Virus record (IMG/VR): IMGVR_UViG_3300037805_000644 | Location: 1 to 64,000 of that record | DNA length: 64,000 nucleotides | Reading direction: 5' to 3' (one strand) | Part shown: positions 1 through 64,000 of the stretch, in pieces | Layout: every line of letters starts with the position of its first letter | How positions within the stretch are numbered: position 1 is the first letter of the stretch | Position numbers and translations under genes: made by a program | The notes under the pieces: generated by a model | What the model was told of the DNA's origin: nothing | The model's database searches: none | What the model saw: the letters and a program-made list of their open reading frames with translations, nothing else

Positions 1-693
1 ATCGTAGAAGGGCTCATCGGGTCAGGGAAAACCACCCTCACCCGGGAGTTGGGTGCCGCCCTTGGGCCGAATACCCTGACGCTTTTCGAGCCTGATGAGA
101 AAGACGCCAAAGGAGCCTGCAACCCGTACTTGGCGAGCTACTATAAGGACAGTGCTCGCTGGTCGTTTACCATGCAGGCACACCTCCTGTCGGAACGCTA
201 CCGGATGCACATGCACGCCCAGTGGCACGCCATGCAAGACCACGGTGACGCCATCCTTGATCGCAGCTTCTATGGAGACACGGCTTTCGCCCGCCTCCAA
301 GTCAAGCTGGGTCTGATGTCCCAGATGGAGTTCGACACCTACAGCCGCCTTTACGACGGGATGACCGCCACCGTAAAGCTCCCCACGATCTGTGTGCGGG
401 TCCTTGCATCCCCCGAGGTCTGCAACCGCCGAGTGGCCTCCCGGATGACCAAGGAGACCGGTCGGACGTGTGAGACCGCCATCGACTTGGATTACCTCAA
501 GGGTCTTGACCTGGAGATCGACCACATGGTCAACGTCCTGGATGCTCAGGGGGTCATGGTCATCAACGTGCCTTGGGATCAGGACCGAGCCACACCTGAG
601 TTGCGGGCATCCACGGTGGAGGAGTTGGTGGCTCGTATTGGCGCCTATGCCCCCTCAGACCTGTTCCTGGATCTCCACCGCCGGGCTCTCTGA
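1..693 (+). CDS. Deoxynucleoside kinase (dNK family), 5'-truncated by window edge
   Basis: Frame is open from base 1: IVEGLIGSGKTT P-loop, then EP, Q, and ILDRSFYGD motifs. Confidence 0.9.
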   Translation: MVEGLIGSGKTTLTRELGAALGPNTLTLFEPDEKDAKGACNPYLASYYKDSARWSFTMQAHLLSERYRMHMHAQWHAMQDHGDAILDRSFYGDTAFARLQVKLGLMSQMEFDTYSRLYDGMTATVKLPTICVRVLASPEVCNRRVASRMTKETGRTCETAIDLDYLKGLDLEIDHMVNVLDAQGVMVINVPWDQDRATPELRASTVEELVARIGAYAPSDLFLDLHRRAL

Positions 694-728
694 CCCCTTT
701 CCGGGTGTTATCTCCCCCAAACCCCCTT

Positions 729-768
729 AGCAAAAACCCGCTGGGCTCAGGCCCAGCGGGTTTTTGCT
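729..768. terminator. Bidirectional intrinsic terminator
   Basis: Perfect 18-bp stem AGCAAAAACCCGCTGGGC-TCAG-GCCCAGCGGGTTTTTGCT between convergent genes. Confidence 0.85.
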
Positions 769-787
769 TTCTCAGGCCATCTTGGAG

Positions 788-905
788 AAGTTTGGGGGAG
801 TTTGGAGAAGTTTGTCACCCAGCCGGATCATGGCTGGTGTCCCCCCAAAGTTTGGAGTTGCGAAAGTTTAGGGGCTCTAAGTTTGGGTGCTTGGAGAACA
901 AGTTT
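788..905 (+). repeat. Cluster of (A/G)AGTTT motifs
   Basis: Copies at 788, 798, 808, 848, 864, 879, 900; the first three are at 10-bp spacing. Confidence 0.6.
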
Positions 906-1033
906 CACCTTGCTCTTCCCTAGGGTGTCGGCGTTGCAACTTTTGCAGAGGCCAAAACGGGGTTGAGGGGGGAGGGCAACCCCACACCCTCCGTGATGTG
1001 AGGGGTAAGGGGTTTTCTAGGGGAACTGGGGGT

Positions 1034-3118
1034 TTACAGAGGCTCGAAGCTAACCTTGAGCCCCTGAGAGGCGGCCAGCTTGACAAGGTCTGCGAGGGTG
1101 GCGCCTGTGGGGGTCGCCTCGGCGGGGGCGAGGGCCTGGACATCCCGGCGAACCTGAGCCACCGTATCCGCCAAGGTGTTCACCCCCAGACGGATGGCCT
1201 GGGTGTCCTTCTGAGCATTGGCATAGGTCGAGACCTTGGGTGCCTCCATGAGGTCTGCCTGACCCCGGAGGAGGGCAGAGAGAGCCGCCTCGATGGCCTT
1301 GAGCCGCTGAACCAGAGGCTCACTGGCCTCGGGGCGAGTCTGAGTACGGCCTTGTGGGGCCTTAGCCGCCGCCTTAATCGATGCCTCGATGCCCCCAAGG
1401 CGGTGCTCCAGAACCGAGGCCAACGCCTCGGGGGACAGCTCAGCAGGATCTAGGGCCTTCATGCTCCGGCTGATATTCCCCAGCCAGGTGCGGATGTTTG
1501 CCTCCGAGGTCCGCACCTGACGTGCGGCCTCAGACACCGAATGGATCACGCTGGACCCGGTGTGGATGCGAGCCATCTCCGTGGTGTGCCCATGAAGGAC
1601 CTTTGCCACCTTGGAGGTCAACGCCTCACCAATGGTGAACAGGGATTTGTTCAGCGTCGCGAACAGGTCCCCCCGAAGGGAGACAAAATCTGCCCCCTGC
1701 TGGGTGGAGACCTGGGTGCCGATGAGGTCTGCCATGGTCTCCGAAAGGTCGATCAGCTTGGTCTCGATGATCTCCCCCAGGGCCTCCTGGAAAGCGGCGT
1801 TGAGGTCGAGGTTCGGCATCTCGTAACCAACCCCAACACCAGCGAAGTGGCCTCCCTCAACACCATCATCTACAGGAATGTCGATGGTCTCCAAGAATGC
1901 ATCGAGCCCGTCGGGGATGGGCTCAGCAGTCCCGCCACCGCCCAGCTCGGCGAGCAGGCGCTCCTCCTCGGGGTCCGGCGCTCGCGGGATCAAGGCGAAT
2001 GGGCCTGTCGAGGTGCTAATCGCCTCGGTCTTCTGGGGCTCCTCCTTGGGAGGCTTGGACCACTCTGCGATGTAAAGGTCCACCGCCTCCTTGGAGGTCC
2101 ACCAACGGCGGGCTGCCTCGTAGCCCAACAAGGTTCCGCATTTCAACGCACCCTTGATGTCGGTGTGAGGCACCCCTTTGGACTCACATTCTGACTTGAA
2201 ATAATCAGCCAGTTGGTTGCTGGGCTGCACCTCCAAGGCCCACTCCCCAAGAACTTTGGCGCGGGCCTGCTTGACGATGTCATGGTGGACATGCCTGCCA
2301 AACACAGCTACCCCCTCTTTCTTGATGAGGGAGGACCCGGGGAAAGCGCCGCCCTCAAGGAAATCCTCCCAGAGCTGGCTTGCCCAGATCCGGGAGGCCG
2401 CATGTCGAGCCGCCACATCCTGACCCCAGGTACCTCGGGCCGCTTCGGCCTCGGCCTCGACGACCCCCCAAAGGGAATCAGGCCACAGGAACCCCTGCAA
2501 TACCGTTGTCGGTCGGGCCAGCTCCTTGACAGCCGTGACCAGAGTGGCACTGAGCTGGGGCTTCGTGTATGCAGGGCGGGCCTCAATGACCGCCCTCGCT
2601 GCCTCCCGGATCGTCTTTTCTGAGATGGTGGGGGTTACCGGAGTGGACCGAGCTTCCTGAAACCACAGCTCCAGGCTCTTGCGAGTAACCTTGGTCTTGG
2701 GCCCCAGGTTCGCACGCAAGATACCGATCACCTCATCACGGCTTGGCTCACGGCCTGCGTGGTGTTGATCTTTGATGTACTGCACAGCCAGAGCTGCCTT
2801 GGTCCCGTAAAGCGGCTGGGCTCCCTGGGTGCTGGCGGGGAGGATGCCCGCAGCCCGCAGGATGGGCTCTGCCTTGGCCCATCTCCGTGATACCCGGATA
2901 AGCTTAGCGCCTACCCGCTCCACAGCCTCCTCTAGGCCCCGTCGGTTCAGGTCTGAGTAACAATCCGACAGGAAAAGGACGGCCTCGGTGCCGGTGGGGA
3001 TGTTGACGGCTTGGGTCAGATCAACGTGAGCCAGAAGCTCATGCCCGGCCGCTAGGACCACAGACATGAATTTCTGGGTCACGAACTTGACTTCCCCGCC
3101 TACCACTGTAATCCGCAT
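1034..3118 (-). CDS. Large protein with DUF2325-like N-terminus and a possible HTH
   Basis: MRITVVGG...IP..EAVLFLSD N-terminus; SVSEAARQVRTSEANIRTWL HTH-like segment; GGAGG SD. Confidence 0.55.
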   Translation of the reverse strand: MRITVVGGEVKFVTQKFMSVVLAAGHELLAHVDLTQAVNIPTGTEAVLFLSDCYSDLNRRGLEEAVERVGAKLIRVSRRWAKAEPILRAAGILPASTQGAQPLYGTKAALAVQYIKDQHHAGREPSRDEVIGILRANLGPKTKVTRKSLELWFQEARSTPVTPTISEKTIREAARAVIEARPAYTKPQLSATLVTAVKELARPTTVLQGFLWPDSLWGVVEAEAEAARGTWGQDVAARHAASRIWASQLWEDFLEGGAFPGSSLIKKEGVAVFGRHVHHDIVKQARAKVLGEWALEVQPSNQLADYFKSECESKGVPHTDIKGALKCGTLLGYEAARRWWTSKEAVDLYIAEWSKPPKEEPQKTEAISTSTGPFALIPRAPDPEEERLLAELGGGGTAEPIPDGLDAFLETIDIPVDDGVEGGHFAGVGVGYEMPNLDLNAAFQEALGEIIETKLIDLSETMADLIGTQVSTQQGADFVSLRGDLFATLNKSLFTIGEALTSKVAKVLHGHTTEMARIHTGSSVIHSVSEAARQVRTSEANIRTWLGNISRSMKALDPAELSPEALASVLEHRLGGIEASIKAAAKAPQGRTQTRPEASEPLVQRLKAIEAALSALLRGQADLMEAPKVSTYANAQKDTQAIRLGVNTLADTVAQVRRDVQALAPAEATPTGATLADLVKLAASQGLKVSFEPL

Positions 3119-3141
3119 GGTTCCTCCGATGTGTGGGGCAT

Positions 3142-3447
3142 CTACTCCTTTATGGGGATCTTGTTACCGTCCAAATCCCATCCATTGATATCTTCTGGGT
3201 CCTTTTGCATAGCGAGCACCGCAGCGGCGGCTACACGCCAACCATTCTGCACCTCTGGCCCCACAGCACTCCAAGGCGGGATGGGCTTACCGTCCCAGGT
3301 CAGGCCGCCCTTGGCGTTGTTGTACGCCTCGAAAGCAACCTGGCCTGCACCAGGGCCGGCGATCATAGCCCTGAGCCAGACGATCTCCTCGTCTCGGGAA
3401 CGGATATCCTGCATGGTCGGGACATCGATTTGGGAAGTCTCCCTCAT
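3142..3447 (-). CDS. Hypothetical phage protein
   Basis: ATGA overlap with upstream gene; AFEAY...GGLTWDGKPIPPW motif. Confidence 0.65.
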   Translation of the reverse strand: MRETSQIDVPTMQDIRSRDEEIVWLRAMIAGPGAGQVAFEAYNNAKGGLTWDGKPIPPWSAVGPEVQNGWRVAAAAVLAMQKDPEDINGWDLDGNKIPIKE

Positions 3448-5048
3448 GTTTTTCCCCCCTTGTTGTAACAGGCCCGGCAGCGGGCCTCATATTGGTCAGC
3501 CCCAACCTCTACCTGGTTGGTGCCCCCGGATTTCCGGTAACTCCGGGTGGCGTCCTCGCCACAACAAACGCAAACGGCATGGAGTTTGGTGATGTAATCC
3601 GCCCGCACCAGCAGATCGGCCATGGGCCCGAAAGGCTCCCCAAACGAGTCAAGGTCCAGACCCGCAACGATGACTCGTTTGCCCATCTGAGCGAGCACAT
3701 CCACCATCAAAACGAGACCGGGTGCGAAAAACTGGGCCTCGTCGATGGCGATCACGTCGCAGCTCTCATAGCTATGCTCTGAGATTTGGGTGACGTTCTG
3801 GACGGGGATGCAGGGGACTTGGGCGTTGACGTGGCTCACCACGGCGTGAGTGGCATAGCGGTCATCAACGGCAGGTTTGAAGACCTTGACGGCCTGCTTG
3901 GCGAACTGGGCTCGACGGACACGGCGGATCAGCTCTTCACTCTTGCCGGAGTTATGGGTGACCGTGAAATCCCCAAGCAAATAGCGACCCCCCTCAACCG
4001 TGATCCCAAAATAGGGCTCAGGGTCAGACAAAACACCCACATCGAAAGTGGTGACCGTTGGGCGGTGCTTTACTTTTCTTTCCAACTGTTTCCGGGGGAG
4101 GCGAGTCGGAACCTTGGAGACATCCCCCCCGACGTACACCCTATAGTAAGGGCGAACAGGCCCTGTCTGAGCTTTCTTATGGCTGATCCGTACTGTGGCA
4201 GCAAGACCGACACTGCGAGCCAGAAAAGCCACACCCCTTGCCAGATGTGGAGACTTGTTGATGAAATCAAACCCTGCGCCCTGAGTTGCGGACCCATCCG
4301 TGTCCAAGAGACCCGCCAGAAGTTCCAAACGGTCTGCTTGGGTGGCAGACAAGTACCGCTGGGGTATGAATTTGTCGGCCCCAGTCAACCCGTAAAGACC
4401 AAGGGCACGGAAACGATTTGCAATAGGGTTGGGCACTCCTCGACGCCCCACCAACCGAACAGTTCGGGCTTTACCTCGGGGAGCATCCTCGGCCACTCGA
4501 AGCCCATATTTCTGGGCTTGCCTCTCCGCCTCAGCAATGATTTCGGGGTCCATGCTGACCAACCCGATGCGAGAGTCGAAAGAGCCGTCCCCCAACATAG
4601 CGCCCAAAAAATAGGGGTCCAGGTCATCGTCCCCGACTCCCAGGGAGTCAAATGCTGGGACTCCGACGCGAAACAACTTGAAAATGCTTTTGCGCCGATC
4701 TGACCAAGTCAGCCAGTCCCGCACCGAAACATCGAGGACCCGGCCACCCCGCTCACAAGGTTTACCGTAAGGGCGGCTAGGGGTGTCCATGAGAGTCAAT
4801 TCGTGATCAAGGGTGACGACAAAAGGGTCTCCGCCTCGGGCGGGTCGGATCTCGGCCATTGCCCCGGATCCCCTGTGGATTGCAGTCACCAAAACAGGTA
4901 GGCCCTGATCTGAAACCACCCGATCTCCGGTTCTGATTTCCTCAATGGGTTTAAGGGTGCCGTCGGCCATCAAAATCAACTGCCCTTTACGATGGCAGAA
5001 CATGCAACCGCAGATAACCTCAACCTGACCTTGGGGGTTGTGGGACAT
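3444..5048 (-). CDS. tdk: Thymidine kinase (type II) containing an intein
   Basis: Exteins join to GCMF|SGKSEELIRR; FKPAVDDRY, IAIDEAQFF, VAGLDLD, and CxxC...YEARCRAC Zn motifs. Confidence 0.93.
   Translation of the reverse strand: MSHNPQGQVEVICGCMFCHRKGQLILMADGTLKPIEEIRTGDRVVSDQGLPVLVTAIHRGSGAMAEIRPARGGDPFVVTLDHELTLMDTPSRPYGKPCERGGRVLDVSVRDWLTWSDRRKSIFKLFRVGVPAFDSLGVGDDDLDPYFLGAMLGDGSFDSRIGLVSMDPEIIAEAERQAQKYGLRVAEDAPRGKARTVRLVGRRGVPNPIANRFRALGLYGLTGADKFIPQRYLSATQADRLELLAGLLDTDGSATQGAGFDFINKSPHLARGVAFLARSVGLAATVRISHKKAQTGPVRPYYRVYVGGDVSKVPTRLPRKQLERKVKHRPTVTTFDVGVLSDPEPYFGITVEGGRYLLGDFTVTHNSGKSEELIRRVRRAQFAKQAVKVFKPAVDDRYATHAVVSHVNAQVPCIPVQNVTQISEHSYESCDVIAIDEAQFFAPGLVLMVDVLAQMGKRVIVAGLDLDSFGEPFGPMADLLVRADYITKLHAVCVCCGEDATRSYRKSGGTNQVEVGADQYEARCRACYNKGGKT
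3951..4997 (-). mobile_element. Intein (349 aa) with LAGLIDADG endonuclease
   Basis: Starts CHRKGQLILMADG, ends VTHN|S; LGAMLGDGS and LAGLLDTDGS motifs. Confidence 0.93.
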
Positions 5049-5103
5049 CGAGGGTTCTCCTGGTTTGGGGTACCAAGGACCTTACCCTCAACGTGGGGCA
5101 CTT

Positions 5104-5411
5104 TCAGTCCCCCACGGCATCCATGTAGCAGGGAATCCCACGTTCCTTCAAAGCCTTGGCCAGGGTCTCCCCCTGAGCCAGCTCCCGTGCCGTTGTCGTA
5201 ACCGTAATAGAGACAGGGGCAGCCGATCCCATGGGCATTGGAGAGGTAACGCAAACCCAACGCCTTCGCCGCTCGGCGAAGGTCACTGCCAGCCTGCCGG
5301 CTGACGGGGACGACGTAAACCCGGCCACAGCCGCTGGATCGCTGGGGGGGGCGCGGCTTTGGCAAGGGCCAAAGCCTCGGAAAGGATGTCCTGGGCATCA
5401 GAAAGCTTCAT
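5104..5411 (-). pseudogene. Small phage protein with two apparent +1 frameshifts (pseudogene or assembly error)
   Basis: SD and ATG at 5411. Three frames join to MKLSDAQDIL..AAPP/QRSSGCGRVYV..YYGYDNGT/ELAQGETLAKALKERGIPCYMDAVGD. Shifts at the C8 run (5344-5351) and near 5185. Confidence 0.6.
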
Positions 5412-5434
5412 TTTCTCTCCTCCGTTCACCTCAC

Positions 5435-5460
5435 CTACTACCGAGGAGCCCAGAGTTACC
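5435..5460 (-). promoter_or_regulatory. Recurrent promoter-like motif
   Basis: GGTAAC-N14-TAGTAG followed by GTGAGGTG and SD. Confidence 0.75.
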
Positions 5461-5476
5461 AGGGAAAAAGGTCCTT

Positions 5477-6202
5477 TCAGTCCCCTTTCCCGTCTTCCAC
5501 CCCCCTTCGATAAGACTTACGGACGTTGACACCGAGGGCTTTCCCTAGTTCAACTAGCCAGGGGGAGAGGGAGTCCCCGACGTACCCCGCATCGTAAGCC
5601 ATCATATCCAGGGCGACCTCTGCTGTCGTGGCCGAGTTCCCCTCTTGCTCCGACAAATGTTGGAGTCGACCCACAAGAGTTTGGGTACGCTCATCCTTGT
5701 AGTTGAGGTACCAGTGGCGGTGGTACGCAGCGACACGGTGCGGACACGACCCCCGAGACCGGACTGCCGATGCAACACGGGTAGCAGCCTCGACACCCCG
5801 GGGGTCATAGACCAGGGGGACCAGGGCCTTGCGCTGCTTGCGGACGGCTTCGGAGATGTCTCGGATGGCGTCACTGTCCTGGGCGTCTGTGACCAACACC
5901 ATGCACCTACGTGCCATCTCGGCCAGCTCATCGGGGATGGTGTAATACAGGCGGCTCACGTCAAGAGACTTGGCCTCCTCAGCGAAACCTTCGATGAGGA
6001 GGAGGTGCTTGCGGATGCAGTCGTCACAGTAATGGTGCTGGAGGTGGTCCTCCAGCAACAAGAGCTGCTTGGCGATCTCCCGGAGGTTGAACGCAGGGTG
6101 CATGAGCGTCATCCGCTCTCGGCTGGCCTGCTTGGTGCGGGCTGCCTGCCTTCGCCTGGTCTGGTGGGTTTGTAGCACGACGGGTCCTCCGGTTGGTATC
6201 AC
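5477..6202 (-). CDS. Hypothetical protein with FNLREIAKQ-LLEDHL-CxDCxxKH motif
   Basis: 241-aa ORF; conserved-looking His/Cys metal-binding motif. Confidence 0.65.
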   Translation of the reverse strand: MIPTGGPVVLQTHQTRRRQAARTKQASRERMTLMHPAFNLREIAKQLLLLEDHLQHHYCDDCIRKHLLLIEGFAEEAKSLDVSRLYYTIPDELAEMARRCMVLVTDAQDSDAIRDISEAVRKQRKALVPLVYDPRGVEAATRVASAVRSRGSCPHRVAAYHRHWYLNYKDERTQTLVGRLQHLSEQEGNSATTAEVALDMMAYDAGYVGDSLSPWLVELGKALGVNVRKSYRRGVEDGKGD

Positions 6203-6223
6203 CCTGGCCGGGTGATAGAAGAA

Positions 6224-6856
6224 TCACCGCTTGGGTGTGGGCAGGACCTTGGCCAGGGCGGCCTCATCCTCCTTGCGGATGTTGTCGTTGCCCTGCTCCA
6301 TCATGGCGAGGAGCCTTTTCTTGGTGGTGTCCAGGGACATGTTGCCCTGTGCCGTCATCTCTCCAGTATCCCGGTCCTGGCGACGGCTGGTGAGGCCCTT
6401 GGCACCAGGCTTGATGATCCTGACCAGCTCGGGGCTCATCGAATGCAGGGCGATATCCCACTGCCAATCTACAAAGGTACTCCCGTCAATCAGGATCGGC
6501 GGGGAGATGGCCTTCGTCTCCCGGAAAATGGTCATGCCTGCCCGAGTACGCAACTCCAGATCGAGGTAATGGAGATGCCGGATGATGGGAGACCCCAGGA
6601 AATCAAGGCGGAACCGGATACCGATCCGGTGGTCCCCCGCGATGATGTTCGGCTCGTTGAGTACGCCCCATTCGTGAGCAACAACCTCCAGGTCATCCGT
6701 CTCGATGAGACGCTGGATGACCTCCTGCTCGTCCTCCGACATGGGGACATACATCCCGTTGGGGTTCAAACCCCCGAAAGGGTTCAAGCCGTCAGGCCGT
6801 GCATTCGGGTTGTAGGCCCCGACCTGGGGGGTCCAGAGATTCTTTTTGACACTCAT
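6224..6856 (-). CDS. Hypothetical protein
   Basis: Long ORF; ATG at 6856 overlaps the upstream stop. Confidence 0.7.
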   Translation of the reverse strand: MSVKKNLWTPQVGAYNPNARPDGLNPFGGLNPNGMYVPMSEDEQEVIQRLIETDDLEVVAHEWGVLNEPNIIAGDHRIGIRFRLDFLGSPIIRHLHYLDLELRTRAGMTIFRETKAISPPILIDGSTFVDWQWDIALHSMSPELVRIIKPGAKGLTSRRQDRDTGEMTAQGNMSLDTTKKRLLAMMEQGNDNIRKEDEAALAKVLPTPKR

Positions 6857-7341
6857 CCGCACACCTTTACATGGCAAGCTCTGGGACGCCCTTGGCGGGT
6901 CCCGGCGAAGAACACGATGGTCTGACCCACGGTGGGGATTCGCCCTTCCAGGATTTCGGACTTGTGCAGGTGGTAGCTCAAGTCGTCGTCACCCTGAACG
7001 AACCCATATCCACGGTGGGCGTCGAACGTGTCCACCTTACCCTCAACGACTTTAATCATCCCGATGCGGGTCACCCTCTCCGCCCGAGGGGCCTTGTCTT
7101 TCCCCGCAGAGAGATCAACCTCGACCTCAACCAGCTCACCCAGGATGGGCGGCGGTGGGGCCTTGAGCCAAGAACAGCCGTCCGAGGAACAGAACAAGCA
7201 CCGCTTCTCAACGGGCTGGTGGCCAGGTCGGAAAGACCCCAGGTGGAAAAACACCTCCTGCTTGCTTTCGGGGTCTATGCAGAACCCAAACAGCTTGGAG
7301 GGGATGTATTTATGCACCCGCATTTTAACGGTGCTGATCAC
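6853..7341 (-). CDS. Tandem cold-shock-domain protein with Cys insert
   Basis: FGFC...EVFFH and GYGFV...YHLHKSEI RNP1/RNP2-like motifs. Confidence 0.85.
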   Translation of the reverse strand: MISTVKMRVHKYIPSKLFGFCIDPESKQEVFFHLGSFRPGHQPVEKRCLFCSSDGCSWLKAPPPPILGELVEVEVDLSAGKDKAPRAERVTRIGMIKVVEGKVDTFDAHRGYGFVQGDDDLSYHLHKSEILEGRIPTVGQTIVFFAGTRQGRPRACHVKVCG

Positions 7342-7349
7342 AGTGCTCC

Positions 7350-7790
7350 TCAGCTTCCTGCACGGGCGGCGATAATGGCGGCGATGACGTTTGGCTTGTT
7401 GCCCAGCTTGTCGGGGCGCTCAATGCCTGCGTCCATCGCCATCTCGTTCAGATCCCGACGAGACATGCCCATCTCAGGTTCGATGGCCTTGGGTTTCTTG
7501 GGCTTGGGCTTGGGCTTCTTCGGCTTCGCGGGCTCAGGCTCGGGCTCAACCTCGGGCTCAACCACGACAGGCTCAACCTCGGGCTCGGGCTCAACCTCGG
7601 GCTCAACCACGGGCTCAACCACGATGGGCTCAACCTCGGGCTCAATGGCGGCAAGGGCCTCCATTACGTTGGCGGGCTCAGGGGCGGGCAGGGGCGCCGG
7701 CGGTGAGGGCACCCGAGCTGTGCGCTTGGTCTGGTGATCCCTCTTGATCTTCCGCATACGGGCGAAAGGGGGCGGATACTGATTGGCCAT
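7350..7790 (-). CDS. Glu/Pro-repeat protein with C-terminal Rho_N/HeH-like domain
   Basis: (EPEV)n and KP repeats; MSRRDLNEMAMDAGI...NKPNVIAAI. Confidence 0.65.
   Translation of the reverse strand: MANQYPPPFARMRKIKRDHQTKRTARVPSPPAPLPAPEPANVMEALAAIEPEVEPIVVEPVVEPEVEPEPEVEPVVVEPEVEPEPEPAKPKKPKPKPKKPKAIEPEMGMSRRDLNEMAMDAGIERPDKLGNKPNVIAAIIAARAGS
7531..7644 (-). repeat. Imperfect coding repeat (VEPE)
   Basis: Repeated GTTGAGCCCGAG units. Confidence 0.8.
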
Positions 7791-7802
7791 GGTTTTCTCC
7801 GG

Positions 7803-8180
7803 TTAGGCGACAAGGCCCTTGATGAGGCCGCTAAGCACCTGTCCAAGGACGTGTCCGACCTTGACCATGAACTCATCGGCGGCTGATTTGCGGCTTGTTT
7901 CTGCGTTCTGTAGATGTGCCAGGATATCAGATCCTGTGGCGAGGTCTGCCCACTCGGGCACCCCACTCCCACCCCTGAGGAGGTCTCCGACGGCATCCAG
8001 GGCCATCTGGATGCCCTGGGGTCCGTAAGTCTCGACCCCGTTGGAAACCAAGGCCAGGATAGCTTTTTTCCAAGGCTCCGAAGACTCGGAGCCCATCTCG
8101 GCCAGCTCACCTGCGAGCTTCTTGACACCCAGCTCACCCAGAGCTGGCGCCAGGCTCTCCAACAGCTTGCTGAAATCCAT
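7803..8180 (-). CDS. Hypothetical helical protein
   Basis: GGAGG SD; TGATG coupling to the upstream gene. Confidence 0.7.
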   Translation of the reverse strand: MDFSKLLESLAPALGELGVKKLAGELAEMGSESSEPWKKAILALVSNGVETYGPQGIQMALDAVGDLLRGGSGVPEWADLATGSDILAHLQNAETSRKSAADEFMVKVGHVLGQVLSGLIKGLVA

Positions 8181-8530
8181 CAGCTACCTCCGGGGCACAG
8201 GGAACTGGCATCCGGGATGATTGGGGGGTTGGCAGGGGGCCTGGTTTCGATCAGGCCAGCATTGAACAACCCCATCGCCTTGTGCCAAGGGGCACGGAAT
8301 TTGGCGGTGAGGGCTGTCTGGGCCGCCCTCTCACACAGGGAGTCCCCGAACCTGCCGTTTACACAGATGCAGTGTTTGGAGATGAAAGCTTCAAGGTGTC
8401 GGGCCTGCTCAGTGGCTGCTTGGGTGAACCAGGTCACCTCAGCCTTGTACACCTTGGCCTCTCTCGTCATGCGAGAGCCGCACCCGAGGGTTAGGGGCAA
8501 GAAAGCCAGCAGCAGGATGAATCGGGACAT
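8180..8530 (-). CDS. Putative lipoprotein
   Basis: MSRFILLLAFLPLTLG|C lipobox; start reassigned to ATG 8530. Confidence 0.7.
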   Translation of the reverse strand: MSRFILLLAFLPLTLGCGSRMTREAKVYKAEVTWFTQAATEQARHLEAFISKHCICVNGRFGDSLCERAAQTALTAKFRAPWHKAMGLFNAGLIETRPPANPPIIPDASSLCPGGS

Positions 8531-8555
8531 GGAGGGCACCTCACAGACGAACACT

Positions 8556-9136
8556 CTACCCCCCGGTTTGGGGGGTTTCCGCAGACCGGGGCCAAGCCGA
8601 GAGTCTTTGCCTTTTCGGGCTAAAGCGGGGAGCGACGGCACCACGGAAAACATCTAGGGATCCTTTGCGGATGTATACCCTCTCCAGGTTCCTGTCTGGG
8701 CGCTTACGTTGAGTGTGCCCCACTCCCATCTGGGATAGTACCTCTACCAGCCGATCCAAACCCCCATGTGGTTTCTGGTAGAAAACCACTTGGCCAGTTT
8801 TTGAGACACTGCCATCAGCATCCAGGAGCCCTGCAACCCACTCACCCCAGTAAGTCGGTTCTTCGGGGAACATCCACTGCTCCTGCCCTTTTTCGGCGCC
8901 CGTTTGAGAACAGACCAGGACCCGAACTGCTGCCCCGTGAGGTCCCGCACTTTACCCACTCGGGCTCTCCCACATTTCCGGCAGGAGCTGCCCCCTTCCT
9001 GCCGAAGACGTTGTGAGGGGACAATGTCTTCCTGCCCACAGATGCACCGTGCAAGCCAATGCATCTGGCGGCCTCTCACAGGAACTGCCCGAATGGCGGT
9101 CCGGTCACCGAAGGTTTTCCCCGTCAGGTCGATCAT
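8556..9136 (-). mobile_element. Free-standing homing endonuclease-like gene split by a -1 frameshift
   Basis: Two DLTGxxFG repeats with Cys (ORF 8744..9136), then WVAGLLDADGS LAGLIDADG domain (8556..8873); G_AAA_AAG at 8888-8894. Confidence 0.65.
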
Positions 9137-9455
9137 CTTTTTCCTCTTCCAGGGGCTTACCGATCTTGACGTGTTTCATCGAAACATCAGCCCCTACCGA
9201 GGTGGCGATATGTGCCATTTCGATGTACCTGTCAAGTGCGGCCTGCCCCCCGATGTAGAGGGCTTCAATGAAGCCGGAAAGGGCAATGCAAGTCAACACC
9301 ACAGAACCAAGCATTGTGTCGATGTCGCCGTCTTTCATGCCCATGACCATCACAATGGCAATGATCATCTTCCAGGTTACCTCTGCCACCAGGAAAGCGA
9401 CGAATTTCTTGCTCTGCATGGGGGTCTTGTCCCTCGGGGGCCGTTCATCTACCAT
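9105..9455 (-). CDS. Two-TM membrane protein, holin-like
   Basis: SKKF then two hydrophobic helices, YIGGQAALD, charged C-terminal tail. Confidence 0.5.
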   Translation of the reverse strand: MVDERPPRDKTPMQSKKFVAFLVAEVTWKMIIAIVMVMGMKDGDIDTMLGSVVLTCIALSGFIEALYIGGQAALDRYIEMAHIATSVGADVSMKHVKIGKPLEEEKDDRPDGENLR

Positions 9456-9456
9456 C

Positions 9457-9774
9457 TCAGTTCCCCCCTACCCGAGTCCCGCCTCGGGGACCTGCTGTGT
9501 ACACACCTGCGCGATTCCATTTGCTTTGGATACGGTCATGGAACTGTTTCTCATCCACATCCCGAGCCTTGACCAGAGCCCGGGTATAGAGGGGCTGGAG
9601 TCGATCCTGCTCCCCGATAGAGAGGGTGTTGAACAGGCGCAGATAGGACTCCCTAGCCGAAGCGTGCTTGGTCAGGAAGTCCAGAATGTAATCGTCAGGG
9701 AGCCGGTCACGACCACTGTCATCAGTCGTCAGGAGGTTCTGCCCTACTTCGTTGATCCACCACTCATCCATCAC
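9457..9774 (-). CDS. Hypothetical protein
   Basis: ORF tightly packed in the operon; GGAG SD. Confidence 0.6.
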   Translation of the reverse strand: MMDEWWINEVGQNLLTTDDSGRDRLPDDYILDFLTKHASARESYLRLFNTLSIGEQDRLQPLYTRALVKARDVDEKQFHDRIQSKWNRAGVYTAGPRGGTRVGGN

Positions 9775-9832
9775 GCAGCTCCAGCCCTTAGGTTCCTAAC
9801 AGGCTGGGATATAGGTGGAAAAACGGCGGGGT

Positions 9833-10558
9833 TCAGTCGTCAGCCAGGAGTAAATCGATGTTTAGGTCATCAGCGAGATCCAGGCTCTCGGCCTGGGCCG
9901 CAAGGGCAGCCATCCTGCCCTTGCGCTTCTTAGGGGGCTCGGGGACAGGCTCGGGGATAGGCTCGGGGATAGGCTCGGGGATAGGCTCGGGGGTAGGCTC
10001 GGGGGTAGGCTCGGGGGTAGGCTCGGGCACCTCAAACGGGATGACCCGGGTGGGGCCCACTGCGACAGAGGTGCGGACCCTGCTGGGGTTGGACAGGGCC
10101 TCTGCCTTGTGGATGGCACCCTGAATCTTGGTCTTGCTCCGCCCGAAACGTGCAGGGTCAATGCCCAGCCCCACGGCTTGCTCTCGAAGCTCATTCAAGG
10201 TAGGTAGGCTTGATTTCCAGGACCGCCGGGCACCCCCTGTGGGTGTGGTGGACCCCCGGTAAATAACCACCAGCTCGATCTCACCGTCAGAGCGCACTTC
10301 AATGTGGGGCGCACCTCTCCGGCTGGCTTTCGCCATGGCGGCGTTAGCGGCGATGTCCGCTAGAGGACTAGACCCCAGGAGGGTGCAGGCTTCCTTTCGA
10401 GCTTTCTCAAGCTCCTCCTTGGCTACCTGGAGGCGCTGGTACACCGACCCCGCAAAGGTCTCCGACTGGGCGGACAACAACGACTCCGCCCAGGTGGCGT
10501 CCAAAGGTTCTCGGTGCTGCTTGCCGCTCATGCTGTCCCTCAGCTCGAAAGTTTCCAA
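9833..10558 (-). CDS. HeH/Rho_N-like domain protein with (PEPT/I) repeats
   Basis: PTLNELREQAVGLGID..GRSKTKIQGAI; repeat near the C-terminus. Confidence 0.65.
   Translation of the reverse strand: METFELRDSMSGKQHREPLDATWAESLLSAQSETFAGSVYQRLQVAKEELEKARKEACTLLGSSPLADIAANAAMAKASRRGAPHIEVRSDGEIELVVIYRGSTTPTGGARRSWKSSLPTLNELREQAVGLGIDPARFGRSKTKIQGAIHKAEALSNPSRVRTSVAVGPTRVIPFEVPEPTPEPTPEPTPEPIPEPIPEPIPEPVPEPPKKRKGRMAALAAQAESLDLADDLNIDLLLADD
9935..10027 (-). repeat. 12-bp coding tandem repeat (PEPT/PEPI)
   Basis: About 7-8 CCCGAGCCTA(C/T)C units. Confidence 0.85.
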
Positions 10559-10563
10559 CGTAT

Positions 10564-10590
10564 CTACCCCTTGGCCATCCGCACGTTACC
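10564..10590 (-). promoter_or_regulatory. Promoter motif variant
   Basis: GGTAAC-N15-GGGTAG just upstream of the 10558 start. Confidence 0.45.
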
Positions 10591-10650
10591 GCCCCAGAGC
10601 CTCTGAAACTTTCAGCGGGTCGAACTTTCGGAACCCACCCAAACTTTCAA

Positions 10651-10676
10651 GGTAACTTCCCTGCTCAGGGTAGTAG
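10651..10676 (+). promoter_or_regulatory. Recurrent promoter-like motif
   Basis: GGTAAC-N14-TAGTAG, then ATGAGGTGAG and SD. Confidence 0.75.
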
Positions 10677-10699
10677 ATGAGGTGAGCAAGGGAGGTTAC

Positions 10700-11137
10700 A
10701 TGAAAACCATGCCCATGTTCGATTGCCGGGTGTGGGTCGTGCCAAATCTCACCGAGGCGGCGAACTCCGTTCTCTGGCGAGTGCAAGATGCCATCCGCAA
10801 CAGCATCTCGATGGCGGCCCAAGCCCACTTCCCCCACCGCGAACTCCAGGGGCGGGATCAGGACACCATGCTGGCCATGCTGGCGGATAAGGGCGTCCAC
10901 TGGGACAAGTACCCTGATTTTTTCAAGTGGGGGTACTTGATCCGACGACACAAGGTGCTTCGTCCGTTCTCCCCCGGAGAAATCGAGGCCCTGCCGCCTC
11001 AGCATCACGCACGCCGGGACCCCTCTCTGGTCATTGAGCGGACGGAGGTGCAGGTGTTGCAGACCTGTTTCAAGTTCATCCAGAACCGTACCGAATTCAT
11101 GCTTGGGGCGGAACCTCAGCTTGAGGAGACACCATGA
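10700..11137 (+). CDS. C-terminal half of a Thg1-like (tRNA-His guanylyltransferase) protein
   Basis: FDCR..P...WRVQDAIRNSI...FPHRELQG...GVHW..YP.FFKWG; N-terminal catalytic half absent. Confidence 0.8.
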   Translation: MKTMPMFDCRVWVVPNLTEAANSVLWRVQDAIRNSISMAAQAHFPHRELQGRDQDTMLAMLADKGVHWDKYPDFFKWGYLIRRHKVLRPFSPGEIEALPPQHHARRDPSLVIERTEVQVLQTCFKFIQNRTEFMLGAEPQLEETP

Positions 11138-11850
11138 GCAAGAAAAAGCGGCCCGGTCAGAAAAACCGGGCTTTCATCGATATTGAGACAACGGGCCTAC
11201 ATCCCGATATCAATGAGATCATCTCTTTCGCGGGGCAGAAATACTCCCCTGAGGGGGTTCTGCTCGATGAGATCGAGTTCAAGATCAAGTTCCAGCACAC
11301 CGAGGAGCCCCCACCCAACGCGGAGCACATCTGGCCGGGACCCGACCCCTTCTCCCCTGAGAAATGGAAAGAAGGGGTGGACTTTTGTCTGGGGTTCAAC
11401 CATTACAGCGAGGAAGAGTGGGCAGATGCCTTGGTGCTCCTGGATGCTCTCCACTGCATTGCAGACTTTCTCAGGGGTTCGGTCATCGTGGGCCACAACC
11501 CTCACTTTGACCGGGAGTTCATCGCCACCAAAGCCAAGCGGCTCGGGTTGAAGGTGCATTTCCCGTACCACAAGATCGACACCGTCACGCTCGGTTATGA
11601 GCACCTGGCCCCCTTGGGGCTCCCTTACCTGTCGCTCTCAAAGCGGGGGGGCGTGTGTGACTTCTTGGGGATCCCCGTGGAGAAAGCGCATGAGGCCCTG
11701 GACGATGTGCGACGCACCGCCAAGGTGTTCTTCATGCTCGACAAGGCGACCTGGTTCGACCGACTGCGATGGCGGTTCAACTGGTGGTGGCGCCGCAATC
11801 TCAAGATTTCTGAGGTAACTGGATCCATCCCCGATAGTGGGGTAGCTTGA
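11134..11850 (+). CDS. DEDDh 3'-5' exonuclease (DnaQ-like)
   Basis: FIDIETTG, GHNPHFD, AHEALDD. Confidence 0.9.
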   Translation: MSKKKRPGQKNRAFIDIETTGLHPDINEIISFAGQKYSPEGVLLDEIEFKIKFQHTEEPPPNAEHIWPGPDPFSPEKWKEGVDFCLGFNHYSEEEWADALVLLDALHCIADFLRGSVIVGHNPHFDREFIATKAKRLGLKVHFPYHKIDTVTLGYEHLAPLGLPYLSLSKRGGVCDFLGIPVEKAHEALDDVRRTAKVFFMLDKATWFDRLRWRFNWWWRRNLKISEVTGSIPDSGVA

Positions 11851-11867
11851 TCTGCCCCTAATAGTAG
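11814..11867 (+). promoter_or_regulatory. Two tandem promoter motif variants
   Basis: GGTAAC-N15-TAGTGG and GGTAGC-N15-TAGTAG ahead of an AGGAGG SD. Confidence 0.5.
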
Positions 11868-11889
11868 CTCGGGGGAAAGGAGGTACCTG

Positions 11890-12072
11890 ATGCAACTATA
11901 CTCAGAGGTTCTGCAAGAACGGTTGGTTACCCTGAAAAGGAGCCTTCGACGGCACAAACCCGGCAGCAGGGGGGAAAAGACCACCCTTGCTCGCATCGAG
12001 AAACTTGAGGGTCATCTTGAGAAGCATGAGAGAGCCGTCGCTGACAACCCCTATATCCCTTACAAGGAATAA
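11890..12072 (+). CDS. Small hypothetical protein
   Basis: Strong AAGGAGGT SD. Confidence 0.65.
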   Translation: MQLYSEVLQERLVTLKRSLRRHKPGSRGEKTTLARIEKLEGHLEKHERAVADNPYIPYKE

Positions 12073-12074
12073 AG

Positions 12075-12101
12075 GGTAATGAAACCCTCACCCGGTAGTA
12101 G
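12075..12101 (+). promoter_or_regulatory. Promoter motif variant
   Basis: GGTAAT-N15-TAGTAG. Confidence 0.55.
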
Positions 12102-12129
12102 CCCAGGTGAACGAGCTGAGAGGTGGGGG

Positions 12130-12384
12130 ATGGTGAAGTCTGAAATTCTGGGTGTTGTCCTGACGGCTTTGTCGCCGTTGGCGCTCTTTGTGGCCGGGAT
12201 GGTCACATACGTGATCCCCGCCGATGCCCATCGGCTCAAGGTCCGGGTGTGCATGGAGGAGTTGCCCTCAGGGTTCCACTCTTACCGGGTGTGTCACAAC
12301 CGGCACATCGGAGAGGCAGGCGGCATTGTCGCCACCCTCACCCCCACCATCCCCGTTGAGTACGCCTATGAGGCCGCACGGTGA
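12130..12384 (+). CDS. Small membrane-anchored protein
   Basis: GAGGTG SD; N-terminal hydrophobic helix. Confidence 0.55.
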   Translation: MVKSEILGVVLTALSPLALFVAGMVTYVIPADAHRLKVRVCMEELPSGFHSYRVCHNRHIGEAGGIVATLTPTIPVEYAYEAAR

Positions 12385-12632
12385 GTGCCCTTTCGGTAGG
12401 CACGCTCGTCCGCGTTCGCGGGTTCTGGCGCAGCACGTTCGGTGTAATCATCGCTGTCAGTGGTAGCGGTGATTACACCGTCCGGCTGTTGGGTGGCCAA
12501 ACGCGTGTGATGGAATGCATCCGCAGTTCGCTTGTGCCACCGCCTGAGGTTTTCAATGACCTCGGGCGTCTCAGCAAAGCTCGGCGTCAGGACCTTGAGG
12601 CACAGCTCAAGGAACACCAGGATGAGAGCTAA
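12381..12632 (+). CDS. Small SH3/KOW-like hypothetical protein
   Basis: GTGA overlap; VGTLVRVRG..FGVIIAV..YTVRL. Confidence 0.55.
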   Translation: MSALSVGTLVRVRGFWRSTFGVIIAVSGSGDYTVRLLGGQTRVMECIRSSLVPPPEVFNDLGRLSKARRQDLEAQLKEHQDES

Positions 12633-12862
12633 CCACCGAACTCAAGCGGCTGGAGATCCGCATCCGCCGCCTCGGCTACAAGATCTGTGATCCCTGGACC
12701 CCTATCGGCGGGGGTAACCCTTACAACCGTTGTGACGGCTGCGGGATTTCTGAGCCCTATGTGAGCATTGAAGGGGGCCATCGTGCAGGATGTACGGTGG
12801 CTGGGGTTGAGGCTGAGATTCGGCATTACCAGGGTCTTCTTGAAAGCCTGACCGATCAGTAA
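12622..12862 (+). pseudogene. Zn-finger-like small protein with frameshifted start (absent from ORF track)
   Basis: Open frame 12626..12862 ELTTELKRLEIRIRRLGYKICDPW..NPYNRCDGC..HRAGC; ATG at 12622 is one base out of frame. Confidence 0.5.
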
Positions 12863-13278
12863 CCGTCGCGGAACCAACCCCCGCCTTTGAGCTGGAAAGA
12901 CCCCTTGCTGATGAGCTTGTGGGTCTCCCCCCCGCACGTCCCCTGGACGTAACCTTCCAGCGACTCCAGACACTGCCCCGTCTTCGGGTCCACGAACCCG
13001 GAATCAACCTCCACCGGGAGGGGGTTGCCCTCTTCGTCAATGAAAAGGTCTCGGTCGTAGACAGGCAGACCCCCACCACCACCCTCGTTTGAGGTTTTCA
13101 GATACACCCTATTGGTGCCCGCCTGGAACCCCCGTACGACCTCGGTCCCGTAGTCGAACTGAAAAGGCTGGAGCACCCGGATGCCCTGGTTCGGGCACAA
13201 AGGGTTCTCCGCAGACATCGACTGCATGGTGCTGAACTGGTGATCGCACCTCTCACATTTGAATTCGTAAATAGGAAT
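12856..13278 (-). CDS. FmdB-family zinc-ribbon protein with ATT start and internal insertion
   Basis: (M)PIYEFKCERC...CP[insert]CGG..KLIS..FQLKGGGWFRDGY; AAGGAGG 5 nt before ATT. Confidence 0.8.
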   Translation of the reverse strand: MPIYEFKCERCDHQFSTMQSMSAENPLCPNQGIRVLQPFQFDYGTEVVRGFQAGTNRVYLKTSNEGGGGGLPVYDRDLFIDEEGNPLPVEVDSGFVDPKTGQCLESLEGYVQGTCGGETHKLISKGSFQLKGGGWFRDGY

Positions 13279-13289
13279 GGCAGCCTCCT

Positions 13290-13883
13290 TTATTTGGGCT
13301 CGTACCTGAAAGTCCAGCCCGAGCGAGTCCTCTGACTGTACCCGTTTAGTATGTTTTTGACCGAAGTTCTTCCCAATCCCAACTCCTGTGCGGCCGGGGT
13401 AACGTGGGTGAATTTCAACACCCTGCCGTCAGAGTGTTCAGCCACCACCTGATGCTTGTACCTAGCAACCCGTGAGCGAGTCGCTTTCTCGGACCAAGTG
13501 TTCTCCCCCCCCTTATTCCAAGAGGTGTTCCCTTTGTTGGCCCGGCCAATCGCAGCATTGTGCTCAGGTGTGTTCCGCTGGCCGAGCCTTGTCCCTCCTC
13601 GTGCCAGCGTGGCGATGTTGTACGTGTCACTGGAGGGGGTCTCATCCAGGAGGGCCTGCTCTTTCACAAGCAGCTCCTCCGGTAGGCAGTAGCCTAGGAC
13701 GGTGAACTCAAAGCTCTCAGCTCCGTACTTCGTCCAAGCCCGTTGAAGGTGGATGTTGTGGTGTACCCCCAACTTCAAATCCTTACGGTGCCGCCACCAC
13801 CGACTACGCATATGCCTGGAAGATCCGAGGTAAAACTTACCCGTTTGGGTGTTCCTGATTTCATAGAGGCCGCAAATTCTCAT
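13290..13883 (-). mobile_element. GIY-YIG homing endonuclease with NUMOD/HTH C-terminus
   Basis: GLYEIRN..GKFYLGSS..R..H..HLQRAWTKYG. Confidence 0.9.
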
Positions 13884-13898
13884 GCCCTAGTACGAGTA

Positions 13899-14483
13899 TC
13901 AGGTGATTATCGAACAAGGGCACAGCTCCGGGATGAGGGTGTGGAACAGGGAAAGGACCGCAGAATCGTTCTGGGGGTCATAGCTCCCCTGGATACACGG
14001 AGTGGTCGATCCGATGGGGGCGAACACCACACCAAGGTCCTCCAGGTACTCCCGCAAGCGCAGTGCCTCAGGAACCAAGTTGCTGGCAGGGGACACCTGT
14101 ACACGCACCTCAGCGTCCGAAAAGCCGTCGAGGGCTCCATCGACGGCGTAAACCGTATCAAACCCGCCTTTGCGAAGCATCCTCACCGTATGGCGAATAC
14201 CCTCATCTACCTGGCTGTAATCGAAAGTGTCTGCCGCCAAGGCGATGGCCAGGTGACGGCCACCTCGCAAAAGAGCCTGATCCTCCGACTGACCCTCCGA
14301 GTACACTTCAACCTTGGCCCCTTGCTGAACCATCAGGTCCCTGGCAGCGTCTTTGGCAGCCTCGCCCCCACACATCTTCCAGAGGCTCTGCGAGGGCCCC
14401 CCTCGGTGGTCTAGTTTGGGGCTCCCTCTGAACCCCATCTCGAAGGGCTCGCCTCCGGTGATGTGGAATGTCCAGATTTTCAC
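13899..14483 (-). CDS. Hypothetical protein, paralog of 48839..49243 in its C-terminal part
   Basis: GTG start overlapping the upstream stop; VDEGIRHTV.ML.KGGFDT..DG. Confidence 0.6.
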   Translation of the reverse strand: MKIWTFHITGGEPFEMGFRGSPKLDHRGGPSQSLWKMCGGEAAKDAARDLMVQQGAKVEVYSEGQSEDQALLRGGRHLAIALAADTFDYSQVDEGIRHTVRMLRKGGFDTVYAVDGALDGFSDAEVRVQVSPASNLVPEALRLREYLEDLGVVFAPIGSTTPCIQGSYDPQNDSAVLSLFHTLIPELCPCSIIT

Positions 14484-14779
14484 AGGTGCATCTCCCGGCG
14501 GCCATCCCGCCATGTATTGGCTTTGTCTCCCGACCCGCACCCTCGAAAAAGAACATGGTCTCCGAGGTCAGGATCGAAGGTCTCATCATCGAGGGCCACC
14601 ACACTCAGCCGACCGCCATCCAAGAGTGCGGTTCGGCCCGAAAAGGTAACACCCTCCGGCAGGGAGGCGGCCAAGGTGCGCCGGAGAGCTTGGGTGGCCG
14701 CATCGTCGGGGCACACCACCACCAACCATGTACCCGTTGCACGGGCCATCAGGTCCAAAACCTGGGGTACCTCGCTCAC
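14480..14779 (-). CDS. Hypothetical protein
   Basis: Start/stop overlaps on both sides. Confidence 0.55.
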   Translation of the reverse strand: MSEVPQVLDLMARATGTWLVVVCPDDAATQALRRTLAASLPEGVTFSGRTALLDGGRLSVVALDDETFDPDLGDHVLFRGCGSGDKANTWRDGRREMHL

Positions 14780-15885
14780 GAGACCAACCGAGCGGCCCAG
14801 CCGACAGAGCGGATGTCCACCGTGTTCCTGGGTGTTACCTCCAGGTACAGGAACCCCTGAGTCCCCTCAGGGAGGCTGCGTAGGAGGCCCGAGGCGAGGG
14901 CATGGGCAGCGGTGTCGATGAGGTTGAAAGTCTCCTTGATGGCGCCCTTGCCGTGGATATTCACCACCCACTCATGGGTTGCCTGGACCTCCACCTCTCG
15001 GAGAACATCAAACTCCCGCTCAACCACCTCAAAGACACCCCCGCTCAATCGGGTGGCGACCAGCTCTCGGATGGTGGTTGTTGCGGAACGCCGCCCCTGG
15101 GTGGTGCTCAAAAACTTGTATGCGGCCTCTCGCCTCTGCTCAGGCGTCAAAGCCGCCAGCGCACTCCCCGTGGGCTTCCCGACCTCAACGAGGGCAGGTA
15201 CCTCCCCTCGGCGGTACCCGGGCAAATCGGTGAGCTGAGTGCCGCTTGCGAGGGCAGGGAAATCAGGGTCTCCGTTGGGTAGGGAGGCGGCCCACTGGTC
15301 TCCCCCTTTAGCGATCAGCCCGGCCTGGGTGAGTTCCCTGGCCAGATCCTCAATGGCCAGGGCTCGATTGGCCTGGTGCTGACGTATCTCAGCCTCAATA
15401 CCGGCACTGGCCCTATCCAGCATGACCCCCAGGGCCACTGCATCACGGGCGTCCGTCTTGACAGGCACCGCAGGCTTGACCCCCTCGGGGAGGTCGGAGG
15501 TTCGCAGCTCGGGGAGATCCCCATCGAACTGGAGACGTTCCCCCATTGCCGCCTGGACCAGAGGGTTGATTTGGGGGCGTCCGACACCATTGTCGAACAG
15601 GTCCCCCAACATCTCAGAGTCAGTGATTTCTTGGAGAATCTGGGCGTCCAAGAGGCTTCCTACCTGGGCCTCGATCTCGGGGCCTTGGGCCAGAGCCAGT
15701 GCCATAGCCTGGCCCATGGCCTCATCCAGGCTCAACTCCCCAGCCTTGACCTTGTCCACCAACGGGGCCAGACCCGGGATCTTCTCCTGGAGGGTGGTGC
15801 TGAGATCCCGCAACTGAACCTCATCAAACGGCTCGTACTGGATGCGGGGGTCAACACCTTCAAGGTTGATCTTATCAGTCATCAA
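14776..15885 (-). CDS. Hypothetical protein
   Basis: 369-aa ORF with AGGAG SD. Confidence 0.75.
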   Translation of the reverse strand: MMTDKINLEGVDPRIQYEPFDEVQLRDLSTTLQEKIPGLAPLVDKVKAGELSLDEAMGQAMALALAQGPEIEAQVGSLLDAQILQEITDSEMLGDLFDNGVGRPQINPLVQAAMGERLQFDGDLPELRTSDLPEGVKPAVPVKTDARDAVALGVMLDRASAGIEAEIRQHQANRALAIEDLARELTQAGLIAKGGDQWAASLPNGDPDFPALASGTQLTDLPGYRRGEVPALVEVGKPTGSALAALTPEQRREAAYKFLSTTQGRRSATTTIRELVATRLSGGVFEVVEREFDVLREVEVQATHEWVVNIHGKGAIKETFNLIDTAAHALASGLLRSLPEGTQGFLYLEVTPRNTVDIRSVGWAARLVS

Positions 15886-16705
15886 TTTCTCCTGAGGCCG
15901 TGAGCTTGATCCTTACCCCGGCTTTGACCCTCCTACCCCCAGACCTGCGGGGATCAACCGGGACCGCCCAGGGATCCGCTGCGGGTTGTGGTTCAGGGAG
16001 GCTTCCGATCATGCCCCCTTGGGCTGTTGCATTCCCTCGGGGAGGCGGTGGGGCCTTGAGGGGCGCCTTGGGGTGTTGAGGGGCTGGGGGGCCTTTGATG
16101 ACAGGCTCAGCCTCCTCGGGCTCTTCGGGATCAGGCTCGCTCGACTCAAGTCGGTCGTAAATGGCCTGCACATACTCCTCGATGTGGGATTTCTGCTGCC
16201 GCTGGGCAAGGACCACTGCCCGCTCCCAAAGCAGAGGGTCCCGTTCGGGGCTCTCGCCTTTCTCGGGGGCCTTGCGCCCTTGAGCTTCTGCAAGGCGCTG
16301 CACCGCCGCGTCTACTGCCTTGGACTCATTGGACACGGGCTTGCCGTCCGTGATGTCAAAGGAGGGCGTCTCGACGGGGGTCCAGTCGTTCCGCTTGGAG
16401 CTGATCTCTAGCTTCACCGCCTGGTTGAGCAGGTTGGCGAAGTCCGCCTGCACGATGCGTGCGTACTTGGGCTGATTGGGGTCAGCCTGGCTGGGATTCA
16501 TCAGCCTGTCCGCCTGGTTGGACATGCGAGCGGCAAAGGGGTCACCGGCCTGGTGGTTTACGCAGACGGGGTTCCGGCACGCACGGCAAAACAGCTCTTT
16601 GAACTGATCCGTACTGGGGGGGTTGCCCACCTTCTGAGTTTTCTGTTTCCAGTCTGCCAAGCAGTCCGGGAGGAGGTCTTGCGTCTTGTAGTCTGGGATA
16701 CTCAT
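15875..16705 (-). CDS. Hypothetical protein (Cys motif, Pro-rich tail)
   Basis: ATGA overlap at 16705; FCRACRNPVC. Confidence 0.7.
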   Translation of the reverse strand: MSIPDYKTQDLLPDCLADWKQKTQKVGNPPSTDQFKELFCRACRNPVCVNHQAGDPFAARMSNQADRLMNPSQADPNQPKYARIVQADFANLLNQAVKLEISSKRNDWTPVETPSFDITDGKPVSNESKAVDAAVQRLAEAQGRKAPEKGESPERDPLLWERAVVLAQRQQKSHIEEYVQAIYDRLESSEPDPEEPEEAEPVIKGPPAPQHPKAPLKAPPPPRGNATAQGGMIGSLPEPQPAADPWAVPVDPRRSGGRRVKAGVRIKLTASGEIDD

Positions 16706-17118
16706 CGGATGTTCTTGGTCCGGTTGCTCTTGGTTCGGGGTCGGTTTTGGCCCTGGGCACACGCCAAGAAATTGGCTCGGCTATGGCCTTGGGAGGTGAT
16801 GTCCACAGCATCCACGATGGGGAAACTGTGCTCCCCATCCAGGCTCTCCAGGTGTGGGGGTTTGTTTCTCCCCACGGACACCAGTTTGCGGGCATGAGGG
16901 CAGTCCAGACAGACCTCGGGGTTCATGCCCTTATCAAGCCCGCAGACCCTTTCCCAGATCTTGTGGCTCTCATAGCCACCGGTGCTGATGAGCCCTTTAG
17001 ACCTCTGCTCCTCTACACCAATGTCCATCATGGCAGACACAGGGGGGAACACCCGCCAGTGGTGGCAATAAAAGGTCTCAGTCTTCCCCTGGTAGCTCGC
17101 TTGCATCGGCTTGAGCAT
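16702..17118 (-). CDS. Cys-rich hypothetical protein
   Basis: AAGGAGAGG SD; CLDCPH. Confidence 0.6.
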   Translation of the reverse strand: MLKPMQASYQGKTETFYCHHWRVFPPVSAMMDIGVEEQRSKGLISTGGYESHKIWERVCGLDKGMNPEVCLDCPHARKLVSVGRNKPPHLESLDGEHSFPIVDAVDITSQGHSRANFLACAQGQNRPRTKSNRTKNIR

Positions 17119-17569
17119 GGGCCTCTCCTTCAAACAATTGCTTGCGGATCTGGGCTAGCCGGGCCATGCGGGCAGTGTTCAGATCCGTCCCCACTTTACC
17201 GACCATGCGCTCCAACTCTCGGCCACGGGAAATCTGTTCTGTGAGTCGATCCCCCTCCGCCCGAAGCTTGGCGATCCTTAGCAGGTCGTTGCTGACGAGA
17301 CCACGCTCTCGCAGGAGACCCACAATGTGGCGCATGACATCCATTTGTTCATGGATGCGGTCACTGCCATCAAGGGCTTGGGCGATGCGGTTGTGTACGG
17401 TAGGGCAGGCTTCGAGGCCGCAGGTGGGTTCCGTGCAGGTCGAGGGCATCCCCGTGCATCCAGACCCTTCCAGGTCGATGCCGAGGGCACCCTCGATCAC
17501 TCGGAGGCGTCGAAGGACATCAGGGAGTTTAGCAGAGTCCTCGGGCACGGGCGGTGTAGAAGAACTCAT
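17078..17569 (-). CDS. Hypothetical Cys-containing coiled-coil protein
   Basis: Fills the gap after the polymerase; short overlaps on both sides. Confidence 0.55.
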   Translation of the reverse strand: MSSSTPPVPEDSAKLPDVLRRLRVIEGALGIDLEGSGCTGMPSTCTEPTCGLEACPTVHNRIAQALDGSDRIHEQMDVMRHIVGLLRERGLVSNDLLRIAKLRAEGDRLTEQISRGRELERMVGKVGTDLNTARMARLAQIRKQLFEGEAHAQADASELPGED

Positions 17570-20540
17570 TCTCGTTGACGACTACCTCGTCGTCCCCGAA
17601 GAGTTCCCTCCATGGTTCCAGATCGTTAAGCATCGTACCGTCCGGCAGCTTGATGCGGAGCAACCTGGTGCCGCGTCCTCGACATGCCAGGATGACCCTG
17701 GCCAGATCATCTACCGTCTCGTAACGGAGGGGGCTCCCAACCTCAAAAACGTACACGTCACCTTTCGCGAGCCCGACGGGGGGCCCTGCTGGCATCTGGT
17801 TGGCGACTGCCTCACTGGCCAGTCGGGCGATGGGGCCTTCCTCGAAAGGAGGCGCCACCCGGGGGAGGTCTTCTCGGTACACATCCAGTTCCGGCGAGTC
17901 ATGTGGGATGATCTCGTCGATGTGGTCCGGCTGCACCACCTCCATAGAGGGGATGGTGGTGAGGTGTGGGTACAAGGGCCCACCCACAACTTCCTCTTGA
18001 GGGGCCGACTCAACCACTGCGACCGCCGGCTTGGCGCCAGGCATCTTGGACGGGTCCTCCAAGAAAGCGTCCACCTCCTCGAAGGTGTGCATCTTGAAGT
18101 AAGGGGCCAGGTCCGCAGGGAACTTGGACATGGCATCCCAGACGAGACCCGCCGCCTCTGCTTTCTCAGGCTTCTTGAACTTCTTGTTGCCGTTGAACTT
18201 GACCTCGCCGGCACGCATCGAGTTGAGGTCCCAGGGCACATCCCAAGAGTCTCCGATCTCCACGTCGGAGACCAGCGGCACCGGCCACTTCTTTGCCAAG
18301 ATGAAAGGGTTGGCGCCCATGATGGGCTTGATGACCTCGATGGCCTCCTCCAGCACGGATCCGCAGATGTCGAACACCAGCTCATCGTGCATGGTGATGA
18401 TCATCAAGACCTTTTCTTCGGCCCACCCCCGCTTCTTGCACTCCTTGTACACCAGGGCCATGGCGATCTTGGTGATGTCCGCCGACGAACCCTGGATGGG
18501 GCCGTTCACAGAGTTCCGCTCTGCCTTGGAACGGAAGCCTCCATCCTCATGGTTGATGTCGGGAACCGGATACTTGCGGCCAAAGGCCGTCAGCACGTAC
18601 TCATGCTTGCGAGCGAACGCCCACTGGACCTTCCACCAGCCCGACAGGGTCTTGTAGGTCTCGTCGAACTGCCGCTTGATGCGCCAGCCTTCGTTCTTGC
18701 CGCAGCCCGTCGCCCGGATCACCGCGTTGCCGCCACCACCGTAACACAGGGCGAAGTTGGTCGCCTTGGCGTTCTGCCGGAGGTGCTTCCACTCAGGCTT
18801 CTCAGTGGCGTCGTCACCGTAAACCGACAGGGCCGTCAGGGAGTGAAGGTCACCGATCTTGTCAGAGCCACAGTTTGGGCACCGGCAGGGCGGTGCCTTG
18901 GGAGTCTTGGTCCCGTCCCCTCGATCAAAGGACCTTGAACAGGTACTGCACCGGAAGAACTCGGTCAGCCACTTGGGTTCCCGGCTCAGGTTGGTGACGA
19001 GCCGCAGCTCGACACCAGAAAAGTCGATGGCGACGATGTAACGGCGAGGCGAACCCGGTTTCTTGGGGGGCCTTGCCGCGATGCACTCCCGCAGGCGCCT
19101 CATGCACTCCGGGCGGTCGGGGTTGTACGTGGCGGGCAGTGACTGGAGGTTCATCTGGGGCCAGCCGGGGAGCTGGACCCGGGCCTTGGCTGGGGTGGCG
19201 AAACGTCCCGTGTCCACCTTGTGGGCACGGAAATTGACCCGCATCGTCCCGTCGGTCTCGTCTGCCCACTCCAACATGGGGAACAGGTAGTTCGTGAGAG
19301 CCTTGTGGACCTCACGGAACCGCTTGACCTTGCCCATGTAAGGGAACTTCTTGGCAGCACGTTCAACGATGAGGTCCAGCACGTCTTTCGAGGTCTTGAC
19401 CTGGCCGGATTTCTCAGTGAACACCAGACCGGGGACACCCAGCTCCCAGAACATCTGCCCAAGCTGCTTGGGGCTTGCCACATCATAAATCGGAGGCCAT
19501 GCCTTGCCGAGCTTGTCGATGGGCTGCTTGGGGTCGGGGTACTTGCGCTGGTACTGGTTCTTGGCCCGCTGAATCTGCTCATTGAGCAGGTTGTCGGGAT
19601 CGTTGGCGTCAAACCGATCCCGCAGCATCTTGTAGTAGCCCGGCATCACGTCTCGACCCAGGGCCTCCCCCACCGCACTGTACAGGTCGAAAACGGACTC
19701 GAACCACTCTTGCTGCCCGAGCTGGAGGAGTTCGAGCACCTTCTCCTTGTCCCGGTAAATGCGGTTGCGGTGCATCCACCGGATGGAGGCCACACAGCTC
19801 TTCTCAATGAGGTAAATGCGTTTCTGGCTGTGTCCCCCTGCGGGGGTCATCACCAGCGGATGGAACTTCTCGAAGAGCCTGTAGGTGAAGATGCCATCAC
19901 CGCCGCCATACCACGTCACCTCGACCCGGGCCGGGTCGAGGGTCGAGAAGTCCATGTCTCCCTTGTGCCCCTCAGGGAACAGCTCGGCGAGGTGGATCTG
20001 ATCGAACCCCAGCTCCTTGTCGGTCAGGCTCTTGAGCCGTTTGTCACGGCGCCGGGGGTTCTCCAGGTATGCCAGGATCTCGGTGTCTTCCCAGGTGCTG
20101 GGCTTGTCCCAGTCCCCGAAAGCGACCCCGCCCCAGTACGTCAGGAACACCTGATCGAAGATCCCGCCATGGAAGATCGCCCGCACCTTTTTGGCGACGG
20201 TGGCCGCCATGAGGCGCTGGAACTCTTTCTCGAAAACTGACCAGGTGACGTTGTGCTCAACACCCTCCTTGTGGCGGAGCGGGATGTAGTAACCCGTGAC
20301 ACCATCGGGGCACAGGCAAACCCCAACCATCTGGTCAACCGTGCGCCCGTTGAAGACCCGGTTGTCGAGCCCAGTGGTCTCCAGGTCGAGGGCATAGTAG
20401 CCGTTGGGTGCGTCAAGGCAGTGGTCAATGCATTGGGTGATGTTGTCGTTGGTGACCTGAACGAAGGTGCATTCCTTCATCCACTCACGAGCTTCGATCT
20501 GCGGGTACTGCTGATCGATCAAAAAGTCGAGTCCGTCCAA
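17529..20540 (-). CDS. polA: Family A DNA polymerase with 3'-5' exonuclease
   Basis: ALDLETTG (ExoI), IDFSGVELR (motif A), RQNAKATNFALCYGG (B), NGPIQGSSAD, TMHDELV (C); TTG start with GGAGG. Confidence 0.95.
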   Translation of the reverse strand: MDGLDFLIDQQYPQIEAREWMKECTFVQVTNDNITQCIDHCLDAPNGYYALDLETTGLDNRVFNGRTVDQMVGVCLCPDGVTGYYIPLRHKEGVEHNVTWSVFEKEFQRLMAATVAKKVRAIFHGGIFDQVFLTYWGGVAFGDWDKPSTWEDTEILAYLENPRRRDKRLKSLTDKELGFDQIHLAELFPEGHKGDMDFSTLDPARVEVTWYGGGDGIFTYRLFEKFHPLVMTPAGGHSQKRIYLIEKSCVASIRWMHRNRIYRDKEKVLELLQLGQQEWFESVFDLYSAVGEALGRDVMPGYYKMLRDRFDANDPDNLLNEQIQRAKNQYQRKYPDPKQPIDKLGKAWPPIYDVASPKQLGQMFWELGVPGLVFTEKSGQVKTSKDVLDLIVERAAKKFPYMGKVKRFREVHKALTNYLFPMLEWADETDGTMRVNFRAHKVDTGRFATPAKARVQLPGWPQMNLQSLPATYNPDRPECMRRLRECIAARPPKKPGSPRRYIVAIDFSGVELRLVTNLSREPKWLTEFFRCSTCSRSFDRGDGTKTPKAPPCRCPNCGSDKIGDLHSLTALSVYGDDATEKPEWKHLRQNAKATNFALCYGGGGNAVIRATGCGKNEGWRIKRQFDETYKTLSGWWKVQWAFARKHEYVLTAFGRKYPVPDINHEDGGFRSKAERNSVNGPIQGSSADITKIAMALVYKECKKRGWAEEKVLMIITMHDELVFDICGSVLEEAIEVIKPIMGANPFILAKKWPVPLVSDVEIGDSWDVPWDLNSMRAGEVKFNGNKKFKKPEKAEAAGLVWDAMSKFPADLAPYFKMHTFEEVDAFLEDPSKMPGAKPAVAVVESAPQEEVVGGPLYPHLTTIPSMEVVQPDHIDEIIPHDSPELDVYREDLPRVAPPFEEGPIARLASEAVANQMPAGPPVGLAKGDVYVFEVGSPLRYETVDDLARVILACRGRGTRLLRIKLPDGTMLNDLEPWRELFGDDEVVVNENEFFYTARARGLC

Positions 20541-20576
20541 GGGGGCCTCCGTAGGTGGTCCGCCCTCTCTACCCCG

Positions 20577-21053
20577 TTAGAGGCTGAACTCACCCCCCAC
20601 TGCAACAAGCACGTAACGGCCGGTTTTCCATGCCTGAACCACCAGGGAGGCGGCGACGGAGGCGGCGTCTTCTAGGGGGGCCTCGTAACACTCAGGGGTA
20701 TCTTGGCAAGGGAAACACACCCTCTTGTCGAACAGGAGGCACCCCCCAGACACCCGGCAATCGCGGATGTCTGGGGGGACCATCTTGAGCAACCGCTCCG
20801 GCGGCCTGCCGATGGACCGCATCAGGGGTGTTCCCCGTCCATGGGCCGCGTGGCTCAGGTCTTCACCCTGCACCACGGGGATCAGGTCCTCAAAGGGGGT
20901 ACCTTTAAGGACCCCCAGAACCCCCCAGGCACCGTCAGCATCAGGGATGGGGCGGAGGACCTGGATGGCCCCCCAGTCGGGGGTCGTGAGGGTGAAACGG
21001 CGGATTCCGTCTTCGAGATCAGAAAGCATCAGACCCAGCCTCCATAATCCCAC
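20577..21053 (-). CDS. Cys-rich hypothetical protein
   Basis: ORF packed upstream of the polymerase; several Cys in the C-terminal half. Confidence 0.6.
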   Translation of the reverse strand: MGLWRLGLMLSDLEDGIRRFTLTTPDWGAIQVLRPIPDADGAWGVLGVLKGTPFEDLIPVVQGEDLSHAAHGRGTPLMRSIGRPPERLLKMVPPDIRDCRVSGGCLLFDKRVCFPCQDTPECYEAPLEDAASVAASLVVQAWKTGRYVLVAVGGEFSL

Positions 21054-21241
21054 TCAGTGATGAGGAACATCACCGCCTCACCCTCGTCGTCGGTGACCTG
21101 GTGGTCCTTGGTGGGGCGATCCCACAACCAATCGCGGCGGAGGGTGTACCCCCGCCCTTTGAGGAAAGCCTCTGCCTTGTCCTCCCCGACTCCCTGCACG
21201 CCTCCCCATTTCTCTCTCAGCTCAGGACTCGCTTGTGGCAC
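21029..21241 (-). CDS. Small hypothetical protein
   Basis: GTG at 21241 with AAGGAG SD. Confidence 0.5.
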   Translation of the reverse strand: MPQASPELREKWGGVQGVGEDKAEAFLKGRGYTLRRDWLWDRPTKDHQVTDDEGEAVMFLITEWDYGGWV

Positions 21242-21836
21242 TTGCCCACTCCTTGTATCTCTCCAGGGCACGTCCCCGGAGCTTGGCCAGGGCCAGCCGG
21301 CCCTGGCGTTCATCGAGCCTCTTACCCTTCTCGTCAAGGGTGAGGTAGATAATTTTGTCGTAAGCCTCCCAGAGAGAGGCAGCCAGTTTTGGGGTCAGGT
21401 CCCGCTCCGAGGTGTAGCTCTGGAGCGTTGTCTCCAACGACTTGCGGTCATCCTCGAATGTGCGTCCTGGTTTGAGGGTCTGGGCGACCTCCTCACCCAC
21501 CAACACCCGCCGTTCATCACCAGCCTCCCAGGACATTGCAGGCAGGTTGTAGGTGCGCTCCAACCAGCCGATGGCCTCCATGAATTGGAGGCCGCGTTTC
21601 TCCCGGACGGTCTCGACCTGGTCTCGGGTCTTGTCACAGGCAAAGCAGTACCAGCTCTTGCTCTCAGGGTACACGCGGGCAGAGGGCTTCCCATCCAGCC
21701 CGTCACCGTGGAGATCACAGGAGAACTGCTGTTCCCGATCCATCCCCGTACGGACGGGGTAACCGAAATCCTCCAGGAGCTGGATGATGTCGATCTCTTC
21801 CTTGACCCGTTCGAGGCGTCGCTCAGATCTGCTCAT
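21222..21836 (-). CDS. Primase CHC2 zinc-binding-domain protein (no TOPRIM)
   Basis: ERVKEEIDIIQLL...CDLHGD..KPSARVY..WYCFAC...FMEAIGWL. Confidence 0.85.
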   Translation of the reverse strand: MSRSERRLERVKEEIDIIQLLEDFGYPVRTGMDREQQFSCDLHGDGLDGKPSARVYPESKSWYCFACDKTRDQVETVREKRGLQFMEAIGWLERTYNLPAMSWEAGDERRVLVGEEVAQTLKPGRTFEDDRKSLETTLQSYTSERDLTPKLAASLWEAYDKIIYLTLDEKGKRLDERQGRLALAKLRGRALERYKEWASATSES

Positions 21837-21843
21837 GGTAAGT

Positions 21844-21869
21844 CTACTCCTTTGTGAGGCAGGCTTACC
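21844..21869 (-). promoter_or_regulatory. Promoter motif variant
   Basis: GGTAAG-N14-GAGTAG. Confidence 0.45.
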
Positions 21870-21893
21870 CCTAAAGGTGGAGGAGTAGGGAAT

Positions 21894-21969
21894 TACCCGT
21901 TGAAGAGGGGAGAGTGGGGTGAGGGATACCCATTGAAGAGGGGAGAGTGGGGGGGGTTACCCGTTGAAG
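21894..21969 (+). repeat. 31-33 bp direct repeats
   Basis: TACCC(G/A)TTGAAGAGGGGAGAGTGGGG at 21894 and 21927, partial copy at 21958. Confidence 0.8.
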
Positions 21970-22823
21970 TCGACCACCTTCGCCGGCGTGACCGAGCGGG
22001 GGGTCCACCGCTTGTTGACAGTACCTCTCCCCTCTACCCAGAGACGGGCGCAGGTGGCCAGCCGCAGGTAACACTCACGCCAGGCGTTGTACCCCGCACC
22101 CCACTTGTAGTTCATGACCTCCACGGCCATTTGGGTGGCATCCCGAGCCGGCCCATTTTTGACACCTTCATCTTCAAGTACGGCTTTCCAGAAAGGAACG
22201 ATCTCGGCGCCATAGCGGCGGAGGGTCAGGAAGATACCTGCCATCACATCCGACTTGATCCACTTGGGCAGATCGAGGTTGTCCGCAAGCACCAGCTCCT
22301 CAGACCAATCCTCCACCAACTTTGCCAGGCGCTTGGGGTTGGATCCCGCATGTCGACCACTGGCCTGATCCAGCGCCGACTTCCAGGAACGATTCTTAAA
22401 CCGGCTGCTTTGCAGGCTCAGCCCCATGCCGTTGGCCATCCCCAGGATCAGCTCCCCTGCATCCTTGCCGGCCTCGCGGGAGTCGAACACGTAATAGAGG
22501 TCCAGGAACTCCTGGGGGGACTTAACAACGTATTTTGCCACCCAGAGAGTGGCAGGTGGGGTGAGCTTCCCCTCCTCCCAAAGGGAGGTGCGGGTATGGC
22601 CGTCTACCTTGTAGGTGACGCCTCCGAACTCGACGGCAGCGGTGACTCCGTGGCTGATGTGATCGCTGGCGAGGTGCTTGCGCCGCACCTTCTTGAGCCG
22701 TTTCTCCGTAGGGCGCTGGCGAGGGTGATCGGGCAGACCAGCCCACTCTGCATAGGGCATTTGAACCACGGTGAGGGTGGGGGCGAGGAGGGCAGTGAGT
22801 GGGTTCGTGGTGGTGGTGGGCAT
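21957..22823 (-). CDS. ParB/Srx-like (DGQHR-type) domain protein
   Basis: HPRQR and YKVDGHTR motifs; ATG 22823 with GGAG SD. Confidence 0.6.
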   Translation of the reverse strand: MPTTTTNPLTALLAPTLTVVQMPYAEWAGLPDHPRQRPTEKRLKKVRRKHLASDHISHGVTAAVEFGGVTYKVDGHTRTSLWEEGKLTPPATLWVAKYVVKSPQEFLDLYYVFDSREAGKDAGELILGMANGMGLSLQSSRFKNRSWKSALDQASGRHAGSNPKRLAKLVEDWSEELVLADNLDLPKWIKSDVMAGIFLTLRRYGAEIVPFWKAVLEDEGVKNGPARDATQMAVEVMNYKWGAGYNAWRECYLRLATCARLWVEGRGTVNKRWTPRSVTPAKVVDFNG

Positions 22824-22871
22824 GGTAACTCCAGCATTTTTTTTTGGGGGGGGGTTGATCCCCTCCATGCC

Positions 22872-23753
22872 TTAACTACTATGTGGTGGGCTACCGTTAC
22901 CTCTTTTATCTGGCCCCATGAACATTTCGCAGAATTCAGGGATAGCGATCCTCATCCTTTTTCGGGCAATCTCCAGGTATTTCGGGGAGATATCCACACC
23001 TAAGAAGTCTCTGAGGTTATTGCCGGCAGCAACGCCTGTGGTGCCACTGCCACAGAAAGGGTCAAGAACCAGATCACCCTCTTTGGTGAACAGCTTAACG
23101 AAAAAATCAGGAAGGGCCACTGGGAATGCGGCTGGGTGTCCTAGATTTCGGGTCTCCGTCGGGAGGTGCAGGACATTGCTCGGGAAAACCATTTTCCGGT
23201 CTTTCCAAACCCCCGTGTTTTTCGTGTACCCTGAACCCGTCCCAGACATCACCTGACCAACGCTCTCCCCTTGTGTCCAATCTCCCACCGGAACACGGAC
23301 ATTATCCTGGTACATCAAGAACTTGCGGTTCTTGTTAAACTGTAGGATCCGTTCCCAAGAATCCCTGAAACGATTAGGCCATTTACCCGGTGTGGTGTTC
23401 TTTTTGTGCCAGATGAATTCCTCAGTCCAAATCCACCCCTGAGAGCGCATCGCCTGGATCAAATCCAGAACGTAGGTATGCCGCTCCCCGCGATGCACAT
23501 GCTCCTTGATGTTCACAAGCAGGGTGCCCGAGTCCTCCAACACCCTGTAAAGTTCCAAGGAGACATCCCTCCACCACTCCACGTAATCGTTTGCAGGGAT
23601 GCCCCCGTAAGTGGCTTTCCGCTGAGTTGCATAGGGAGGTGAGGTGAAGATAAGCTGGACACTCCCACTCTCAAGCCCTCCCAACGCCAGGGGCACAGCC
23701 CCTTCAATCAAATCCCACTCAACCACGCTTGTCTCCTTCGGAGTTAGCCGCAT
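22872..23753 (-). CDS. Complete beta-class N4/N6 DNA methyltransferase
   Basis: FTSPPY catalytic motif, HPAAFP, VLDPFCGSGTT SAM-binding motif. Confidence 0.92.
   Translation of the reverse strand: MRLTPKETSVVEWDLIEGAVPLALGGLESGSVQLIFTSPPYATQRKATYGGIPANDYVEWWRDVSLELYRVLEDSGTLLVNIKEHVHRGERHTYVLDLIQAMRSQGWIWTEEFIWHKKNTTPGKWPNRFRDSWERILQFNKNRKFLMYQDNVRVPVGDWTQGESVGQVMSGTGSGYTKNTGVWKDRKMVFPSNVLHLPTETRNLGHPAAFPVALPDFFVKLFTKEGDLVLDPFCGSGTTGVAAGNNLRDFLGVDISPKYLEIARKRMRIAIPEFCEMFMGPDKRGNGSPPHSS
22876..22901 (-). promoter_or_regulatory. Recurrent promoter-like motif
   Basis: GGTAAC-N14-TAGTAG. Confidence 0.7.
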
Positions 23754-24362
23754 GTACAGGTTTCCGGGCCGTCAGAAAGGGCTCCCAGGAGGGGCGCACG
23801 GCTGTGCCGTAACCATCCCAGAACTGGGCCTCCTTTGTGGTGGGTTCAGTGATGTACTGCACCCCTGCCGAACCGGCATCCCCACTGCCAACCAGGGTGT
23901 CGAACCCCCGACCACCCTTGCGCTTAGAGTTCGGGCGACTGGAGGGGTTGACCCCCACCGGCGTCCCCTCGAAACCCAACCGCTTGTCGATGGATTTGCT
24001 GATGTTCAGGTTTTTAGGGAAGCCTGTGCCGTACCCCCAGGCTTCGAGGCTGAGGTCCGTGAACCCCGCCTCCTCAAGGACCTGTGCCAGCCGGTGATAG
24101 GTGCGGGCGGCCGAGAACACCTTGACCACCCCGCCAGGCTTGAGCTTCTGGTAAATGAGGGTCCAGAGATCTGCATCGAAAGCGATCCCCGAGCGGTCCC
24201 ATTTCTTGCCCATGAATCCAATCTCAGGTATTATTACTCGTAGGGGGGATCGGTGATGACAGCGACGATTGAGTCGTCGTCCAGCTCCAGCAGGCGCACT
24301 TGGCAAGCACCCAACCACAGCAGGAATGTCAGATCCCCCCTACGAGCCTTATTTTCCAGCAT
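23719..24362 (-). CDS. Methyltransferase fragment A (catalytic half), interrupted by an 11-nt gap after DPPYE
   Basis: ..DDDSIVAVITDPPYE [TAATAATACCT] (E)IGFMGKKWD..LKPGG..RTYHRL..YGTGFPK..WDGYGTAVRPSWEP..ARKP; 209 aa if the gap is bypassed; no FxGxG. Confidence 0.75.
24237..24346. repeat. Perfect 15-bp inverted repeat of the DPPYE codons
   Basis: CTCGTAGGGGGGATC (24237-24251) / GATCCCCCCTACGAG (24332-24346). Confidence 0.9.
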
Positions 24363-24374
24363 CGAGGGTTCCTC

Positions 24375-25175
24375 ATGAAAGTTCAACGCACATGCCCAAT
24401 ATGCGGCAAGGTCTACAAAGCAGACAGTACCCGGCTCAGGCATGGGAGGCAGACCACCTGCTCTCGTGCTTGCTCTTACTCGCTCCGGGGGGGGAAACGA
24501 GCTACCTCCACTGAGATCACCTGCACCACCTGCGGGAGTTCTTTCACACGCCCCCCCAGCCAGATGAAATCACGCCATGGGGGATCTTTCTGTTCAACTG
24601 AGTGCCATTACAAAGGTCGGGGTCTCGGCCACGTCCAGAGAATCGTGGAGGACGGATATGACCTCACGCCCGAGGGGCGTGCCTCTCTTTCCGTTCGCCG
24701 CAGGGAGGCCAACTTCAAACGCAAAGCCGAAGGCAGATACGGCCACACCGAGGAAACCCGAAAGAAACTCTCAGCCTCAACCGCTAAGGCCATTGCTGAG
24801 GGCCGGATCCCACGAATCTCCAAGTTTGAGCGGGAGGTGGGGGTGGTGCTGAGGAGCTTGGGGGTCAAAGCCCAACCCCAGCACGGCATCCGGGATGCTC
24901 AAGGGAGATTCCGTGCGGTGCTGGATTTCTGGCTGCCCGAGCTGGGGGTAGGTGTGGAAGCCAACGGCACTTTCTGGCACGCCGACCCTCGGGTTTTCCC
25001 CCAAGGCCCGGAGCACGCCAGCCAAAAGCGAACCGCAGAGAGGTATGCCCGGAAAATGGCTCTGTTAAATCTGCGGGGGGTTCCCGTGATCGAGGTGTGG
25101 GAGAAAGATTTCAGGGAGGACCCTAAGGGGGCCGTTCAGGATGCCCTTCGAGGTCTCAACGCCCCTGGTGATTGA
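24375..25175 (+). mobile_element. Vsr/DUF559-like homing endonuclease with Zn-ribbon repeats and NUMOD3
   Basis: CPICG..CSRAC, CTTCG..FCSTEC, HTEETRKKLS, SKFE..LDF..VEANGTFWH..IEVWE. Confidence 0.85.
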
Positions 25176-25249
25176 GGGGGCCGGGATCCGGCTTTATCGA
25201 TGGCGTCCCGTGCTCGGGCTTTCTGATCTCGTACTCGGCTCATCCCCAT
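25136..25249 (-). CDS. Short ORF behind a promoter; possible orphaned N-terminus of fragment A
   Basis: MGMSRVRDQKARARDAIDKAGSRPPQ runs into the endonuclease 3' end. Confidence 0.35.
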   Translation of the reverse strand: MGMSRVRDQKARARDAIDKAGSRPPQSPGALRPRRAS

Positions 25250-25271
25250 ACCCTTCCGGTGGTCTAGGGGA

Positions 25272-25298
25272 CTACTCAAAACAGGGGTGAGTGTTACC
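25272..25298 (-). promoter_or_regulatory. Promoter motif variant
   Basis: GGTAAC-N15-GAGTAG. Confidence 0.55.
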
Positions 25299-25572
25299 AG
25301 CCCTGGCGGTTGACCGAGCAGGCGTCGATCTCCCCACAGGAGCTGATCTTGGCGAGGCAGGTGGGGTTGAGGGCGTGCCCTCGGGACTGGGTGTCCTCAC
25401 AGAACTGCTGGCAGCTCATCCCGTTGCCCAGGGGCTCACCCTCGGGGCAGCCCAGGTCTGCCATGCGGACACAGGCCGGCTTGCACTGGTCAGTGTCGTT
25501 GGGCTCCACGGGTTTGGGCTGGGGAGCCCCACAGCCCATAAGGAGCAGGACCATCAGGATGATTCGGCTCAT
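25294..25572 (-). CDS. Cys-rich lipoprotein
   Basis: MSRIILMVLLLMG|C lipobox followed by eight further Cys. Confidence 0.8.
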   Translation of the reverse strand: MSRIILMVLLLMGCGAPQPKPVEPNDTDQCKPACVRMADLGCPEGEPLGNGMSCQQFCEDTQSRGHALNPTCLAKISSCGEIDACSVNRQGW

Positions 25573-26816
25573 GGTGTGAAGCTCGCGAAGTTCAAGATGG
25601 TCATGTTGAGCATGGAGGCACTATGCAAGGCCCCTGCCTCATTGTCCGTCAGGATGGGGAAAGTGTCCCCATCCCCCATCCTGAGCCACGCCTGCATGTC
25701 TGCCACGAAAGGCTTGGCGTTCAGATCGTCAGGAGAGCCGCCGTTGTAAAGGCTGGTGACATTGGCACCACTCAGCTCCACATCGAAGTAAGCCCACTCG
25801 TTGATGTAACCCAGCAACCAGTTTGCCTCCCCCTGCCCTCCCTGTGCCCTTCCGATGCGGAAAGACCCGGACCCTCCAGCACTCCCTGTCATGTTGTTTT
25901 CATTCGTGGTGTTTACCTGGAGTGCCCCATCCACATAGATCTTGATCCCGGCCGGGGTCTCCGTGCCGTCATTGGTGACCACGAGGTGGTACCAAGTGTT
26001 CCCGAGAAGGGTGCCGGCCTCAACCTCCAAGCTGGTGTTTTTGCTGTCCTTGAAACGAACTACAAGCTCACCCGAGACCTTGACCTCGAAAGCGATGTTA
26101 TCGTTTTTGGATCCGAAAGCCCAGATGTCGGAATCCACGAGGGTAAGGAGATGCACCCACTGGGAGATCGACCACGCCTGACTGGAGTCCCGCTCAATAG
26201 CCGCAGTGGTCGTGACATCAAGGTACTGCTTGAAACTAGGACCGTCAAAGCGTACTGAGTTGGTGTCCGAAAACCCCGGCCCAGATGCCAGCACCGTGAG
26301 GTTCAGATTGGCGGTGGTGGTCCCGTTCCCGTTGACTGCGGTGATCGGAATCACCACGGCACCCACAACTGTGGTCGATCCAAAAATGGTGCCCAGCTCA
26401 TTGTTGACGGCCAGGCCAAGGGGCAGCCCTGAGGCGTCAAAGTAAGTGGGGCCCTCTGTGGCGACAATCTGGTAATTGAAAGGCTGGCTTGCCACCACAC
26501 TCTCAGTGAGAGAGGAGGTGATCGTGGGCTTGTTCCCCCCGGGGCCCCCGCCAGCCAGGGCGTTGAACTCGGCGTTGAGGTAATTGACCACCTCGCCCAC
26601 GTTCGCACCCGCCGCCGTTCCGTCCTGTTTCAGTACCTCCGTGAAAGGTGCGGAAGCAATCTCCCGCCACCCCACGGGTCCATGCAGGTCGTAGATGTCG
26701 ATGAGGCCATCATCATCCTCAACTGCCTGGAGCGAGTTGGTGAATTTGGTGGCGACAGTGGAGGGGTCAAACACCACTGACCCTGCCTCATTGTCCCTGT
26801 AGATTTTGACTGCCAC
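25569..26816 (-). CDS. Ig-like plus LamG/ConA domain protein, likely virion-associated
   Basis: PTITS..FNYQIVA..SGLPLGLAVN..GTIFG; WYHLVVT.DG..IYVDG..IGR..GYINE. Confidence 0.8.
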   Translation of the reverse strand: MAVKIYRDNEAGSVVFDPSTVATKFTNSLQAVEDDDGLIDIYDLHGPVGWREIASAPFTEVLKQDGTAAGANVGEVVNYLNAEFNALAGGGPGGNKPTITSSLTESVVASQPFNYQIVATEGPTYFDASGLPLGLAVNNELGTIFGSTTVVGAVVIPITAVNGNGTTTANLNLTVLASGPGFSDTNSVRFDGPSFKQYLDVTTTAAIERDSSQAWSISQWVHLLTLVDSDIWAFGSKNDNIAFEVKVSGELVVRFKDSKNTSLEVEAGTLLGNTWYHLVVTNDGTETPAGIKIYVDGALQVNTTNENNMTGSAGGSGSFRIGRAQGGQGEANWLLGYINEWAYFDVELSGANVTSLYNGGSPDDLNAKPFVADMQAWLRMGDGDTFPILTDNEAGALHSASMLNMTILNFASFTP

Positions 26817-26826
26817 GGTAAAACCC

Positions 26827-27570
26827 TTAGAAGTGCTTGATAAAGAAACCGTTTACCGTCACCGAGGCGGCGGCACTGCACAAGACCTCGATGGTGGCGC
26901 CTGCCGCCAACACCTGTTCTGAGCCGATGTAGAATTGCAGGGTTTCCACTCGGGGGTAAGCAACCCCAGCACCCTCATCGAGAGAGGACAACCCCTTGGT
27001 CAACTGGAATCCCCCAAAGGCAGGGAAATTCAGGCGGACGGACAGCCGTGCGTTGTTCACTGTCGGTGTGACGGTGAAGTCTGCACGAAACAGCAGCACA
27101 TCACCCACCGTCAGGTCATCAAACAGGAGGGCGTTCCCCACGGTGTCCCACAGCTCCTCAACACCTGTCGGTGCCCAGGTTTTGGTGGTCTGGGGCCCAA
27201 GGCCATCGTTTGTCAGAGGCGTCCAGGTGTCTGCCACCAGCGCGAGGGGGGCTGCGATTGTCCCCAGATCGTTGTAATCCATGAAACCAAACCACTCCTG
27301 GGTGGCTCGGTGCATTTCGGACCCCACTTTGAAGAGTGCTGTGATCAACCCCCGATCAATGAACCCCCGTAGGACTCCGCTCTCGTAAGAGGCTGCCACG
27401 TCGCTGGAGTAAAACAACTCCAGCGTTCCCGTGGTCGGGACATAGACGCCACCAGCCCGGACGGAACCGCCAGCCCGGCCCCTCCCCAGGTCATTAACCA
27501 CGATGTCCTGGATCAGCAAGGGTGCCGCGCCCCCAACCAGGGTTACCTCAATGTATGGTCCAAAAGCCAT
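26827..27570 (-). CDS. Putative structural beta-rich protein
   Basis: GAGGAGG SD; jelly-roll-like composition. Confidence 0.55.
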   Translation of the reverse strand: MAFGPYIEVTLVGGAAPLLIQDIVVNDLGRGRAGGSVRAGGVYVPTTGTLELFYSSDVAASYESGVLRGFIDRGLITALFKVGSEMHRATQEWFGFMDYNDLGTIAAPLALVADTWTPLTNDGLGPQTTKTWAPTGVEELWDTVGNALLFDDLTVGDVLLFRADFTVTPTVNNARLSVRLNFPAFGGFQLTKGLSSLDEGAGVAYPRVETLQFYIGSEQVLAAGATIEVLCSAAASVTVNGFFIKHF

Positions 27571-27608
27571 GCTCAGCCCTCCTCATAGAACACCCGTGGA
27601 TAATCAAA

Positions 27609-28406
27609 TTATTCACGGTAAGGCTCAAAGCCCTCCTGGGCAACCCAGAAATCCTTGGAGGTGGGGGAAGCAATCAGCTCAGGAGACACGAGGCCATACC
27701 CGTCATCTCCCCAGGTCACCCCCCAGGAGTTCTCGATGAGGAACATGCCGTCCACATAGCCCACGATAACGACGGCATGGAGACCTACCCGGTCCTCTCG
27801 GGGGACCGGCTTGAGGGGGACCAGGGGACCTTTGCTCTTGTAGTGCTGGTACCAGTTGTCCCCCACATTGGTGCCGAACACCACAGGGTTTCCCGCCCGC
27901 AAGCAGTTGATCACCTCGGTGACCCGAGCGGCACCCGTGGACCGGATTTTGAAATAGCTCTCGATCTTGTGGAGGTAAGCAACCCGCAAAGACATGAAGC
28001 TCGGGGGGGTGTTCACCTTGTCGAGGTCGAACGGCCAGTTGGCCTCAGGGGGCACACCGAACCGACGCAGCACATTGAAGGCGTGGCTGACATACGTCCC
28101 CTCATCGTTGTGGGTCTCGGGGGGGCTCATCAGCTCTCGGGCCAGGTAATAAACGGCCAGGCGACTCAGATCCACATGGGCTGCCAGGCCGTGCTTCTGG
28201 ATGCGCTTGATCTCCAACGCCTTGATGCAGGCGTTGGCTACACAAGAGTTGGACCACCTCTGGTCATGGCGGGGCCCCGAGAAAGGGCGGAGGTCAGCAT
28301 CGCCGGAATCCTCATAAACCATTTGTGCCTTGAGGCTGTCCTCATACGACCAATGGCTAGGGTTGTCCGGTTCCTCCCGGAACCCCTTCAACGTGATCGG
28401 GTTCAT
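27609..28406 (-). CDS. Papain-like (C1) cysteine peptidase
   Basis: DQ..SNSCVANA, HAVVIVGY, ENSWG..WGDDGYG. Confidence 0.9.
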   Translation of the reverse strand: MNPITLKGFREEPDNPSHWSYEDSLKAQMVYEDSGDADLRPFSGPRHDQRWSNSCVANACIKALEIKRIQKHGLAAHVDLSRLAVYYLARELMSPPETHNDEGTYVSHAFNVLRRFGVPPEANWPFDLDKVNTPPSFMSLRVAYLHKIESYFKIRSTGAARVTEVINCLRAGNPVVFGTNVGDNWYQHYKSKGPLVPLKPVPREDRVGLHAVVIVGYVDGMFLIENSWGVTWGDDGYGLVSPELIASPTSKDFWVAQEGFEPYRE

Positions 28407-28656
28407 CGTGGATCCTCACCTGTTTGAAATAACCAGAAGCCCCGGGGAGTACCCTCTCCAGCTCGGGGATAGGGCAACCCTTGGCGCAGAACGACTTGGA
28501 GCATCCTGCCTTATGGACCAGGATCACATTGGCACCAAACCCACCAGAGGGCAAGCGGCTGCCATCAATGTTGACGGCACCTGTCCCGTGGGTTTCAACA
28601 TTGGCGACGATACTGGGCTCGCCGAGGGGCTTGCGGAGCATGTGGATCACGTACAT
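28357..28656 (-). CDS. Methyltransferase fragment B (central region)
   Basis: LRKPL..SIVANV..HGTGAVNIDGSR..ANVIL.H..C..GCPI..L..GASGYF. Confidence 0.75.
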   Translation of the reverse strand: MYVIHMLRKPLGEPSIVANVETHGTGAVNIDGSRLPSGGFGANVILVHKAGCSKSFCAKGCPIPELERVLPGASGYFKQVRIHDEPDHVEGVPGGTGQP

Positions 28657-30500
28657 CAGTCTTCCCCAAACATGGCGTCAAACAGGTCGGGCTCTTCGGG
28701 ATCAGGCTCGCTTTCGTGCCTCTGATCAGTTGCCAGATCGAGCTTGCGGTACCCGGGGAGCCTTTGGTCCCAGTGCTCAATGCGGTTGGTGGAGATCTCC
28801 ACGTACTCCGGGGTCATGTCGATGCCCGTGAAATCGTGGCCTGTCCTCAAGCAGGCAACTCCTGTGCTGCCTGACCCCATGAAAGGGTCCACCACCCGGC
28901 CCCTTGGCACATCCCGCAGCAGGGTCTGCATGAGCCTCCAGGGTTTTACTGTGTTGTGACTCATCCCTACTGCCGTCTGAAACGTAGGGCAGTCCCGTAC
29001 CGTGAGGTTCCACACATCACCTTTGTAAGGGGTCGGGGTGATCCCTTGAACATAGGAGAGCCGGTATTCCACGCTTTCATGTTCCAGGATGGTGGGTCGG
29101 GTAGGTTTACGGCGCTCCTGCTCCCGGTCCAAGGCGTAAAAGCGCATTTGGTACGACGGCAGGGTCTCCTTGAACTTCCGACTCCCAATTTTGCCCGGCT
29201 GCGCCCCATAGCGGTGCAGGTTGCCCTTAGACCCCAGGGCCTCCCCCAGCAAACGCATCTGCGAGGCGAGATCTGGAGAGACGGTTTTAGCCTGGCGGTA
29301 TGTCCTCACCTTGCCGCCATCTCCTGCCATGTACCCCTCGAACACTGCTTGCCAAGTGGACCGCTGCCGTTGCCAGATCGTGGGGGGTAGCCGCTTGTTC
29401 GACGCCCCACACGGGGACCATTCCCGGAACTGCCCCCCGACCTCCGGGTCGAACCCGATGACCTGGACTGCCTTGGTTCCCTTTTTCGGGTACTCCCCCA
29501 GATTGAATCCCCGACCCTCAAAAAACCGACGAAGCCGGTTGATGTAGTCCGTCTCGTCCTGGTGGAGAGTGAACGAGGGGTACACGTTGGAACCGTGTCC
29601 CGCACGCTGGAGCACACCCTCTGCCAGCCACAACCCGAATACCCACCACCACTCATCCGGCCGGTCGTCCTTGATCCCTATGTCCACCAGCAGAGGGGTC
29701 ATCGTGTAATCCCCTCTGCGGATCGCTTGAGCCTCCACCCACCCCACGTTACCGCCGGTGATGTTCTTGCCTTTCCGGGTGGGCCTCCAGATGAGGAACG
29801 GGTGGTTGTCTGATGCCAGGGTGGTGTAGTTCGTCCCCTGCACTGCGATCTCGTACAGGTGGTCGCTAGTGTACGGGTGGTGGCTGATGTCCTCAATGGC
29901 GTGGAAACGCCCATCCGACCCCAACACCCGGTGGGCCAGGGTGACCTCAGAGATGGGCCGGTACCCTTGTTCTGTCATCACGAAAGCATCAGGGTGCAGG
30001 CAAGGGTGGTGATTCTTGACCCCCTGGGCCGTTCGGGAAGCCCCTGCCCGAGGGCTCTTGAGGCCGTCCGACCCTTCCTTACGCCCAGTGGCAGCGGCGC
30101 CAGTCTGCTCAGGTAGACCCTGGCACCCTGCCTCACGCTCAGCTCGGCTGACCTTGGCCATGTAGTGGAAAGGATCGGAGGCGTCATCGACCACCAGGAA
30201 CGTATCCCGGACCTGGAAGCCCCCGTCCTCCAGGTTGACCGCCCCCTTGTGCCCAATGGGGTTGTCCTCAGGGGCAACCACCATGAGGTGCGCCCCCGGC
30301 TTGAGGACCCTCAGCAGTTGGACGGTCATGGCCTTGTCAGGGGTCCCCACGACGAGGAGACCTGTTAGGGCTCCATCGGCGATGGAGCCCCAGTCCACCT
30401 TGGACATGTTGGGGATGAACACTGCCTCAAGATAGGGCTCGGGAGGGCTCAGGAACGTCCGTAGATAGTCGGACAAGCCCTTGGGGATAGGACGGCTCAT
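28656..30500 (-). CDS. Methyltransferase fragment C (SAM-binding half) with intein
   Basis: Degenerate LRVLKPGAHL..EDGGFQVRD; FHYMAKVSRAEREAG..NHHP|TVKP..VVDPFMGSGSTG; no DPPY. Confidence 0.85.
   Translation of the reverse strand: MSRPIPKGLSDYLRTFLSPPEPYLEAVFIPNMSKVDWGSIADGALTGLLVVGTPDKAMTVQLLRVLKPGAHLMVVAPEDNPIGHKGAVNLEDGGFQVRDTFLVVDDASDPFHYMAKVSRAEREAGCQGLPEQTGAAATGRKEGSDGLKSPRAGASRTAQGVKNHHPCLHPDAFVMTEQGYRPISEVTLAHRVLGSDGRFHAIEDISHHPYTSDHLYEIAVQGTNYTTLASDNHPFLIWRPTRKGKNITGGNVGWVEAQAIRRGDYTMTPLLVDIGIKDDRPDEWWWVFGLWLAEGVLQRAGHGSNVYPSFTLHQDETDYINRLRRFFEGRGFNLGEYPKKGTKAVQVIGFDPEVGGQFREWSPCGASNKRLPPTIWQRQRSTWQAVFEGYMAGDGGKVRTYRQAKTVSPDLASQMRLLGEALGSKGNLHRYGAQPGKIGSRKFKETLPSYQMRFYALDREQERRKPTRPTILEHESVEYRLSYVQGITPTPYKGDVWNLTVRDCPTFQTAVGMSHNTVKPWRLMQTLLRDVPRGRVVDPFMGSGSTGVACLRTGHDFTGIDMTPEYVEISTNRIEHWDQRLPGYRKLDLATDQRHESEPDPEEPDLFDAMFGED
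28953..30002 (-). mobile_element. Intein (350 aa) with LAGLIDADG endonuclease
   Basis: CLHPDAFV...MSHN|T; FGLWLAEG and FEGYMAGDG. Confidence 0.92.
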
Positions 30501-30539
30501 GTCTCAGCCCTGGGGGCGCTGAGTGTGCCCTCAGGGGCG

Positions 30540-30899
30540 TCAGTGGTTGTGTGGGTCCCCATCGGTGTGCTCCTTCTCGCAAAGCGTACAAGTCAGAGTA
30601 TCTACCCGGCAACCCATCGAAAGGTACCGGGGAGCACTTTGGGGTATCGACCCTCCAGGGGCCATCACGGGGTAAACCCCCGTGACGAAGGGCTTACCCG
30701 CCTGGCCGCACCCTTCGGCAAAGCACGCCCATTCGGAGTTGGAGGTGGACTCCATCAAGGTGCGGCATTCGGAGCACTGAGGCGCCGGCACAAAGCTCAC
30801 TGAGTGGAACTGGATCCCCTCCTTGCTGATTCGTGTGTCGGGTCCAAGCTGGACGGCGAGCCCCTGGACCGGGGTCTTTTCAATCGGAGTTCGGTTCAT
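30540..30899 (-). CDS. Zn-finger hypothetical protein
   Basis: CSEC..C..C and CTLC..H; AGGAG SD. Confidence 0.6.
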   Translation of the reverse strand: MNRTPIEKTPVQGLAVQLGPDTRISKEGIQFHSVSFVPAPQCSECRTLMESTSNSEWACFAEGCGQAGKPFVTGVYPVMAPGGSIPQSAPRYLSMGCRVDTLTCTLCEKEHTDGDPHNH

Positions 30900-30909
30900 C
30901 TGTCAGCTC

Positions 30910-32463
30910 CTATTCGAGGGAATCCATGAGGGCGTCAATTTCCAACTGGTTCTCAGGGGACTGACTGCCTCCCCCACCCCCACTGGCTTCCATGCCGGGG
31001 GGTAGATCGTGACAGGTCAGGAGCCGCCTACAGGCCCACTCTACTCGGGCGAGGAAAATGTTGAAGGGGGCTTGGTCACGGGATTTCAGGCACTGGAATT
31101 GAACTCGGTTAACCTCACGCAGGTCATCATCAGTCCAGGTGGCTGTCACGATGTCGGCTGAGCGTTCCGCTTCGTTTGCGTAACTCAGGTGGGTGAGGTC
31201 ATAACGGGCTTGTTCGGTTTTCTCCTTGCGTTTCATCGCCGCCTTGTAGCCTTCGCGGTTGATCTGGAAAAGGGCTACGACGGCAATGCCCATGCCTCGG
31301 TTGAAAGACATGGCGAGCCGCTTGAGATCTCGAATGACCTCGTTCAACCGCTCCGTCGTGGAGCTGGACCATTTCCGGGGGGACATGAGGCCCACATGGT
31401 CCACGAAAATAGTGGCAAAGGGGGACTTGGCGAACAGGATCTCGCACTTCGAGCGGAGGTCCGCCACGGTGAAGTCAGACTTCTCTGGATCACCGACCTC
31501 GATATGGATCTTGCCGTACTCGTTGGCGGGGTTGTTAAAATCCGGCACCACATGCTGAAACAGGAACTCTTTCTCTGCGGGTTCCAGGATGCCGTCTCGG
31601 ATCTTCTGGTACTCCAGACCCATCGAGAGGTCCGGGTTGCTCTGGAGCCCCAGCTTGTACCGGATGGCCTTGAATTTCTCATGCATGGAGTGCATCGAGT
31701 AAATGATACGACGGCACTGGTTGTACGGCATCTCCAGCGAGAAAATGATCGAGTCGTGGCGGTAATAGATGGCCTGGTTGTACATCCAGTTGAGCGCGAA
31801 GGTGGACTTGAGGCCACCCGTGAAAGCGGCATGGATCCACAGCTCGTACCGCTTGGCCCCACTCAGGGCTACGTCCGCTTGCTGGAGCCCGGACATCTGA
31901 CCGACACCTGCCAGCGGGTCTGCCTCAATGCGCTCGTACTCAGCCTTGAAGTCCTCACCATCCGTGGTCACCTCACCGCTCAGCCTGGTGCCCAGGGTCG
32001 GAGTCACGATGTCGTGGCTCTTGTCCATGATGTACCGGGCGGCGTCAATGGGCCCCTTGAGGTGGCGTTCCTCCTTGCCCTCCTTGATGATGATGCCGCT
32101 CGTTGTGATGGCGGCAGCCTCTTTGAGGATTTCCTCCCAGCGGCGGCGGCGGCGGTCGTCGGCCTTGTCCTCCAACCGCTTGAGGAAGTCCCCTTTGGTG
32201 CGGGCAGCAACAGGGCTGAGCACCGTCTCCAGACGGTCTACAATCTCCGTCTCCCCGCCCCGCTGGAAATGCTGGCGGAGGGTGTCGATGTTGGGGACGT
32301 GGTTGTGTGACCGGACGAAAGACCGGATGAAATTCCAGAGGGCGATGTCCTCGGGGATGTCGAAGCCCAGCTCCGACTCCTGGAGGGCCAAGAAGTTGCG
32401 GAGAAAGAGGGTGTCATTGTCGGCGGGGTTGACTTTGAAGCAAGAGCGGAGAAGGATTTTCAT
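30910..32463 (-). CDS. DnaB-like replicative helicase
   Basis: AFTGGLKST (Walker A), FSLEM, IFVDH, LFQINR, EAERSAD, KSR. Confidence 0.88.
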   Translation of the reverse strand: MKILLRSCFKVNPADNDTLFLRNFLALQESELGFDIPEDIALWNFIRSFVRSHNHVPNIDTLRQHFQRGGETEIVDRLETVLSPVAARTKGDFLKRLEDKADDRRRRRWEEILKEAAAITTSGIIIKEGKEERHLKGPIDAARYIMDKSHDIVTPTLGTRLSGEVTTDGEDFKAEYERIEADPLAGVGQMSGLQQADVALSGAKRYELWIHAAFTGGLKSTFALNWMYNQAIYYRHDSIIFSLEMPYNQCRRIIYSMHSMHEKFKAIRYKLGLQSNPDLSMGLEYQKIRDGILEPAEKEFLFQHVVPDFNNPANEYGKIHIEVGDPEKSDFTVADLRSKCEILFAKSPFATIFVDHVGLMSPRKWSSSTTERLNEVIRDLKRLAMSFNRGMGIAVVALFQINREGYKAAMKRKEKTEQARYDLTHLSYANEAERSADIVTATWTDDDLREVNRVQFQCLKSRDQAPFNIFLARVEWACRRLLTCHDLPPGMEASGGGGGSQSPENQLEIDALMDSLE

Positions 32464-33530
32464 TTCTTGTAACCTCCTTTCCAGGACTGTTTCTTAGGTG
32501 TGGCGGGGGACGTGTCCAGGTTAGGGGGGGCATACTCCTCAGCGGCTGCGGCAATATCATCGCTGATATCGTCGCCACCCTCATCCGTCTCCGCCTTGAA
32601 TGCCCCCGAAGGCATCCGTCCCGGTTTTGCCGCAGAGTTGCTGAGAGATCCCGCCTGGGAGGTCTTCGACCTCGTAGTTGGCAGTGTTGTGGGGATCTCC
32701 GTGGCCCGACCCTCTGACTTGCCAGAGACCCCCGAGTATGCGGAGTTCACTCCCCGGGGCTTGGTGTCCCCTGCCCCTGGGCGATCTTCCTCGGACAAGA
32801 TCCGGTGATCCCACAGCTCCAAGAACTCCCCCACCCTCACGTCAAAGCTGATGTGGCCAGGTGACAGGGGGTACCCTGGGCTGTCCACGATCCAAGTGGC
32901 ACGACCCTGCTGCTCACGGATCTGGAGAGCTTCGAGCAACACCTCAGGGGCTGCCACGTTCCGTGCAGTCTTGACCCCCAGGCGAATGATCAGCAGGTCC
33001 CACCCCTCAACCAAATCCTCGATCCGGCTGTAACGGTCCTCCATCCCCGCAGTCTGCTTATGCATGTGGGCGTCCGCGTCGAACACCTCATTGGCCGAGT
33101 ACAGCCATGCAGAGATGAGACTCACGTCCGTGATGACCTTGAAATTGAAATGACGGCCCTTATCAAAGGCCACCCTACCCAGGTGCTTCTGGAGGTCCTG
33201 TAGGGATGAGGTCAGCCAACAATTGCGCCGCACCATCTCCGCCAGGGGGGTCTCCCGGACAGGTCCGACCTTGGTGAGGCCCTTCCAGCCCCGCTCCATG
33301 TTCATCAGGGTGTCTCGGCGGTGGGTGCAGAGGCACGAGCGGGTCACCTCCCCCACACTGAATGGGGGGCACTCCTCAGGGGGGATCACCACCACTCCGC
33401 GACCGTGACACCGCTTGCAGTCCTTGTGGCCATCCCCCTGGGGGTACTGGTGATCTTGCCGGCCCGGCTTGGCCCGGTTGGAGCCCAGCCCATAGAACAT
33501 CTTGGTGAACGGCTTGATTTTTTGGGTCAT
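32460..33530 (-). CDS. Degenerate DnaC/IstB-like helicase loader
   Basis: N-terminal CxxC..CxC; DLLIIRLG and R...GRATWI; no P-loop; directly upstream of the helicase. Confidence 0.6.
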   Translation of the reverse strand: MTQKIKPFTKMFYGLGSNRAKPGRQDHQYPQGDGHKDCKRCHGRGVVVIPPEECPPFSVGEVTRSCLCTHRRDTLMNMERGWKGLTKVGPVRETPLAEMVRRNCWLTSSLQDLQKHLGRVAFDKGRHFNFKVITDVSLISAWLYSANEVFDADAHMHKQTAGMEDRYSRIEDLVEGWDLLIIRLGVKTARNVAAPEVLLEALQIREQQGRATWIVDSPGYPLSPGHISFDVRVGEFLELWDHRILSEEDRPGAGDTKPRGVNSAYSGVSGKSEGRATEIPTTLPTTRSKTSQAGSLSNSAAKPGRMPSGAFKAETDEGGDDISDDIAAAAEEYAPPNLDTSPATPKKQSWKGGYKK

Positions 33531-33532
33531 CC

Positions 33533-35362
33533 TCAGTCCTCGAACAAGGAGTCTAGGTCTTCGTCGTCGTCGGCGAAGGCCGCCAGGAGAGCCGTGCTCT
33601 TCTGGGTTTTCTCCTGGGCTGGCCCCTTCTTTCGGGCCTTCGGGGTGGTCTTACGCTTTTTAGGCTTGAGACCAGCCTCCGCCCGAGCCTCATTTTCCAG
33701 GCTGGCGTAAATCAGGGAGACCTCGGGGGTCGCGTCGATGATGCGGATCTCGTCGGACTCGGTGGTGCCCTTGATGCGCTCACCCAGGACAGCCTCCACC
33801 AGCTCCATCTTCTTGTTCAGGACCTCAATCACCTGGTGGTCAATGGTTTTCCAGGCTCGCTTCGATTCATGTCGCCGGGACACCAGGTGGATGGCGTAAC
33901 AGCGATCATGGATTGACCCGATACGGATCATCCGACCCAACACCTGGAGGTATTCCCCCGCAGACCAGGGGGTGTCAAAAAAGATGATGGCCTTGGCGGA
34001 CTGGAGGTTGATGGCCTCACCCCCCGCCGAGGTGATGCAGATCACACGCACGGGAGAGGCGGCTGCCTGGAACCGTTTCTTGGACTCGTTACGCTGCTTG
34101 GAGTTCTCATCTCCGGTGACTCGAACAACCCGCTGCGTCTTGTCCTTTTTAGAGGTGGACAGAGCTTTCTCGATGGCCGGGACCATGAGGTCCACCATCG
34201 ATTTGAACCTGGTGAAGATGATTACATTCTCACCCTCGAAATCCTCGGTCAGCAGCTCCAGCAGCCTGTTGAGCTTGGTGCTGGGCCCCTCACAGTTCAG
34301 CAGCTCAAGGTGGTTCACCGCCTGCTGGTAATAGATGAGAGCGGTGAGCTTCGAGACCTCACGCTCCTCATAGAGGGTGTCGTTGCCCTCCCCAATCGTG
34401 ACCATGCCGGTCATGATCTCGGTGTACTTAGCCTCCTGGGCCTTGGACATGGGGATCTCAATGTTTTTCTGGATCAGCGCCGGCAGCTCGTCAGCCACGT
34501 CATGCTTGGGTCGGCCCAGGTAGAACGGATCAATGGTCGCCTTGAACTCCGCGATCCGCTCAGGCTCATACCCGATGACCTTAGGGACCCTCCGCCCCCG
34601 GCCGATCATGACCGTTTCCGTGATGCAGTAATGGGTTTGGAATTGAGTTACCCGGTTGTCGAAAAGCCCCGGGACTACCACTCGATAGATGGAGTACCCC
34701 TCGACGAGGTTGTTCTTGATCAGCGTGGCTGTCGCGGCCCAGACCCTCTCCGAGTTGTTGGCCAGGTGGCACACCACCTGGTGGGTCTGGCTGGTGATGG
34801 TCTTGTACGCGGTGGCCTCATCGGTGATGAGGATGTACCCCTTGTAATCCTGAAAGCGCCCGAAATCCTGCCACGCTTTCTTGTAATTCATCACCAGGAC
34901 CTTGGGGTCCTCAGCGGCCAGGAACGCCTCCCAGACCTCCCCTCGCCGGTCCCGAACCACACCCTTGCTGTTCTTGGTCTTGGTCCCCTCATAGAGGAAA
35001 GCTTGAACCCCCTCAGTGAACTTGTTGAACTCATCCACCCACTGGGGGGCCGAGGACTTGGTCGTCAGGATAATTGCGGGGATCTGGGGGGTTTTCTCCC
35101 AGATCAGGCAGAGTGCGGCGATGATCTCCAGGGTCTTACCGAGCCCCGTATCATCGCCCACCACAAACCGCTTCATGGCCGCCAGATGGATGGCCATCTG
35201 GACCTGGTAATAGCGGACGGTGAGCTTGCGCTCATTGCCATCAATGTCGAGGAAAGTGTCTCGAAGGTGCTTTGACGAAGGGAGGCTGAGATCAGTCCTC
35301 TCCCTTAGCTTCTTGAGCTTGCCGTAAAGCTTGTCGAGTCGTTCATTCGGTGGGAGTGCCAA
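33533..35362 (-). CDS. SNF2-family helicase
   Basis: DDTGLGKT, DEAT, TAT, GEAINLQ, QVLGRMIRIG. Confidence 0.92.
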   Translation of the reverse strand: MALPPNERLDKLYGKLKKLRERTDLSLPSSKHLRDTFLDIDGNERKLTVRYYQVQMAIHLAAMKRFVVGDDTGLGKTLEIIAALCLIWEKTPQIPAIILTTKSSAPQWVDEFNKFTEGVQAFLYEGTKTKNSKGVVRDRRGEVWEAFLAAEDPKVLVMNYKKAWQDFGRFQDYKGYILITDEATAYKTITSQTHQVVCHLANNSERVWAATATLIKNNLVEGYSIYRVVVPGLFDNRVTQFQTHYCITETVMIGRGRRVPKVIGYEPERIAEFKATIDPFYLGRPKHDVADELPALIQKNIEIPMSKAQEAKYTEIMTGMVTIGEGNDTLYEEREVSKLTALIYYQQAVNHLELLNCEGPSTKLNRLLELLTEDFEGENVIIFTRFKSMVDLMVPAIEKALSTSKKDKTQRVVRVTGDENSKQRNESKKRFQAAASPVRVICITSAGGEAINLQSAKAIIFFDTPWSAGEYLQVLGRMIRIGSIHDRCYAIHLVSRRHESKRAWKTIDHQVIEVLNKKMELVEAVLGERIKGTTESDEIRIIDATPEVSLIYASLENEARAEAGLKPKKRKTTPKARKKGPAQEKTQKSTALLAAFADDDEDLDSLFED

Positions 35363-35471
35363 GCCTGTCCTCCAAGGGGTCTTCCCTTGGTTACCCGGCT
35401 GGCAGGGGGATTGGTCTACCGGCGGGTCAGATCATTCAGTATGGGTCCGTATCCCGTACAGCCCAGAGGGA

Positions 35472-36572
35472 TCAGGGGTCCCCTTTGAGATCCACACTCA
35501 ACCCGTGGGCGCGGTATTCTGCAATGCAGGCCGCGTCAGCCTCAACACACGCGGCCTTACTGGCATTCATCTGAGCTAGGTAACTGCCAGTGGCCTTGGC
35601 GGCGTGTCCCGCAAGGCGGTGGCGATCCGTGATGCCCTCAGCCTGTGAGCGGACAAACAGGCCATCTAGGATTTCGATGCGCTGGATGAATTCGGGGAGG
35701 CGCCCCACCAGCTCTCGGGCTGCGGCGTTGCGCTCCTCGGAGGTGAACCGCACACCAACCATCCGGGCCGTGAGGTCACTGGCGTACTCCTCAATGCGGG
35801 TGATCCAGCCATGGAGGGTGTAGCTGAAATTGTCGAAATGCTCGTTGAGGGGGAGTTTCCGACCGTAATGGAACTCCCGCCATGCTGTGGCAGCCTCAGC
35901 CTCAGAGATTTCCGCCCGCACACCCTTGGCGAGCTGGCGGAGCCGTGCCTCCTCCACGATTCGGGCAGCATAGGTGTTCAGGGCACCTTCACCCACAGCT
36001 ACCTGAACCCGGTTGCGGAGAGCAGCGGTCAGCTTGGGTGCTTTCTGCTTGGCTCCCCTACACCCGTAACACACGGACCCATCGATGGAGTTGAAGGAAT
36101 AATGACCCGTCCCACCACAGCGGTTGCAGGTCACGCCAAAACCAAGGGCAACCAGCCGGACGCCGATGCGGGCTGTGCTCTCCACCGGACGGAGGCTGGG
36201 GTGGTTGAGGAGGTCAGAGAATTGGGCAGTGATGCTGGGTCGCGTGGCAGTCTTGCTCATATCCTCACTCCTCAGTGGCGGGCAGGTCCGGGAAAAAAAG
36301 GGGTGGAGTTCGTCCTCGGTGAAATCCGAGGCCAGGTACGTGGCATAGAGGGCTTTGCGGAACCTCTGATGCTCTTGGGCGGTGGGGCGTCCAAACAAGG
36401 GTTCAGCAGCCTCGATCAGGTCTTGCTCCCCATCCGTTTGAGGGAGAAAGTTCTCCTTGATGTACAGGAAACCTTTCCGGCGGATGATCGGGCCGAACCC
36501 CGGATGTGCGATGAAAGGGGTGGGCTTCGTGCCTTCCAAGGCCAGGAGAAGCCGTTCAGTCTGCTTGTTCAT
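35472..36572 (-). CDS. Hypothetical protein with DnaJ-type Zn finger
   Basis: CNRCGGTG..CYGCRG. Confidence 0.7.
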   Translation of the reverse strand: MNKQTERLLLALEGTKPTPFIAHPGFGPIIRRKGFLYIKENFLPQTDGEQDLIEAAEPLFGRPTAQEHQRFRKALYATYLASDFTEDELHPFFSRTCPPLRSEDMSKTATRPSITAQFSDLLNHPSLRPVESTARIGVRLVALGFGVTCNRCGGTGHYSFNSIDGSVCYGCRGAKQKAPKLTAALRNRVQVAVGEGALNTYAARIVEEARLRQLAKGVRAEISEAEAATAWREFHYGRKLPLNEHFDNFSYTLHGWITRIEEYASDLTARMVGVRFTSEERNAAARELVGRLPEFIQRIEILDGLFVRSQAEGITDRHRLAGHAAKATGSYLAQMNASKAACVEADAACIAEYRAHGLSVDLKGDP

Positions 36573-36603
36573 GGGGTCCTTTCGGGGTTCTCTCTCACCT
36601 CAC

Positions 36604-36629
36604 CTACTACCGAGACGTGAGGGGTTACC
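36604..36629 (-). promoter_or_regulatory. Recurrent promoter-like motif
   Basis: GGTAAC-N14-TAGTAG GTGAGGTG. Confidence 0.75.
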
Positions 36630-36634
36630 CCTTT

Positions 36635-37612
36635 TCACGGACTTTCGGGGCTCCAGCTCCAGTTGGCAGAGGGCACCGGGAGACTCTTACCAACCGCGTG
36701 GAGGTCATCCGCATAGGAGAGGCGGAGGTCGATGAGGGACCGGACACCTGCGTCGTGCGCCAGGGCCTGCCGGAACAGGGGCTTGATCTTCCGCCAGGTC
36801 TTGGAGACCTGGACCACCCCATTGTTGCGGTGGCGGTGCGCTTTCAGGCCCTCGCTGGGGTCAATGAGGCCAGCCGCAATGGCCCACCCCATACCGGGCA
36901 GGAGAAGCTTGCCTTCCCCGAGGGCACCTAACCAGGTGTGCATGATCTGGCGAGCCACCCGGGTGGTGTTGCGGTCGGGGAAACGCCGGTCAACGACACC
37001 CGCCAGGAGGTGGCGGAGCTTGAGGGCGATCTCAGAGCTGCCCACCATGCAGTCAATGAGGATCTGTGCGCTATCCTGGGTCGGGGCTGCGGCCTCTGGT
37101 CGGTTGCTCATGGGCCGCTCGCCCAGGCCGGAGGTGGAGATCTCGGCACCGCCTTTTTTCTTAATGACATTGAGGGCCATGCGGTGGACCCAGGTGCCCA
37201 GGGTGCCTCCGGCGAGGCGGCTGGGGGTCTCCACACCGCTGAGGATGTTCTCCCGAGCGAGGACACCTACCGCGTGGAAACGGTGCTTGCCTCGGGATCC
37301 ATTGGTGTTGATGCCAGCCAATGCCTGCTGGAGCAGATCCTCCCCGGACAGGAAGCGGATGCCCGCTCGGGAAAGGTCACCCTCCAGCCGGGCGAGGAGC
37401 ATCCCATACATCCCAGAGGACTTAGCGGAGATCCAGGCGGGGTGGGGGGTACCCTCCAGATGGCCTGCAACCCGGCGGAGTGCAGCGGGGGTGCAGGAGC
37501 GGGTCCAGGTGAAGGGCTCGACGTTAGCCACACCCTCAAGGACCAGGATTCGAGCTAGGATATCCATCTGCATGATTTCGGGGTCCTCCGAGTTGTGTTC
37601 GCCCCGAATCAT
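36635..37612 (-). CDS. Divergent ECF-like sigma factor (tentative)
   Basis: GEDLLQQ..GTWVHRMALNVIK resembles region 2; VSKTWRKIKPLFRQAL resembles region 4.2. Confidence 0.45.
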   Translation of the reverse strand: MIRGEHNSEDPEIMQMDILARILVLEGVANVEPFTWTRSCTPAALRRVAGHLEGTPHPAWISAKSSGMYGMLLARLEGDLSRAGIRFLSGEDLLQQALAGINTNGSRGKHRFHAVGVLARENILSGVETPSRLAGGTLGTWVHRMALNVIKKKGGAEISTSGLGERPMSNRPEAAAPTQDSAQILIDCMVGSSEIALKLRHLLAGVVDRRFPDRNTTRVARQIMHTWLGALGEGKLLLPGMGWAIAAGLIDPSEGLKAHRHRNNGVVQVSKTWRKIKPLFRQALAHDAGVRSLIDLRLSYADDLHAVGKSLPVPSANWSWSPESP

Positions 37613-37640
37613 GGGGGGTAAGCTGGTGTGCGGTCAAGTC

Positions 37641-37664
37641 AAAGTTTCAAAGTTTCAAAGTTTG
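37641..37664 (+). repeat. 8-bp direct repeat x3
   Basis: AAAGTTTC AAAGTTTC AAAGTTTG upstream of the sigma-like gene. Confidence 0.75.
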
Positions 37665-37666
37665 AT

Positions 37667-37942
37667 TTACAGGGGCTCGGTCGAGGCGCACTTGGTACAA
37701 AGGGGTCCCTGAGCAGCCTCAAAATACACACACCGGGAGCACAGTCGGGGCACCTGGCCCCCCAGCTCGGTTTCGGCGTCCTTGCGCTGTTTCTCAAGAG
37801 AGGCCAGAAGCTCGTCCCCTCCTCCGCAGCACCAGTCACACCCGCTCAACTCCCGGTGCAGCTCCGCGATACCTCGAACCGCTTTCAGGTACTTGCGGAG
37901 GTTCGTCATCTGAGCTGGCATTTTCAGTTGTTCCCCGTCCAA
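37667..37942 (-). CDS. Small Zn-finger protein
   Basis: CDWCCGGG, CSRC, CTKC. Confidence 0.6.
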   Translation of the reverse strand: MDGEQLKMPAQMTNLRKYLKAVRGIAELHRELSGCDWCCGGGDELLASLEKQRKDAETELGGQVPRLCSRCVYFEAAQGPLCTKCASTEPL

Positions 37943-38298
37943 CGGTTGTGGGGGTTGCTCGTGAACCCCCGGACATCATGCTCGAAATCCCGACGAGCGA
38001 GGGTGAACCCCCAGCTTTCCAGCATCGCCTTGACCTCAGAGAGCAGGCAGCCCATTCGGAAATACACACACTGGAGTTCCTGGTGGGTGAACTCCTCCCG
38101 AGTTTCGGCGATGAGTTCCGCCGCGAAAGTGTCCACACTCTTGTATTCAGGATCGTAAGGGTCAAGATATCCGAAACGCCAGTCCGATTCCCGCTCGGGA
38201 ACCGCCTCCTGTTTGCGAACAGCTCTCTTGTCCGCTTTGCGGGCAATCTTGTCATCCTCACGCCCCTGGTCAAACGGGATATATCCGACGCGGGCCAT
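37924..38298 (-). CDS. Hypothetical protein
   Basis: AGGAG SD; VRGFTSNPHNRW. Confidence 0.7.
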   Translation of the reverse strand: MARVGYIPFDQGREDDKIARKADKRAVRKQEAVPERESDWRFGYLDPYDPEYKSVDTFAAELIAETREEFTHQELQCVYFRMGCLLSEVKAMLESWGFTLARRDFEHDVRGFTSNPHNRWTGNN

Positions 38299-38357
38299 GG
38301 GTGGTTCTCCTGGTTTGTTCTCACTGAGGGGCGCGGGTGCGGTTCAAAACTTCGGCA

Positions 38358-38489
38358 CTAGCCCTTGAGGCCGTCGGTGTACCCCTTGACGTACCAACGG
38401 TAATCCTCGGAGCCGGGCGAGTAAGGGTTGGTGGAGGGGCGGCCGGACTTGGCGTCCTTGTAACCTTTTTCCCAGGCAGTACGGATCAT
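38358..38489 (-). CDS. 43-aa Rmf-like protein (absent from ORF track)
   Basis: MIRTAWEKGYKDAKSGRPSTNPYSPGSEDYRWYVKGYTDGLKG; AAGGAG SD, ATGA overlap. Confidence 0.65.
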   Translation of the reverse strand: MIRTAWEKGYKDAKSGRPSTNPYSPGSEDYRWYVKGYTDGLKG

Positions 38490-38776
38490 GATGTCTCCTT
38501 GAGGGCTTTCACAGCCGCCAGCATCTTTCGGGCAGTCTGTGCGAGGGTCTGTGCAGGGTTGTCCGAATCCAGGATCATTTCAAGGGCAGCATCGCTGCCG
38601 TCGTAATAAAGCGATCCGACGGAATCCTTGTAGACGAAATCCTTGTAGACGACGGTCCACTCCTCACAGCGTATGTTGATCAGGCCCGGGGGTGCTGAGA
38701 CCGCCGGACGTTCGGTTACCCAGGGTCCCGGGATGCCCGCCTCAGCCAGGATGCGTTCGATATCAGCGCGGTCCAC
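38486..38776 (-). CDS. Hypothetical protein
   Basis: Overlapping operon packing. Confidence 0.55.
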   Translation of the reverse strand: MDRADIERILAEAGIPGPWVTERPAVSAPPGLINIRCEEWTVVYKDFVYKDSVGSLYYDGSDAALEMILDSDNPAQTLAQTARKMLAAVKALKETS

Positions 38777-38993
38777 CAGCCTTGTCCACGTCGTCGAGCC
38801 AGCGGGACAGGGAAAGGTCGTTACCGACGACCCAGCCTCTGCTTGTCTTGATGGCGTGTTCTTGGGTCCAGGCAGGCTTACTGCCTTTCCGGGTCCAGAT
38901 GTTGGCAGGTGCCGGCATGAAAATGGTGGCGATGGTCCGTTTCAGGGACAACATAACGGTGATGTCCCCGTAAGTCTGGCTGAGCAGGAGCAT
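38763..38993 (-). CDS. Hypothetical protein
   Basis: TGATG coupling. Confidence 0.5.
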   Translation of the reverse strand: MLLLSQTYGDITVMLSLKRTIATIFMPAPANIWTRKGSKPAWTQEHAIKTSRGWVVGNDLSLSRWLDDVDKAGGPR

Positions 38994-39244
38994 CAGGCGC
39001 CCCCTGCCACGATGGTGAGGAGGGTGCCGCTGATTCGGGTGTCCTCACCACAGGTGAAGCTGATGTCCTCGACAGCAAAACCAGCGACCCCGTTGATGGA
39101 GCCCGGAGCGCGCCGGAGGGGGCCCTTCACCACAGCCGTGAGACCCGTGCTGAGCGGGTTGGGGCCCTCGATGTTGATGGACAGGACTACGACCTCCCCA
39201 CAAAGAGCATCAAGATGGTCGAAAGTGGCGCGTTCCATGGGCAT
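38993..39244 (-). CDS. Hypothetical protein
   Basis: GAGGAGGT SD downstream of the promoter motif. Confidence 0.65.
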   Translation of the reverse strand: MPMERATFDHLDALCGEVVVLSINIEGPNPLSTGLTAVVKGPLRRAPGSINGVAGFAVEDISFTCGEDTRISGTLLTIVAGGA

Positions 39245-39268
39245 CGGTTACCTCCTCGTTCACCCCAC

Positions 39269-39294
39269 CTACTATCAAGGTGGCGAAAGTTACC
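39269..39294 (-). promoter_or_regulatory. Recurrent promoter-like motif
   Basis: GGTAAC-N14-TAGTAG. Confidence 0.75.
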
Positions 39295-39584
39295 TAGTTT
39301 TTCAGATTGTGCGACGGAGGGGCGTGCTTGAGGTGAAGGGCGCTGCCCACAGGCAGAACCATCGTGCAGTGCTGGGCCGCTGCCCGCATCCAGAAGACGG
39401 TGTGACCGCCTTCCTCAGGGCGAGTGCTCTTCACCCGCCCGAGCATCGGCTTGAGGGTGCGCCGCAAGAATTTCTTCACGTCCTCACTGGAGGTGATGTC
39501 CCCCTCGAACTCGAAAGGGCCGCTGGTGTCCGCCTCAGGGTTTTGGCTGACGCGGTGAATGTGTCGAAGATAAACCTGGGTCAT
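39294..39584 (-). CDS. Hypothetical protein
   Basis: Start reassigned to MTQVYL. Confidence 0.55.
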   Translation of the reverse strand: MTQVYLRHIHRVSQNPEADTSGPFEFEGDITSSEDVKKFLRRTLKPMLGRVKSTRPEEGGHTVFWMRAAAQHCTMVLPVGSALHLKHAPPSHNLKN

Positions 39585-39619
39585 ATCATTCTCGCTTTGC
39601 TTGTGATTGGAGGGTAACC

Positions 39620-39943
39620 TCAGCCTTGAGTGCTCTCGGCCGTGCGAGCCTTGCGGAAAGTCACGGTGGCGGTGTACAGGACAGCTCGCTGTTCGCGGGT
39701 CAGGGGGTACAGGAGGCCGGCGCGGGAGACTCGGCGGTAATCCGCCCAGCAAGTCACCCCCTTGCGGACCATGAGCGCATCATCCTGCCCGACCAGGGCT
39801 CGGAGGTTGTTGGCGGTGCAGTTGGGGATTTCACCTTTCCCGACCATGCCTCGGAGGGTCCGCACCGCCACATCGTTGAGTTCTCCGATGGTCTGGGCAT
39901 CGTTTGCGGCGTCGGCGGCGAGGGCCATCTCGTAAGGCTTCAT
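39620..39943 (-). CDS. Hypothetical protein
   Basis: GGGAG SD downstream of the promoter motif. Confidence 0.65.
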   Translation of the reverse strand: MKPYEMALAADAANDAQTIGELNDVAVRTLRGMVGKGEIPNCTANNLRALVGQDDALMVRKGVTCWADYRRVSRAGLLYPLTREQRAVLYTATVTFRKARTAESTQG

Positions 39944-39970
39944 GGTTTCTCCCTTTGTGTCTCACCTCCC

Positions 39971-39996
39971 CTACTACCGAGGAGGCGGGAGTTACC
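39971..39996 (-). promoter_or_regulatory. Recurrent promoter-like motif
   Basis: GGTAAC-N14-TAGTAG. Confidence 0.75.
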
Positions 39997-40615
39997 CTCT
40001 TTTCTTGAGTGAGTTCGAGATATCCCGCTCCAAGGCGATCTGAGCCCGCACGACATCATCGTCCAGTTTGTTGGTGGACTGAGGGTGGGTGCCGACGGTG
40101 GATTCGATGATCTCCCCATCTGCATACTGGGTCTCGAAGTGTGTGCAGAGTTTATCCCTCTCCACCCGAATGATCGCCCAGAAGAGCCCTAGCACCTGTG
40201 CCTTATACTGCACCTGTGCGTCTTTGGTGATGTCATACTTCCAGCAGTAACGCGTGCTCGCCGTCAGCGCCCCTTCGCCCATGAAGGTTTCGGCAGCAGC
40301 CACCAGCAGACCAGATATCGTTCTGCTGTGGACGCGGGTGCCGAGGATGAGGAGGGTGTAGGTGGTGTGACCACTGTGTGACAGCTCACTCGTGACGTGC
40401 AAGGCGTGGACGCCCACGCCTTTCTTGGCAGCAGGGACCCAAGCCTCTTTATCGGACTCAGCCTCATCCTCGGGTCGGTGGAACACCACCGGGAACCAGC
40501 CCTTGTCCAGCCCCAGCTCGCGGGCCAGTGCCAAGGATTTCTTCTGTGCGTCACGCTCGGTTCGGGTGACAGTGCCGAGGCTGAGGTACCGGCCACCGAG
40601 ATCTTCGATGCTCAT
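39992..40615 (-). CDS. Hypothetical protein
   Basis: AAGGA SD before MSIEDL. Confidence 0.65.
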   Translation of the reverse strand: MSIEDLGGRYLSLGTVTRTERDAQKKSLALARELGLDKGWFPVVFHRPEDEAESDKEAWVPAAKKGVGVHALHVTSELSHSGHTTYTLLILGTRVHSRTISGLLVAAAETFMGEGALTASTRYCWKYDITKDAQVQYKAQVLGLFWAIIRVERDKLCTHFETQYADGEIIESTVGTHPQSTNKLDDDVVRAQIALERDISNSLKKRG

Positions 40616-40654
40616 GGTGATTTCCTTTGGCAGAGTAAGGGGCAGCCCCAAGCC

Positions 40655-40897
40655 CTAACGGACGCTGAGGTAGTAGCCCTGGTAGGTTTCGGAGTACCCG
40701 ATGTTGACGTTCTTGCCCTCGCGGTAATTGTAATGTGCCTTGAGCTGAGCCCACTCGGTAGAGAACACGGCAACCCAGCCCCCGCCCTTGGCCTCTTCGT
40801 ACCCCACAGCGTGGATGACGTGCCCGTCAGTCTCAGAGACCTGTTTGTTCAACGTGGCGGTGATCTTGCGCTCGAACTCGGGGGTGTTCAGATCCAT
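40655..40897 (-). CDS. Hypothetical protein
   Basis: AAGGA SD downstream of the promoter motif. Confidence 0.65.
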   Translation of the reverse strand: MDLNTPEFERKITATLNKQVSETDGHVIHAVGYEEAKGGGWVAVFSTEWAQLKAHYNYREGKNVNIGYSETYQGYYLSVR

Positions 40898-40933
40898 GGG
40901 ACTTCCTTTCGCGGGGGTTCTCTCTCACCTCCC

Positions 40934-40959
40934 CTACTACCGAGATCCCTGGAGTTACC
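40934..40959 (-). promoter_or_regulatory. Recurrent promoter-like motif
   Basis: GGTAAC-N14-TAGTAG. Confidence 0.75.
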
Positions 40960-41069
40960 CCTTTTTTGTCTTTCTCAGGTAACCCCGCAAGGTGTACCAG
41001 GGGCCCGGCAGGTACTCATTGGAGAACCCCAGCGAGTGCGCCTGGTGGTTGTCTACGCGAAGCCGGGGG

Positions 41070-41669
41070 TCAGAGCACAGAGCTGAGCAAGGGCTGCATC
41101 AGGTCTGGATTCTTGAACCAGCCGGGCTCGGTGACAACGGCCCCTTGGAGTGCCTGGTAAATGTAAACGAGGGTCTTTCCCTCTAGCCCATCGTGCCTCT
41201 TGAGGATGCGGGCCATTGGCCTCTTGTGCCTCTCTGCTGCCTTCATCAGGTCTGCCTTGAGACCCGCCACCAAAACGCCCTGTGCCCAGAGGGACATTCG
41301 AGAAATCACCTGGTCTACCTGATCCTCCAGCTCTGCGGGGATCTTCTGAAACCCGAGGTTGTAAGCGGGAACTCGGTCCGACCGGACCATCAGGTCTCTG
41401 GCCAAGATGAGCGCACGCCGGGCAGTCCCGGACAGGTTCCAGGTCCGGGACTGCTCCACTAGCACCCAGAACACGTATTGCAACGACTCGGGCGGTAGCC
41501 CTGCCTTATTGGATTCCGTGATGACCTGATGTCCGAAATCCTTGCCCTTGCCAAGGGCTGCGGTCTCCCACTCGGAGAGGATCTTCTGGAGGATTTCGTT
41601 CTCGGGTGCCCCAGAGGAATGCGGCTGGCCTGAGATGTTCTCCCAAAACCGGGTCAGGAAATTACTCAT
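41070..41669 (-). CDS. Hypothetical protein
   Basis: ATGA overlap; 199 aa. Confidence 0.65.
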   Translation of the reverse strand: MSNFLTRFWENISGQPHSSGAPENEILQKILSEWETAALGKGKDFGHQVITESNKAGLPPESLQYVFWVLVEQSRTWNLSGTARRALILARDLMVRSDRVPAYNLGFQKIPAELEDQVDQVISRMSLWAQGVLVAGLKADLMKAAERHKRPMARILKRHDGLEGKTLVYIYQALQGAVVTEPGWFKNPDLMQPLLSSVL

Positions 41670-42412
41670 GCGGGATCTCCGATGTCCACGACCACCCGGC
41701 CCGGACCTGTCACGGTAAGCAGAGCACCGTGTGGTTGATGTTTGACCTGGACGCTGCCTGCTGCCTGGACCACCACCTGACGACCATGGATATACACCTG
41801 GCCTCGGCCCACCACACCTCCAGGGGCTTTGGAGGTGTGCATCCCCTGGAGCTGGAGCGCCGTCTGAGCCAGGGAGCTTCGGCCGAGAGCAAGGGTTTGG
41901 ATCTGAGAGGTGGTTCGAGGTCCGATTACCCCATCCACAGGGCCAGGGTTTCGACCCACCCGGTGGAGCTGGGTTTGGACGAACTGCTCGGTGGTGCCGA
42001 GGCCCACGTCTGCCTGGGCAGCAGACTCAACGGAAGGCCAAGCCAGGTGGCCTCGACCCTCCGCCAGGAGGTTGTCTGCAACGACCTGCCAGTCCCCCAG
42101 GAAATGGAAGGTCCAGTTGGATGCCTCCCCCTCAGGGCCTGTCAGCACGGGCCACCGAGACCAGGGCGTGAACCCTAGAGGCACGGCGAACCCCCAAGCA
42201 GCATTGAGAGCTTGCTGGGGGGTCATATCCGAGCGCCGCAGCCGGAACTGGACCTCACGCCCGGCTGCGGCCATCAACGGGCGGTAAACACCCTTGATCA
42301 GCTCAAGGCGCCAACCGCCCTCCGCAGCTTTGGCCTCCAGCCCTCGAAGAGCCTTGGCCATGTCCGGGGTGGCGATGACGCCTCGATAGTTGAGGGTCCG
42401 GTTTCGTTCCAC
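41666..42412 (-). CDS. Peptidoglycan-binding-domain protein with degenerate M15 peptidase-like N-terminus
   Basis: VQTQLHRVGRNPGPVDGVIGPRT PG-binding motif. Confidence 0.6.
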   Translation of the reverse strand: MERNRTLNYRGVIATPDMAKALRGLEAKAAEGGWRLELIKGVYRPLMAAAGREVQFRLRRSDMTPQQALNAAWGFAVPLGFTPWSRWPVLTGPEGEASNWTFHFLGDWQVVADNLLAEGRGHLAWPSVESAAQADVGLGTTEQFVQTQLHRVGRNPGPVDGVIGPRTTSQIQTLALGRSSLAQTALQLQGMHTSKAPGGVVGRGQVYIHGRQVVVQAAGSVQVKHQPHGALLTVTGPGRVVVDIGDPA

Positions 42413-42423
42413 GTTTCCTGCTC

Positions 42424-42819
42424 CTACTTGACCATTAGGGATAGTTTCTCTACCGGAATGGGCTCACCATCTGCACCGAAGACCTTGATCCTTTTGCCCC
42501 ACTGGAGAGCTTTACGGATGCTGTCCCGGCTTCCGGGGCTCTGCTCATCCCAGAACGCCACGATCAGGTCAGCCTGGCGTATGAGGAAAGAGTTGCGGAG
42601 CATCCCCGCAGATCTGCCGTGGGTCTCCCAATCTGCGTTGAACACCTTGACGGACAAACCGCAGCTCTGAGCCTCTTCGGCCGCCCAGGTGTCAACACCC
42701 TTGGCGCCGCCAGAGATCACCTCGACGGAGACCAGGCGCTTGCCCAGCCTGCGGACAAAAGCACGCACCAAAAGGGGTAAGGGGTACTGACGAGACCCGA
42801 TGACCGCTACCTTGAGCAT
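42424..42819 (-). CDS. SLOG family (YspA/DUF2493-like) protein
   Basis: VIGSR, ISGGAKGVD, AGMLRN, AFWDEQSPGS. Confidence 0.85.
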   Translation of the reverse strand: MLKVAVIGSRQYPLPLLVRAFVRRLGKRLVSVEVISGGAKGVDTWAAEEAQSCGLSVKVFNADWETHGRSAGMLRNSFLIRQADLIVAFWDEQSPGSRDSIRKALQWGKRIKVFGADGEPIPVEKLSLMVK

Positions 42820-42828
42820 GTCTCTCCG

Positions 42829-43692
42829 TCAGGCCCCTTCAAGGGTCAGGTCACAGAGGCAGGTGGGGCACTCAACGCTACGCCCGTACCGCCAAGCGTG
42901 ATCGGAGGCCCACTCCGAGGTCTCCTTACACACCCCGCACAGGATAGCCTCTGTACCGCCCAGCACCAGCCTGCCGTCAAAGCGGTAATTGCCCTCCCGA
43001 GGGTACCCCAAGGGGTTGCACCGGAACTTGCAGTTGCCGATCTCGAACCCCATGGAGTCATGGGTGTGACCAAAAGCCCACCAAGCCGCCCGCTCCAGAA
43101 CCTCCAGGGGCATCTGACAGAGGAAAAACCGGTTGTAGGTCCCCATTGGGGGTTGGGCGTATCTCGGGTGAATCCCTGCGGCGTCCGGGATGTGGTGGGT
43201 GATGACAAAATCCCCCTCCCGCACCGTTTCCGCCAGGAATTCCATGCTCTCAGCACATGCCTGATAGTTCCAATTCCTGAACCCCTGGATGCACTTGAAA
43301 TCGGGAAGCCACCACTCATGCTCTTTGTTCGCGGTGCTGTCTGGGAACCAGAGGGTGCAGCCGACAAACCTCTGGCCCTTGAGGGTCACGGTGTCGTTTT
43401 CCAGGATGGTCAGCGTCGGGATGTCCCGCTTGATAGCCTCCAGGTGCCGCAACAGGTCCTGCTTGCAGGTGTGGTAATACTCGTGGTTGCCCAACACCAT
43501 CACGATGGGGACTTCCCCGTACCGCTGGGCCAGAAGGGAAAGCCCTCGGTGAAGGCTCCCGCCTCTCTTTATGCCGATGTCACCCGCGAGAACAAGAACA
43601 TCAACCCCCTCGGGGTCCAAGCTCCCCACGAAAGAGTGGCCCCCGTCCAGGTGATGCTCAAAATGAATGTCGCTGAGAACTTGAACCTGCAT
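42829..43692 (-). CDS. Calcineurin-like metallophosphoesterase
   Basis: SDIH, AGD, GNHE, THH, FGHTH, NPLGY; AAGGAGG SD at ATG 43692. Confidence 0.9.
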   Translation of the reverse strand: MQVQVLSDIHFEHHLDGGHSFVGSLDPEGVDVLVLAGDIGIKRGGSLHRGLSLLAQRYGEVPIVMVLGNHEYYHTCKQDLLRHLEAIKRDIPTLTILENDTVTLKGQRFVGCTLWFPDSTANKEHEWWLPDFKCIQGFRNWNYQACAESMEFLAETVREGDFVITHHIPDAAGIHPRYAQPPMGTYNRFFLCQMPLEVLERAAWWAFGHTHDSMGFEIGNCKFRCNPLGYPREGNYRFDGRLVLGGTEAILCGVCKETSEWASDHAWRYGRSVECPTCLCDLTLEGA

Positions 43693-43743
43693 AGGACCTC
43701 CTTGTCGGGGCAAGATACCCCACCAGGGGTGACAGGCAGGCTA

Positions 43744-44559
43744 CTAGCTTCCCAACTTTCCGCTCCCTGGGGCAGAGATCAGGTCCAGGATGTTGAAGCC
43801 CGGCTCCGTCCGTACTTTCCGGGGCTCTAGGGCCTTGGGCTTCTCGGGTTCGATCTCAGGTTCGATCTCAGGTTCGATCTCAGGTTCGATCTCGGGTTCG
43901 ATCTCGGGTTCGATCTCGGGTTCGATCTCGGGTTCGATCTCGGGTTCGATCTCGGGTTCGATCTCGGGTTCGATCTCGGGTTCGATCTCGGGTTCGATCT
44001 CGGGTTCGATCTCTCGATGCGCCTCATGGATATGCCCAAGGGGGACCAGGTAAGCTCTCGCCTCCGGTGCCCACTGGGGGTTATCCATCAGGAGGTGCCC
44101 GGGGACCGCCTGTTCGACCACCCGGGTTGTGGACCCCCCGCCAGGGGCCCAGAACTGAACGACATCACCTGGCCGAATGTCCTGAGCATCACCGAAATTG
44201 GGGTTGCCTCCAGGGGACTCCCAGAACCGGTAAATTTTCTTGAACTTGCTGGGCGTCTCCACAACAGGGACTGCCCGACTGGCCCGGGGTAAGGGTGGGT
44301 CCACAGCATCAACGGGTGCTTCCTGCGCAAGAGCAACCAACTTGCCATCGATCTGCTTGAACCAACCCGCCTCAGTCCCAATCCGCAAGACCTCAACCCA
44401 CTTTTTCTCTCCGATCCGGCGCCACCCCAGGTGACCCTTTGCCAGTGCTTTTGCCCAGGGCAAGGGTCGGGGCTTTCGCACAGTGGGGGTCTTAGCAAAG
44501 CGGGACTCGTCCAGCCCCTCAAAGACGGCCCGCGCCGCTGCTTGAAGATCCTCAGCCAT
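43744..44559 (-). CDS. Hypothetical protein with (EPEI)n repeat
   Basis: 271-aa ORF. Confidence 0.7.
43843..44010 (-). repeat. 12-bp tandem repeat x14
   Basis: ATCGAACC(C/T)GAG units encoding IEPE. Confidence 0.95.
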
Positions 44560-45099
44560 TTAGATACCTCGAATGGTGACCTGGTGGGAGCGGGCCAGCC
44601 TCTGGGCCTCCGCCTGATTTGCTGTGCCTACAGAAGCACCCGCAGCATCAAACACTTGGTAGGTGCCGTCTGGTTGAACCTGCATGGTTGCGGCTCCTGC
44701 GAAAGGTTGGGGGTTGGGGGACGGGGCACCCAGGAGCAAGGTGAGCTGTTGCGGGGCCAGTACAGCGACAGGGTTGAGGGCTGCCTCGATCTCCGCAGTC
44801 GTCGGGATCTGGCCCAAGGTGCTGAACAGGTCCAGGACCACCTTGCGGATTTTCCGCCATGCACAGGGGAGTTCACTCCACATGCACAGATCGATCAGGG
44901 TCTCCGCTTCGGTGATGAAGTCCTGGAAAGCCTTGACCACGAACCGAGAGCCGGTTCTGTCGGTCACCAGGATCTCAACGGGTTGGTGTGGGGACCGCCC
45001 CGTTGCCTCCCAGCTCTCGGCACCCAGGCCCAGCTTGATCGTCCAGGACTTGTCCTGACCAGACATCCGGTTCACGTCTTGAATAGTATTGGTTCTCAA
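44560..45099 (-). CDS. Hypothetical protein
   Basis: TTG start with GGAGG SD. Confidence 0.65.
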   Translation of the reverse strand: MRTNTIQDVNRMSGQDKSWTIKLGLGAESWEATGRSPHQPVEILVTDRTGSRFVVKAFQDFITEAETLIDLCMWSELPCAWRKIRKVVLDLFSTLGQIPTTAEIEAALNPVAVLAPQQLTLLLGAPSPNPQPFAGAATMQVQPDGTYQVFDAAGASVGTANQAEAQRLARSHQVTIRGI

Positions 45100-45115
45100 G
45101 ATTCCTCCACCTTCC

Positions 45116-45142
45116 CTACTCGCCTGAGGGTGGGGTGTTACC
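45116..45142 (-). promoter_or_regulatory. Promoter motif variant
   Basis: GGTAAC-N15-GAGTAG. Confidence 0.55.
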
Positions 45143-45358
45143 CGTCCTGGGGATCTCGGCGGTTTTGTTTTCGCTGAAAAGGCACCCCTGACATACCCGA
45201 AAAGGGCTCTTTTCGGGTTGGCTAAAGCTCCAGGTGGCCCAGCCTGTGAACCAGTGGCCGCCGCTCTTTTTGCAGAGTGTTACAGAGCGGGGGTCCGCCG
45301 GAGGCCAGTGCCCAACGGCTTGTCGAACTGCCCCCCACGGATCAGCCGTTTTCATCAT
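45116..45358 (-). CDS. Small Cys/His protein
   Basis: ATGA overlap; C..GH..CxxC. Confidence 0.45.
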   Translation of the reverse strand: MMKTADPWGAVRQAVGHWPPADPRSVTLCKKSGGHWFTGWATWSFSQPEKSPFRVCQGCLFSENKTAEIPRTGNTPPSGE

Positions 45359-45582
45359 GCCCGCCCCTGCACCTGGGTGACCTTGTCGAGAACGAGGTCC
45401 ACATGAAAGACAGCCTTTGCCGTCCCGGTGAGGGGGTTGGCCATCCAAGAGATGATGTGGTCGCCGCCGTGAAAGCCGCTCCACCGGAACCCCTTGGAGA
45501 GCATATCCCGCTGCTCATGACCTAGCTCATTGGCGACCAACGCGAGGGCTCGGATTTTGAGAGTCATGCTGATGGGGCTCAT
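45355..45582 (-). CDS. Small hypothetical protein
   Basis: GAGGA SD. Confidence 0.6.
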   Translation of the reverse strand: MSPISMTLKIRALALVANELGHEQRDMLSKGFRWSGFHGGDHIISWMANPLTGTAKAVFHVDLVLDKVTQVQGRA

Positions 45583-45615
45583 GCTGTCCTCGTTTCGTTT
45601 CGTTTCTCACCCCAC

Positions 45616-45641
45616 CTACTACCGGGAACGGGCCTTTGCAG
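45616..45641 (-). promoter_or_regulatory. Partial promoter motif
   Basis: CGGTAGTAGGTGGGGTGAG matches the consensus, but the upstream box is CTGCAA. Confidence 0.45.
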
Positions 45642-45838
45642 GGTGGTTCCACATTAACACGACCTGCCTCTCTGAGGAGACGGGTGACGCAGTGCGCCCC
45701 ATCTCCACGATGGTCATGCAGGAGTTCACCGACCGATCCATCCTCTCAGGGTTCCTCCCGGGGACCGCTGCTGCGGCCCGCGCAGACGAGGAATTCGGCC
45801 CGGGGATCGATCTCGCCTGCGATGGGCGGTGGGTGGGG

Positions 45839-45967
45839 ATGCCTCGTGTGGAACAAGCCTTCAACCTGGGTTACGCGGATGCCTATGAGGGCATTGATGA
45901 GCCGTGCCGAGGGTTTGAGGTTGAGTACGGCCGTGGTCAGCGTGAGTACCAAGAATCCCTGAGCTGA
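45839..45967 (+). CDS. Small Rmf-like peptide (start uncertain)
   Basis: AFNLGYADAYEG...EYGRG. Confidence 0.35.
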   Translation: MPRVEQAFNLGYADAYEGIDEPCRGFEVEYGRGQREYQESLS

Positions 45968-45976
45968 ACAAAACCA

Positions 45977-46213
45977 GTGGAGAACATGATGGCCGAAAAC
46001 ACCACCCCTCTCACTTACCACGTCCGCTCTTATGTCCAGCTCGCCCGACACTTGGGCCGCAAGCCCGAGGGGATGGTCATAGAGGGGTTCCGGCACATCG
46101 GTGTGCTCTGCGTACCCGACGGTGAGGCCCAGAAAGTCCTTCACCGCGTCAAGCACCCCGATGGTCGGGAGTGGCTGATCGATCTGAAACTCAAAACCAC
46201 CAAACTCACCTGA
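45977..46213 (+). CDS. Small hypothetical protein
   Basis: GGAG SD before ATG 45986. Confidence 0.55.
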   Translation: MENMMAENTTPLTYHVRSYVQLARHLGRKPEGMVIEGFRHIGVLCVPDGEAQKVLHRVKHPDGREWLIDLKLKTTKLT

Positions 46214-46237
46214 GACCCCGAAAACCTCAATTTTGGA

Positions 46238-46264
46238 GGTAACGATCCGGGGGGTCCCTAGTAG
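46238..46264 (+). promoter_or_regulatory. Recurrent promoter-like motif
   Basis: GGTAAC-N15-TAGTAG GTGAGGTG. Confidence 0.7.
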
Positions 46265-46287
46265 GTGAGGTGAACAAAGGAGACCAC

Positions 46288-46668
46288 ATGAGCCGCATCA
46301 ACAGGGTCCTCACCATCACTTGCGTCGGATTCGGGTACGGCCCGGATCGCACCCTGGAGGTCGAAGGTTACTTCGAGCCCGAGATCGCGGCTTTCACCTC
46401 GGGCCTGCCCGAAAACTGTTACCCTGCTGAGGGCGGGACTTTCGAGGTCATTAGCGTCACCGAGGCCGGCAAGGAGGTCCTCAACCTCCCACACGATTTC
46501 CCCTCTGATGAGGATCTTTACGAGCTGGCGAGCGGAGACGAGAGCCAGCCCGAAAGCCGACCCGAGGATGAGGACATCGAGGATTTCATCGACCCCAACG
46601 AAGATGCGGACGGGGCTTTCCTTGGTTGCGACTTTGAGGATTACAGTTCCTGGGGACACCCTGACTAA
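46288..46668 (+). CDS. Highly acidic hypothetical protein
   Basis: AAGGAG SD; GLPENCYPAEGG motif; D/E-rich. Confidence 0.7.
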   Translation: MSRINRVLTITCVGFGYGPDRTLEVEGYFEPEIAAFTSGLPENCYPAEGGTFEVISVTEAGKEVLNLPHDFPSDEDLYELASGDESQPESRPEDEDIEDFIDPNEDADGAFLGCDFEDYSSWGHPD

Positions 46669-46678
46669 TTGAGGTAAC

Positions 46679-47224
46679 ATGGCCGAACATAAAACCACCA
46701 TCAACTACTCTGAGCGCACCCGCGCATTCACCCTCAAGTGTGGCAAGGCACAAGCCGTTGTACGCGTTGAGGGTGATGAGGTAGCAAACATCAAGTTGAG
46801 CGGGCGATCTGATCCTCGTGATTGGTTCATGATCGGCAGCCGCCTCACCAAGCTTGGCGGCACCTGTGGCGAGTGGTTTGAGGCGCTTGAGTGTGACCAC
46901 GCCCAGTCGCCTGCACATAAGCCTTGCAACGTGGATTGGATCCTGGTGCGGGGCGGCGTTGGGGTGCGGATCCAAGACCAGAACGACGAAGAGATCTCAG
47001 AACTACGGGTCACGTCGAGCAGTGCTTGCCTGCTCACCGTCAAGTCTGATTGTTACTTTGGTGTCGATCAGGCGGCTGTGGCGGGGCACATCATCAATGC
47101 AGTGGCAATTGCCACTGCTCGACTCGTCATGTTCGGCGCGAAAAACATTGCAACCATCACTGAGACGGCGTGCAACGATTACCCCGACATCCTCGAAATC
47201 GAAGAAGGTGAGGGTGATGACTGA
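46679..47224 (+). CDS. Hypothetical protein
   Basis: GAGGT SD. Confidence 0.65.
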   Translation: MAEHKTTINYSERTRAFTLKCGKAQAVVRVEGDEVANIKLSGRSDPRDWFMIGSRLTKLGGTCGEWFEALECDHAQSPAHKPCNVDWILVRGGVGVRIQDQNDEEISELRVTSSSACLLTVKSDCYFGVDQAAVAGHIINAVAIATARLVMFGAKNIATITETACNDYPDILEIEEGEGDD

Positions 47225-47420
47225 CATCTACGACGACAACGGCGAAAAGATCTCCCTCGGAGACACCTTGTGCTCTGTTTATGGCTATGAGGTCATCGTG
47301 TACGAGGTTTCCCCTGGAGACTGGGCAGGCAAGTTGATCTGCACGCCCGACCACTCCTGTGCAAACATCCCCTATGCCCTTAACAAGGGGCAGGGGCACA
47401 CCATTAAAGTGGGTGCGTAA
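47217..47420 (+). CDS. Small YopX-like protein
   Basis: DDNGEKISLGDTL motif. Confidence 0.5.
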   Translation: MTDIYDDNGEKISLGDTLCSVYGYEVIVYEVSPGDWAGKLICTPDHSCANIPYALNKGQGHTIKVGA

Positions 47421-47422
47421 CG

Positions 47423-47641
47423 ATGCACCCCCTCCTGAAAAACCTGTGGACCCACTACGCCACCTTCACAGTCCTGCTCGCGTTTACCTTCGGTGCCTAT
47501 GCCACCAATTACCACGATTGGAAAGCGCCTTACCCAGCAAACACCTGGGGTCCGGTATCCACTTTTATGGCCGTCTTGACCGCTGGGGCCGGCGTGGGTT
47601 TCGTGCTACGTTTTTGGGCCTGGATGGCTTCGTCTAAATGA
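47423..47641 (+). CDS. Small two-TM membrane protein
   Basis: Two hydrophobic helices. Confidence 0.55.
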   Translation: MHPLLKNLWTHYATFTVLLAFTFGAYATNYHDWKAPYPANTWGPVSTFMAVLTAGAGVGFVLRFWAWMASSK

Positions 47642-47889
47642 AGACGTACACTCTCCTGCTCCTGGAACAGGGCAAGCCTCCTGAGACCATCCTGGAGGCC
47701 GAAAAGGACCTCCATCAAGTTCGTAGGGTTGCCTCCAGTCGGAGGATGACCCGACGCTTGCGGAAAGGTCTGGGGCGCCGGCTGGAGATCCAGCGGGACG
47801 GCAAGATCATGCGAGGGGGCCGCTTTGCCCTCGATGAGGCGATTTACCAGCTATGGCTGGAAGCCAATCAGCCCGAGGAGGGCAAATGA
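47638..47889 (+). CDS. Small basic hypothetical protein
   Basis: Packed in the operon. Confidence 0.55.
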   Translation: MKTYTLLLLEQGKPPETILEAEKDLHQVRRVASSRRMTRRLRKGLGRRLEIQRDGKIMRGGRFALDEAIYQLWLEANQPEEGK

Positions 47890-48386
47890 GAAAACGAAAG
47901 CAACATGTGGATCCCTTGCCCGTGGGCTCGGTGGTCCACAAGATCTCAGGTAAGCCCTTCAAGAGTGGCCTCAAGCGGGGCACGGTCTCAGGGGTCATCG
48001 ACCACCTGCAACTACCTGGGATCAAGGCGTACACCTTTGAGGAGGATGAGAGTTACGTCCGTGTGTCTTACTGCGAGGAGTGGAAGCTCATCGCCCTCCA
48101 CATTGATGCCCTGGTGCAGCGGTGTGGGTGGTTCACCATGGACACCGAGCTGAACAACGGCTACGGGTGCAACCACCCCGAAACGGAAATCGAGTTTGAG
48201 TGTGACGGCGATCAACGCCGGTGCAACCCCTCCTCCTGCCCCGTAGCATCATGCTTCGACGACTGGGGCGATCCTGACGTGGTTCGTGACGCCGCCGAGT
48301 ACGGGATCACCCCAGATAATCACTCCGCCCAAGAGTGGATGGAGTGGGACCCCTCGAACCACAAGGGAGGCTCACATGAGCCTTGA
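47886..48386 (+). CDS. Hypothetical protein (KPFKSG domain plus Cys-rich domain)
   Basis: GAGGAGG SD; KISGKPFKSG; NNGYGCNH..C..SCP. Confidence 0.65.
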   Translation: MRKRKQHVDPLPVGSVVHKISGKPFKSGLKRGTVSGVIDHLQLPGIKAYTFEEDESYVRVSYCEEWKLIALHIDALVQRCGWFTMDTELNNGYGCNHPETEIEFECDGDQRRCNPSSCPVASCFDDWGDPDVVRDAAEYGITPDNHSAQEWMEWDPSNHKGGSHEP

Positions 48387-48838
48387 TCTAAGCAGTATCT
48401 CCACCCCTCACCGCGAAAGTGACGGGCTTCGCCGCTGCTTTCGCCATCTTCTCAGGGTCCCTCGGAGCCGCTGAGGCCCTGATCTGGCTTGCAGGATTGT
48501 TGCTGGTGGCCTCCATCGGCGTGTGCCTCAAGAGCTTTCGGGATTCCCTCCCCGAGCGCCGTCGTGCCCTTTTGGCCAAACTAAAGATCGAGTTTGGGGA
48601 GGTCGAGGAGGCTAAGCCGGCAAATCGGAGTGAGACCTCGGACCACCACGAGGCTTTCGGCGTGAAAGTGCTCCGGGCTCCCCCCTCAGAGGCTGAGAGC
48701 CGGGGGTGGCGGCACTGGTGGTACGACGGCTATGCGGATAGCACGAAGCAACCCCGTCAGCGGGGGATCATCCCCAGCTCAGCAATACCCGCATGGGCCG
48801 CAGGCCGGGAGGCAGGTCTGAAAGACCTAGACCCCTGA
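48376..48838 (+). CDS. Membrane protein with apparent +1 frameshift near its start
   Basis: GGGAGG-ATG 48376 joins ORF 48419..48838 if one C is removed at 48404-48407. Confidence 0.5.
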
Positions 48839-49243
48839 TCAGCGTGCTTGGATCTGGGCGAGCAATTCATCATGAAGCCCCGTGATCATCACCACCCCAC
48901 CTTTACCCTGCCCTGGGCTGTAGCTGGCCTCGATGAAGACACCATCACCATAGGTGATCCCCTCCTCCTGCACCCCGACGGCCTCCTCCACCTGGTCCTG
49001 GGTGGGTCCAAAAACAACACCCTCCCCCTCCAGTGCTGCATATAGGCCATCCGCCAGATCGAACAACAGGTCGCGGTCGGGGACGGACAGGATCACATGA
49101 GGGGTGGGGATCATCTGACACTCCAGGTCTGTGCCGAGTTTGGCCACACCATCCCCCGAATCGCAGGTCTCGAAGCCCAGCTTGTTGATGAGGTGGACGG
49201 TGTTCGTGATGTTGGGGTCGAGCGGCATGTAAAACTCAGGCAT
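48839..49243 (-). CDS. Hypothetical protein (LDPxI..GFET.DSGDG family)
   Basis: GAGGA SD; paralog of 13899..14483. Confidence 0.65.
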   Translation of the reverse strand: MPEFYMPLDPNITNTVHLINKLGFETCDSGDGVAKLGTDLECQMIPTPHVILSVPDRDLLFDLADGLYAALEGEGVVFGPTQDQVEEAVGVQEEGITYGDGVFIEASYSPGQGKGGVVMITGLHDELLAQIQAR

Positions 49244-49274
49244 GGTATCCTCAAAGGTTTTAGGGTCAGAATGA

Positions 49275-49310
49275 AGAAAGCCCCACCCACGTATGTGGAT
49301 GAGGCTTTCT
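49275..49310 (-). terminator. Possible terminator hairpin
   Basis: AGAAAGCC...GGCTTTCT imperfect stem in an intergenic gap. Confidence 0.35.
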
Positions 49311-49329
49311 GAAAGGCTCAGGCTGAACC

Positions 49330-49851
49330 TCAGGCGTCCGGCGTGTCCTTCTTGTGGGACTGGAAGAACATCTCCCAGAGGCCCACGGAGGTCGCACCAC
49401 CCAGGAAACCCTGGAGCAGGGCCTGGGACAACGGGAGGTTACCCGCCAGGAGCGCAGTGGCGATGGAGCCAGCCACCCCAATCGTGGCTGCCACCCAGGG
49501 GACCGCCTTTTTCGGGATCCGCTTCTTGAGACCGACGACCTTGTCGAGCCCGAAAATCAGCAGCAAGATCAGAACACCCGAGAACAGGGGCCAGGCGCCA
49601 GCCTCGGCGGAGACTACCAGGAAATCAATGGCCTCCTGAGCATCCTCAGCGGTATTGACCTGCTTGGGGGCCTCGGGCAGGGCTGCAACCGCAGCATCAA
49701 CGAAGCCGGCATCCGCAACGAAGCCGGCATCCGCAACGAAGCCGGCATCCGCAACGACCGTCACGGCATCGGGGGCCGCATCTGCGGCGAGAGCCATAGC
49801 AGGGCTGAGTGCCAGGGACAGAGCGAACAGGGGGGCGAAAAACTTCTTCAT
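49330..49851 (-). CDS. Signal-peptide membrane protein with ADAGFV repeats and a holin-like 3-TM C-terminus
   Basis: MKKFF..AMALA signal; 18-bp repeat at about 49702-49755; KKAVPWVA..GATSVGLWE. Confidence 0.7.
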   Translation of the reverse strand: MKKFFAPLFALSLALSPAMALAADAAPDAVTVVADAGFVADAGFVADAGFVDAAVAALPEAPKQVNTAEDAQEAIDFLVVSAEAGAWPLFSGVLILLLIFGLDKVVGLKKRIPKKAVPWVAATIGVAGSIATALLAGNLPLSQALLQGFLGGATSVGLWEMFFQSHKKDTPDA

Positions 49852-49866
49852 CTGGAACTCCTTATC

Positions 49867-50079
49867 TCAGCTCGGCAACTCAATGGCACCGGGCGGAGCG
49901 GGTGAATCTGCATCATATACACGAGGACCACCCAACTGGTCTAGTTCAGCCTTGATCCGCACCTGCTGTTCAGCAGTGAGGAGGGGGTGGCCCAGGGCCT
50001 GGCGAAGCCGGGCCCTGTACTTTTTCTCATGGGGACGACGGAGTTCGGGGCTGATCCCCTGACGGGTCAAGATCGGCAT
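49867..50079 (-). CDS. Small hypothetical protein
   Basis: TGATG coupling. Confidence 0.55.
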   Translation of the reverse strand: MPILTRQGISPELRRPHEKKYRARLRQALGHPLLTAEQQVRIKAELDQLGGPRVYDADSPAPPGAIELPS

Positions 50080-50363
50080 CAGAACCGCACCACAATCCGG
50101 CCACTGACGACCGAAAGCCTGCCGGGCAATGCCTCGACAGACCAGGGGGCTTTCAAGGCCAAGATCGTCTTGTCATGGTCGTCCAGGTCTGACGAGATCC
50201 AGGCTGCCATCTCCCGCTCCAGATCCTCAATGGAGTTCTGAGGGCGGGTGATCCAGACAGGGGGTCCTTGCTGGGGGCCTCGGGGCTCCGCAAGGACGCT
50301 GAGGGGGACAAAGGCGGCCACAGCGGCTACCATGAACCCTTTGAGGAATTTCCGTCGGTTCAT
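50079..50363 (-). CDS. Twin-arginine-signal-like small protein
   Basis: MNRRKFLKG followed by a hydrophobic stretch. Confidence 0.55.
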   Translation of the reverse strand: MNRRKFLKGFMVAAVAAFVPLSVLAEPRGPQQGPPVWITRPQNSIEDLEREMAAWISSDLDDHDKTILALKAPWSVEALPGRLSVVSGRIVVRF

Positions 50364-50662
50364 TGCTTCCACTCCGGTTTGACTCGGGCAAAGCCACTAA
50401 GGGTCCCGTCTTCCTCGAAAACGGCGGCCACAGCACCCCACCCGTCTGAATCTACCCCGCAGAGGCCGTTAAGCACCCCCAGGATGCCCACAGAAGCCGT
50501 CAAGCCGTCTCCGTGAACCTGGACAGTAGGATGCCAGGAGAGGGCGTGTGAGCACGACACACGGGACTCCACGAGCTGGTGGACCGCAACAGGGTCAACC
50601 TCCAGAAGCTCGTTGAGGAGATCAACGGTCCGCTCAACCAGCGCCTCGTCAATCACGAGCAA
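50360..50662 (-). CDS. Hypothetical phage protein
   Basis: LNELLEVDP.A..LV..RV.C..L..HPTVQV..VGILGVLNG; AGGAGG SD. Confidence 0.7.
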   Translation of the reverse strand: MLVIDEALVERTVDLLNELLEVDPVAVHQLVESRVSCSHALSWHPTVQVHGDGLTASVGILGVLNGLCGVDSDGWGAVAAVFEEDGTLSGFARVKPEWKQ

Positions 50663-53600
50663 CCTCCTGGTTGACCGCCTTCACCGCCACGGGCGTTCTC
50701 ATCATAAACGGCCAGGGCCACCTCAGAGGGGTCCGGGACCCGGCGGCTGTACCCTCGGAACATCGGGCGCCCATTGATGCGGTAACGGTCCGCAGCAGCG
50801 TACCCCTCACCGTACCCCGTGGGGCTGATGATCCCATCCAGGTTGATGCCTTCCTCGGTGGTGTTGCCGTTCCCGAGAATGCCCTGGGTCAGGATCACCA
50901 TCTGGATCTCGTCACCGTCACTGACCTTGTAAGGGGAGCCGGAGAACGCCTCCTCGTAAAAGTTCCGCACCAGCATTGCCCGGCAGACCAGAACACCGCC
51001 CTTGAGAACAGGGTTCGAGCTGAACGGCAAGGAGTCAGACACCCAATCGATGGGCCCACCAGGCACATCACCGTGCAGGACGAAGGCTGAGCCGCCGCCA
51101 CGGTAGATGCGGAACCGCTTGGCACCCGTCGGGGTGGCCGTGGTGTAGGCTGCAAACCCGTCGATAGCCGTGTGCCCATCGGACATCCCCAGCAGCTCAC
51201 CAGGAGCACCCAAGAAACGGGTGTACTCATCCCCATTGCCCGTGAGGGGCAGCAAGGACTGAATCGGCTGGATGTTTGCCGGGCTGGACCGCATGGCACT
51301 GGCGTTGCCCCCGAGGGGGTTCTCGGACAGGAAATCACTATCCTGGAGCAAAGCACCCAAGGGCAACCGCTCCGTCATGCCCGTCAGCTTGAGCTGACTC
51401 GTGCCGATCCCCGCGTTGACCGGCTTGTCCACACCACCCATCAGGTAGGTGGCCACGCAAGGCGGCAGCACACCACCCGTGCTCACGGGACCCGCATTGG
51501 AGAACAGGCTGTTGAACCGACCCACAGAATTTTCACTGTACGTCGCGTCCTCGTGGTCCGTCCAAATGTAGATGCCATTGCCCTCAGCACCCGTGGGGAC
51601 GGACTCGATCTCCACCCGCTTGTCCAGCGAGTAAGCACGAACCGACCGCTGGAGCTTTGAGTGCCCCAGGATGGCGAGAGCCAGGTTTTCCGCTGTCCCC
51701 TCTTGGGAGATGCTGTTGCGGCTAAACGACACCGACAGGGACGGGTTGCCGAGGGACGGGTCGAGCGTCCAGGCACTCTGGTCAGTGTCCTGGAGGACAG
51801 CCAGCGTGACCGTGATCGGGGCGCCCAGCACATACCCGACGTTCGACGGGTTGTGGAAGTACACCTGGATGGTGTCCGGCCCCGTGATCTCTGCCTTCAC
51901 ATGAGCACCCAAGGTCAGGGGCTCATCCACCGTGGCGAGGACCATCTCATCGAGGGCTCCCCCGACACCAGGCCAAGACACCGTGGTTGTGGCGGCCCCA
52001 GCCGTCTCCCCGGGGATCGGGGAAGGGAACGTCAGGCTGAACTGGCGGACCATGTGACCATCACCCACGTCCTGGGGGTTGAAGGCCCCTGGGCTGGGTG
52101 TCATCACTGCCTGGACCCGAACCACGTCCTTGGTGGTGCAGAAACCGCTCAGCACCACCTCCGCAGCGGCACTCCGCCACTGAGCGGGATCCGTCGGGGT
52201 CACCTGAACGGTGTCCCCGGGCAGGGCCCCCGCCGCAGCGAAATCGAAAGACTCGAAGGGGTTCTCTGGAGTGAAGGCAGTGATGGCCTGGTTGGCCGTT
52301 ACCGTCCCTCGCACGATGCCAGAGGTCTCGTCGATGAGGAAAGTGTCCTCAGCGTTCACATCTGGGCGAGCCTGGAGGGCTGCCTCATTGGCAGAGAGGG
52401 TGCCGTAAAGCTTGACGATCTCGCCATCAAGGAGCTTGAAGTTCATGCTCCAGTGCTCATTGGCACCACCCAGGTCAACCCCGTCAATGATGCCCGCGTT
52501 GATGTACTGGGGGGCCTCCAGAGCGTAGTTGGCCCTGGCCCGGCTGCTGTTTTCTTTCTGTCCCTCAGAGAAAGCCCGTGCCACCACCCGCCAATCAGGC
52601 TGGGACGCACTCTCAGGCATCCGGGAGGCTGCCGCCGGGGAGTTCTCAGTATGGCCCACATCGAGGACCGTGCCGGGGAACAGCTCTCCGCCGATCTTGC
52701 CGGTACCGAGCGTCGTGTAGAAATCCAGCGAGGCGAGGACCTGGAAGGCCCGCTCATTGATGGTCTCAGGCACAAAGTTGCCGTTGGCGTCGTACTGCTG
52801 GATCGCTGTCCGCAGGCTGTTCTGACCGGCGGTCGAGATCTGGCCGTAACGGAACTGATAATCCGAGGTCGTCCGGTTCTCACCGTGGCGACTCATGAAG
52901 GGGTCACCCTGGTACACCGTCCGGTTGTGGGCGATGTAGAACTGGTCGTTCGACCCTGCGGGGCAGGGGATGCACATCGGGACGCCTTCGAGGTGGATCG
53001 GCTTGTCGCCATCCCCATTGTCCTCGGTCATCCCATCCGTTCGCAAGACGCCCTGGCCATTGTGCTTGCGAGCCAGGACCAGGTTGTTCTCACTGATGAA
53101 CCCTCGGGAGAACCCGAAGACCGTGCAGACAACCACATACTCGAAATCACCGAAATCATCATTCGTGGCCCAGGTCGGGATACGGGTGAGGTCAAGGGTG
53201 TGCTCCGGGAGGATGTACGTGTGGTCGCCATCCGCCTCGGTGCGGTCCTTGGCCCCGTTCTGCATGATGAACAGGGACATCTTCTCGGCATCCCCCCGGA
53301 GGAGGTTGGTCGCCGGGTCGTCCTCGATCTGGTAACGGTTGGCCTTGAAGGTGCGCCCGCCCTTACCGAGGAAATCATCTTTCTCGTACACGCCCATGAT
53401 GCGGGCCGGGCCGTGATACGGCGGGAGCTGGATGCCCCGCAAGCCACGGCCGAACTCCGAGCTGTTGACCTGGGCCAGGTAATCCACGATCTCCTGGGCA
53501 AAGGTGCTGGCGTTGGGGTCGATGTCTGTGGTCTTCCGGGCCTCGACGTTGGGCAGGCCCAAGAAGGCACCGCCTACGGTATCGCCCTTGCCGTAACAGG

Positions 53601-56600
53601 TCGGGGTCCCCGTGATGAAGTGGAAGAGGGTGACCTCATTCCCGCTCGTCACGTTGTCCTGGGCGCCGCCGATGATGTTGAACACCGGGTTGGTGGCGTC
53701 CGCCTTGTCCGTGAACAGGTGGTTGATGCCAGACAGGAACGTGCCCTGACCTGCATCGATGTCCTGGTAGTTCGGGATGTCCTGACGACCGAATCGGGGC
53801 ATGTACTCCCGAGGAACGTCAAAGCCCATCTGCTTGCCGAGGTTGGCCGCAGGGGTCGAGGCAGCCGTCCAGAGGGAGAGCCCATCTTTCTGATCTGCGT
53901 TGGGGTACTGGTAATCCCCAATCAGGCTCGTGGTGTCCAGCTCCAGGAAGCTCAGGGCCTCCAAGGTGAGCTGGCGGTCTCGGAAGGGACGGAACACCAG
54001 GGTCTTGGACCCCTTGTCAATGAAAAGCTGGCTCTCACGGTCGATTTCGGTGAACCCGACCGTGGTCCCGCCGTAGCTCGGCGCAACTGGGGCGTGCCAA
54101 CCATAGCCCGGAATCCTGTTCCAGGTCTGGATGTGCTCTTGCTCAAAGAACGTCTCATCCGTGGGGACACCCGACACCGAGCTGAATGTGGTGTCGATGT
54201 CGGCACCATTCTGCTGGAGGTAAGTCCCGACAGACTGAGTCGTCGGACCACGAAGGGCGAAACGGGTGATGTCGTCAGGGACTCGGGCAGCGCCGCCACG
54301 TCCGGGATGGTAAAGCAGGCTCAAGCTCAGGACGGCCTTGGAGGTCACCCCCACCTTGCCGGCCTCAACCTCTCCGTCGAAGCTGTTGTCGTAAGCACCC
54401 TGAACCAGGTTGCCGTCCAACCACGGGTAATCCCCGTCACCTGAACGCTCACCCTTGAGGTCCGTCAGCACCACCACCAGGTCAGCGGTACGGCCAGCAT
54501 AATCACTGACATCGTCGCTGTTGTGGTGGGGTGAGCGCATCTCAGCGGTCACCAGGTTACCGGTCGCCACGAAACGGGTGCCTGCATCCCAGTCTGCGGA
54601 GACGGGCTGCACCACCACACTGGTGGCGTTGGTGGCATTGTTGTTGGTGTAGCCGACCGTACCCGCGCCAATGACCCGGAACAGGCCGTTGTTTTGAGTG
54701 CTGTCCTGATCACCGTACAGGACGATGTACACCTCGGAGCTGGAGCCCGTGGTGTCCTTGCCACCGCGAGTCAGCATCTCCCGGAGGGTTCGACTACCTC
54801 GAAGCATGGGGCGGCTCAGGTAGCCTGCCTCACCAACTGCTGCGGAGGTGTCTCCGTCCCAGACTCCGTGGGAGTCCTTGGAGTGGAACACCCCATCGGT
54901 GTCGAAATTGAAGCCCAGATCGATCTCTTGAGCGGCAGCGGCGGCGTTCACCAGTGCCGTATCCACATCCAGGGTCGCCTTGGCGTTGGCATCCAGGATG
55001 CCGCCGAGGGCCATGAAAGGCGTCTCAAAGCCGTGATTCCGCCAGGGGTACATCGGGCCCGGGTGTGCCACTTTCTCTGCCACAGACAGCTCTGTGGGCG
55101 GTGCAGCATGTGCTCGGGCACCAAGGAATCGAAGGCTCACCGGATGCTGGTTCCCACCCTCGGAGTCCACGACGGGGTAGCCGGTCTTCCACATCTCGGT
55201 GGGGGTGACGAACCGGACGGCCCGCTCGGAGCCGTCACGGAAGGTTTTACGGGCACCCTGGGTGCCGTCCTCGCCGCCGATGTAAATGTGGATGCAGGAG
55301 CCGTTGGTCCATGCCTTGTCAAACCCAGCGTTGGGGGTGGCGCCGACGTTCAAGAACCCAGTGGGCTTGAAATCGGGGCTCACATCCCAACGGACGTTGG
55401 TGTCGAACTGGTCGTTGGTGGTCAGGCCCACCCCACCATCAGTGAGGGTGGCATCATCGTCCAGGAGGAGAGTCACATCACTCTGGATCACCGCTGCATC
55501 CGACCACACGGTACGGATGCCGTCAGGGCCATCCAGGACCTCGGTGTGGTTTGGGTTCACGACGGAACCGTCTGCGTGCAGATAATCCACCTCGTGGACG
55601 CTCACACCCTCAGAGTCTCCGGCTCCACTCTTCTTCCACGCCGTCCGCAGCTCGCCCTTGGCGAGAGCGGCCACGTTGTGGGCCAGGAGGCGTTGGAAAT
55701 CCCAGTCGCCGGGGTTGATGCCTCGGCGAAGGTCCAGGATGTCGTTACGGTCCACCTGATCGGCGTACTTGCCATCCGGGCGGGAGTTGAAGAACTGAAT
55801 CGAGGCACCCGCAGGGTGGCCCACGGCGGCGGTTCCCCAGCGACCACGGCCACCGACGGCAAGGGTGATCGTCCCGCCCGCCACGTCAACGGCAGAAATC
55901 CCGAAGACCTCTTCGCCCACTCGGAGGAAAGTGCTCGCCAGGACCAGGCCAGAATCCTCCAGCCCCGACCCGTTGAGGTTCGTGATACTGATGGCCACAC
56001 CCTCTGAGTCATAGGGGAGGGGGTCGGTCAGACTGGCCTGGAGCAGAGCCTTGGAGCCCTCCAGGGGGTTCACCAGCAGCTTGCTGCCGGGCGTCCTCTC
56101 GAAGGCGCCGTTCTGGTTCGGGTTGCCCGAGCTGTTCACTGCGACATAGACGTTGCTGTTGCGTCGGAAAATGGCGCACAGGGGGATGGCGTAAGAGTAA
56201 CCATCCACGGTGCCCAGGTCACTGTTCGCATCGCCGTCACCGGCACGCCAGAGGCTGGGGTCACCCAGCTCCTCTCGCATGTTGGACCACTGGAGACCCG
56301 CCACAGGCGTCGAGTTGGCGCCCTGGCCCAGGACGTTGGGGTCATCCAGACCATCAGGGTACACATCGAGGGCGAGGCCCGCACCAAGCCCAACACCCTG
56401 CCCGAATACCCGAATCCGGTACTGGGTCTGCACACGAGCAGTCGTCTCGAACCCGGCCTCCGGGTCTTCGAGGTCATCGGAGATGTTGGTGCCGCCGAAC
56501 TTGGTGTTGCCGTACTTCCAGACAGAGCTGGAGCTGGGCTTGTTGATGGTGCTGGGGTTTGGGCGGACCAGTGTCTGCCACGCCTCCAAGAAGACGAAAT

Positions 56601-57018
56601 CCACCCGACCATCTGACTCAGGGGCGGGGTACAGCTTGATCCAGTTGGTGACCTCTTCGCCCTCAACAACATCTGTGCCGGCGACGGGGATGATCCACCC
56701 GTTGACATTGGCCCAGACTACAGGCGTTTGCTCGGGACCCTCATGCACACCTGTCGGGGTGCGGGGGGTGCCCAGCTTGAGGAGGTTCGCCCACTGAGGG
56801 TTGAACTCGAAATCGTCGTAAGCTCGGGTTGGATCAAGGAAAAACCCTGAGGGCATCACCGCACGAACAAGGCGCTGCATCCGATCCCATTCGATCTGGG
56901 ACATCAGGTTCAGTTCGCTGTCCAACGGCGGCTTATCTTGCTGCCAAACCACGCCATCGAACTGGCGCATCAGTGCGCTCAGGGTGCGGGATACGCCATT
57001 TCCGAAATCGTGGCTCAT
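50653..57018 (-). CDS. 2121-aa virion structural protein (baseplate/tail-like)
   Basis: N-terminal VVWQQDKPPLDSELN resembles DUF4815/DUF6519-type starts; G/T/D/N-rich. Confidence 0.7.
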   Translation of the reverse strand: MSHDFGNGVSRTLSALMRQFDGVVWQQDKPPLDSELNLMSQIEWDRMQRLVRAVMPSGFFLDPTRAYDDFEFNPQWANLLKLGTPRTPTGVHEGPEQTPVVWANVNGWIIPVAGTDVVEGEEVTNWIKLYPAPESDGRVDFVFLEAWQTLVRPNPSTINKPSSSSVWKYGNTKFGGTNISDDLEDPEAGFETTARVQTQYRIRVFGQGVGLGAGLALDVYPDGLDDPNVLGQGANSTPVAGLQWSNMREELGDPSLWRAGDGDANSDLGTVDGYSYAIPLCAIFRRNSNVYVAVNSSGNPNQNGAFERTPGSKLLVNPLEGSKALLQASLTDPLPYDSEGVAISITNLNGSGLEDSGLVLASTFLRVGEEVFGISAVDVAGGTITLAVGGRGRWGTAAVGHPAGASIQFFNSRPDGKYADQVDRNDILDLRRGINPGDWDFQRLLAHNVAALAKGELRTAWKKSGAGDSEGVSVHEVDYLHADGSVVNPNHTEVLDGPDGIRTVWSDAAVIQSDVTLLLDDDATLTDGGVGLTTNDQFDTNVRWDVSPDFKPTGFLNVGATPNAGFDKAWTNGSCIHIYIGGEDGTQGARKTFRDGSERAVRFVTPTEMWKTGYPVVDSEGGNQHPVSLRFLGARAHAAPPTELSVAEKVAHPGPMYPWRNHGFETPFMALGGILDANAKATLDVDTALVNAAAAAQEIDLGFNFDTDGVFHSKDSHGVWDGDTSAAVGEAGYLSRPMLRGSRTLREMLTRGGKDTTGSSSEVYIVLYGDQDSTQNNGLFRVIGAGTVGYTNNNATNATSVVVQPVSADWDAGTRFVATGNLVTAEMRSPHHNSDDVSDYAGRTADLVVVLTDLKGERSGDGDYPWLDGNLVQGAYDNSFDGEVEAGKVGVTSKAVLSLSLLYHPGRGGAARVPDDITRFALRGPTTQSVGTYLQQNGADIDTTFSSVSGVPTDETFFEQEHIQTWNRIPGYGWHAPVAPSYGGTTVGFTEIDRESQLFIDKGSKTLVFRPFRDRQLTLEALSFLELDTTSLIGDYQYPNADQKDGLSLWTAASTPAANLGKQMGFDVPREYMPRFGRQDIPNYQDIDAGQGTFLSGINHLFTDKADATNPVFNIIGGAQDNVTSGNEVTLFHFITGTPTCYGKGDTVGGAFLGLPNVEARKTTDIDPNASTFAQEIVDYLAQVNSSEFGRGLRGIQLPPYHGPARIMGVYEKDDFLGKGGRTFKANRYQIEDDPATNLLRGDAEKMSLFIMQNGAKDRTEADGDHTYILPEHTLDLTRIPTWATNDDFGDFEYVVVCTVFGFSRGFISENNLVLARKHNGQGVLRTDGMTEDNGDGDKPIHLEGVPMCIPCPAGSNDQFYIAHNRTVYQGDPFMSRHGENRTTSDYQFRYGQISTAGQNSLRTAIQQYDANGNFVPETINERAFQVLASLDFYTTLGTGKIGGELFPGTVLDVGHTENSPAAASRMPESASQPDWRVVARAFSEGQKENSSRARANYALEAPQYINAGIIDGVDLGGANEHWSMNFKLLDGEIVKLYGTLSANEAALQARPDVNAEDTFLIDETSGIVRGTVTANQAITAFTPENPFESFDFAAAGALPGDTVQVTPTDPAQWRSAAAEVVLSGFCTTKDVVRVQAVMTPSPGAFNPQDVGDGHMVRQFSLTFPSPIPGETAGAATTTVSWPGVGGALDEMVLATVDEPLTLGAHVKAEITGPDTIQVYFHNPSNVGYVLGAPITVTLAVLQDTDQSAWTLDPSLGNPSLSVSFSRNSISQEGTAENLALAILGHSKLQRSVRAYSLDKRVEIESVPTGAEGNGIYIWTDHEDATYSENSVGRFNSLFSNAGPVSTGGVLPPCVATYLMGGVDKPVNAGIGTSQLKLTGMTERLPLGALLQDSDFLSENPLGGNASAMRSSPANIQPIQSLLPLTGNGDEYTRFLGAPGELLGMSDGHTAIDGFAAYTTATPTGAKRFRIYRGGGSAFVLHGDVPGGPIDWVSDSLPFSSNPVLKGGVLVCRAMLVRNFYEEAFSGSPYKVSDGDEIQMVILTQGILGNGNTTEEGINLDGIISPTGYGEGYAAADRYRINGRPMFRGYSRRVPDPSEVALAVYDENARGGEGGQPGGCS

Positions 57019-57024
57019 AGCTGT

Positions 57025-57249
57025 TTATTCCTCTGAGAGCGGCACAGGGGCACATGCCAGGAACTCTGCCCTGTCATATACGCCTTCGGTCACAGTACCG
57101 TCCGGGTGTTGCTGCTTATACTTGCGGGTCTCAGTATCTGCGGAGATGATGAACCCGAGCTGCTGGTTGTCCTTGATCAAACGGACCTGCATGGGGGTGT
57201 AGGGGGGCAGGTCCTTTGTGAACAACATCTGGTCATGGGCCAATTTCAT
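57025..57249 (-). CDS. Small hypothetical protein
   Basis: AGGAG SD. Confidence 0.65.
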   Translation of the reverse strand: MKLAHDQMLFTKDLPPYTPMQVRLIKDNQQLGFIISADTETRKYKQQHPDGTVTEGVYDRAEFLACAPVPLSEE

Positions 57250-57257
57250 GGGGGCTC

Positions 57258-58103
57258 CTAGAACATCACAGCGAAGTGGGCTAGGTACAGCTTGTCCGAA
57301 CCATCGTTGCGGAAAGCCACCTGGATGTCAGTGGTTTTCTGGCAGAAACCGACAGGCTCCAGCAACCCCACGGCGCACCAGTTGGCGCCCCCATCCACGG
57401 AGACGTAAGCCCGGAAATCCGGGTCTTCCTGATCGATCTCGTACACCTTCTTGACAGCAGGTGTGTTGGTCCCGGCCAAGGCGCCGTAGTCGGCGGCCAC
57501 ATCGGCGCTGGTGTCGAAACGGTAAATCTTCCAGTACAGCATGAACTGATCGGCACCCACCTCATTGCTGTTGCAATCGAGGGTGTAAGGGCCAATATCA
57601 ATGCTCTCGCCAATGAACAACCCAGGCCGGTTCGGGGTGACCCGGGTGTTGGCGGGGAGCAGGGCCGTCATGTTGGGCGCCTGCCCCGGATCAGGGTTAC
57701 CCGAAGCCCGGCCCGTCTGGAAACGAGGGCCCATCTGTTGAGCAGGGGTCACCGTCCGGTCCACAAACGCTTGGTTCGCGGGGTCGGTGACCACTTCCAC
57801 CAGGTGCTCTGCCGTGAGCAGAGGGTTGAAGTAAATGTTTCCGTACTGGGGGAAAGAGGCCAGGAGATGGGCGAACCCAATACTGGCCACATCTCCGCCA
57901 TCTACATCCCCTGCATTGAGGACATAGCTCAGCTCATCCACATGGAAATCTCGGCCCAGGGGGACCGGGATTAGGTATTTACCATTGAGGGCAGTGCCCG
58001 CATCGGGGTCCCCCGCAGTCTCAATGTTCTCGGGGACCTTCTCGACCTGGATGATCTGAGGATCACCCGAAAGGTGGGAGGTCAGGTCTACGTGGATCCT
58101 CAT
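57258..58103 (-). CDS. Putative structural protein
   Basis: Lies between large virion genes; YVSVDGGANW motif. Confidence 0.65.
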   Translation of the reverse strand: MRIHVDLTSHLSGDPQIIQVEKVPENIETAGDPDAGTALNGKYLIPVPLGRDFHVDELSYVLNAGDVDGGDVASIGFAHLLASFPQYGNIYFNPLLTAEHLVEVVTDPANQAFVDRTVTPAQQMGPRFQTGRASGNPDPGQAPNMTALLPANTRVTPNRPGLFIGESIDIGPYTLDCNSNEVGADQFMLYWKIYRFDTSADVAADYGALAGTNTPAVKKVYEIDQEDPDFRAYVSVDGGANWCAVGLLEPVGFCQKTTDIQVAFRNDGSDKLYLAHFAVMF

Positions 58104-58116
58104 CTACATCTCTCCC

Positions 58117-61100
58117 TTACACGTTGCCCTGTTTCGGGCCATCACCACTGGCAGCCACGGGCGTGGCGGCGGAGTACCACTCGGTACCGATACTCAAGCC
58201 CGACGTGTCCAGCCGGTTGCCCAGAGCCACCCCAGCGGCGACATCCGGGTCAACACCCCCGCCACCTGTGGTATCCACAGTGTCGGTCACGGTGTTGCCG
58301 ATGATAACATACCCCGCAGCATCGTTTAGCAACTGAGCGGTGATGGTGTTACCCATGATAGTCGGGGCTGCCCCCGTATTGCTGAGGTTGACGGCCCGAT
58401 TACCCATGAAGGTCGGAGAACCACCAATCGTGTGAGTGATGTTCCCCGCAACATGGTTGCCTCGGGCAGTAAGCCGGACACCCTGGGTGGTGATGTCGGA
58501 GCCAACCCGGTTGGAATCAAGGATGTTGTCGGCCCCTGCACAAATGATGTCGCCGACAACACGGTTACCCTGCACGACTTCATCCGCACCTGCCAGGTTG
58601 ATATCCACCTGGATCAGGTTGTTGGCGATCAGGTTACCTCCGGTCACCGTCAAATCGATAGCAGCCGCCTGGTTCCCGACAATCTGATGCAAGTTGCCGG
58701 CACCATCAACCCGACCTCGGAACTGGTTCCCCTCCACTCGGACCTGCACCTTGTTGCCTAGGTCAAGGCTGATGCCCAGGGTGTCTCCAGTGGTGTCTCC
58801 AAGAACGATGTTGCCAATCACGCTGCAACGGGCACCTGCCGCGATCAAGGTGGTGTCCGTGCCGTTACTCAAGGTGTTGTGGGAGATCAGGTTATCCTGT
58901 CCCATGGCAGAGATGCCGGAGGTACCCTCAACGAAGTTCCCCGTGATGCGGCAGTTATCTGAGCCCCCACTGAGGGCAATATCCCCGCTGAGGGTGTTGC
59001 CCTCAATGGAAACGCCGAGACCTGCAACGCTGACATCTACACCGAGGTTGCCCGCAAAAACCACACCATCCCCCAGGGTGGCGGTGCCGGTGAGGATGTT
59101 CCCTCGGATGGTGGTATCTGCACCGAACCCTGATGCCCCAAAAGCAGTAGCCACGATGTTGTCAGTCACCTGGGATCGGGACCCCCAGACCATGTCGTCA
59201 GCTAGCACGTTCTCGCTGTAAATACAGAGAGTAGATGCGGCAGCGTCGATGGCCCGGTCCCCCACACCCGAGGCAGCAAGGGTGATGCGGTTTCCCCGGA
59301 GGATGTGGCCGCTTGTGGCGTCCAGGATGGCCAGACCAACCTTGTGGGCGAAATAAGTCCCCCCTGCCACACTCTGGTGAATCCCCGTGAGGGTGTTGTC
59401 CACCACCGAGATGTTCTCGGCCGTGTTGTGGAGCTGGATCCCCATGAAAGCGGTGTCCGTGATTCGGTTACCCCGAACCTGGTCACCATCGCCTTCGAGA
59501 GAGATGCCGATATGGCCACCCTCCAAGACGTTATTGAGGATCCGGTTATGCCCAGAGAAGCCGCCATTTGACGCACCCCAGATGATCGCGGAGCCCACGA
59601 CAGACTGAGGGACGGCCCCCACCTCAAACAAGTTCTGTTCAATGGTGTTTTGCAGGAAATACGCCAGGACCGAGGAGACGCGAACAGCGAAGTCCGTGGC
59701 CTTGATCCAGCAATTACGGATGGTCGTGTTCTGGATGCCGCCGGTGGTGGCCGAGTAAATGAACCCATGGACCACGTTGGTGTCGTTGATGCCGAGTACG
59801 CTGATACCGTCGAGGGTCCAGTCGCTCATCGTGGAGCCCGCAGCAAGATTGAACACAATGCGCTCAGTGGGGTTAACACTGCCACCCAGGGCACCATCGT
59901 CATAGACGAAGGTCAGGTTGCGGAACTCGTACCGGGCTCCAGTGTCGCTGTCCACCTCAAACAAGGCAGCATTGGTAGTGGTGCCCCAGTTGACAGCGTG
60001 CGTGTGCGGTGCCGTCAAGTCCGTGCGGCGATTAGCGCCCTCAATGATAAGGCCGTCAATCGCAGGCAACGTCATCGGCAGAGACGCTGCGGGTTCAGAG
60101 GTGCCCCCGACAACCTGGATGCGGTGCTGTACACCATTTGCAGAACCGATTGCCCCGCTCTTAGCAAGCTGGTCGACGTAAGCAATGGCCTCCGTCAGGG
60201 TCCCGAAATGCGTCGAGAGTGGCTGGGGGTGTCCCGTGGGGTCTGAGCCCACCGTGATGTCCAGCCGCTTGTCAATGTCTTTCAAGGGACGCCGGAGGTC
60301 CTGGACCCCCGTGATGACCCCGCCGCCGTCAACCTGAACCCGAGCCAACAGGATGTCGTCAGCGTTGGGCAGGGGAAGCGTTGTGGAAGCCCAGGGGTGC
60401 ATCCCACACAGGTCCACATCACTGCGGAGGTAAACGTACGTGTCTGCCCCGTTCGGCAGGATTGCCGCAGCAGAGGAGCCCCAGGCAATCTTCCCCGACT
60501 CAATCCGTCGGCCCTTCATGATGAAGGCACCCGAGGCGATGTCCACCTCGTTGGGGTTGCCGTTAGCCGCCACCTCCAGCCCATCCAGCGCCCAGGACGA
60601 GAACAGGTCCTCAAAGAGAGCGGTGTGCTCATCTACCTGGGGGTCCTTGGTGTGGATGCTGACCGAACCATCCGACTGACGGCTGACGGTCGCCCCCTCA
60701 AACCGGAGGACAGAGGCACGGGCAGCGTAGCCCATGGTCGTGTCCTGGCGGTAATCCGTCCCCTGGTTACCCAGGTAGCTCGGAGAGGTCTCGATGTCCT
60801 TACGCCAGACAGCAGTTACCGGGTTGGTCCCATCCATCACGAAGTTGCCGGCGCCAATCTGCCCACTGCCGGAGAGGTTGTCCAGCACCAGGTAAGTCTG
60901 GCCCCCCGTGGTGAAGGTGGTCACACCCTCATAACGGAAAGTGGAAACCTCGTTACCGTCATCATCCATGAAGAGGGGTTCGCCAGCACAGCCCGTGCCC
61001 TGTACCAGGGTCACCCAGCCCGACTGGGGGATGTCCCAGGCGTCCATCCCCTCGGAACCAAGGATCAACTCAAACCTATCGACATCGACGGCGTTGACCG

Positions 61101-63228
61101 AACCCTCCGCCGTCAGTGTCTGAGGGTGGTACAGGGGGTGGAAGACTCGCTCCCCATACACATCAGCCAGGCCCTCTCCCAGGGTGCAACCAGCCTCCTT
61201 GGTGCCGTCGTTCGCGGCAACACGGGGGTTACCTCCAAGCTGACCCGGCTCCCTTGAGAAAGGAACAAAAGAGGCGAAAAAGAAAGGCTCGCCTCGGGCG
61301 TTGTCCGCCTCGACGGTGTCCACCCCAGTGGGGAATAGGCCACCATCCACACCCACCTTGGCGGGATGCGAGAGGTAAACGAGACCCGCCGAGTAATCAA
61401 TACGGATCCACTGATCTTCCGCCGGGAGGGTGGGGTCGATCAGGATCTCCCCTCGGGTCTCGATGGGGTTGCTGAAATCGGCACTCCAGAACGTGTCGAT
61501 CCCGTACTTGGTCGCAGGGTAAAACACCGGACGGAAACCCAGGTCCAGCAAAGAGCCCGGGTTGGCGTTGGTGCCGGCTGCACCGGAGCTAGAGGTGCTG
61601 GTGTCAAAGGCGGCCTTGTCAGCACGAGCCAGGTTGATCCCTACCTTTTGGCTGCCTGCGGTCTTCGCGGACATCCCTGCCCAGGCAGGATCAATGATGT
61701 TCTTGAACCGGGCGATCTCCAGGATCTCAGGGCTCAGGTGGTTACGCTCCCACAGAGAGGGGATCTGCTCATGGAGAGAGCACTCCACGTAAGCCCGCTC
61801 TTGCTGGGTGTTGATCGAGGCCACGATGCCAAAGGCATGATCGTCAGCCTGGGGCCACCAAACATAACCATTGCCCATCTCCCAGCTCGGGTGAGCCTGG
61901 ATGCTCCAGGTCTCTGAGCCCGGAGTGAGGTCCACAGCATAAACCTCAAAGTACCCGAGGATTCGATCTGACCCGGGGTCCTCCTGGGCGGTTCCGATGC
62001 CCAGGGCATCCCACTGAGTCACACCCGAGGTGCAATCCAGTTCCCTGATGCGGAGCATCAGGCCAACATCGTTGGCGGCGGGCAGCCGCTCACCTGGCGT
62101 GGCGTGGACCACCCATTTCCCCAGGTCTGAGACGACGAGGACATGGTGTGGTCCTGGAAGCTCTGCACGGAAATGATCCGTGGAATACGGGATGGGGGTT
62201 GGAGGTGCGTACTGGTACAGGAGCGGGTCGCCTGCATTCTCGCTGAAAGCATAGCCGGGATGCAGGCGAGCACCAAGGGGGTACTCCTCAGCCATCGGCC
62301 AGAAATCACCCGTCAGGGCGGCTTTCGGGGGGAGGAAAGCGAACACCTTGTCGCCGGAGCCGGGCACGGGGGCCAGGCGGGCAGCCGCTGGCTTGATCAG
62401 GGCAACCGCACGGATGACAGGGTTGGCACCGAAAGTGTAATAATCCGACAGCCGCTTCCCAGAGTCCAGGATCAGCGTATCGCCAGCGATATCCACCACC
62501 CTGAAAATCTCGTACTTGGAGTTGCCGTCCTTGGGTGTGCCCGCATTGCGGGTGATCAGGTTGTCCTGACCCAAGGTGCCGTCACCTACCCCACCCCCCA
62601 CAATCAGGGGGGTCTGTGTAACCAACTCACCCTCGGAGCCAGAGTCGAGAACATACAGATACAACCCCTCATTGGGGATAGCGGTGATCCCGTAAATGTC
62701 TCCCACGGTGATGTAAGTCGGGGCCACGACCGTGTTGAAGGTTGAGTTGAAGGCCACCGTATCGATGGTCAGGGTGTCCTCGGAGGCACCGACGGTCACC
62801 GACCATTGGTGATCCATGTTGGATTTGGTGGCCGTGTTGGTGCCTTTGAGTGTCGGGCCGACGAACTCAAAAGAGATGGGGTGGCCCAGCAAGGACGGGC
62901 CATTGCGCCCACTCATCAGGGTGTGCTGATCGTAAGGCCGGAAGTTGATCTCCGGCCAACCATCATGCCCAAGCCGGTTGCGCTTGACCTGCACTGCGGG
63001 TGCAGCACCCGAGGCGACACTGCCGCCCGTAGATGCCGATTCCTCCAGAGCCCACTGGCCTGCCCAGGAACCCGCGAAACCTTTAAGGATCTCAGGGGCC
63101 TGGCTGGACTTGCCGGCGGGGACGGTCTGATAACGAGCAAAGGGCTCCTGCCACACCATCCGGTCATCGGAGGTGGCAGCGACCGCTGCATTGGCCTTGG
63201 CCAGCTTGTTCTTGGGGTCGATTGCCAT
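58117..63228 (-). CDS. 1703-aa tail spike/fibre-like protein with C-terminal right-handed beta-helix
   Basis: Many IxGN/VxDN repeats over the last ~600 aa; QDLR and FGTLTEAI precede the helix. Confidence 0.75.
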   Translation of the reverse strand: MAIDPKNKLAKANAAVAATSDDRMVWQEPFARYQTVPAGKSSQAPEILKGFAGSWAGQWALEESASTGGSVASGAAPAVQVKRNRLGHDGWPEINFRPYDQHTLMSGRNGPSLLGHPISFEFVGPTLKGTNTATKSNMDHQWSVTVGASEDTLTIDTVAFNSTFNTVVAPTYITVGDIYGITAIPNEGLYLYVLDSGSEGELVTQTPLIVGGGVGDGTLGQDNLITRNAGTPKDGNSKYEIFRVVDIAGDTLILDSGKRLSDYYTFGANPVIRAVALIKPAAARLAPVPGSGDKVFAFLPPKAALTGDFWPMAEEYPLGARLHPGYAFSENAGDPLLYQYAPPTPIPYSTDHFRAELPGPHHVLVVSDLGKWVVHATPGERLPAANDVGLMLRIRELDCTSGVTQWDALGIGTAQEDPGSDRILGYFEVYAVDLTPGSETWSIQAHPSWEMGNGYVWWPQADDHAFGIVASINTQQERAYVECSLHEQIPSLWERNHLSPEILEIARFKNIIDPAWAGMSAKTAGSQKVGINLARADKAAFDTSTSSSGAAGTNANPGSLLDLGFRPVFYPATKYGIDTFWSADFSNPIETRGEILIDPTLPAEDQWIRIDYSAGLVYLSHPAKVGVDGGLFPTGVDTVEADNARGEPFFFASFVPFSREPGQLGGNPRVAANDGTKEAGCTLGEGLADVYGERVFHPLYHPQTLTAEGSVNAVDVDRFELILGSEGMDAWDIPQSGWVTLVQGTGCAGEPLFMDDDGNEVSTFRYEGVTTFTTGGQTYLVLDNLSGSGQIGAGNFVMDGTNPVTAVWRKDIETSPSYLGNQGTDYRQDTTMGYAARASVLRFEGATVSRQSDGSVSIHTKDPQVDEHTALFEDLFSSWALDGLEVAANGNPNEVDIASGAFIMKGRRIESGKIAWGSSAAAILPNGADTYVYLRSDVDLCGMHPWASTTLPLPNADDILLARVQVDGGGVITGVQDLRRPLKDIDKRLDITVGSDPTGHPQPLSTHFGTLTEAIAYVDQLAKSGAIGSANGVQHRIQVVGGTSEPAASLPMTLPAIDGLIIEGANRRTDLTAPHTHAVNWGTTTNAALFEVDSDTGARYEFRNLTFVYDDGALGGSVNPTERIVFNLAAGSTMSDWTLDGISVLGINDTNVVHGFIYSATTGGIQNTTIRNCWIKATDFAVRVSSVLAYFLQNTIEQNLFEVGAVPQSVVGSAIIWGASNGGFSGHNRILNNVLEGGHIGISLEGDGDQVRGNRITDTAFMGIQLHNTAENISVVDNTLTGIHQSVAGGTYFAHKVGLAILDATSGHILRGNRITLAASGVGDRAIDAAASTLCIYSENVLADDMVWGSRSQVTDNIVATAFGASGFGADTTIRGNILTGTATLGDGVVFAGNLGVDVSVAGLGVSIEGNTLSGDIALSGGSDNCRITGNFVEGTSGISAMGQDNLISHNTLSNGTDTTLIAAGARCSVIGNIVLGDTTGDTLGISLDLGNKVQVRVEGNQFRGRVDGAGNLHQIVGNQAAAIDLTVTGGNLIANNLIQVDINLAGADEVVQGNRVVGDIICAGADNILDSNRVGSDITTQGVRLTARGNHVAGNITHTIGGSPTFMGNRAVNLSNTGAAPTIMGNTITAQLLNDAAGYVIIGNTVTDTVDTTGGGGVDPDVAAGVALGNRLDTSGLSIGTEWYSAATPVAASGDGPKQGNV

Positions 63229-63284
63229 GTCTCAGTTCTCTCCGTGCCTCTTCACCGTCAGCACTATAGCCAGCTCACCGGCCC

Positions 63285-64000
63285 TCACACCTCTGAGAGG
63301 CGAAGGACCTCCATGCGAACCAGCCCGCGCCGACGACCAAGAGAGGTGCCGGGGGTCGCTGCACCGACGAACGTCGCGCCGTCGTGCTCATTTTCCAGGT
63401 TGTACAGGTCGCCGCCCGATGTTCCTCGCATCGTGACCTTGACCAGCACAGGGACCTCATTTGAGGGGGAGTCGCCGCCGTCGTAGTTTCCACCGATGGC
63501 ACCGACATTCTTGAACAAGTTCACTGCCGGTCCGACATTGCACTTGACCTGGCAGTAAACCATACCCGAGGCGTCATCCACCCCGTCAAAGGTCTTGGGG
63601 CCTGCAACCTGGCAGCCGCCACCATCCAGTGCCACATCCTGCTTGGAGGGGCCTGCGCCATCGGCACGCCCAACATCCATCCAGGTCGTCAGACCAGGAA
63701 CCTTGAGGAGCACTGAGACTCTACCGTCTTCTTGGCCACCAGGGCCTGGTGCGGCATAGGTGAGATCTCGAAGCTGCACACCCAGAAGCTTGAGGTAGAC
63801 GAACGGCTGCCCGTCCACACCCACCTCCGGGGAAGCATCCTTGCTGAACGCGGCATCAAAGGTGCGCAGGTATGTCAGCACGTCGTCCACTGCGGGGAAC
63901 GCTGAGTAATCCGGCTGGTTGCCCGTGAAGTCCGTGCCCCCGTCCGTGTTGCCCAGCGGACGGGTGAGCGGATCCCGCAGATCGTCCTGCGGGTACATGA
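63285..64000 (-). CDS. C-terminal part of a structural protein (probably truncated by the window)
   Basis: Open to the window edge; composition like neighbouring genes. Confidence 0.6.
   Translation of the reverse strand, partial: MYPQDDLRDPLTRPLGNTDGGTDFTGNQPDYSAFPAVDDVLTYLRTFDAAFSKDASPEVGVDGQPFVYLKLLGVQLRDLTYAAPGPGGQEDGRVSVLLKVPGLTTWMDVGRADGAGPSKQDVALDGGGCQVAGPKTFDGVDDASGMVYCQVKCNVGPAVNLFKNVGAIGGNYDGGDSPSNEVPVLVKVTMRGTSGGDLYNLENEHDGATFVGAATPGTSLGRRRGLVRMEVLRLSEV

What the first reader, a model, noticed from the sequence alone, without database searches (positions are those of the whole stretch)
5435..46264. Recurrent bipartite promoter GGTAAC-N14/15-TAGTAG
Seen: exact copies at 5435, 10651, 22876, 36604, 39269, 39971, 40934 (N14) and 46238 (N15). 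Variants lie at 10564, 11814, 11841, 12075, 21844, 25272, 45116 and 45616. All are oriented toward a nearby start codon, often followed by GTGAGGTG. I saw none before the large virion genes. Inference: an early/middle regulon read by an ECF-type sigma rather than sigma70.
Basis: partly seen in the sequence, partly recalled or inferred. Interest (0 to 1): 0.62.

Follow-up and report, generated by a model that had tools for sequence, protein, structure and literature searches.

The report
Huge-phage early/middle promoter regulon
A 26-base two-part signal (GGTAAC, 14-15 bases, then AGTAG) sits just upstream of about twenty non-virion genes of an uncultivated marine huge phage and is almost certainly a phage-specific promoter, probably read by a sigma factor that the phage lineage encodes itself.

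Summary
All 8 exact copies lie at the stated coordinates, with 0 expected by chance. The 223-kb record (a fragment of a huge phage from seawater) holds 15 exact copies, or 20 if the second box is relaxed to NAGTAG. With spacers of 11-19 allowed, only 14 or 15 occur. Nineteen of the 20 point at a ribosome-binding site and start codon 16-52 nt downstream.

The genes served are replication or nucleotide-metabolism genes and small ORFans. Virion genes carry a different motif, CCTATA(N)CC.

The closest relative, a 402-kb genome at 64% mean protein identity, has 56 copies at the same spacing. Five of them sit at orthologous positions, where only GGTAAC, AGTAG and a GA(A/G)C 8 nt further on are conserved. 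This fits a -35-like box, a -10-like box and a start site.

That relative encodes a divergent ECF-type sigma inside its promoter-dense block. The window's record lacks that block. A co-occurring 47.6-kb contig from the same seawater runs carries the sigma orthologue and 12 promoters with this phage's own TAGTAGGTGAGGTGA signature.

I rate "promoter" as near certain and "early/middle regulon" as supported. "Read by an ECF-type sigma" is plausible (about 0.5) but untested, because no RNA data exist. This is a new member of a known kind; interest is moderate.

The parts
3142..3168 (-). Class-I promoter variant GGTAAC-N15-GAGTAG, upstream of the 694-aa gene 1034-3118.
   Evidence: RBS and ATG lie 23 nt after the second box. 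GAGTAG is the commonest second box in relative G001.
5435..5460 (-). Class-I promoter, exact, N14, followed by GTGAGGTGAAC. Upstream of a small ORF and of the 140-aa ORF / thymidine kinase (intein-containing) genes.
   Evidence: 50.0 bits; start codon 23 nt downstream.
10561..10590 (-). Related site GGTAAC-N18-TAGATA, upstream of gene 9833-10531. The spacing differs; possibly another promoter class sharing the upstream box.
   Evidence: A similar GGTAAC-N17-TAGATA occurs in relative L041.
10651..10676 (+). Class-I promoter, exact, N14. Upstream of 10700-11137 and of the RNase T-like exonuclease 11134-11850.
   Evidence: (44.5 bits). Orthologous site in G001 at 183180.
11814..11867 (+). Two overlapping weak variants (GGTAAC-N15-TAGTGG and GGTAGC-N15-TAGTAG) before a 60-aa ORF.
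   Evidence: (13.1 bits). Weak; function uncertain.
12075..12101 (+). Class-I promoter variant GGTAAT-N15-TAGTAG, upstream of 12130-12384.
   Evidence: 35.8 bits.
22876..22901 (-). Class-I promoter, exact, N14, lacking the GTGAGGTGA tail. Heads the operon 21957-22868, then the primase-like Zn-ribbon gene, then DNA polymerase A.
   Evidence: (29.7 bits).
25272..25298 (-). GGTAAC-N15-GAGTAG variant with no clear downstream gene.
   Evidence: no RBS and start within 80 nt.
36604..36629 (-). Class-I promoter, exact, N14. Heads the 366-aa gene, then SNF2 helicase, then the 356-aa gene, then DnaB.
   Evidence: 50.8 bits; ATG 31 nt downstream.
39269..39294 (-). Class-I promoter, exact, N14, upstream of the 83-aa ORFan 38993-39244.
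   Evidence: 49.3 bits.
39971..39996 (-). Class-I promoter, exact, N14, upstream of the 107-aa ORFan 39620-39943.
   Evidence: 51.0 bits.
40934..40959 (-). Class-I promoter, exact, N14, upstream of the 80-aa ORFan 40655-40897.
   Evidence: 51.2 bits.
45116..45142 (-). Class-I variant GGTAAC-N15-GAGTAG, upstream of 44560-45099.
   Evidence: Orthologous site in G001 at 220884.
45616..45640 (-). Variant with the second box and downstream part (cggTAGTAGgtggggtga) but no GGTAAC. Upstream of the 75-aa gene 45355-45582.
   Evidence: (downstream block 29.1 bits, upstream block -15.5).
46238..46264 (+). Class-I promoter, exact, N15, upstream of 46288-46668.
   Evidence: 45.1 bits. Orthologous site in G001 at 220998.

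Best explanation
The motif is the promoter of the non-virion (early/middle) genes of an uncultivated marine huge phage.

Anatomy, shown by the sequence: an A/T-rich tract; a -35-like box GGTAAC; a spacer of 14 bases (less often 15); a -10-like box NAGTAG (TAGTAG in this phage); 7 bases; then GA(A/G)C. A ribosome-binding site and start codon follow about 10-30 nt later.

Mechanism, inferred: the phage has no RNA polymerase of its own and uses the host core enzyme. A phage-encoded divergent ECF-type sigma is made first from a different promoter. Its region 4 binds GGTAAC and its region 2 binds AGTAG. Transcription starts at the G or A of GA(A/G)C, about 8 nt after the second box, giving short leaders.

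The sigma gene lies in the early block that is missing from this 223-kb record. It is present in the closest relative and on a co-occurring contig that carries this phage's own promoter signature. Virion genes are served by a separate CCTATA(N)CC promoter class.

That this is a phage-specific promoter class is close to certain. That the ECF-type sigma is its reader is the likeliest assignment, at about 0.5.
For: - The motif is far above chance.
- Only spacers of 14 or 15 occur among 11-19 allowed, in two genomes: 20 of 20 sites here and 56 of 60 in G001.
- Nineteen of 20 sites are co-oriented with an RBS and start codon 16-52 nt downstream.
- A/T content upstream of GGTAAC is 0.62, against 0.42 for intergenic DNA.
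- The genes served are non-structural. Virion genes carry CCTATA(N)CC instead.
- Relative G001 (402 kb, terminal repeats; collinear with this record over 174-378 kb at 64% mean identity) has 56 sites against 0 in the reversed control, 52 of them intergenic.
- At five orthologous positions, only the two boxes and GA(A/G)C at +8..+11 are conserved.
- No RNA polymerase genes are found here or in a 485-kb relative.
- G001 encodes a 373-aa protein whose residues 203-368 match the sigma70-ECF model from region 2 to region 4 (E 1e-10, 41-42 bits; PF07638 21.0 bits). It lies inside the promoter-dense 77-86 kb block.
- This sigma family has 597 or more homologues, which JGI names sigma24. It is present in all three relatives' records that are at least 90% complete.
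- Contig L183 has the orthologue (71% identity) plus 12 sites in 20.6 kb with this phage's TAGTAGGTGAGGTGA signature.
- Five 30-nt flanks seen in the seawater runs that hold the window match L183 exactly.
- The sigma gene itself has no class-I promoter upstream, as the first step of a cascade requires.
Against: - No transcript data exist, so neither the start site nor promoter activity is shown.
- No sigma with region 2 lies in the 223-kb record. The link to L183 rests on co-occurrence and a shared signature, not on an assembled join.
- The sigma scores marginally below the curated cut-offs (41.0 against 42.9 bits; 21.0 against 21.1).
- AGTAG does not resemble the usual ECF -10 (CGT/GTC), and AAC-N14-NAGTAG is 1-2 bp shorter than the usual ECF spacing.
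- If nearly all promoters of the 'early' block need a phage sigma, the very first transcription must come from few other promoters, and I did not identify these securely.
- More distant relatives that keep the sigma show no AGTAG motif near it, so I could not show co-variation between sigma and promoter.
- Gene calls come from my own simple script.
Confidence: 0.6

Rival explanations
1. The sites are immediate-early promoters read directly by the unknown host's primary sigma holoenzyme. On this reading GGTAAC is the -35 box and the -10 hexamer is TAGGTG, 17 bp downstream, overlapping TAGTAG. No phage factor is needed.
For: - Read as GGTAAC-N17-TAGGTG, the geometry is the classical 17 bp.
- Sites with GGTAAC-N17/18-TAGATA exist here and in L041.
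- The A/T-rich upstream tract looks like an UP element.
- Many downstream genes are small ORFans typical of early genes.
- The phage has no polymerase of its own.
Against: - In relative G001 the bases after AGTAG are not conserved, so TAGGTG is not a shared hexamer. The conserved element is NAGTAG.
- Neither reading has the T at -7 or a TTG at -35 (established sigma70 consensus).
- The same AGTAG box, with lineage-specific upstream boxes, recurs in relatives of 58-65% G+C from seawater, groundwater and other sites. This is easier to explain by a phage-borne reader.
- The host is unknown, so its consensus could not be checked.
Confidence: 0.2
2. The reader is the clade-conserved 209-aa protein with two sigma region-4-like helix-turn-helix domains (record 208354-208983, minus strand). 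It would act as an activator or sigma-appropriation factor. One HTH would bind the lineage-specific upstream box and the invariant HTH would bind AGTAG as duplex DNA. This is akin in logic to T4 MotA at middle promoters, where a box closer than -35 replaces the -35 contact.
For: - It is the only sigma-related gene in the record.
- It has 721 homologues at about 60% identity, always next to a clamp-loader-like gene.
- The AlphaFold model (pLDDT 82) shows two region-4-like domains, and only region-4 structures match it.
- The recognition helix of HTH2 is invariant (SQGLVRHRF), as is AGTAG.
- The helix of HTH1 varies. It reads PTVHYRL in this phage and its two closest relatives, which use GGTAAC, and PTVCYRL in the others.
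- The 14-bp spacing is shorter than a sigma70 spacer.
Against: - It has no region 2, so it cannot melt a -10 box by itself.
- It lies among late or virion-side genes next to a clamp loader. By analogy with T4 late transcription, that suggests a late role, possibly at the CCTATA class.
- The model is compact, which makes spanning two boxes 20 bp apart doubtful.
- L051's genome has the C variant but yet another upstream box, so the co-variation is not one-to-one.
- No MotA homologue is present.
Confidence: 0.15
3. The element is not a promoter. It could instead be an operator for a repressor, a conserved 5'-leader RNA element (the GAGGTGA part is complementary to the 16S rRNA 3' end), or a dispersed mobile repeat.
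For: - GAGGTGA is Shine-Dalgarno-like and lies 15-30 nt before the real RBS.
- The copies in this phage are alike over about 45 nt, as recent repeats would be.
Against: - The GTGAGGTGA tail is not conserved in G001.
- The distance to the start codon varies (16-52 nt), while the inner spacing is fixed.
- The two boxes are not palindromic.
- Sites are kept at orthologous positions while their flanks have diverged.
- There are no target-site duplications or terminal inverted repeats. This is by eye on the aligned copies; I did not run the repeat finder.
Confidence: 0.05

Closest known systems
ECF (group 4) sigma-dependent promoters, e.g. E. coli sigmaE GGAACTT-N16-TCTGA, B. subtilis sigmaW TGAAAC-N16-CGTA and sigmaX TGTAAC-N17-CGAC (consensus sequences quoted from memory)
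   Same: Bipartite and strictly spaced. The upstream box ends in AAC (GGTAAC here; CAGAAC in relatives L033/L035). The match to TTGACA/TATAAT is poor. A small regulon is served by a dedicated sigma of region 2 plus region 4 architecture, and such a sigma is encoded by the lineage.
   Different: The second box is AGTAG, not CGT/GTC-like. The spacer is 14-15. The sigma carries a roughly 170-200-aa N-terminal extension, scores just under the family cut-offs, and shows no class-I promoter upstream of its own gene (ECF sigmas are usually autoregulated). No anti-sigma was identified.
Phage-encoded sigma cascades: B. subtilis phage SPO1 gp28 and gp33/34, T4 gp55, phiEco32 gp36 (an ECF-like sigma) (from memory)
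   Same: A phage without its own polymerase redirects host core enzyme to phage-specific promoter classes. There are separate classes for non-structural and virion genes.
   Different: The promoter sequences are unrelated. Here the promoter is bipartite with a -35-like box, whereas T4 late promoters (and, as I recall, phiEco32 promoters) are single -10-type elements. The organism is uncultivated and the temporal order is only inferred.
T4 middle promoters (MotA box at -30 plus a sigma70 -10 box, with AsiA)
   Same: The upstream box is closer to the -10-like box than a normal -35. The genes served are replication and nucleotide-metabolism genes.
   Different: No MotA homologue is present. The second box is not TAnnnT.

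Membership tests
Bacterial bipartite (-35/-10) sigma70-family promoter | Two conserved boxes at a constrained spacing | tested here: met
   Only spacers of 14 or 15 occur among 11-19 allowed: 20 of 20 sites here and 56 of 60 in G001.
Bacterial bipartite (-35/-10) sigma70-family promoter | Located upstream of, and co-oriented with, genes, in non-coding DNA | tested here: met
   Nineteen of 20 sites have an RBS and start codon 16-52 nt downstream; 18 of 20 are intergenic. In G001, 52 of 56 are intergenic.
Bacterial bipartite (-35/-10) sigma70-family promoter | Transcripts start 5-9 nt downstream of the -10 box | not testable with these tools
   No RNA run holds this DNA. The only indirect evidence is a conserved GA(A/G)C 8 nt after AGTAG in two genomes.
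Primary-sigma (sigma70/sigmaA) promoter | Match to TTGACA-N17-TATAAT, above all A at -11 and T at -7 | tested here: not met
   GGTAAC matches TTGACA at 1 of 6 positions (3 of 6 if shifted). TAGTAG matches TATAAT at 3 of 6 and lacks the final T. The spacer is 14-15.
ECF sigma promoter | -35 box with an AAC core | tested here: met
   GGTAAC is invariant in 20 sites here and 56 in G001. Relatives L033/L035 have CAGAAC at the same spacing.
ECF sigma promoter | -10 box of CGT/GTC type, 16-17 bp after the AAC | tested here: not met
   The second box is NAGTAG, 14-15 bp after the AAC. A GTA triplet lies 16-17 bp after it, so the geometry alone is not excluded.
ECF sigma promoter | A cognate sigma with regions 2 and 4 only is encoded by the same genome | tested here: inconclusive
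   None is found in the 223-kb record. One is present in G001 (TIGR02937 41-42 bits against a cut-off of 42.9, covering region 2 to region 4) and on the co-occurring contig L183.
ECF sigma promoter | The sigma gene is autoregulated from its own promoter type | tested here: not met
   No class-I site lies upstream of the sigma gene in G001 or L183. GAAACTTT-type repeats lie there instead.
T4-type middle promoter (MotA/AsiA) | A MotA-family activator is encoded | tested here: not met
   PF09114 gives no match at E<=10 in the record. AsiA was not tested.

The most novel reading that the evidence does not exclude
This huge-phage lineage may run a three-step transcription cascade on host core polymerase, using two unusual specificity factors.

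1. An ECF-like sigma with a long N-terminal extension would read GGTAAC-N14/15-AGTAG.
2. A protein made only of two sigma region-4 domains, with no region 2, always sits beside a clamp-loader gene. It would drive the CCTATA(N)CC virion-gene promoters in a replication-coupled way. That would be a new kind of late-transcription factor.
3. Class-I promoters placed antisense inside the sigma gene would give negative feedback on the sigma.
Probability: 0.15. Interest if true: 0.75.

Novelty: new member of a known kind. Interest (0 to 1): 0.5.

Why it matters
Huge phages of 400-600 kb are known almost only from metagenomes, and how they time their gene expression is unknown. This work gives the following for one widespread lineage found in seawater, groundwater and other sites:
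- a concrete promoter consensus;
- a map of which genes belong to the non-virion class and which to the virion class;
- two candidate phage-encoded specificity factors that can be expressed and tested without culturing the phage.

The promoter/sigma pair could also serve as an orthogonal expression part. The promoter signature also proved useful as a barcode: it tied a separate 47.6-kb contig to this incomplete genome.

Tried and rejected
- Near-identical phage records: none found.
- Exact extended motif in IMG/VR and in metagenome contigs: none, or only single chance hits. The own record and near-identical records may have been left out of these scans.
- LR745208.1 (485 kb; DNA polymerase 50% identical): no GGTAAC..TAGTAG and no enrichment of KAGTAGG. 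It is too distant to help.
- Literature: no paper on this motif or clade was found. The 'moraphage' paper (PMC12619734) concerns another lineage.
- Host identification: one homologue is labelled a Planctomycetota MAG, but its 2.6-kb contig has phage synteny, so the label is probably a binning artefact. Cluster look-ups gave no organism names. The host stays unknown.
- RNA evidence: no RNA run holds the DNA. Contigs cannot show transcript starts.
- Strain variation at the sites: no differences were listed, so there is no test of selection.
- Co-variation of sigma helices with upstream boxes: five more distant genomes that keep the ECF-like sigma showed no AGTAG motif and no clear dyad near it with my crude search. 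The H/C difference in the tandem region-4 protein is suggestive only.
- The idea that GAGGTGA is a functional 5' Shine-Dalgarno-like RNA element: rejected, because the tail is not conserved in G001.
- A leaderless GTG start at gtgagGTG: rejected, because it is in frame with the gene in only some sites and every gene has its own RBS and ATG.

Full report
**Observation.** The window is the first 64 kb of a 222,939-b IMG/VR virus record. The record has 61% G+C, is linear, and is rated 42% complete by CheckV. The whole record holds 15 exact copies.

Relaxing the first base of the second box and allowing any spacer from 11 to 19 gives 20 sites, every one with a spacer of 14 (14 sites) or 15 (6 sites). 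The reversed pattern gives one. A two-block weight matrix finds 22 sites of 10 bits or more, against 0-1 in simulated genomes.

**Anatomy.** Aligned copies read: A/T-rich tract, GGTAAC-tct-N-cTcGG-TAGTAG-gTgAGGTGA-(a/g)c.
- The 12 bases just upstream of GGTAAC are 62% A+T, against 42% for intergenic DNA.
- Nineteen of 20 sites are followed on the same strand by a Shine-Dalgarno sequence and a start codon 16-52 nt after the second box.
- Eighteen lie in non-coding DNA by my own gene calls, and two overlap the last codons of the upstream gene.
- The inner spacing is therefore fixed while the distance to the gene varies. This is what a promoter shows, and not what a translational operator shows.

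**Which genes.** Downstream genes are small ORFans and replication or nucleotide-metabolism genes:
- an RNase T-like exonuclease;
- the operon of a 366-aa protein, SNF2 helicase and DnaB;
- the operon leading to a primase-like zinc-ribbon protein and DNA polymerase A;
- an HA-domain helicase;
- a CCA/poly(A)-polymerase-head protein;
- the region of an intein-bearing thymidine kinase.

The long minus-strand blocks hold baseplate and tail genes (50-123 kb) and the protease, portal and terminase (182-200 kb). They have no such site. About a dozen of those genes have CCTATA(N)CC 33-57 nt before the start codon instead. This motif is kept at orthologous places in two relatives. I take it for a separate, probably late, promoter class.

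**Relatives.** No near-identical phage is on record.
- Relatives found through the SNF2 helicase (about 50% identity) each carry their own bipartite signal ending in AGTAG(G/A): GGGCTCA-N18-TAGTAGG (L033, L035, L048), GGGCTAA-N15-GAGTAGG (L034), CCAGTTC-N16-GAGTAGA (L051). That is 18 sites in 234 kb against 0.8 in shuffles. The upstream words were read from the same data, so this count is partly post hoc.
- A closer relative (L041, helicase 75% identical) uses GGTAAC-N14/15-(C/A)AGTAGG.
- The decisive case is G001, a 402,383-b IMG/VR genome with terminal repeats. It has 56 GGTAAC-N14/15-NAGTAG sites and none in the reversed control. Fifty-two are intergenic, with spacer 14 in 35 and 15 in 21.

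The window's record is collinear with G001 174,475-377,737: 135 of 202 genes match, at 64% mean identity. Five sites are at orthologous positions: 10651/183180, 46238/220998, 146810/307286, 153127/314509 and 45116/220884. There the flanks and spacers have diverged, while GGTAAC, AGTAG and a GA(A/G)C at +8 to +11 after AGTAG remain.

In G001 the first base of the second box is G, A or C, and T only once. The GTGAGGTGA tail is absent there. So TAGTAG and the tail are peculiarities of this phage. The conserved GA(A/G)C is best read as the start site.

**The missing part.** Forty-eight of G001's 56 sites lie in 9-163 kb, a block with no counterpart in the window's record. I laid the contigs of the seawater runs that hold the window on 36401-41100. 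Further contigs aligned only to the promoter segment, and their flanks are absent from the record.

**Who reads it.** The record has no RNA polymerase genes, no MotA and no sigma region 2. A 485-kb relative also lacks the beta-prime domain. Host core enzyme must therefore be used. Two phage candidates emerged.

(a) G001 encodes a 373-aa protein (85015-86136, minus strand). Its residues 203-368 match the sigma70-ECF model from region 2 through region 4: E 1e-10, 41-42 bits against a cut-off of 42.9, and PF07638 21.0 against 21.1. It lies in the middle of the densest promoter block. The family has about 600 homologues, several named sigma24 by JGI. It is present in all three relatives' records that are at least 90% complete.

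The orthologue at 71% identity lies on a 47.6-kb JGI contig (L183). That contig has 12 class-I sites in 20.6 kb, with this phage's own TAGTAGGTGAGGTGA signature. Five 30-nt flanks seen in runs X1 and X2 match L183 exactly, and L183 shares nothing else with the record. L183 is thus most likely the missing early region of this same phage.

In both genomes the sigma gene has no class-I site upstream. It has GAAACTTT-type repeats there instead, and a class-I site antisense inside its reading frame.

(b) The record encodes a 209-aa protein (208354-208983, minus strand) made of two sigma region-4-like helix-turn-helix domains and a conserved C-terminal helix. It has more than 700 homologues at about 60% identity, always beside a clamp-loader-like gene. 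It lacks region 2. Its neighbourhood suggests a late, replication-coupled role.

**Mechanism and rivals.** The best-supported reading is a sigma cascade. The ECF-like sigma is made first and directs host core polymerase to GGTAAC/AGTAG promoters of non-virion genes, and virion genes use CCTATA(N)CC.
- Shown: the motif, its geometry, its placement, its conservation, and the existence and location of the sigma gene in the lineage.
- Inferred: that the sites fire, where they start, and which factor reads them.

The rivals are direct reading by the host primary sigma (0.2), reading through the tandem region-4 protein (0.15), and a non-promoter element (0.05). I rejected the idea that GAGGTGA is a functional Shine-Dalgarno-like RNA signal, because the relative lacks it.

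**Comparison with known systems.** The signal works like an ECF-type promoter (AAC-ended upstream box, strict spacing, dedicated sigma) and like the phage sigma cascades of SPO1, T4 and phiEco32. It fails two ECF membership features: a CGT/GTC-type second box and autoregulation. A third, a cognate sigma in the same genome, is only indirectly met. It clearly fails the primary-sigma consensus.

**Novelty.** I call it a new member of a known kind, a phage-specific promoter regulon with a probable phage sigma, in a lineage where nothing was known. It is not a new principle.

**Limits.**
- Gene calls come from a simple self-trained script.
- The host is unknown.
- No expression data exist.
- Attempts to show co-variation between sigma residues and promoter boxes in more distant genomes gave nothing.
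- Only genetic code 11 was used.

Noticed in passing
window 9809-9814(-) and 63264-63269(-). Elsewhere in the record: 81246, 87931, 123201, 141171, 150450, 163678, 165152, 168447, 185613, 195783, 204533 (all minus strand).: A second recurrent motif, (g/c)CCTATA(N)CC, lies 33-57 nt upstream of start codons, mostly of tail, baseplate, head and other large minus-strand genes. It is kept at orthologous places in relatives (L031, L052). It is probably the late promoter class.
   Followed up: partly
G000 record 208354-208983(-) (L026:8354-8983), outside the window: A 209-aa protein made of two sigma region-4-like HTH domains and a C-terminal helix (NLNILREV), with no region 2. It has more than 700 homologues at about 60% identity in huge-phage contigs, always next to a DNA_pol3_delta2 clamp-loader-like gene and a 181-aa gene. 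LR745208.1 has two paralogues. One 2.6-kb contig with this synteny is labelled a Planctomycetota MAG, probably mis-binned.
   Followed up: partly
window 788-905. Also 10549-10646 and 37642-37663. L183:9251-9466. G001 86172-86343.: There are clusters of (GGAG)AAGTTTGG / GAAACTTTC repeats. Seven lie within about 120 nt after a bidirectional terminator hairpin (733-768) between convergent genes. Three lie in the divergent region 10532-10699. Three tandem copies lie before gene 36635-37573. Seven lie directly upstream of the ECF-like sigma gene on L183. They may be operators, iterons or early-promoter elements.
   Followed up: partly
window 3444-5048(-): The thymidine kinase gene is interrupted by an intein (Hint domain plus LAGLIDADG homing endonuclease). 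Relatives carry inteins in their SNF2 helicase and DnaB genes.
   Followed up: no
window 22837-22854(-): A homopolymer tract C9A9 lies 21 nt downstream of the 22876 promoter's second box. It sits in the first codons of the ORF if that ORF starts at 22868 (MEGINPPPKKN) and upstream of the alternative start at 22823. It is a possible slippage site.
   Followed up: no
G001 81,899-82,842 (L167:1899-2842): In the 402-kb relative there is an ORF-free array of about five 126-bp units. Each unit holds a back-to-back pair of class-I promoters separated by the 12-nt TCGAAAATTGGG. Neighbouring units face each other about 60 nt apart. This could encode small sense/antisense RNAs, act as a factor sink, or be an origin-like region.
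   Followed up: no
L183:9862(-). G001 85669(+) and 85744(+).: Class-I promoter sites lie antisense inside the 5' half of the ECF-like sigma reading frame in both genomes, pointing back towards the sigma gene's upstream region. This could give negative feedback, or the site could be the promoter of the next divergent operon.
   Followed up: no
whole record against G001; L183: The record is a fragment collinear with G001 174-378 kb. The roughly 170-kb early block of G001 has no counterpart in it. Contig Ga0427877_000315 (L183) co-occurs in the same runs and carries the same promoter signature, so it is probably part of the missing block.
   Followed up: yes
L006 (LR745208.1 292,674-292,707): A 27-bp unit, CTGTCCCAAACGAGTAGGCAGCCCGAC, is repeated in tandem in the distant 485-kb relative.
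   Followed up: no

What the first reader, a model, noticed from the sequence alone, without database searches (positions are those of the whole stretch)
23719..30500. DNA methyltransferase fractured into three genes in scrambled order (C, B ... A)
Seen: fragment A (23719..24362) has DPPY and ends at ARKP. Fragment B (28357..28656) starts at LRKPL and ends at GASGYF. Fragment C (28656..30500) resumes at FHYMAK..ER..NHP/TVKP..DPFMGSG but lacks DPPY. From recalled family knowledge these pieces tile one contiguous phage beta-class MTase almost without gaps. They are transcribed in reverse order with about 4 kb of unrelated genes between B and A. C also keeps a degenerate copy of part of A (LRVLKPGAHL..EDGGFQVRD). 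Inference: a heteromeric MTase assembled in trans, needing both intein splicing and ribosome hopping. Two-subunit C5 MTases (AquI, EcoHK31I) are known; I know no three-part amino-MTase.
Basis: partly seen in the sequence, partly recalled or inferred. Interest (0 to 1): 0.82.

Follow-up and report, generated by a model that had tools for sequence, protein, structure and literature searches.

The report
Conserved split modular phage DNA methyltransferase
A large marine phage encodes one DNA methyltransferase as four separate pieces in scrambled order; the same breakpoints recur in dozens of related phages, so this looks like a working enzyme built from exchangeable parts rather than a broken gene.

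Summary
On the minus strand, the pieces of one CcrM-like beta-class amino-methyltransferase lie in the order C, B, about 4 kb of unrelated genes, then A.

There are four ORFs, not three. A is itself broken one codon after DPPY into A1 (42 aa) and A2.

The split is conserved, not decay:
- Related uncultured phage contigs have the same three breakpoints.
- A genes stop at ...WEPxxxARKP.
- B genes run from M..RKPL..GxGxLNID to ..ASRFFxQV.
- C has an eroded A-like module (CN), a LAGLIDADG intein and the motif-I half (CC).
- Order and copy number vary, up to 7 B and 4 A per locus.
- Natural fusions A-B-C, B-C and C-A exist.
- In bacterial genomes the B module sits almost always inside a single chain.

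In an AlphaFold model of a natural full fusion, A plus CC form the methyltransferase fold. C alone gave no methyltransferase match among the listed fold hits.

Best reading: a heteromeric, modular enzyme in which B acts as an exchangeable recognition module. This is inferred, not shown.

Hopping cannot join A, B and C. It remains a serious candidate only at the A1|A2 break.

The window's own B looks eroded.

The parts
28656..30500 (-). Gene C (614 aa): CN module, intein and CC half. Translationally coupled to B, with a TGATG overlap.
30003..30500 (-). CN (residues 1-166). An A-like half-domain in which motif IV is eroded (GTPD where DPPY would be), followed by FHYMAK..ER..NHHP. It is conserved in about 65 protein clusters.
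28953..30002 (-). Intein with a LAGLIDADG endonuclease domain (residues 167-516). It has Cys1, the block-B His, terminal His-Asn and Thr+1, and sits inside the HP|TVKP motif.
   Evidence: Z 28.6 to the TliVMA intein
28656..28952 (-). CC (residues 517-614, plus the stop codon). TVKP, motif I (DPFMGSG), and an acidic C-terminal tail ..DLFDAMFGED.
28357..28656 (-). Gene B (99 aa). A minimal recognition-type module: RKPL..GTGAVNIDGSRL..ANVIL..GASGYFKQV. It lacks variable region 1 and several near-invariant residues of the family.
24234..24362 (-). A1 micro-ORF (42 aa from ATG 24362, with GAGGA 8 nt upstream). It ends ..AVITDPPYE followed by TAA TAA. DPPY is at 24251-24240. The ORF is also open from an upstream ATG at 24443.
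24214..24236 (-). A1|A2 junction. Stop TAA at 24236-24234, second TAA at 24233-24231, and a GAG at 24225-24223 that matches the codon before the stop. ATT GGA TTC follow, in the A2 frame.
23719..24213 (-). A2 (164 aa from ATG 24213). MGKKWD..LKPGG..EEAGF..YGTGFPK..GTAVRPSWEPFLTARKP plus a 12-aa tail that carries the ribosome-binding site of the next gene.
24375..25175 (+). Free-standing homing-endonuclease-like gene, divergent from A1 and 12 nt from its start. Associated mobile element, not an enzyme part.
25294..28406 (-). Unrelated block between B and A: a papain-family C1 peptidase, a 247-aa protein, a 415-aa LamG/He_PIG protein and a 92-aa protein.

Best explanation
The window, part of a 223-kb marine phage contig, encodes a beta-class (CcrM / M.BceJIV-like) amino-methyltransferase as separate polypeptides that assemble after translation.

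**Shown**
- The parts are A1 (strand plus DPPY), A2 (the rest of the catalytic half, ending at the ..EPxxxARKP strand), B (a self-contained module bounded by an RKP strand and an ASRFF strand), and C (an eroded A-like module CN, an intein, and the motif-I SAM-binding half CC).
- The same breakpoints are conserved in many related phage contigs.
- Order and copy number vary, and natural fusions across each breakpoint exist.

**Inferred**
- After the intein splices out, CC pairs with A to complete the Rossmann catalytic fold, so that DPPY lies beside the SAM site.
- B docks as the DNA-recognition module. Where a phage carries several B (and A) genes, they give one core several specificities.
- CN correlates with A being on another chain. 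It probably acts as a scaffold or pseudo-partner that holds CC and recruits A.
- The likely biological role is self-methylation of phage DNA against host restriction.

**Open**
- A1 and A2 may be joined by a short ribosomal hop, or may stay separate.
- The window's own B is the most eroded B seen, so specificity or activity in this particular phage is uncertain.
For: **Homology and tiling**
-.

**Conservation of the architecture**
- About 65 clusters share CN-intein-CC at 45-66% identity, and none has DPPY.
- Related loci show A ending at RKP, B starting M..RKPL and ending ASRFFxQV, and C following or preceding them.
- 31 of 32 A-end signatures stop within 13 aa of RKP.
- Copy number varies. 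L011 has six B, then C, two A and one more B. L026 has four A, three B and one C. L007 has two A and three B.

**Natural fusions**
- P0023 is A-B-CN-intein-CC. P0058 is C-A. Many proteins are B-C. P0122 is B-B-B-CN-CC and P0123 is A-B-B-B-B-CC.

**Structure**
- AlphaFold model of P0023 (pLDDT 81). Beta-class methyltransferases (2zie Z 22.3, CcrM 6pbd Z 21.4, RsrI, MboIIA, M.BceJIV) align over model residues 1/2 to about 880, with about 200-220 residues aligned. That is A plus CC.
- The window's C alone (pLDDT 85) gave only inteins and endonucleases in the 50 listed matches, and CN residues 93-165 are poorly ordered.

**B module**
- It has constant ends and variable cores.
- 55 of the best 150 B-profile hits are stand-alone proteins of 139-230 aa.

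**Other**
- Gene borders are translationally coupled.
- Inteins also sit in A2 of relatives L005 and L008.
- In bacterial genomes the B module lies in a single chain with DPPY and FxGxG in 59-61 of 80 loci, so the split is derived.
- The DNA order is confirmed by another assembly, and no rearranged form was seen.
Against: - No interaction, splicing or methylation was measured.
- The structural argument rests on a fused relative, and its alignment contains unsplit enzymes that may bias A-CC pairing.
- A half Rossmann fold on its own chain, and DPPY on a 42-aa ORF, have no characterised precedent that I know of.
- The window's B has lost near-invariant residues: GRWP is GGFG, ASRFF is ASGYF, GTVA is PSIV. 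It also lacks variable region 1 and has a 20-aa tail overlapping the next gene.
- In this phage A lies 4 kb from C, which loses the coupling seen in relatives.
- C keeps a conserved SAM motif but lacks motif IV, so it could have a role of its own.
Confidence: 0.6

Rival explanations
1. In this particular phage the set is partly or wholly decaying. The family architecture is functional elsewhere, but here B is eroded, A has been separated from C by inserted genes, and the enzyme is inactive or reduced to a non-specific remnant.
For: - The window's B lacks several near-invariant residues and variable region 1.
- A word-based search with B found only itself.
- A block of unrelated genes and a homing-endonuclease gene lie between B and A.
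- A complete second methyltransferase lies next door and could make the split one dispensable.
Against: - All four ORFs are intact with plausible starts.
- A1, A2, CN and CC keep the family's invariant residues.
- The intein keeps its catalytic residues.
- The closest relative, L005, also has a C1 peptidase and other genes between C and A, yet keeps A1|A2.
- The same sequence is found at 99% or more in four seawater runs.
Confidence: 0.17
2. The pieces do not form one enzyme. C (CN plus CC) is a catalytically dead SAM- or DNA-binding protein with its own role, and A and B act separately or with another partner such as the neighbouring complete methyltransferase.
For: - C has a conserved motif I but no motif IV in any of about 65 clusters.
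- CN resembles the A half, so C could in principle fold by itself.
- Eroded-motif partners are known in this class: METTL14 and MTA9 (PMC7544214).
Against: - A alone lacks any SAM-binding half.
- C, A and B are co-located and translationally coupled in most relatives.
- Natural fusions join them in one chain.
- In the fused model A, not CN, completes the fold with CC.
- The model of C alone gave no methyltransferase among the listed matches.
Confidence: 0.12
3. The fragments are rejoined into one chain before or during translation, by DNA rearrangement, RNA splicing or long-range ribosome hopping, for all breaks.
For: Short duplicated stretches flank the breaks: ARKP / LRKP, and ASGYF / DPFHY.
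Against: - The order C, B, ..., A on one strand cannot give A-B-C by deletion or bypass.
- About 4 kb containing an opposite-strand gene lies between B and A.
- No joints were seen in four runs.
- The A|B, B|C and C|A borders in relatives have normal start codons overlapping stops.
- No split-intein halves are present at the breaks.
Confidence: 0.03

Closest known systems
Orphan DNA methylase family of actinophages (Dorothy_75 / PopTart_63 type; Mycobacterium phage Nala gp101) - PMC9957025, PMC11855218
   Same: - Same enzyme family: A2 is 45% identical to Nala gp101 (E 6e-35).
- That family is also invaded by an intein, LAGLIDADG endonucleases and an HNH element at conserved sites.
- The HNH insertion in L005 leaves the host frame open, like ShiLan.
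   Different: - Those enzymes are single polypeptides with in-frame insertions.
- No separate A, B and C genes, no CN module and no module arrays are described there.
Solved beta-class amino-methyltransferases: CcrM (6pbd), M.BceJIV (8urk), M.RsrI, M.MboIIA, M1.HpyAVI, TTHA0409
   Same: Motif order IV then I, the HPTxKP motif, and the fold: Z 20-22 for the fused relative.
   Different: Each is one chain, usually a homodimer. None has a CN module or a detachable B module.
Two-subunit C5 methyltransferases M.AquI and M.EcoHK31I (from my own knowledge, not checked here)
   Same: The catalytic domain is divided between two polypeptides that must associate.
   Different: They belong to the cytosine-C5 class, have two parts, and have a fixed arrangement. 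They have no module multiplicity, intein or duplicated pseudo-half.
Heterodimers with an eroded-motif-IV partner: METTL3-METTL14 and MTA1-MTA9 (PMC7544214)
   Same: Beta-class enzymes in which an active subunit pairs with a degenerate paralogue.
   Different: There, both partners are complete folds and the active one has its own SAM site. Here motif IV and motif I lie on different chains.
Type I HsdM/HsdS systems, and the multispecific C5 methyltransferases of Bacillus phages SPR and phi3T (from my own knowledge)
   Same: Recognition is carried by separate subunits (HsdS) or by tandem exchangeable recognition domains. This is analogous to stand-alone or tandem B modules.
   Different: Different methyltransferase classes and unrelated recognition folds. 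No split of the catalytic fold.
T4 gene 60 translational bypass, and synthetic 'stop-hops' (PMC5009743)
   Same: At A1|A2 a stop codon follows the take-off codon, which is usually Gly. A matching or synonymous codon lies shortly downstream, and a homing-endonuclease gene is adjacent in the window.
   Different: - The gap is 3-12 nt rather than 50.
- No stem-loop or nascent-peptide signal was demonstrated.
- No product evidence exists.
'Fractured genes' (PMC2677866)
   Same: Genes in phage-like metagenomic DNA broken into pieces, with homing endonuclease genes nearby.
   Different: Those breaks are bridged by split inteins. Here no intein halves flank any break.

Membership tests
Beta-class amino (N6-A / N4-C) DNA methyltransferase, Pfam PF01555 | Motif IV (D/N/S)PP(Y/F/W) | tested here: met
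   DPPY at 24251-24240 in A1. It is absent from C.
Beta-class amino (N6-A / N4-C) DNA methyltransferase, Pfam PF01555 | Motif I FxGxG with the HPTxKP motif upstream | tested here: met
   NHHP|intein|TVKP and DPFMGSG in C. PF01555 scores 50.7 bits against a cutoff of 26.7.
Beta-class amino (N6-A / N4-C) DNA methyltransferase, Pfam PF01555 | Motif IV N-terminal to motif I in one polypeptide | tested here: not met
   The motifs lie on different ORFs about 4 kb apart, with the motif-I gene upstream.
Beta-class amino (N6-A / N4-C) DNA methyltransferase, Pfam PF01555 | Seven-stranded methyltransferase fold | tested here: inconclusive
   Met for the natural fusion P0023, where A plus CC score Z 20-22. 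Not seen for the window's C alone. A multimer of the window's parts could not be modelled.
Beta-class amino (N6-A / N4-C) DNA methyltransferase, Pfam PF01555 | SAM-dependent methyl transfer to DNA | not testable with these tools
   Needs expression and methylome reading.
Class 1 intein with LAGLIDADG homing endonuclease | Cys1, block-B His, C-terminal His-Asn, nucleophilic +1 residue, two LAGLIDADG motifs, Hint fold | tested here: met
   C167, H233, H515-N516 and T517 are invariant in 72 sequences. Z 28.6 to the TliVMA intein over residues 165-516.
Fractured genes bridged by split inteins | Intein N- and C-halves at the two sides of each break | tested here: not met
   A ends 0-13 aa after RKP. 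B starts M..RKP. A1 ends DPPY-x.
Programmed translational bypass (gene 60 type / stop-hop) | Stop codon directly after the take-off codon, with a matching landing codon downstream that restores the frame | tested here: met
   Window: GAG TAA ... GAG, with 11 nt between, which restores DPPY-E-I-G-F-M. Across 28 junctions, 26 landing codons are synonymous and 14 identical. The stop position was part of the search pattern. The landing match was not.
Programmed translational bypass (gene 60 type / stop-hop) | A single polypeptide spanning the gap | not testable with these tools
   Needs mass spectrometry of the junction peptide or a reporter assay.
Two-subunit C5 methyltransferases (M.AquI type) | C5 motifs (PCQ, ENV) | tested here: not met
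   All matches are to amino-methyltransferases.

The most novel reading that the evidence does not exclude
Two linked readings remain possible.

**(1) A family of natural short ribosomal hops at A1|A2**
- The gap, counting the stop codon, is 3-12 nt.
- The stop follows the codon after DPPY, and a matching codon lies just downstream.
- The G-L-E codons between the landing site and the Phe-Met vary synonymously: six different Leu codons, and GAG or GAA for Glu. So they are translated.
- Yet 16 of 28 junctions have no ATG, GTG or TTG in that frame.
- The junctions occur in all three relative frames.
- Two lineages changed the take-off and landing codons together: GAG/GAG in the window and CTT/CTT in L007.

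**(2) A combinatorial enzyme**
- One SAM-binding scaffold (C) is shared by several catalytic halves (A) and up to seven free-standing recognition modules (B).
- This would give a phage a set of methylation specificities from small exchangeable genes.
Probability: 0.3. Interest if true: 0.9.

Novelty: new variant of a known kind. Interest (0 to 1): 0.74.

Why it matters
- If the parts assemble, this would be, to my knowledge, the first amino-methyltransferase whose Rossmann fold, catalytic motif and recognition module lie on separate, exchangeable polypeptides.
- That would give a natural system for asking how split folds find each other.
- It would also show how phages diversify anti-restriction methylation cheaply, by adding small B genes.
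- It shows circular permutation and fission of methyltransferases caught in many intermediate states: A-B-C, B-C|A, C-A and C|A|B.
- The A1|A2 junction offers 28 natural sequence variants of a possible short stop-hop. A recoding review says no natural occurrence of in-frame stop-hopping is known (PMC5009743).
- Annotation pipelines see only the C-terminal 85 residues of C as a methylase and give A1, A2 and B no Pfam family, so such systems are currently invisible.

Tried and rejected
- **Megablast of the region against phage records:** no match.
- **Related-locus search with C alone:** found only the window's own contig, IMGVR_UViG_3300037805_000644. An alignment query was needed.
- **Word-based search with the window's B:** only itself.
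- **Pfam on A1, A2 and B:** no families.
- **-1 frameshifting on the C-run in GAT CCC CCC TAC:** rejected. It would remove the Tyr of DPPY, and relatives lack the run.
- **TGA read as a sense codon:** rejected. TGA ends neighbouring genes in the same loci.
- **NTG start overlapping the stop (NTGA) as a general answer for A2:** not rejected, but weak. It is CTG in most cases and is unavailable in the in-frame and +1 junctions.
- **Codon-level match of take-off and landing beyond 'both Gly':** not clearly above expectation. 20 of 28 pairs fit one tRNA.
- **Split inteins at the breaks:** none.
- **DNA rearrangement:** no joints between the pieces.
- **Reading CN's position in the fused model:** not possible, because coordinates are not returned.
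- **Literature searches for a split or multispecific amino-methyltransferase:** found none.
Full report
**1. What is in the window**

All relevant ORFs lie on the minus strand.

- **C (30500-28656, 614 aa).** Only its last ~85 residues match Pfam N6_N4_Mtase (E 2.9e-13). It has no DPPY.
  - Between NHHP and TVKP it carries a 350-residue intein with two LAGLIDADG motifs.
  - The intein has Cys1, the block-B His, terminal His-Asn and Thr+1, all invariant in 72 homologues.
  - Its model matches the TliVMA intein at Z 28.6.
- **B (28656-28357, 99 aa).** Its ATG shares one base with C's stop codon, giving TGATG.
- **Intervening genes.** After B come a C1 peptidase, a 247-aa protein, a LamG/He_PIG protein and a 92-aa protein. 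A plus-strand homing-endonuclease-like gene follows at 24375-25175 (phrog_559 and phrog_3339).
- **A.** It is two ORFs.
  - A1 starts at ATG 24362, with GAGGA 8 nt upstream. It ends ..ITDPPYE TAA TAA.
  - A2 starts at ATG 24213 and ends ..WEPFLTARKP plus 12 residues. It is in the frame 2 nt ahead of A1 (a -1 shift).
- **Neighbour.** A complete second beta-class methyltransferase (SPPY...DPFCGSG) follows at 23753-22872.

Aligned with Mycobacterium phage Nala gp101 and Pontimonas phage phiPsal1 methylase, A1, A2, B and the two extein parts of C tile the full-length enzyme. A2 alone hits 525 phage records annotated as DNA methyltransferase, best E 6e-35.

The first ~105 residues of C are homologous to the A region (29.5% identity to Nala 51-195, E 6e-6). 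GTPD stands where DPPY would be. I call this module CN.

A Logan contig from a seawater run, which may be the sample of origin, covers 23600-29599 with no differences. Three further seawater runs hold pieces at 99% identity or more. No joint links the fragments.

**2. The split is conserved and modular**

The window is part of IMGVR_UViG_3300037805_000644, 222,939 bp.

A search with C found 182 proteins. About 65 clusters at 45-66% identity share CN-intein-CC, and none of them has DPPY. They fall into these architectures:

- C alone, as in the window.
- C with the end of B at its N-terminus.
- B-C fusions that start exactly at ..ARKP..GTGxxNID.
- One full fusion, A-B-CN-intein-CC (P0023).
- One C-A fusion (P0058).

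I fetched contexts and mapped the modules. The pattern is uniform.

- A genes end ..ALKPAWEPxVVARKP, then 0-13 residues, then a stop. This holds for 31 of 32 cases.
- B genes begin M(I/V)VHVLRKPL.GTVA.NAL.HG.GALNID and end ..GGASRFF(K/Q)QV plus 2-4 residues.
- C begins M..L.DYL.T.ISPP.
- Borders are ordinary coupled overlaps: ATGA, GTGA, TGATG.

Order and copy number vary between loci:

| Locus | Arrangement |
|---|---|
| L010 | B, C, A |
| L011 | B x6, C, A, A, B |
| L007 | C, A1\|A2, A, B ... B ... B |
| L012 | A, A, B, C |
| L015 | A ... B-C, B |
| L026 | B, B, C (no intein), B, then four A |
| L005 (closest relative) | B-[HNH insert]-C, PhoH, C1 peptidase, 98 aa, A1\|A2 |

L005, like the window, has unrelated genes between C and A.

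A profile of 20 B modules hit 16,178 representative proteins at E <= 1e-3. Among the best 150, 55 are stand-alone B proteins of 139-230 aa matched end to end. Many fused enzymes carry 2-4 tandem B modules, for example P0123 (A-B-B-B-B-CC) and P0122 (B-B-B-CN-CC).

In bacterial and archaeal genomes the B module sits in one chain with DPPY upstream and FxGxG downstream in 59-61 of 80 loci. Most of the rest are cut by contig ends. So the unsplit form is the rule in cellular genomes, and fission is a derived trait of a group of uncultured, mostly large, phages.

Protein similarity has been kept across lineages that share only 35-60% identity. Inteins are also lodged in A2 of L005 and L008. Both argue against pseudogenes.

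**3. How it most likely works**

B has constant ends and two variable cores around a GRWPAN motif. That is the pattern expected of a recognition module. Its own N-terminal RKP strand duplicates the last strand of A, and tandem B copies each keep it. So B is an autonomous domain.

For the catalytic core I used a natural fusion as a proxy, because multimers cannot be modelled here.

- In the AlphaFold model of P0023 (pLDDT 81), solved beta-class methyltransferases align from residue 1-2 to about 861-883, with 200-220 residues aligned. These are TTHA0409 (Z 22.3), M1.HpyAVI, CcrM (Z 21.4), MboIIA, RsrI and M.BceJIV.
- That span is the size of A plus CC. So the fold is built from A and CC, and CN (pLDDT above 90) is a separate domain.
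- The model of the window's C alone (pLDDT 85) showed only inteins and LAGLIDADG enzymes in the 50 listed matches. CN residues 93-165 are poorly ordered.
- The C-A fusion P0058 and the frequent C-then-A gene order put motif I before motif IV, which is the non-permuted order of the fold.

I therefore infer the following. After splicing, CC pairs in trans with A. B docks as the recognition module. CN is found where A is on another chain, and serves as scaffold or pseudo-partner, comparable in spirit to METTL14 or MTA9 (PMC7544214).

Every step beyond the sequence anatomy and the model is inference.

One caveat applies to this phage. Its B is the shortest and most divergent seen: GRWP is GGFG, ASRFF is ASGYF, and variable region 1 is missing.

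**4. The A1|A2 break**

I scanned public collections for DPPY-x-stop, a short spacer, then FM(G/N)K(K/E/D)WD. The scan found 5 viral and 30 metagenomic stretches, giving 28 distinct junctions. The stop position was part of the pattern. The following features were not.

- The codon three positions before TTC-ATG in the A2 frame encodes the same residue as the codon before the stop in 26 of 28 junctions. It is the identical codon in 14.
- A hop between these two codons would always restore the canonical spacing DPPY-x-x-x-FM.
- The next two codons are Leu in 23 (CTT, TTA, CTG, CTC, CTA, TTG) and Glu in 22 (GAG, GAA). This synonymous variation shows they are translated.
- 16 of 28 junctions have no ATG, GTG or TTG in that frame after the last stop.
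- Gaps are 3-12 nt, and the junctions occur in all three relative frames.
- The window (GAG/GAG) and L007 (CTT/CTT) changed both codons together.

Evidence against a hop:

- Most pairs are simply Gly/Gly.
- 6 pairs are GGY/GGA and 2 are mismatched.
- In the -1 forms an NTG, usually CTG, overlaps the stop and could serve coupled re-initiation.

Natural short hops are essentially unknown (PMC5009743). I rate the hop at roughly 0.3-0.4 and separate A1 and A2 polypeptides at a similar level. Either way DPPY is under selection.

**5. Comparison and novelty**

The enzyme family is the phage orphan methylase family described as a hotspot for inteins and homing endonucleases (PMC9957025, PMC11855218). 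Those papers describe single polypeptides.

Split methyltransferases are known for the C5 class (M.AquI and M.EcoHK31I, from my own knowledge). Separate recognition subunits are known in Type I systems. I found no report of a split or modular beta-class amino-methyltransferase.

I file this as a new variant of a known kind.

Noticed in passing
window 24375-25175 (+): A free-standing homing-endonuclease-like gene with Zn-ribbon repeats and a Vsr/MTES_1575-like nuclease (phrog_559, phrog_3339). It starts 12 nt from A1's start, on the opposite strand. This is reminiscent of mobA next to T4 gene 60.
   Followed up: partly
window 22872-23753 (-): A second, complete beta-class methyltransferase (SPPY ... 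DPFCGSG; PF01555, E 1e-44) overlaps the end of A2. A GTG preceded by AAGGAG, 5 nt before A2's stop, looks like its real start and would couple it to A2.
   Followed up: partly
window 28659-28700 (-), and the C-termini of C homologues: A conserved acidic C-terminal tail, ..L.DLFG (window: DLFDAMFGED). From memory it resembles the sliding-clamp-binding peptides of T4/RB69-type polymerases, so C might be tethered to the replisome. Not tested.
   Followed up: no
L005:9660-10766 and L008:12264-13892: A2 of two relatives carries a further intein (a mini-intein in L005, full-size in L008) inserted at W.YG|C...N|SGFPK.
   Followed up: partly
L005:4285-7386: The B-C gene of the closest relative is interrupted by an HNH endonuclease gene in another frame, while the host frame stays open for 1033 codons. 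This is the behaviour reported for the ShiLan element (PMC11855218).
   Followed up: partly
window 28953-30002 versus L005:6055-7104: The intein is 80% identical between the window and L005, whereas the flanking exteins are only 43-48% identical. This points to recent horizontal spread of the intein.
   Followed up: no
L011:5541-8409: Six B genes in tandem have almost identical first 35 residues and divergent cores, each overlapping the next by ATGA or GTGA. A seventh B lies after the two A genes.
   Followed up: partly
window 27609-28406 (-) and L005:8243-9040: A papain-family C1 peptidase lies between C and A in both the window and its closest relative. Its role is unknown.
   Followed up: no
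L010, L011, L014 and L015 A genes: Unsplit A genes of a sister group carry a conserved 30-45 residue loop between DPPY and GGFMGK, exactly where other lineages have the stop. Other A genes have a Cys-rich insert after FMGKxWD.
   Followed up: no

What the first reader, a model, noticed from the sequence alone, without database searches (positions are those of the whole stretch)
24360..25298. Antisense Vsr-like homing endonuclease head-to-head with the hopped gene: possible mobile cassette
Seen: the endonuclease ATG (24375, +) and the MTase ATG (24362, -) are 12 nt apart around a near-palindromic GAGGGTTCCTC that supplies an SD-like sequence on each strand. A promoter motif (25272-25298) and a short ORF (25136..25249) point into the endonuclease from the far side. 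Established: T4 mobA and the gene 60 gap move together, with the gap protecting the cut site, and Vsr-like endonucleases occur in fractured phage genes. Inference: the enzyme cuts intact DPPYE-IG alleles, the gap gives immunity, and the short ORF is the displaced original N-terminus.
Basis: partly seen in the sequence, partly recalled or inferred. Interest (0 to 1): 0.72.

Follow-up and report, generated by a model that had tools for sequence, protein, structure and literature searches.

The report
Homing endonuclease with ribosome-hop gap
A selfish DNA-cutting enzyme gene sits back-to-back with a marine phage's DNA methylase gene, and wherever it occurs the methylase's catalytic motif carries a short insertion that ribosomes most likely hop over, a second natural example of the phage T4 gene 60 arrangement.

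Summary
The ORF at 24375-25175(+) is real. It is a free-standing homing endonuclease with two zinc ribbons and a Vsr-like nuclease domain (model pLDDT 93; best PDB matches Vsr and I-Bth0305I). Its ATG lies 12 nt from the methylase ATG across GAGG-N3-CCTC, as described.

The cassette idea holds up in comparisons. Ten diverged lineages carry the full Vsr-type enzyme head-to-head with this methylase, and all have an 8-20 nt insertion right after the DPPYx codon. Four relatives share its DNA-binding domain, two of them shown to carry a LAGLIDADG or HNH nuclease. Their junctions are also disrupted.

No unbroken junction has a full endonuclease: eight lineages of the same phage clade and 80 distant family members. 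The closest relative is the window minus exactly these 14 nt.

The gap looks decoded. A stop follows the take-off codon in 19 of 21 lineages, and take-off and landing codons are synonymous in 15 of 21. They also change together. An RNA helix covering the Pro-Pro-Tyr and take-off codons shows compensatory changes and is absent from unbroken alleles.

Not supported: the promoter at 25272-25298, and the short ORF as a displaced N-terminus. The cleavage site and the bypassing itself remain untested.

The parts
24375..25175 (+). Free-standing homing endonuclease gene (266 aa, P0001), antisense to all its neighbours. Residues 1-117 (24375-24725) hold two CxxC...CxxxC zinc-ribbon modules, the presumed DNA-binding domain. 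Residues about 145-262 (24807-25160) form the Vsr-like nuclease domain.
   Evidence: Translation. PHROG homing/HNH endonuclease families. 110 homologues besides the window's own gene, with 8 invariant or near-invariant Cys plus E152, D184, E195, H202 and E243. AlphaFold model pLDDT 93. Foldseek best matches Vsr 1cw0 and I-Bth0305I 3r3p. Profile against PDB gives Vsr at E 7.6e-5, with D184 on the Vsr DF motif and H202 on FWH.
24363..24374 (.). 12-nt divergent spacer CGAGGGTTCCTC (GAGG-N3-CCTC) that supplies a Shine-Dalgarno-like element on each strand.
   Evidence: Similar compact spacers in relatives: L092 12 nt (GGAG...CCTC) and L093 14 nt.
24234..24362 (-). Methylase ORF A: 42 codons ending DPPYE followed by TAA TAA. 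Its first 10 or so codons (MLENKARRGD) are an N-terminal extension found only in endonuclease-linked alleles and two unbroken relatives.
   Evidence: (phrog_67/6025 DNA methyltransferase).
24332..24347 (-). 5' arm of the long-range RNA helix (GCUCGUAGGGGGGAUC), inside the codons for K-A-R-R-G-D.
   Evidence: 161-nt fold -67.4 kcal/mol, z -4.9.
24236..24251 (-). 3' arm of the helix (GAUCCCCCCUACGAGU). It covers the Asp-Pro-Pro-Tyr codons, the take-off codon GAG (24239-24237) and the first base of the stop.
   Evidence: The paired positions covary across 15 lineages. Position 5 shows all four Watson-Crick pairs. 101 of 120 cells are paired against 82.4 in shuffles, and 0 of 20000 shuffles reach the observed value.
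24223..24236 (-). 14-nt coding gap TAATAATACCTGAG. It holds two stop codons and TACCT, and ends with the landing codon GAG (24225-24223). Decoding resumes at ATT (24222).
   Evidence: Absent from 80 distant family members, which read DPPYE[LI]GFMGKKWD or a variant. Absent from the closest relative L182, which differs here by exactly this indel.
23719..24222 (-). Methylase ORF B (IGFMGKKWD...WEPFLTARKP plus 12 aa). Together with ORF A it forms the N-terminal (DPPY) half of a beta-class N6/N4 DNA methylase. It ends just after the ARKP motif, as in the four clade relatives whose ORF end was read.
24206..24234 (+). Promoter-like site TTGCCC-17-TATTAT pointing at the endonuclease. The -10 element is the reverse complement of the gap. 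The -35 element is the reverse complement of the Gly-Lys codons of FMGK.
   Evidence: It is the only + strand hit in 2.1 kb. The equivalent hit in L092 is TTGCCC-18-TATACT with TG. L093 reads TTGACA-17-TATAAC by eye. L264 and L267 read TGnTATAGT. This part is a lead, not an established feature.

Best explanation
The ORF encodes a free-standing homing endonuclease: a tandem zinc-ribbon DNA-binding domain joined to a Vsr-like nuclease. It has settled immediately upstream of, and antisense to, the DPPY half of a phage DNA methylase gene.

It travels with a short non-coding insertion, 14 nt in this window, placed right after the DPPYx codon, the most conserved stretch of the gene.

Inferred mechanism, step 1: the enzyme recognises the uninterrupted junction of endonuclease-free alleles and cuts at or near it. 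Repair from the endonuclease-bearing genome then copies the segment from the gap to the endonuclease, about 0.95 kb.

Step 2: the insertion breaks up the target in the carrier genome without changing the catalytic motif of the protein.

Step 3: the methylase is still made, because the peptidyl-tRNA on the take-off codon (GAG, followed by UAA UAA) leaves the mRNA and re-pairs with the matching GAG 14 nt downstream. This gives DPPYE-IGFMGKKWD.

Step 4: an RNA helix whose 3' arm is the Pro-Pro-Tyr and take-off codons re-forms behind the ribosome and biases the slide forwards.

What is shown: the fold and family of the enzyme, the anatomy, the cross-genome linkage, the codon matching and the helix covariation.

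What is inferred: the cleavage site, the immunity and the bypassing itself.
For: Enzyme:
- Vsr and I-Bth0305I are the best fold and profile matches.
- The catalytic Asp and His are invariant in 72 homologues.
- Homologues at 41-49% identity sit beside typical homing targets: DNA polymerase A, 5'-3' exonuclease, Prim-Pol, ThyX and another methylase.
- The same N-domain is fused to LAGLIDADG (L234) or HNH (L136) at the same position.
- Stumps of 36 aa remain in L205 and L182.

Linkage:
- 14 of 14 endonuclease-bearing lineages have a disrupted junction: 13 gaps of 7-20 nt and one in-frame 15-nt insertion.
- Eight clade lineages and 80 distant relatives with unbroken junctions have no full endonuclease.
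- Fisher p = 0.0016 within the clade on the 12-lineage count, before L226 and L233 were added.
- L182 (peptidase 75% identical) equals the window minus the 14 nt.

Decoding:
- A stop codon follows the take-off codon directly in 19 of 21 gapped lineages.
- Take-off and landing codons are synonymous in 15 of 21 and change together (Glu/Glu, Gly/Gly, Asp/Asp, Leu/Leu).
- The three codons between landing and the ATG vary only synonymously or conservatively ([LI][ESGA]F).
- Gap lengths of 6-20 nt include both in-frame and out-of-frame values, so no single frameshift explains them.
- In L267 a stop in the downstream frame excludes a -1 shift.

Helix:
- 9-16 bp in 18 of 19 gapped alleles measured. 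It is long-range where the endonuclease is present and a local hairpin where it is absent. Unbroken alleles show only 6-9 bp, many of them G-U (Mann-Whitney p = 0.0003).
- Compensatory changes alter the N-terminal peptide (RRG, RRA, HRE, HRV, RKA) to follow the synonymous choice in the Pro-Pro-Tyr codons.
- G-U pairs occur only in the methylase sense.

Precedent: the T4 mobA/gene 60 cassette, and pairing of exiting mRNA as the driver of forward bypassing (papers read).
Against: - No cleavage data exist. The target could lie elsewhere in the methylase 5' region.
- The linkage is one-way. Five lineages keep a 6-9 nt gap without the endonuclease, so the gap may have a use of its own, such as throttling methylase synthesis.
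- Six of 21 gapped lineages lack a synonymous landing codon (L089, L213, L227, L233, L234, L260).
- The lineages share ancestry, so the counts overstate independence.
- The endonuclease has the same G+C content as the genome (0.598 against 0.603), and its identity between lineages (50-58%) is about that of neighbouring genes. Long vertical residence is therefore as likely as recent mobility.
- The helix would also suit a termination-reinitiation model.
- The methylase ORF ends after ARKP and needs a partner for the SAM-binding half, which has not been identified.
- Only one DNA run spans the junction and no RNA data were found.
Confidence: 0.6

Rival explanations
1. The endonuclease and its linkage to the gap are as described, but the gap is not bypassed. 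The methylase N-domain is truly split into a 42-aa DPPY peptide and a second polypeptide. The second is started by termination-reinitiation at the conserved ATG of FMGK, 23 nt past the stop in this window. The two then assemble, as in other endonuclease-fractured phage genes.
For: An ATG follows the gap in every lineage, and gene callers split the gene there. Endonuclease-split genes that still work are known: T4 gp39/gp60 and Aeh1 NrdA (paper text). Mycobacteriophage Seagreen has a homologous endonuclease between two methylase ORFs. A helix re-forming behind a terminating ribosome could also favour downstream reinitiation.
Against: This model gives no reason for take-off and landing codons to be synonymous in 15 of 21 lineages and to change together. 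It also gives no reason for the three codons before the ATG to keep family-consensus residues through synonymous changes. The Shine-Dalgarno-like GGAG, where present, lies only 3 nt from the ATG. The split would fall inside the catalytic loop.
Confidence: 0.2
2. The gap and the frame break are damage, and the methylase N-domain gene is a decaying pseudogene next to a resident, possibly inactive, endonuclease.
For: The gene is interrupted by stops and lacks the SAM-binding half. A complete methylase follows directly at 22872-23753.
Against: The same interrupted architecture is kept in more than 20 lineages whose proteins are only 40-55% identical. Motifs remain intact on both sides, and there are no further lesions. 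A covarying RNA helix is tied to the gap. Unbroken clade members also end after ARKP, so the truncation is the normal form.
Confidence: 0.05
3. The nuclease is not selfish. It is the cutting partner of a phage restriction-modification pair, or a Vsr-type mismatch nickase serving the neighbouring methylase.
For: Nuclease and methylase genes are adjacent and divergently arranged. Vsr genes classically accompany methylase genes. Several sources annotate homologues as G:T mismatch repair endonuclease.
Against: The methylase is of the DPPY (N6-A/N4-C) type, not a C5 methylase whose product deaminates to T:G. Close relatives keep the methylase but lack the nuclease, or hold only stumps of it. The nuclease domain is exchanged for LAGLIDADG or HNH behind the same DNA-binding domain. 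Family members sit beside unrelated replication genes.
Confidence: 0.05
4. The insertion is maintained mainly because its reverse complement supplies the -10 element (often with TGn) of the endonuclease's own promoter, with the -35 element coming from the antisense of the FMGK codons. Target disruption and bypassing are then secondary consequences.
For: The only + strand promoter-like hits lie exactly there in the window and in L092. L093 reads TTGACA-17-TATAAC, and L264 and L267 read TGnTATAGT. The conserved TACC of the long gaps is GGTA on the other strand. Endonuclease-free alleles keep only short gaps that lack this motif.
Against: The motif is weak or absent in L089, L113 and L122. The host and its promoter type are unknown. 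A consensus match is not evidence of function. This reading does not compete with the immunity or bypass roles and could hold alongside them.
Confidence: 0.35

Closest known systems
Phage T4 mobA / gene 60 bypass cassette (Bonocora et al. 2011 PNAS; Manning and Atkins, bioRxiv 10.1101/2022.08.31.505936)
   Same: A free-standing homing endonuclease sits next to a non-coding insertion in a highly conserved part of an essential-type enzyme gene. A stop follows directly after the take-off codon. Take-off and landing codons match. An N-terminal extension is added by the element. The endonuclease is lost step by step while the gap is retained, and then the gap is lost too.
   Different: The host gene is different (DNA methylase, not topoisomerase II large subunit) and the nuclease is different (Vsr-like, not HNH MobA). 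The endonuclease is antisense and upstream rather than splitting the gene. The gap is 6-20 nt instead of 50 nt. The helix lies 5' of the take-off site and contains the take-off codon, rather than being a take-off stem-loop inside the gap. No sequence similarity was seen.
EDxHD (Vsr-like) homing endonucleases: I-Bth0305I (PMC3239194) and the fractured-gene endonucleases (PMC2677866)
   Same: The C-terminal Vsr-like nuclease fold (3r3p, TM 0.70 over the solved domain) with the conserved Asp and His. A two-part architecture with an N-terminal DNA-binding region. Occurrence in phage genes and in genes in pieces.
   Different: The N-terminal region here is two Cys4 zinc ribbons, not NUMOD2/helix-turn-helix motifs. 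The gene is neither intron- nor intein-borne, and no split intein flanks it. Sequence similarity to I-Bth0305I is marginal (E 0.0076).
Hef of T-even-type phages and the 'Hef-like' endonucleases of Campylobacter phages
   Same: Free-standing, Vsr-like, intergenic phage endonucleases. The Campylobacter phage genes are the annotated relatives found in the phage collection (24-25% identity over about 90% of the protein).
   Different: Distant in sequence, located beside other genes, and no coding gap has been reported for them.
Mycobacteriophage Seagreen gp72-gp73-gp74 and relatives (Donovan, Fishburne and others)
   Same: A homologous 266-aa endonuclease (27% identity, same length and zinc-ribbon repeats) lies antisense within a methylase of the same family (DPPYGLEFMGKDWD).
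   Different: There it lies between the N-terminal 411-aa ORF and the C-terminal 85-aa ORF, just before the position of the usual HPTVKP motif. The DPPY junction is unbroken.
Synthetic short 'stop-hops' in E. coli (CUU-UAG-CUA type; reviewed in PMC5009743)
   Same: A peptidyl-tRNA re-pairs to a synonymous codon a few nucleotides past a stop. L200/L201 read CTT-TGA-CTG, the same design.
   Different: Those were laboratory constructs of low efficiency. The review states that no natural in-frame stop-hopping was known at the time.

Membership tests
Vsr-like (EDxHD) homing endonucleases | C-terminal nuclease domain with the Vsr fold | tested here: met
   Model pLDDT 93. Foldseek: 1cw0 E 1.9e-4, 3r3p TM 0.70. 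Profile against PDB: Vsr E 7.6e-5.
Vsr-like (EDxHD) homing endonucleases | Conserved catalytic Asp and His of Vsr (D51, H69), plus further acidic residues of the composite EDxHD motif | tested here: inconclusive
   D184 aligns with the Vsr DF Asp and H202 with the FWH His. Both are invariant in 72 sequences, as are E152, E195 and E243. The equivalent of the third acidic residue (Vsr D97) could not be assigned, and the motif reads WHAD, not HD.
Vsr-like (EDxHD) homing endonucleases | N-terminal NUMOD2/helix-turn-helix DNA-binding modules | tested here: not met
   The N-terminal 117 residues are two CxxC...CxxxC zinc ribbons (8 invariant or near-invariant Cys). No NUMOD hit in Pfam.
Homing endonuclease (functional class) | Sporadic presence among close relatives, degenerate copies, and modular exchange of domains | tested here: met
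   Present in 10 lineages. Absent in L175, L190, L192, L196, L202 and others. Stumps in L182 and L205. LAGLIDADG and HNH versions exist at the same site.
Homing endonuclease (functional class) | Cuts the endonuclease-free allele near its insertion site and is copied into it | not testable with these tools
   Needs cleavage assays and mixed infections.
Gene 60-type programmed translational bypass | [quoted passage not shown] | tested here: met
   GAG/GAG in the window. Synonymous pairs in 15 of 21 lineages, changing together among Glu, Gly, Asp and Leu.
Gene 60-type programmed translational bypass | [quoted passage not shown] | tested here: met
   TAA TAA in the window. TAA, TAG or TGA in 19 of 21 gapped lineages. 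The exceptions are L227, which has no stop there, and L233, whose TGA lies one codon earlier, right after Tyr.
Gene 60-type programmed translational bypass | Take-off stem-loop formed by the 5' part of the gap, and a 50-nt gap in the topoisomerase gene with MobA | tested here: not met
   The gap is 14 nt (range 6-20). The conserved helix lies 5' of the gap and contains the take-off codon. The gene is a methylase and the nuclease is Vsr-like.
Gene 60-type programmed translational bypass | Nascent-peptide signal in the exit tunnel | not tested
   The N-terminal extension carries Arg-Arg, but its residues follow the RNA pairing (RRG, RRA, HRE, HRV, RKA). That argues for an RNA constraint rather than a peptide constraint.
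Gene 60-type programmed translational bypass | A single polypeptide made across the gap | not testable with these tools
   Needs protein analysis. No RNA or proteomic data were found.
Type II restriction-modification pair | Nuclease and methylase co-inherited as a unit | tested here: not met
   The methylase is conserved in clade members that lack the nuclease.

The most novel reading that the evidence does not exclude
A widespread clade of marine phages uses programmed short-range ribosome hopping (6-20 nt, over a stop codon) to read a DNA methylase gene. An upstream RNA helix that contains the take-off codon drives the hop. The gap arose as self-immunity for a Vsr-like homing endonuclease, and its reverse complement also provides the -10 box of that endonuclease's promoter. 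If so, this would be the first natural family of stop-hops. It would also be a second, independent origin of the endonuclease-plus-bypass cassette, with every stage of the homing cycle preserved in metagenomes.
Probability: 0.45. Interest if true: 0.92.

Novelty: new variant of a known kind. Interest (0 to 1): 0.82.

Why it matters
Programmed translational bypassing has rested almost entirely on T4 gene 60 and its homologues in topoisomerase genes, plus yeast mitochondrial elements. A 2016 review states that no natural in-frame stop-hopping was known.

This window offers an unrelated system with about 20 natural variants. They differ in gap length (6-20 nt), in frame, in codon pair and in helix geometry (long-range or local). 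That amounts to a ready-made mutational series for three open questions:
- What makes a peptidyl-tRNA take off.
- How far a ribosome can slide.
- Whether refolding of mRNA at the exit drives the movement.

It also provides independent support for the idea that bypass gaps evolve as immunity for homing endonucleases. Alleles are preserved at each stage: full endonuclease with a long gap, a stump with the gap, no endonuclease with a short gap, and a clean revertant.

For annotation, methylase genes of this phage clade are currently called as a 42-45 aa ORF plus a truncated ORF.

Tried and rejected
- Single-sequence scans of viral contigs with the endonuclease or the peptidase found almost nothing. 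Alignments were needed.
It was repeated without that row.
- MAFFT put the 5' helix arm in different columns (A5, A6). I therefore did not use the count of structure pairs. I registered the helix without gaps in a script and shuffled 5' arms among sequences as the control.
- A -1 frameshift is rejected as the general mechanism. No slippery site exists at the take-off codon. The in-frame gaps (6, 9, 12, 15 nt) contain stops. L267 and L260 have a stop in the downstream frame before the landing site. A slip on the CCCCCC run would destroy the DPPY motif.
- An alternative genetic code was not invoked. All three stop codons occur at the gap, and ordinary genes in the window end on them.
- Assembly error is rejected: two further assemblies are identical across the stretch and a fourth shows the same gene layout.
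- Laying public runs gave no variant and no RNA. Only one seawater DNA run spans the junction.
- The short ORF as a displaced N-terminus and the promoter at 25272-25298 are rejected.
- Complex prediction was not used. Docking ORF A onto ORF B would be expected under both the bypass and the split-protein models, so it would not discriminate between them.
Full report
**Setting.** The window is the first 64 kb of a 222,939-bp IMG/VR virus record. The stretch 20719-27213 is base-for-base identical in two other public assemblies. A fourth assembly shows the same gene layout, though its DNA could not be fetched. Runs that hold the sequence are seawater metagenomes. Around the finding every gene is on the minus strand except the ORF in question. 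Going down the minus strand, the genes are:
- a 614-aa methylase ORF with an intein (30500-28656);
- a 99-aa ORF;
- a papain-like peptidase (28406-27609);
- two structural-looking genes;
- a 92-aa Cys-rich gene (25572-25294);
- the antisense endonuclease;
- the two-piece methylase N-domain (24362-23719);
- a complete SPPY methylase (23753-22872);
- a primase zinc-finger gene.

**The observation.**
- The endonuclease ATG (24375) and the methylase ATG (24362, minus strand) are separated by the 12 nt CGAGGGTTCCTC. This is an interrupted palindrome that gives each start codon a Shine-Dalgarno-like element at normal spacing.
- The enzyme (266 aa) has two Cys4 zinc ribbons and a C-terminal domain. 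That domain matches Vsr by profile (E 7.6e-5).
- In a confident model (pLDDT 93) the best fold matches are Vsr and the catalytic domain of the homing endonuclease I-Bth0305I.
- The claimed promoter at 25272-25298 is not found by the consensus scan.
- The short ORF at 25136-25279 has no counterpart in any related locus.

**What the methylase looks like elsewhere.** Eighty viral contigs encode relatives of ORF B at 40-49% identity.
- All 80 have an uninterrupted junction: 75 read DPPYE[LI]GFMGKKWD, and the rest are variants with Gly or a longer in-frame stretch.
- Where the ORF is complete they are mostly about 360-510 aa, with the SAM-binding half.
- None has a homologue of the endonuclease within 4 kb.

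The window therefore differs from its family by a 14-nt insertion after the Glu codon (TAATAATACCTGAG, 24236-24223). The insertion begins with two stops, ends with a second GAG, and shifts the frame.

**Linkage.** Homologues of the endonuclease at 49-58% identity were traced to their contigs.
- In ten distinct lineages the enzyme lies head-to-head with a 42-45 codon ORF ending DPPY[GED]-stop. These are the window, L089, L092, L093, L097/L265, L113, L122/L266, L184, L264 and L267.
- In each, a gap of 8-20 nt follows, and then the codons for [LI][ESGA]FM[GS]K.WD.
- Four further lineages have an endonuclease with the same N-terminal domain. In L234 it is joined to a LAGLIDADG nuclease and in L136 to an HNH nuclease. 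In L226 and L233 the nuclease type was not examined.
- These four have gaps of 9, 17 and 9 nt (L234, L226, L233). L136 has an in-frame 15-nt insertion at the same place.
- An unbiased sample of the phage clade, anchored on the neighbouring peptidase gene, shows the other states.
- No endonuclease with an unbroken junction: L175, L190, L192, L196, L202, L209, L230 and L261.
- No endonuclease with a short gap of 6-9 nt: L183, L200, L204, L206 and L213.
- Endonuclease stump or fragment with a gap: L205 and L260.
- The closest relative of all is L182 (peptidase 75% identical). It has a 36-aa endonuclease remnant in the right place and orientation. Its junction equals the window's with exactly the 14 nt removed.
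- So the endonuclease implies a disrupted junction (14 of 14), but not the reverse. Fisher p is 0.0016 within the clade for the 12 endonuclease-bearing lineages counted at that stage, treating lineages as independent, which overstates the case.

**Is the gap decoded?** Four lines of evidence say that ribosomes cross it.
1. A stop codon follows the take-off codon directly in 19 of 21 gapped lineages. The exceptions are L227, which has no stop there, and L233, whose TGA comes one codon earlier, right after Tyr.
2. The codon just before decoding resumes is synonymous with the take-off codon in 15 of 21 lineages. The pair changes in concert:
   - GAG/GAG;
   - GGT/GGA, GGT/GGC, GGA/GGC, GGT/GGT, GGC/GGC and GGA/GGA;
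   - GAT/GAC;
   - CTT/CTG.

   The binomial probability was about 6e-13 for the 14 of 19 counted at that stage, with a 7% chance per lineage.
3. The three codons between the landing site and the ATG vary only synonymously or within the family's residues. This is not expected of an untranslated spacer at this divergence.
4. Gap lengths are 6, 7, 8, 9, 10, 12, 14, 15, 17 and 20 nt. No single frameshift or read-through covers them all, and in L260 and L267 a stop in the downstream frame lies before the landing codon.

Six lineages lack a matched codon, which is the main weakness.

**The RNA helix.** In the window a 16-bp helix pairs GCUCGUAGGGGGGAUC (24347-24332) with GAUCCCCCCUACGAGU (24251-24236). 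The first arm lies in codons 5-10. The second covers the Asp-Pro-Pro-Tyr codons, the take-off codon and the first base of the stop. The 161-nt fold has z = -4.9.
- Endonuclease-linked alleles have the same long-range helix (9-16 bp). Its 5' arm sits in an N-terminal extension that most endonuclease-free alleles lack.
- The peptide encoded there changes (RRG, RRA, HRE, HRV, RKA) exactly as needed to stay complementary to the synonymous choice in the Pro-Pro-Tyr codons.
- One pair shows all four Watson-Crick combinations. Overall 101 of 120 cells pair, against 82 when 5' arms are shuffled among sequences, and 0 of 20000 shuffles reach the observed value.
- Endonuclease-free gapped alleles instead form a local 9-16 bp hairpin with the same 3' arm (z = -6.5, -4.9 and -2.8 for the three folded).
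- Unbroken alleles have nothing comparable (z = +0.9 and -0.5).
- G-U pairs occur only in the methylase sense, so the methylase mRNA is the selected molecule.
- Because its 3' arm must leave the ribosome before the helix can close, refolding would pull the mRNA forward by roughly the length of the gap. This is the driver proposed for gene 60 by Wills and co-workers. That step is inference.

**A second possible role of the gap.** The only + strand promoter-like site in 2.1 kb is TTGCCC-17-TATTAT at 24206-24234.
- Its -10 element is the reverse complement of the gap. Its -35 element is the reverse complement of the Gly-Lys codons.
- L092 gives the same hit with an extended -10.
- L093 reads TTGACA-17-TATAAC, and L264 and L267 read TGnTATAGT.
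- The motif is weak in three lineages, and the host's promoters are unknown. I record this as a lead only.

**Rivals.**
- A true split with reinitiation at the conserved ATG remains possible (about 0.2).
- A pseudogene is unlikely given conservation across more than 20 lineages.
- A restriction-modification or repair role does not fit the sporadic distribution, the stumps or the domain swaps.
- Other family members sit beside DNA polymerase A, 5'-3' exonuclease, Prim-Pol, ThyX and another methylase, as free-standing homing endonucleases do.

**Comparison and novelty.**
- The enzyme is a new member of the Vsr-like homing endonucleases, with a different DNA-binding domain.
- The cassette works like T4 mobA/gene 60 but is not a member of that family. 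The gene, the nuclease, the gap length and the RNA signal all differ.
- In the papers I could search, bypassing is reported only for topoisomerase genes, a candidate Streptomyces phage case and yeast mitochondria.

I rate it a new variant of a known kind, with high interest. Its central mechanistic steps still need the bench tests listed under decisive next steps.

Noticed in passing
window 28953-30002 (minus strand), inside the ORF 30500-28656: A 350-aa intein-like insert (Cys after ...NHHP; ...SHN then TVKP) with a LAGLIDADG-like motif splits the HPTVKP motif of a second methylase ORF. Relatives L175 and L182 have the same gene without the insert. The Pfam intein hit is below threshold.
   Followed up: partly
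window 23719-24362, 28357-28656 and 28656-30500 (all minus strand): The DPPY methylase seems to be encoded in pieces. The N-domain ORF ends just after ARKP, as it does in the relatives whose ORF end was read. A 99-aa ORF begins at an RKP motif and carries the HGTGAVNID segment. The 614-aa ORF carries a degenerate N-part and the SAM-binding motif. In L182 a copy of the 99-aa segment follows the N-domain directly in another frame. How these pieces assemble is unknown.
   Followed up: partly
L092 2166-3836, L175 9427-10914, L205 7996-9081; by tblastn gap also L113 and L122: In relatives, the methylase N-domain ORF carries an additional intein between GYG and SGFPK. The window's copy does not have it.
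   Followed up: no
L002 (Mycobacterium phage Seagreen) 2596-4927; also Donovan, Fishburne, Malithi and others: A 266-aa homologue of the endonuclease, annotated vsr, lies antisense between the 411-aa N-terminal and 85-aa C-terminal ORFs of a methylase of the same family. The N-terminal ORF ends in a tail resembling that of the L136 methylase.
   Followed up: partly
L200 4047-4080 and L201 2214-2250: The junction reads GGG CTT TGA CTG GAG TTC ATG. This is a 6-nt Leu-stop-Leu arrangement identical in design to the classic synthetic CUU-UAG-CUA stop-hop. No upstream endonuclease is present.
   Followed up: no
L213 337, L227 5376, L233 3110: In three lineages the gap lies one codon earlier, between Tyr and Gly. 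There is no matching landing codon, and in L227 there is no stop at the gap start. These do not fit the simple hop rule.
   Followed up: no
window 23719-23753: The complete SPPY methylase gene (ATG 23753) overlaps the end of the N-domain ORF by 35 nt. A six-frame search extended the similarity to a mycobacteriophage methylase past the stop through three TGA codons. I read this as a weak alignment extension, not as evidence of recoding.
   Followed up: partly
L204 5545-5610: In this endonuclease-free gapped allele, the predicted fold pairs the gap and landing region with sequence upstream of the main hairpin. This extends the helix beyond the take-off codon (-44.9 kcal/mol, z -6.5).
   Followed up: no
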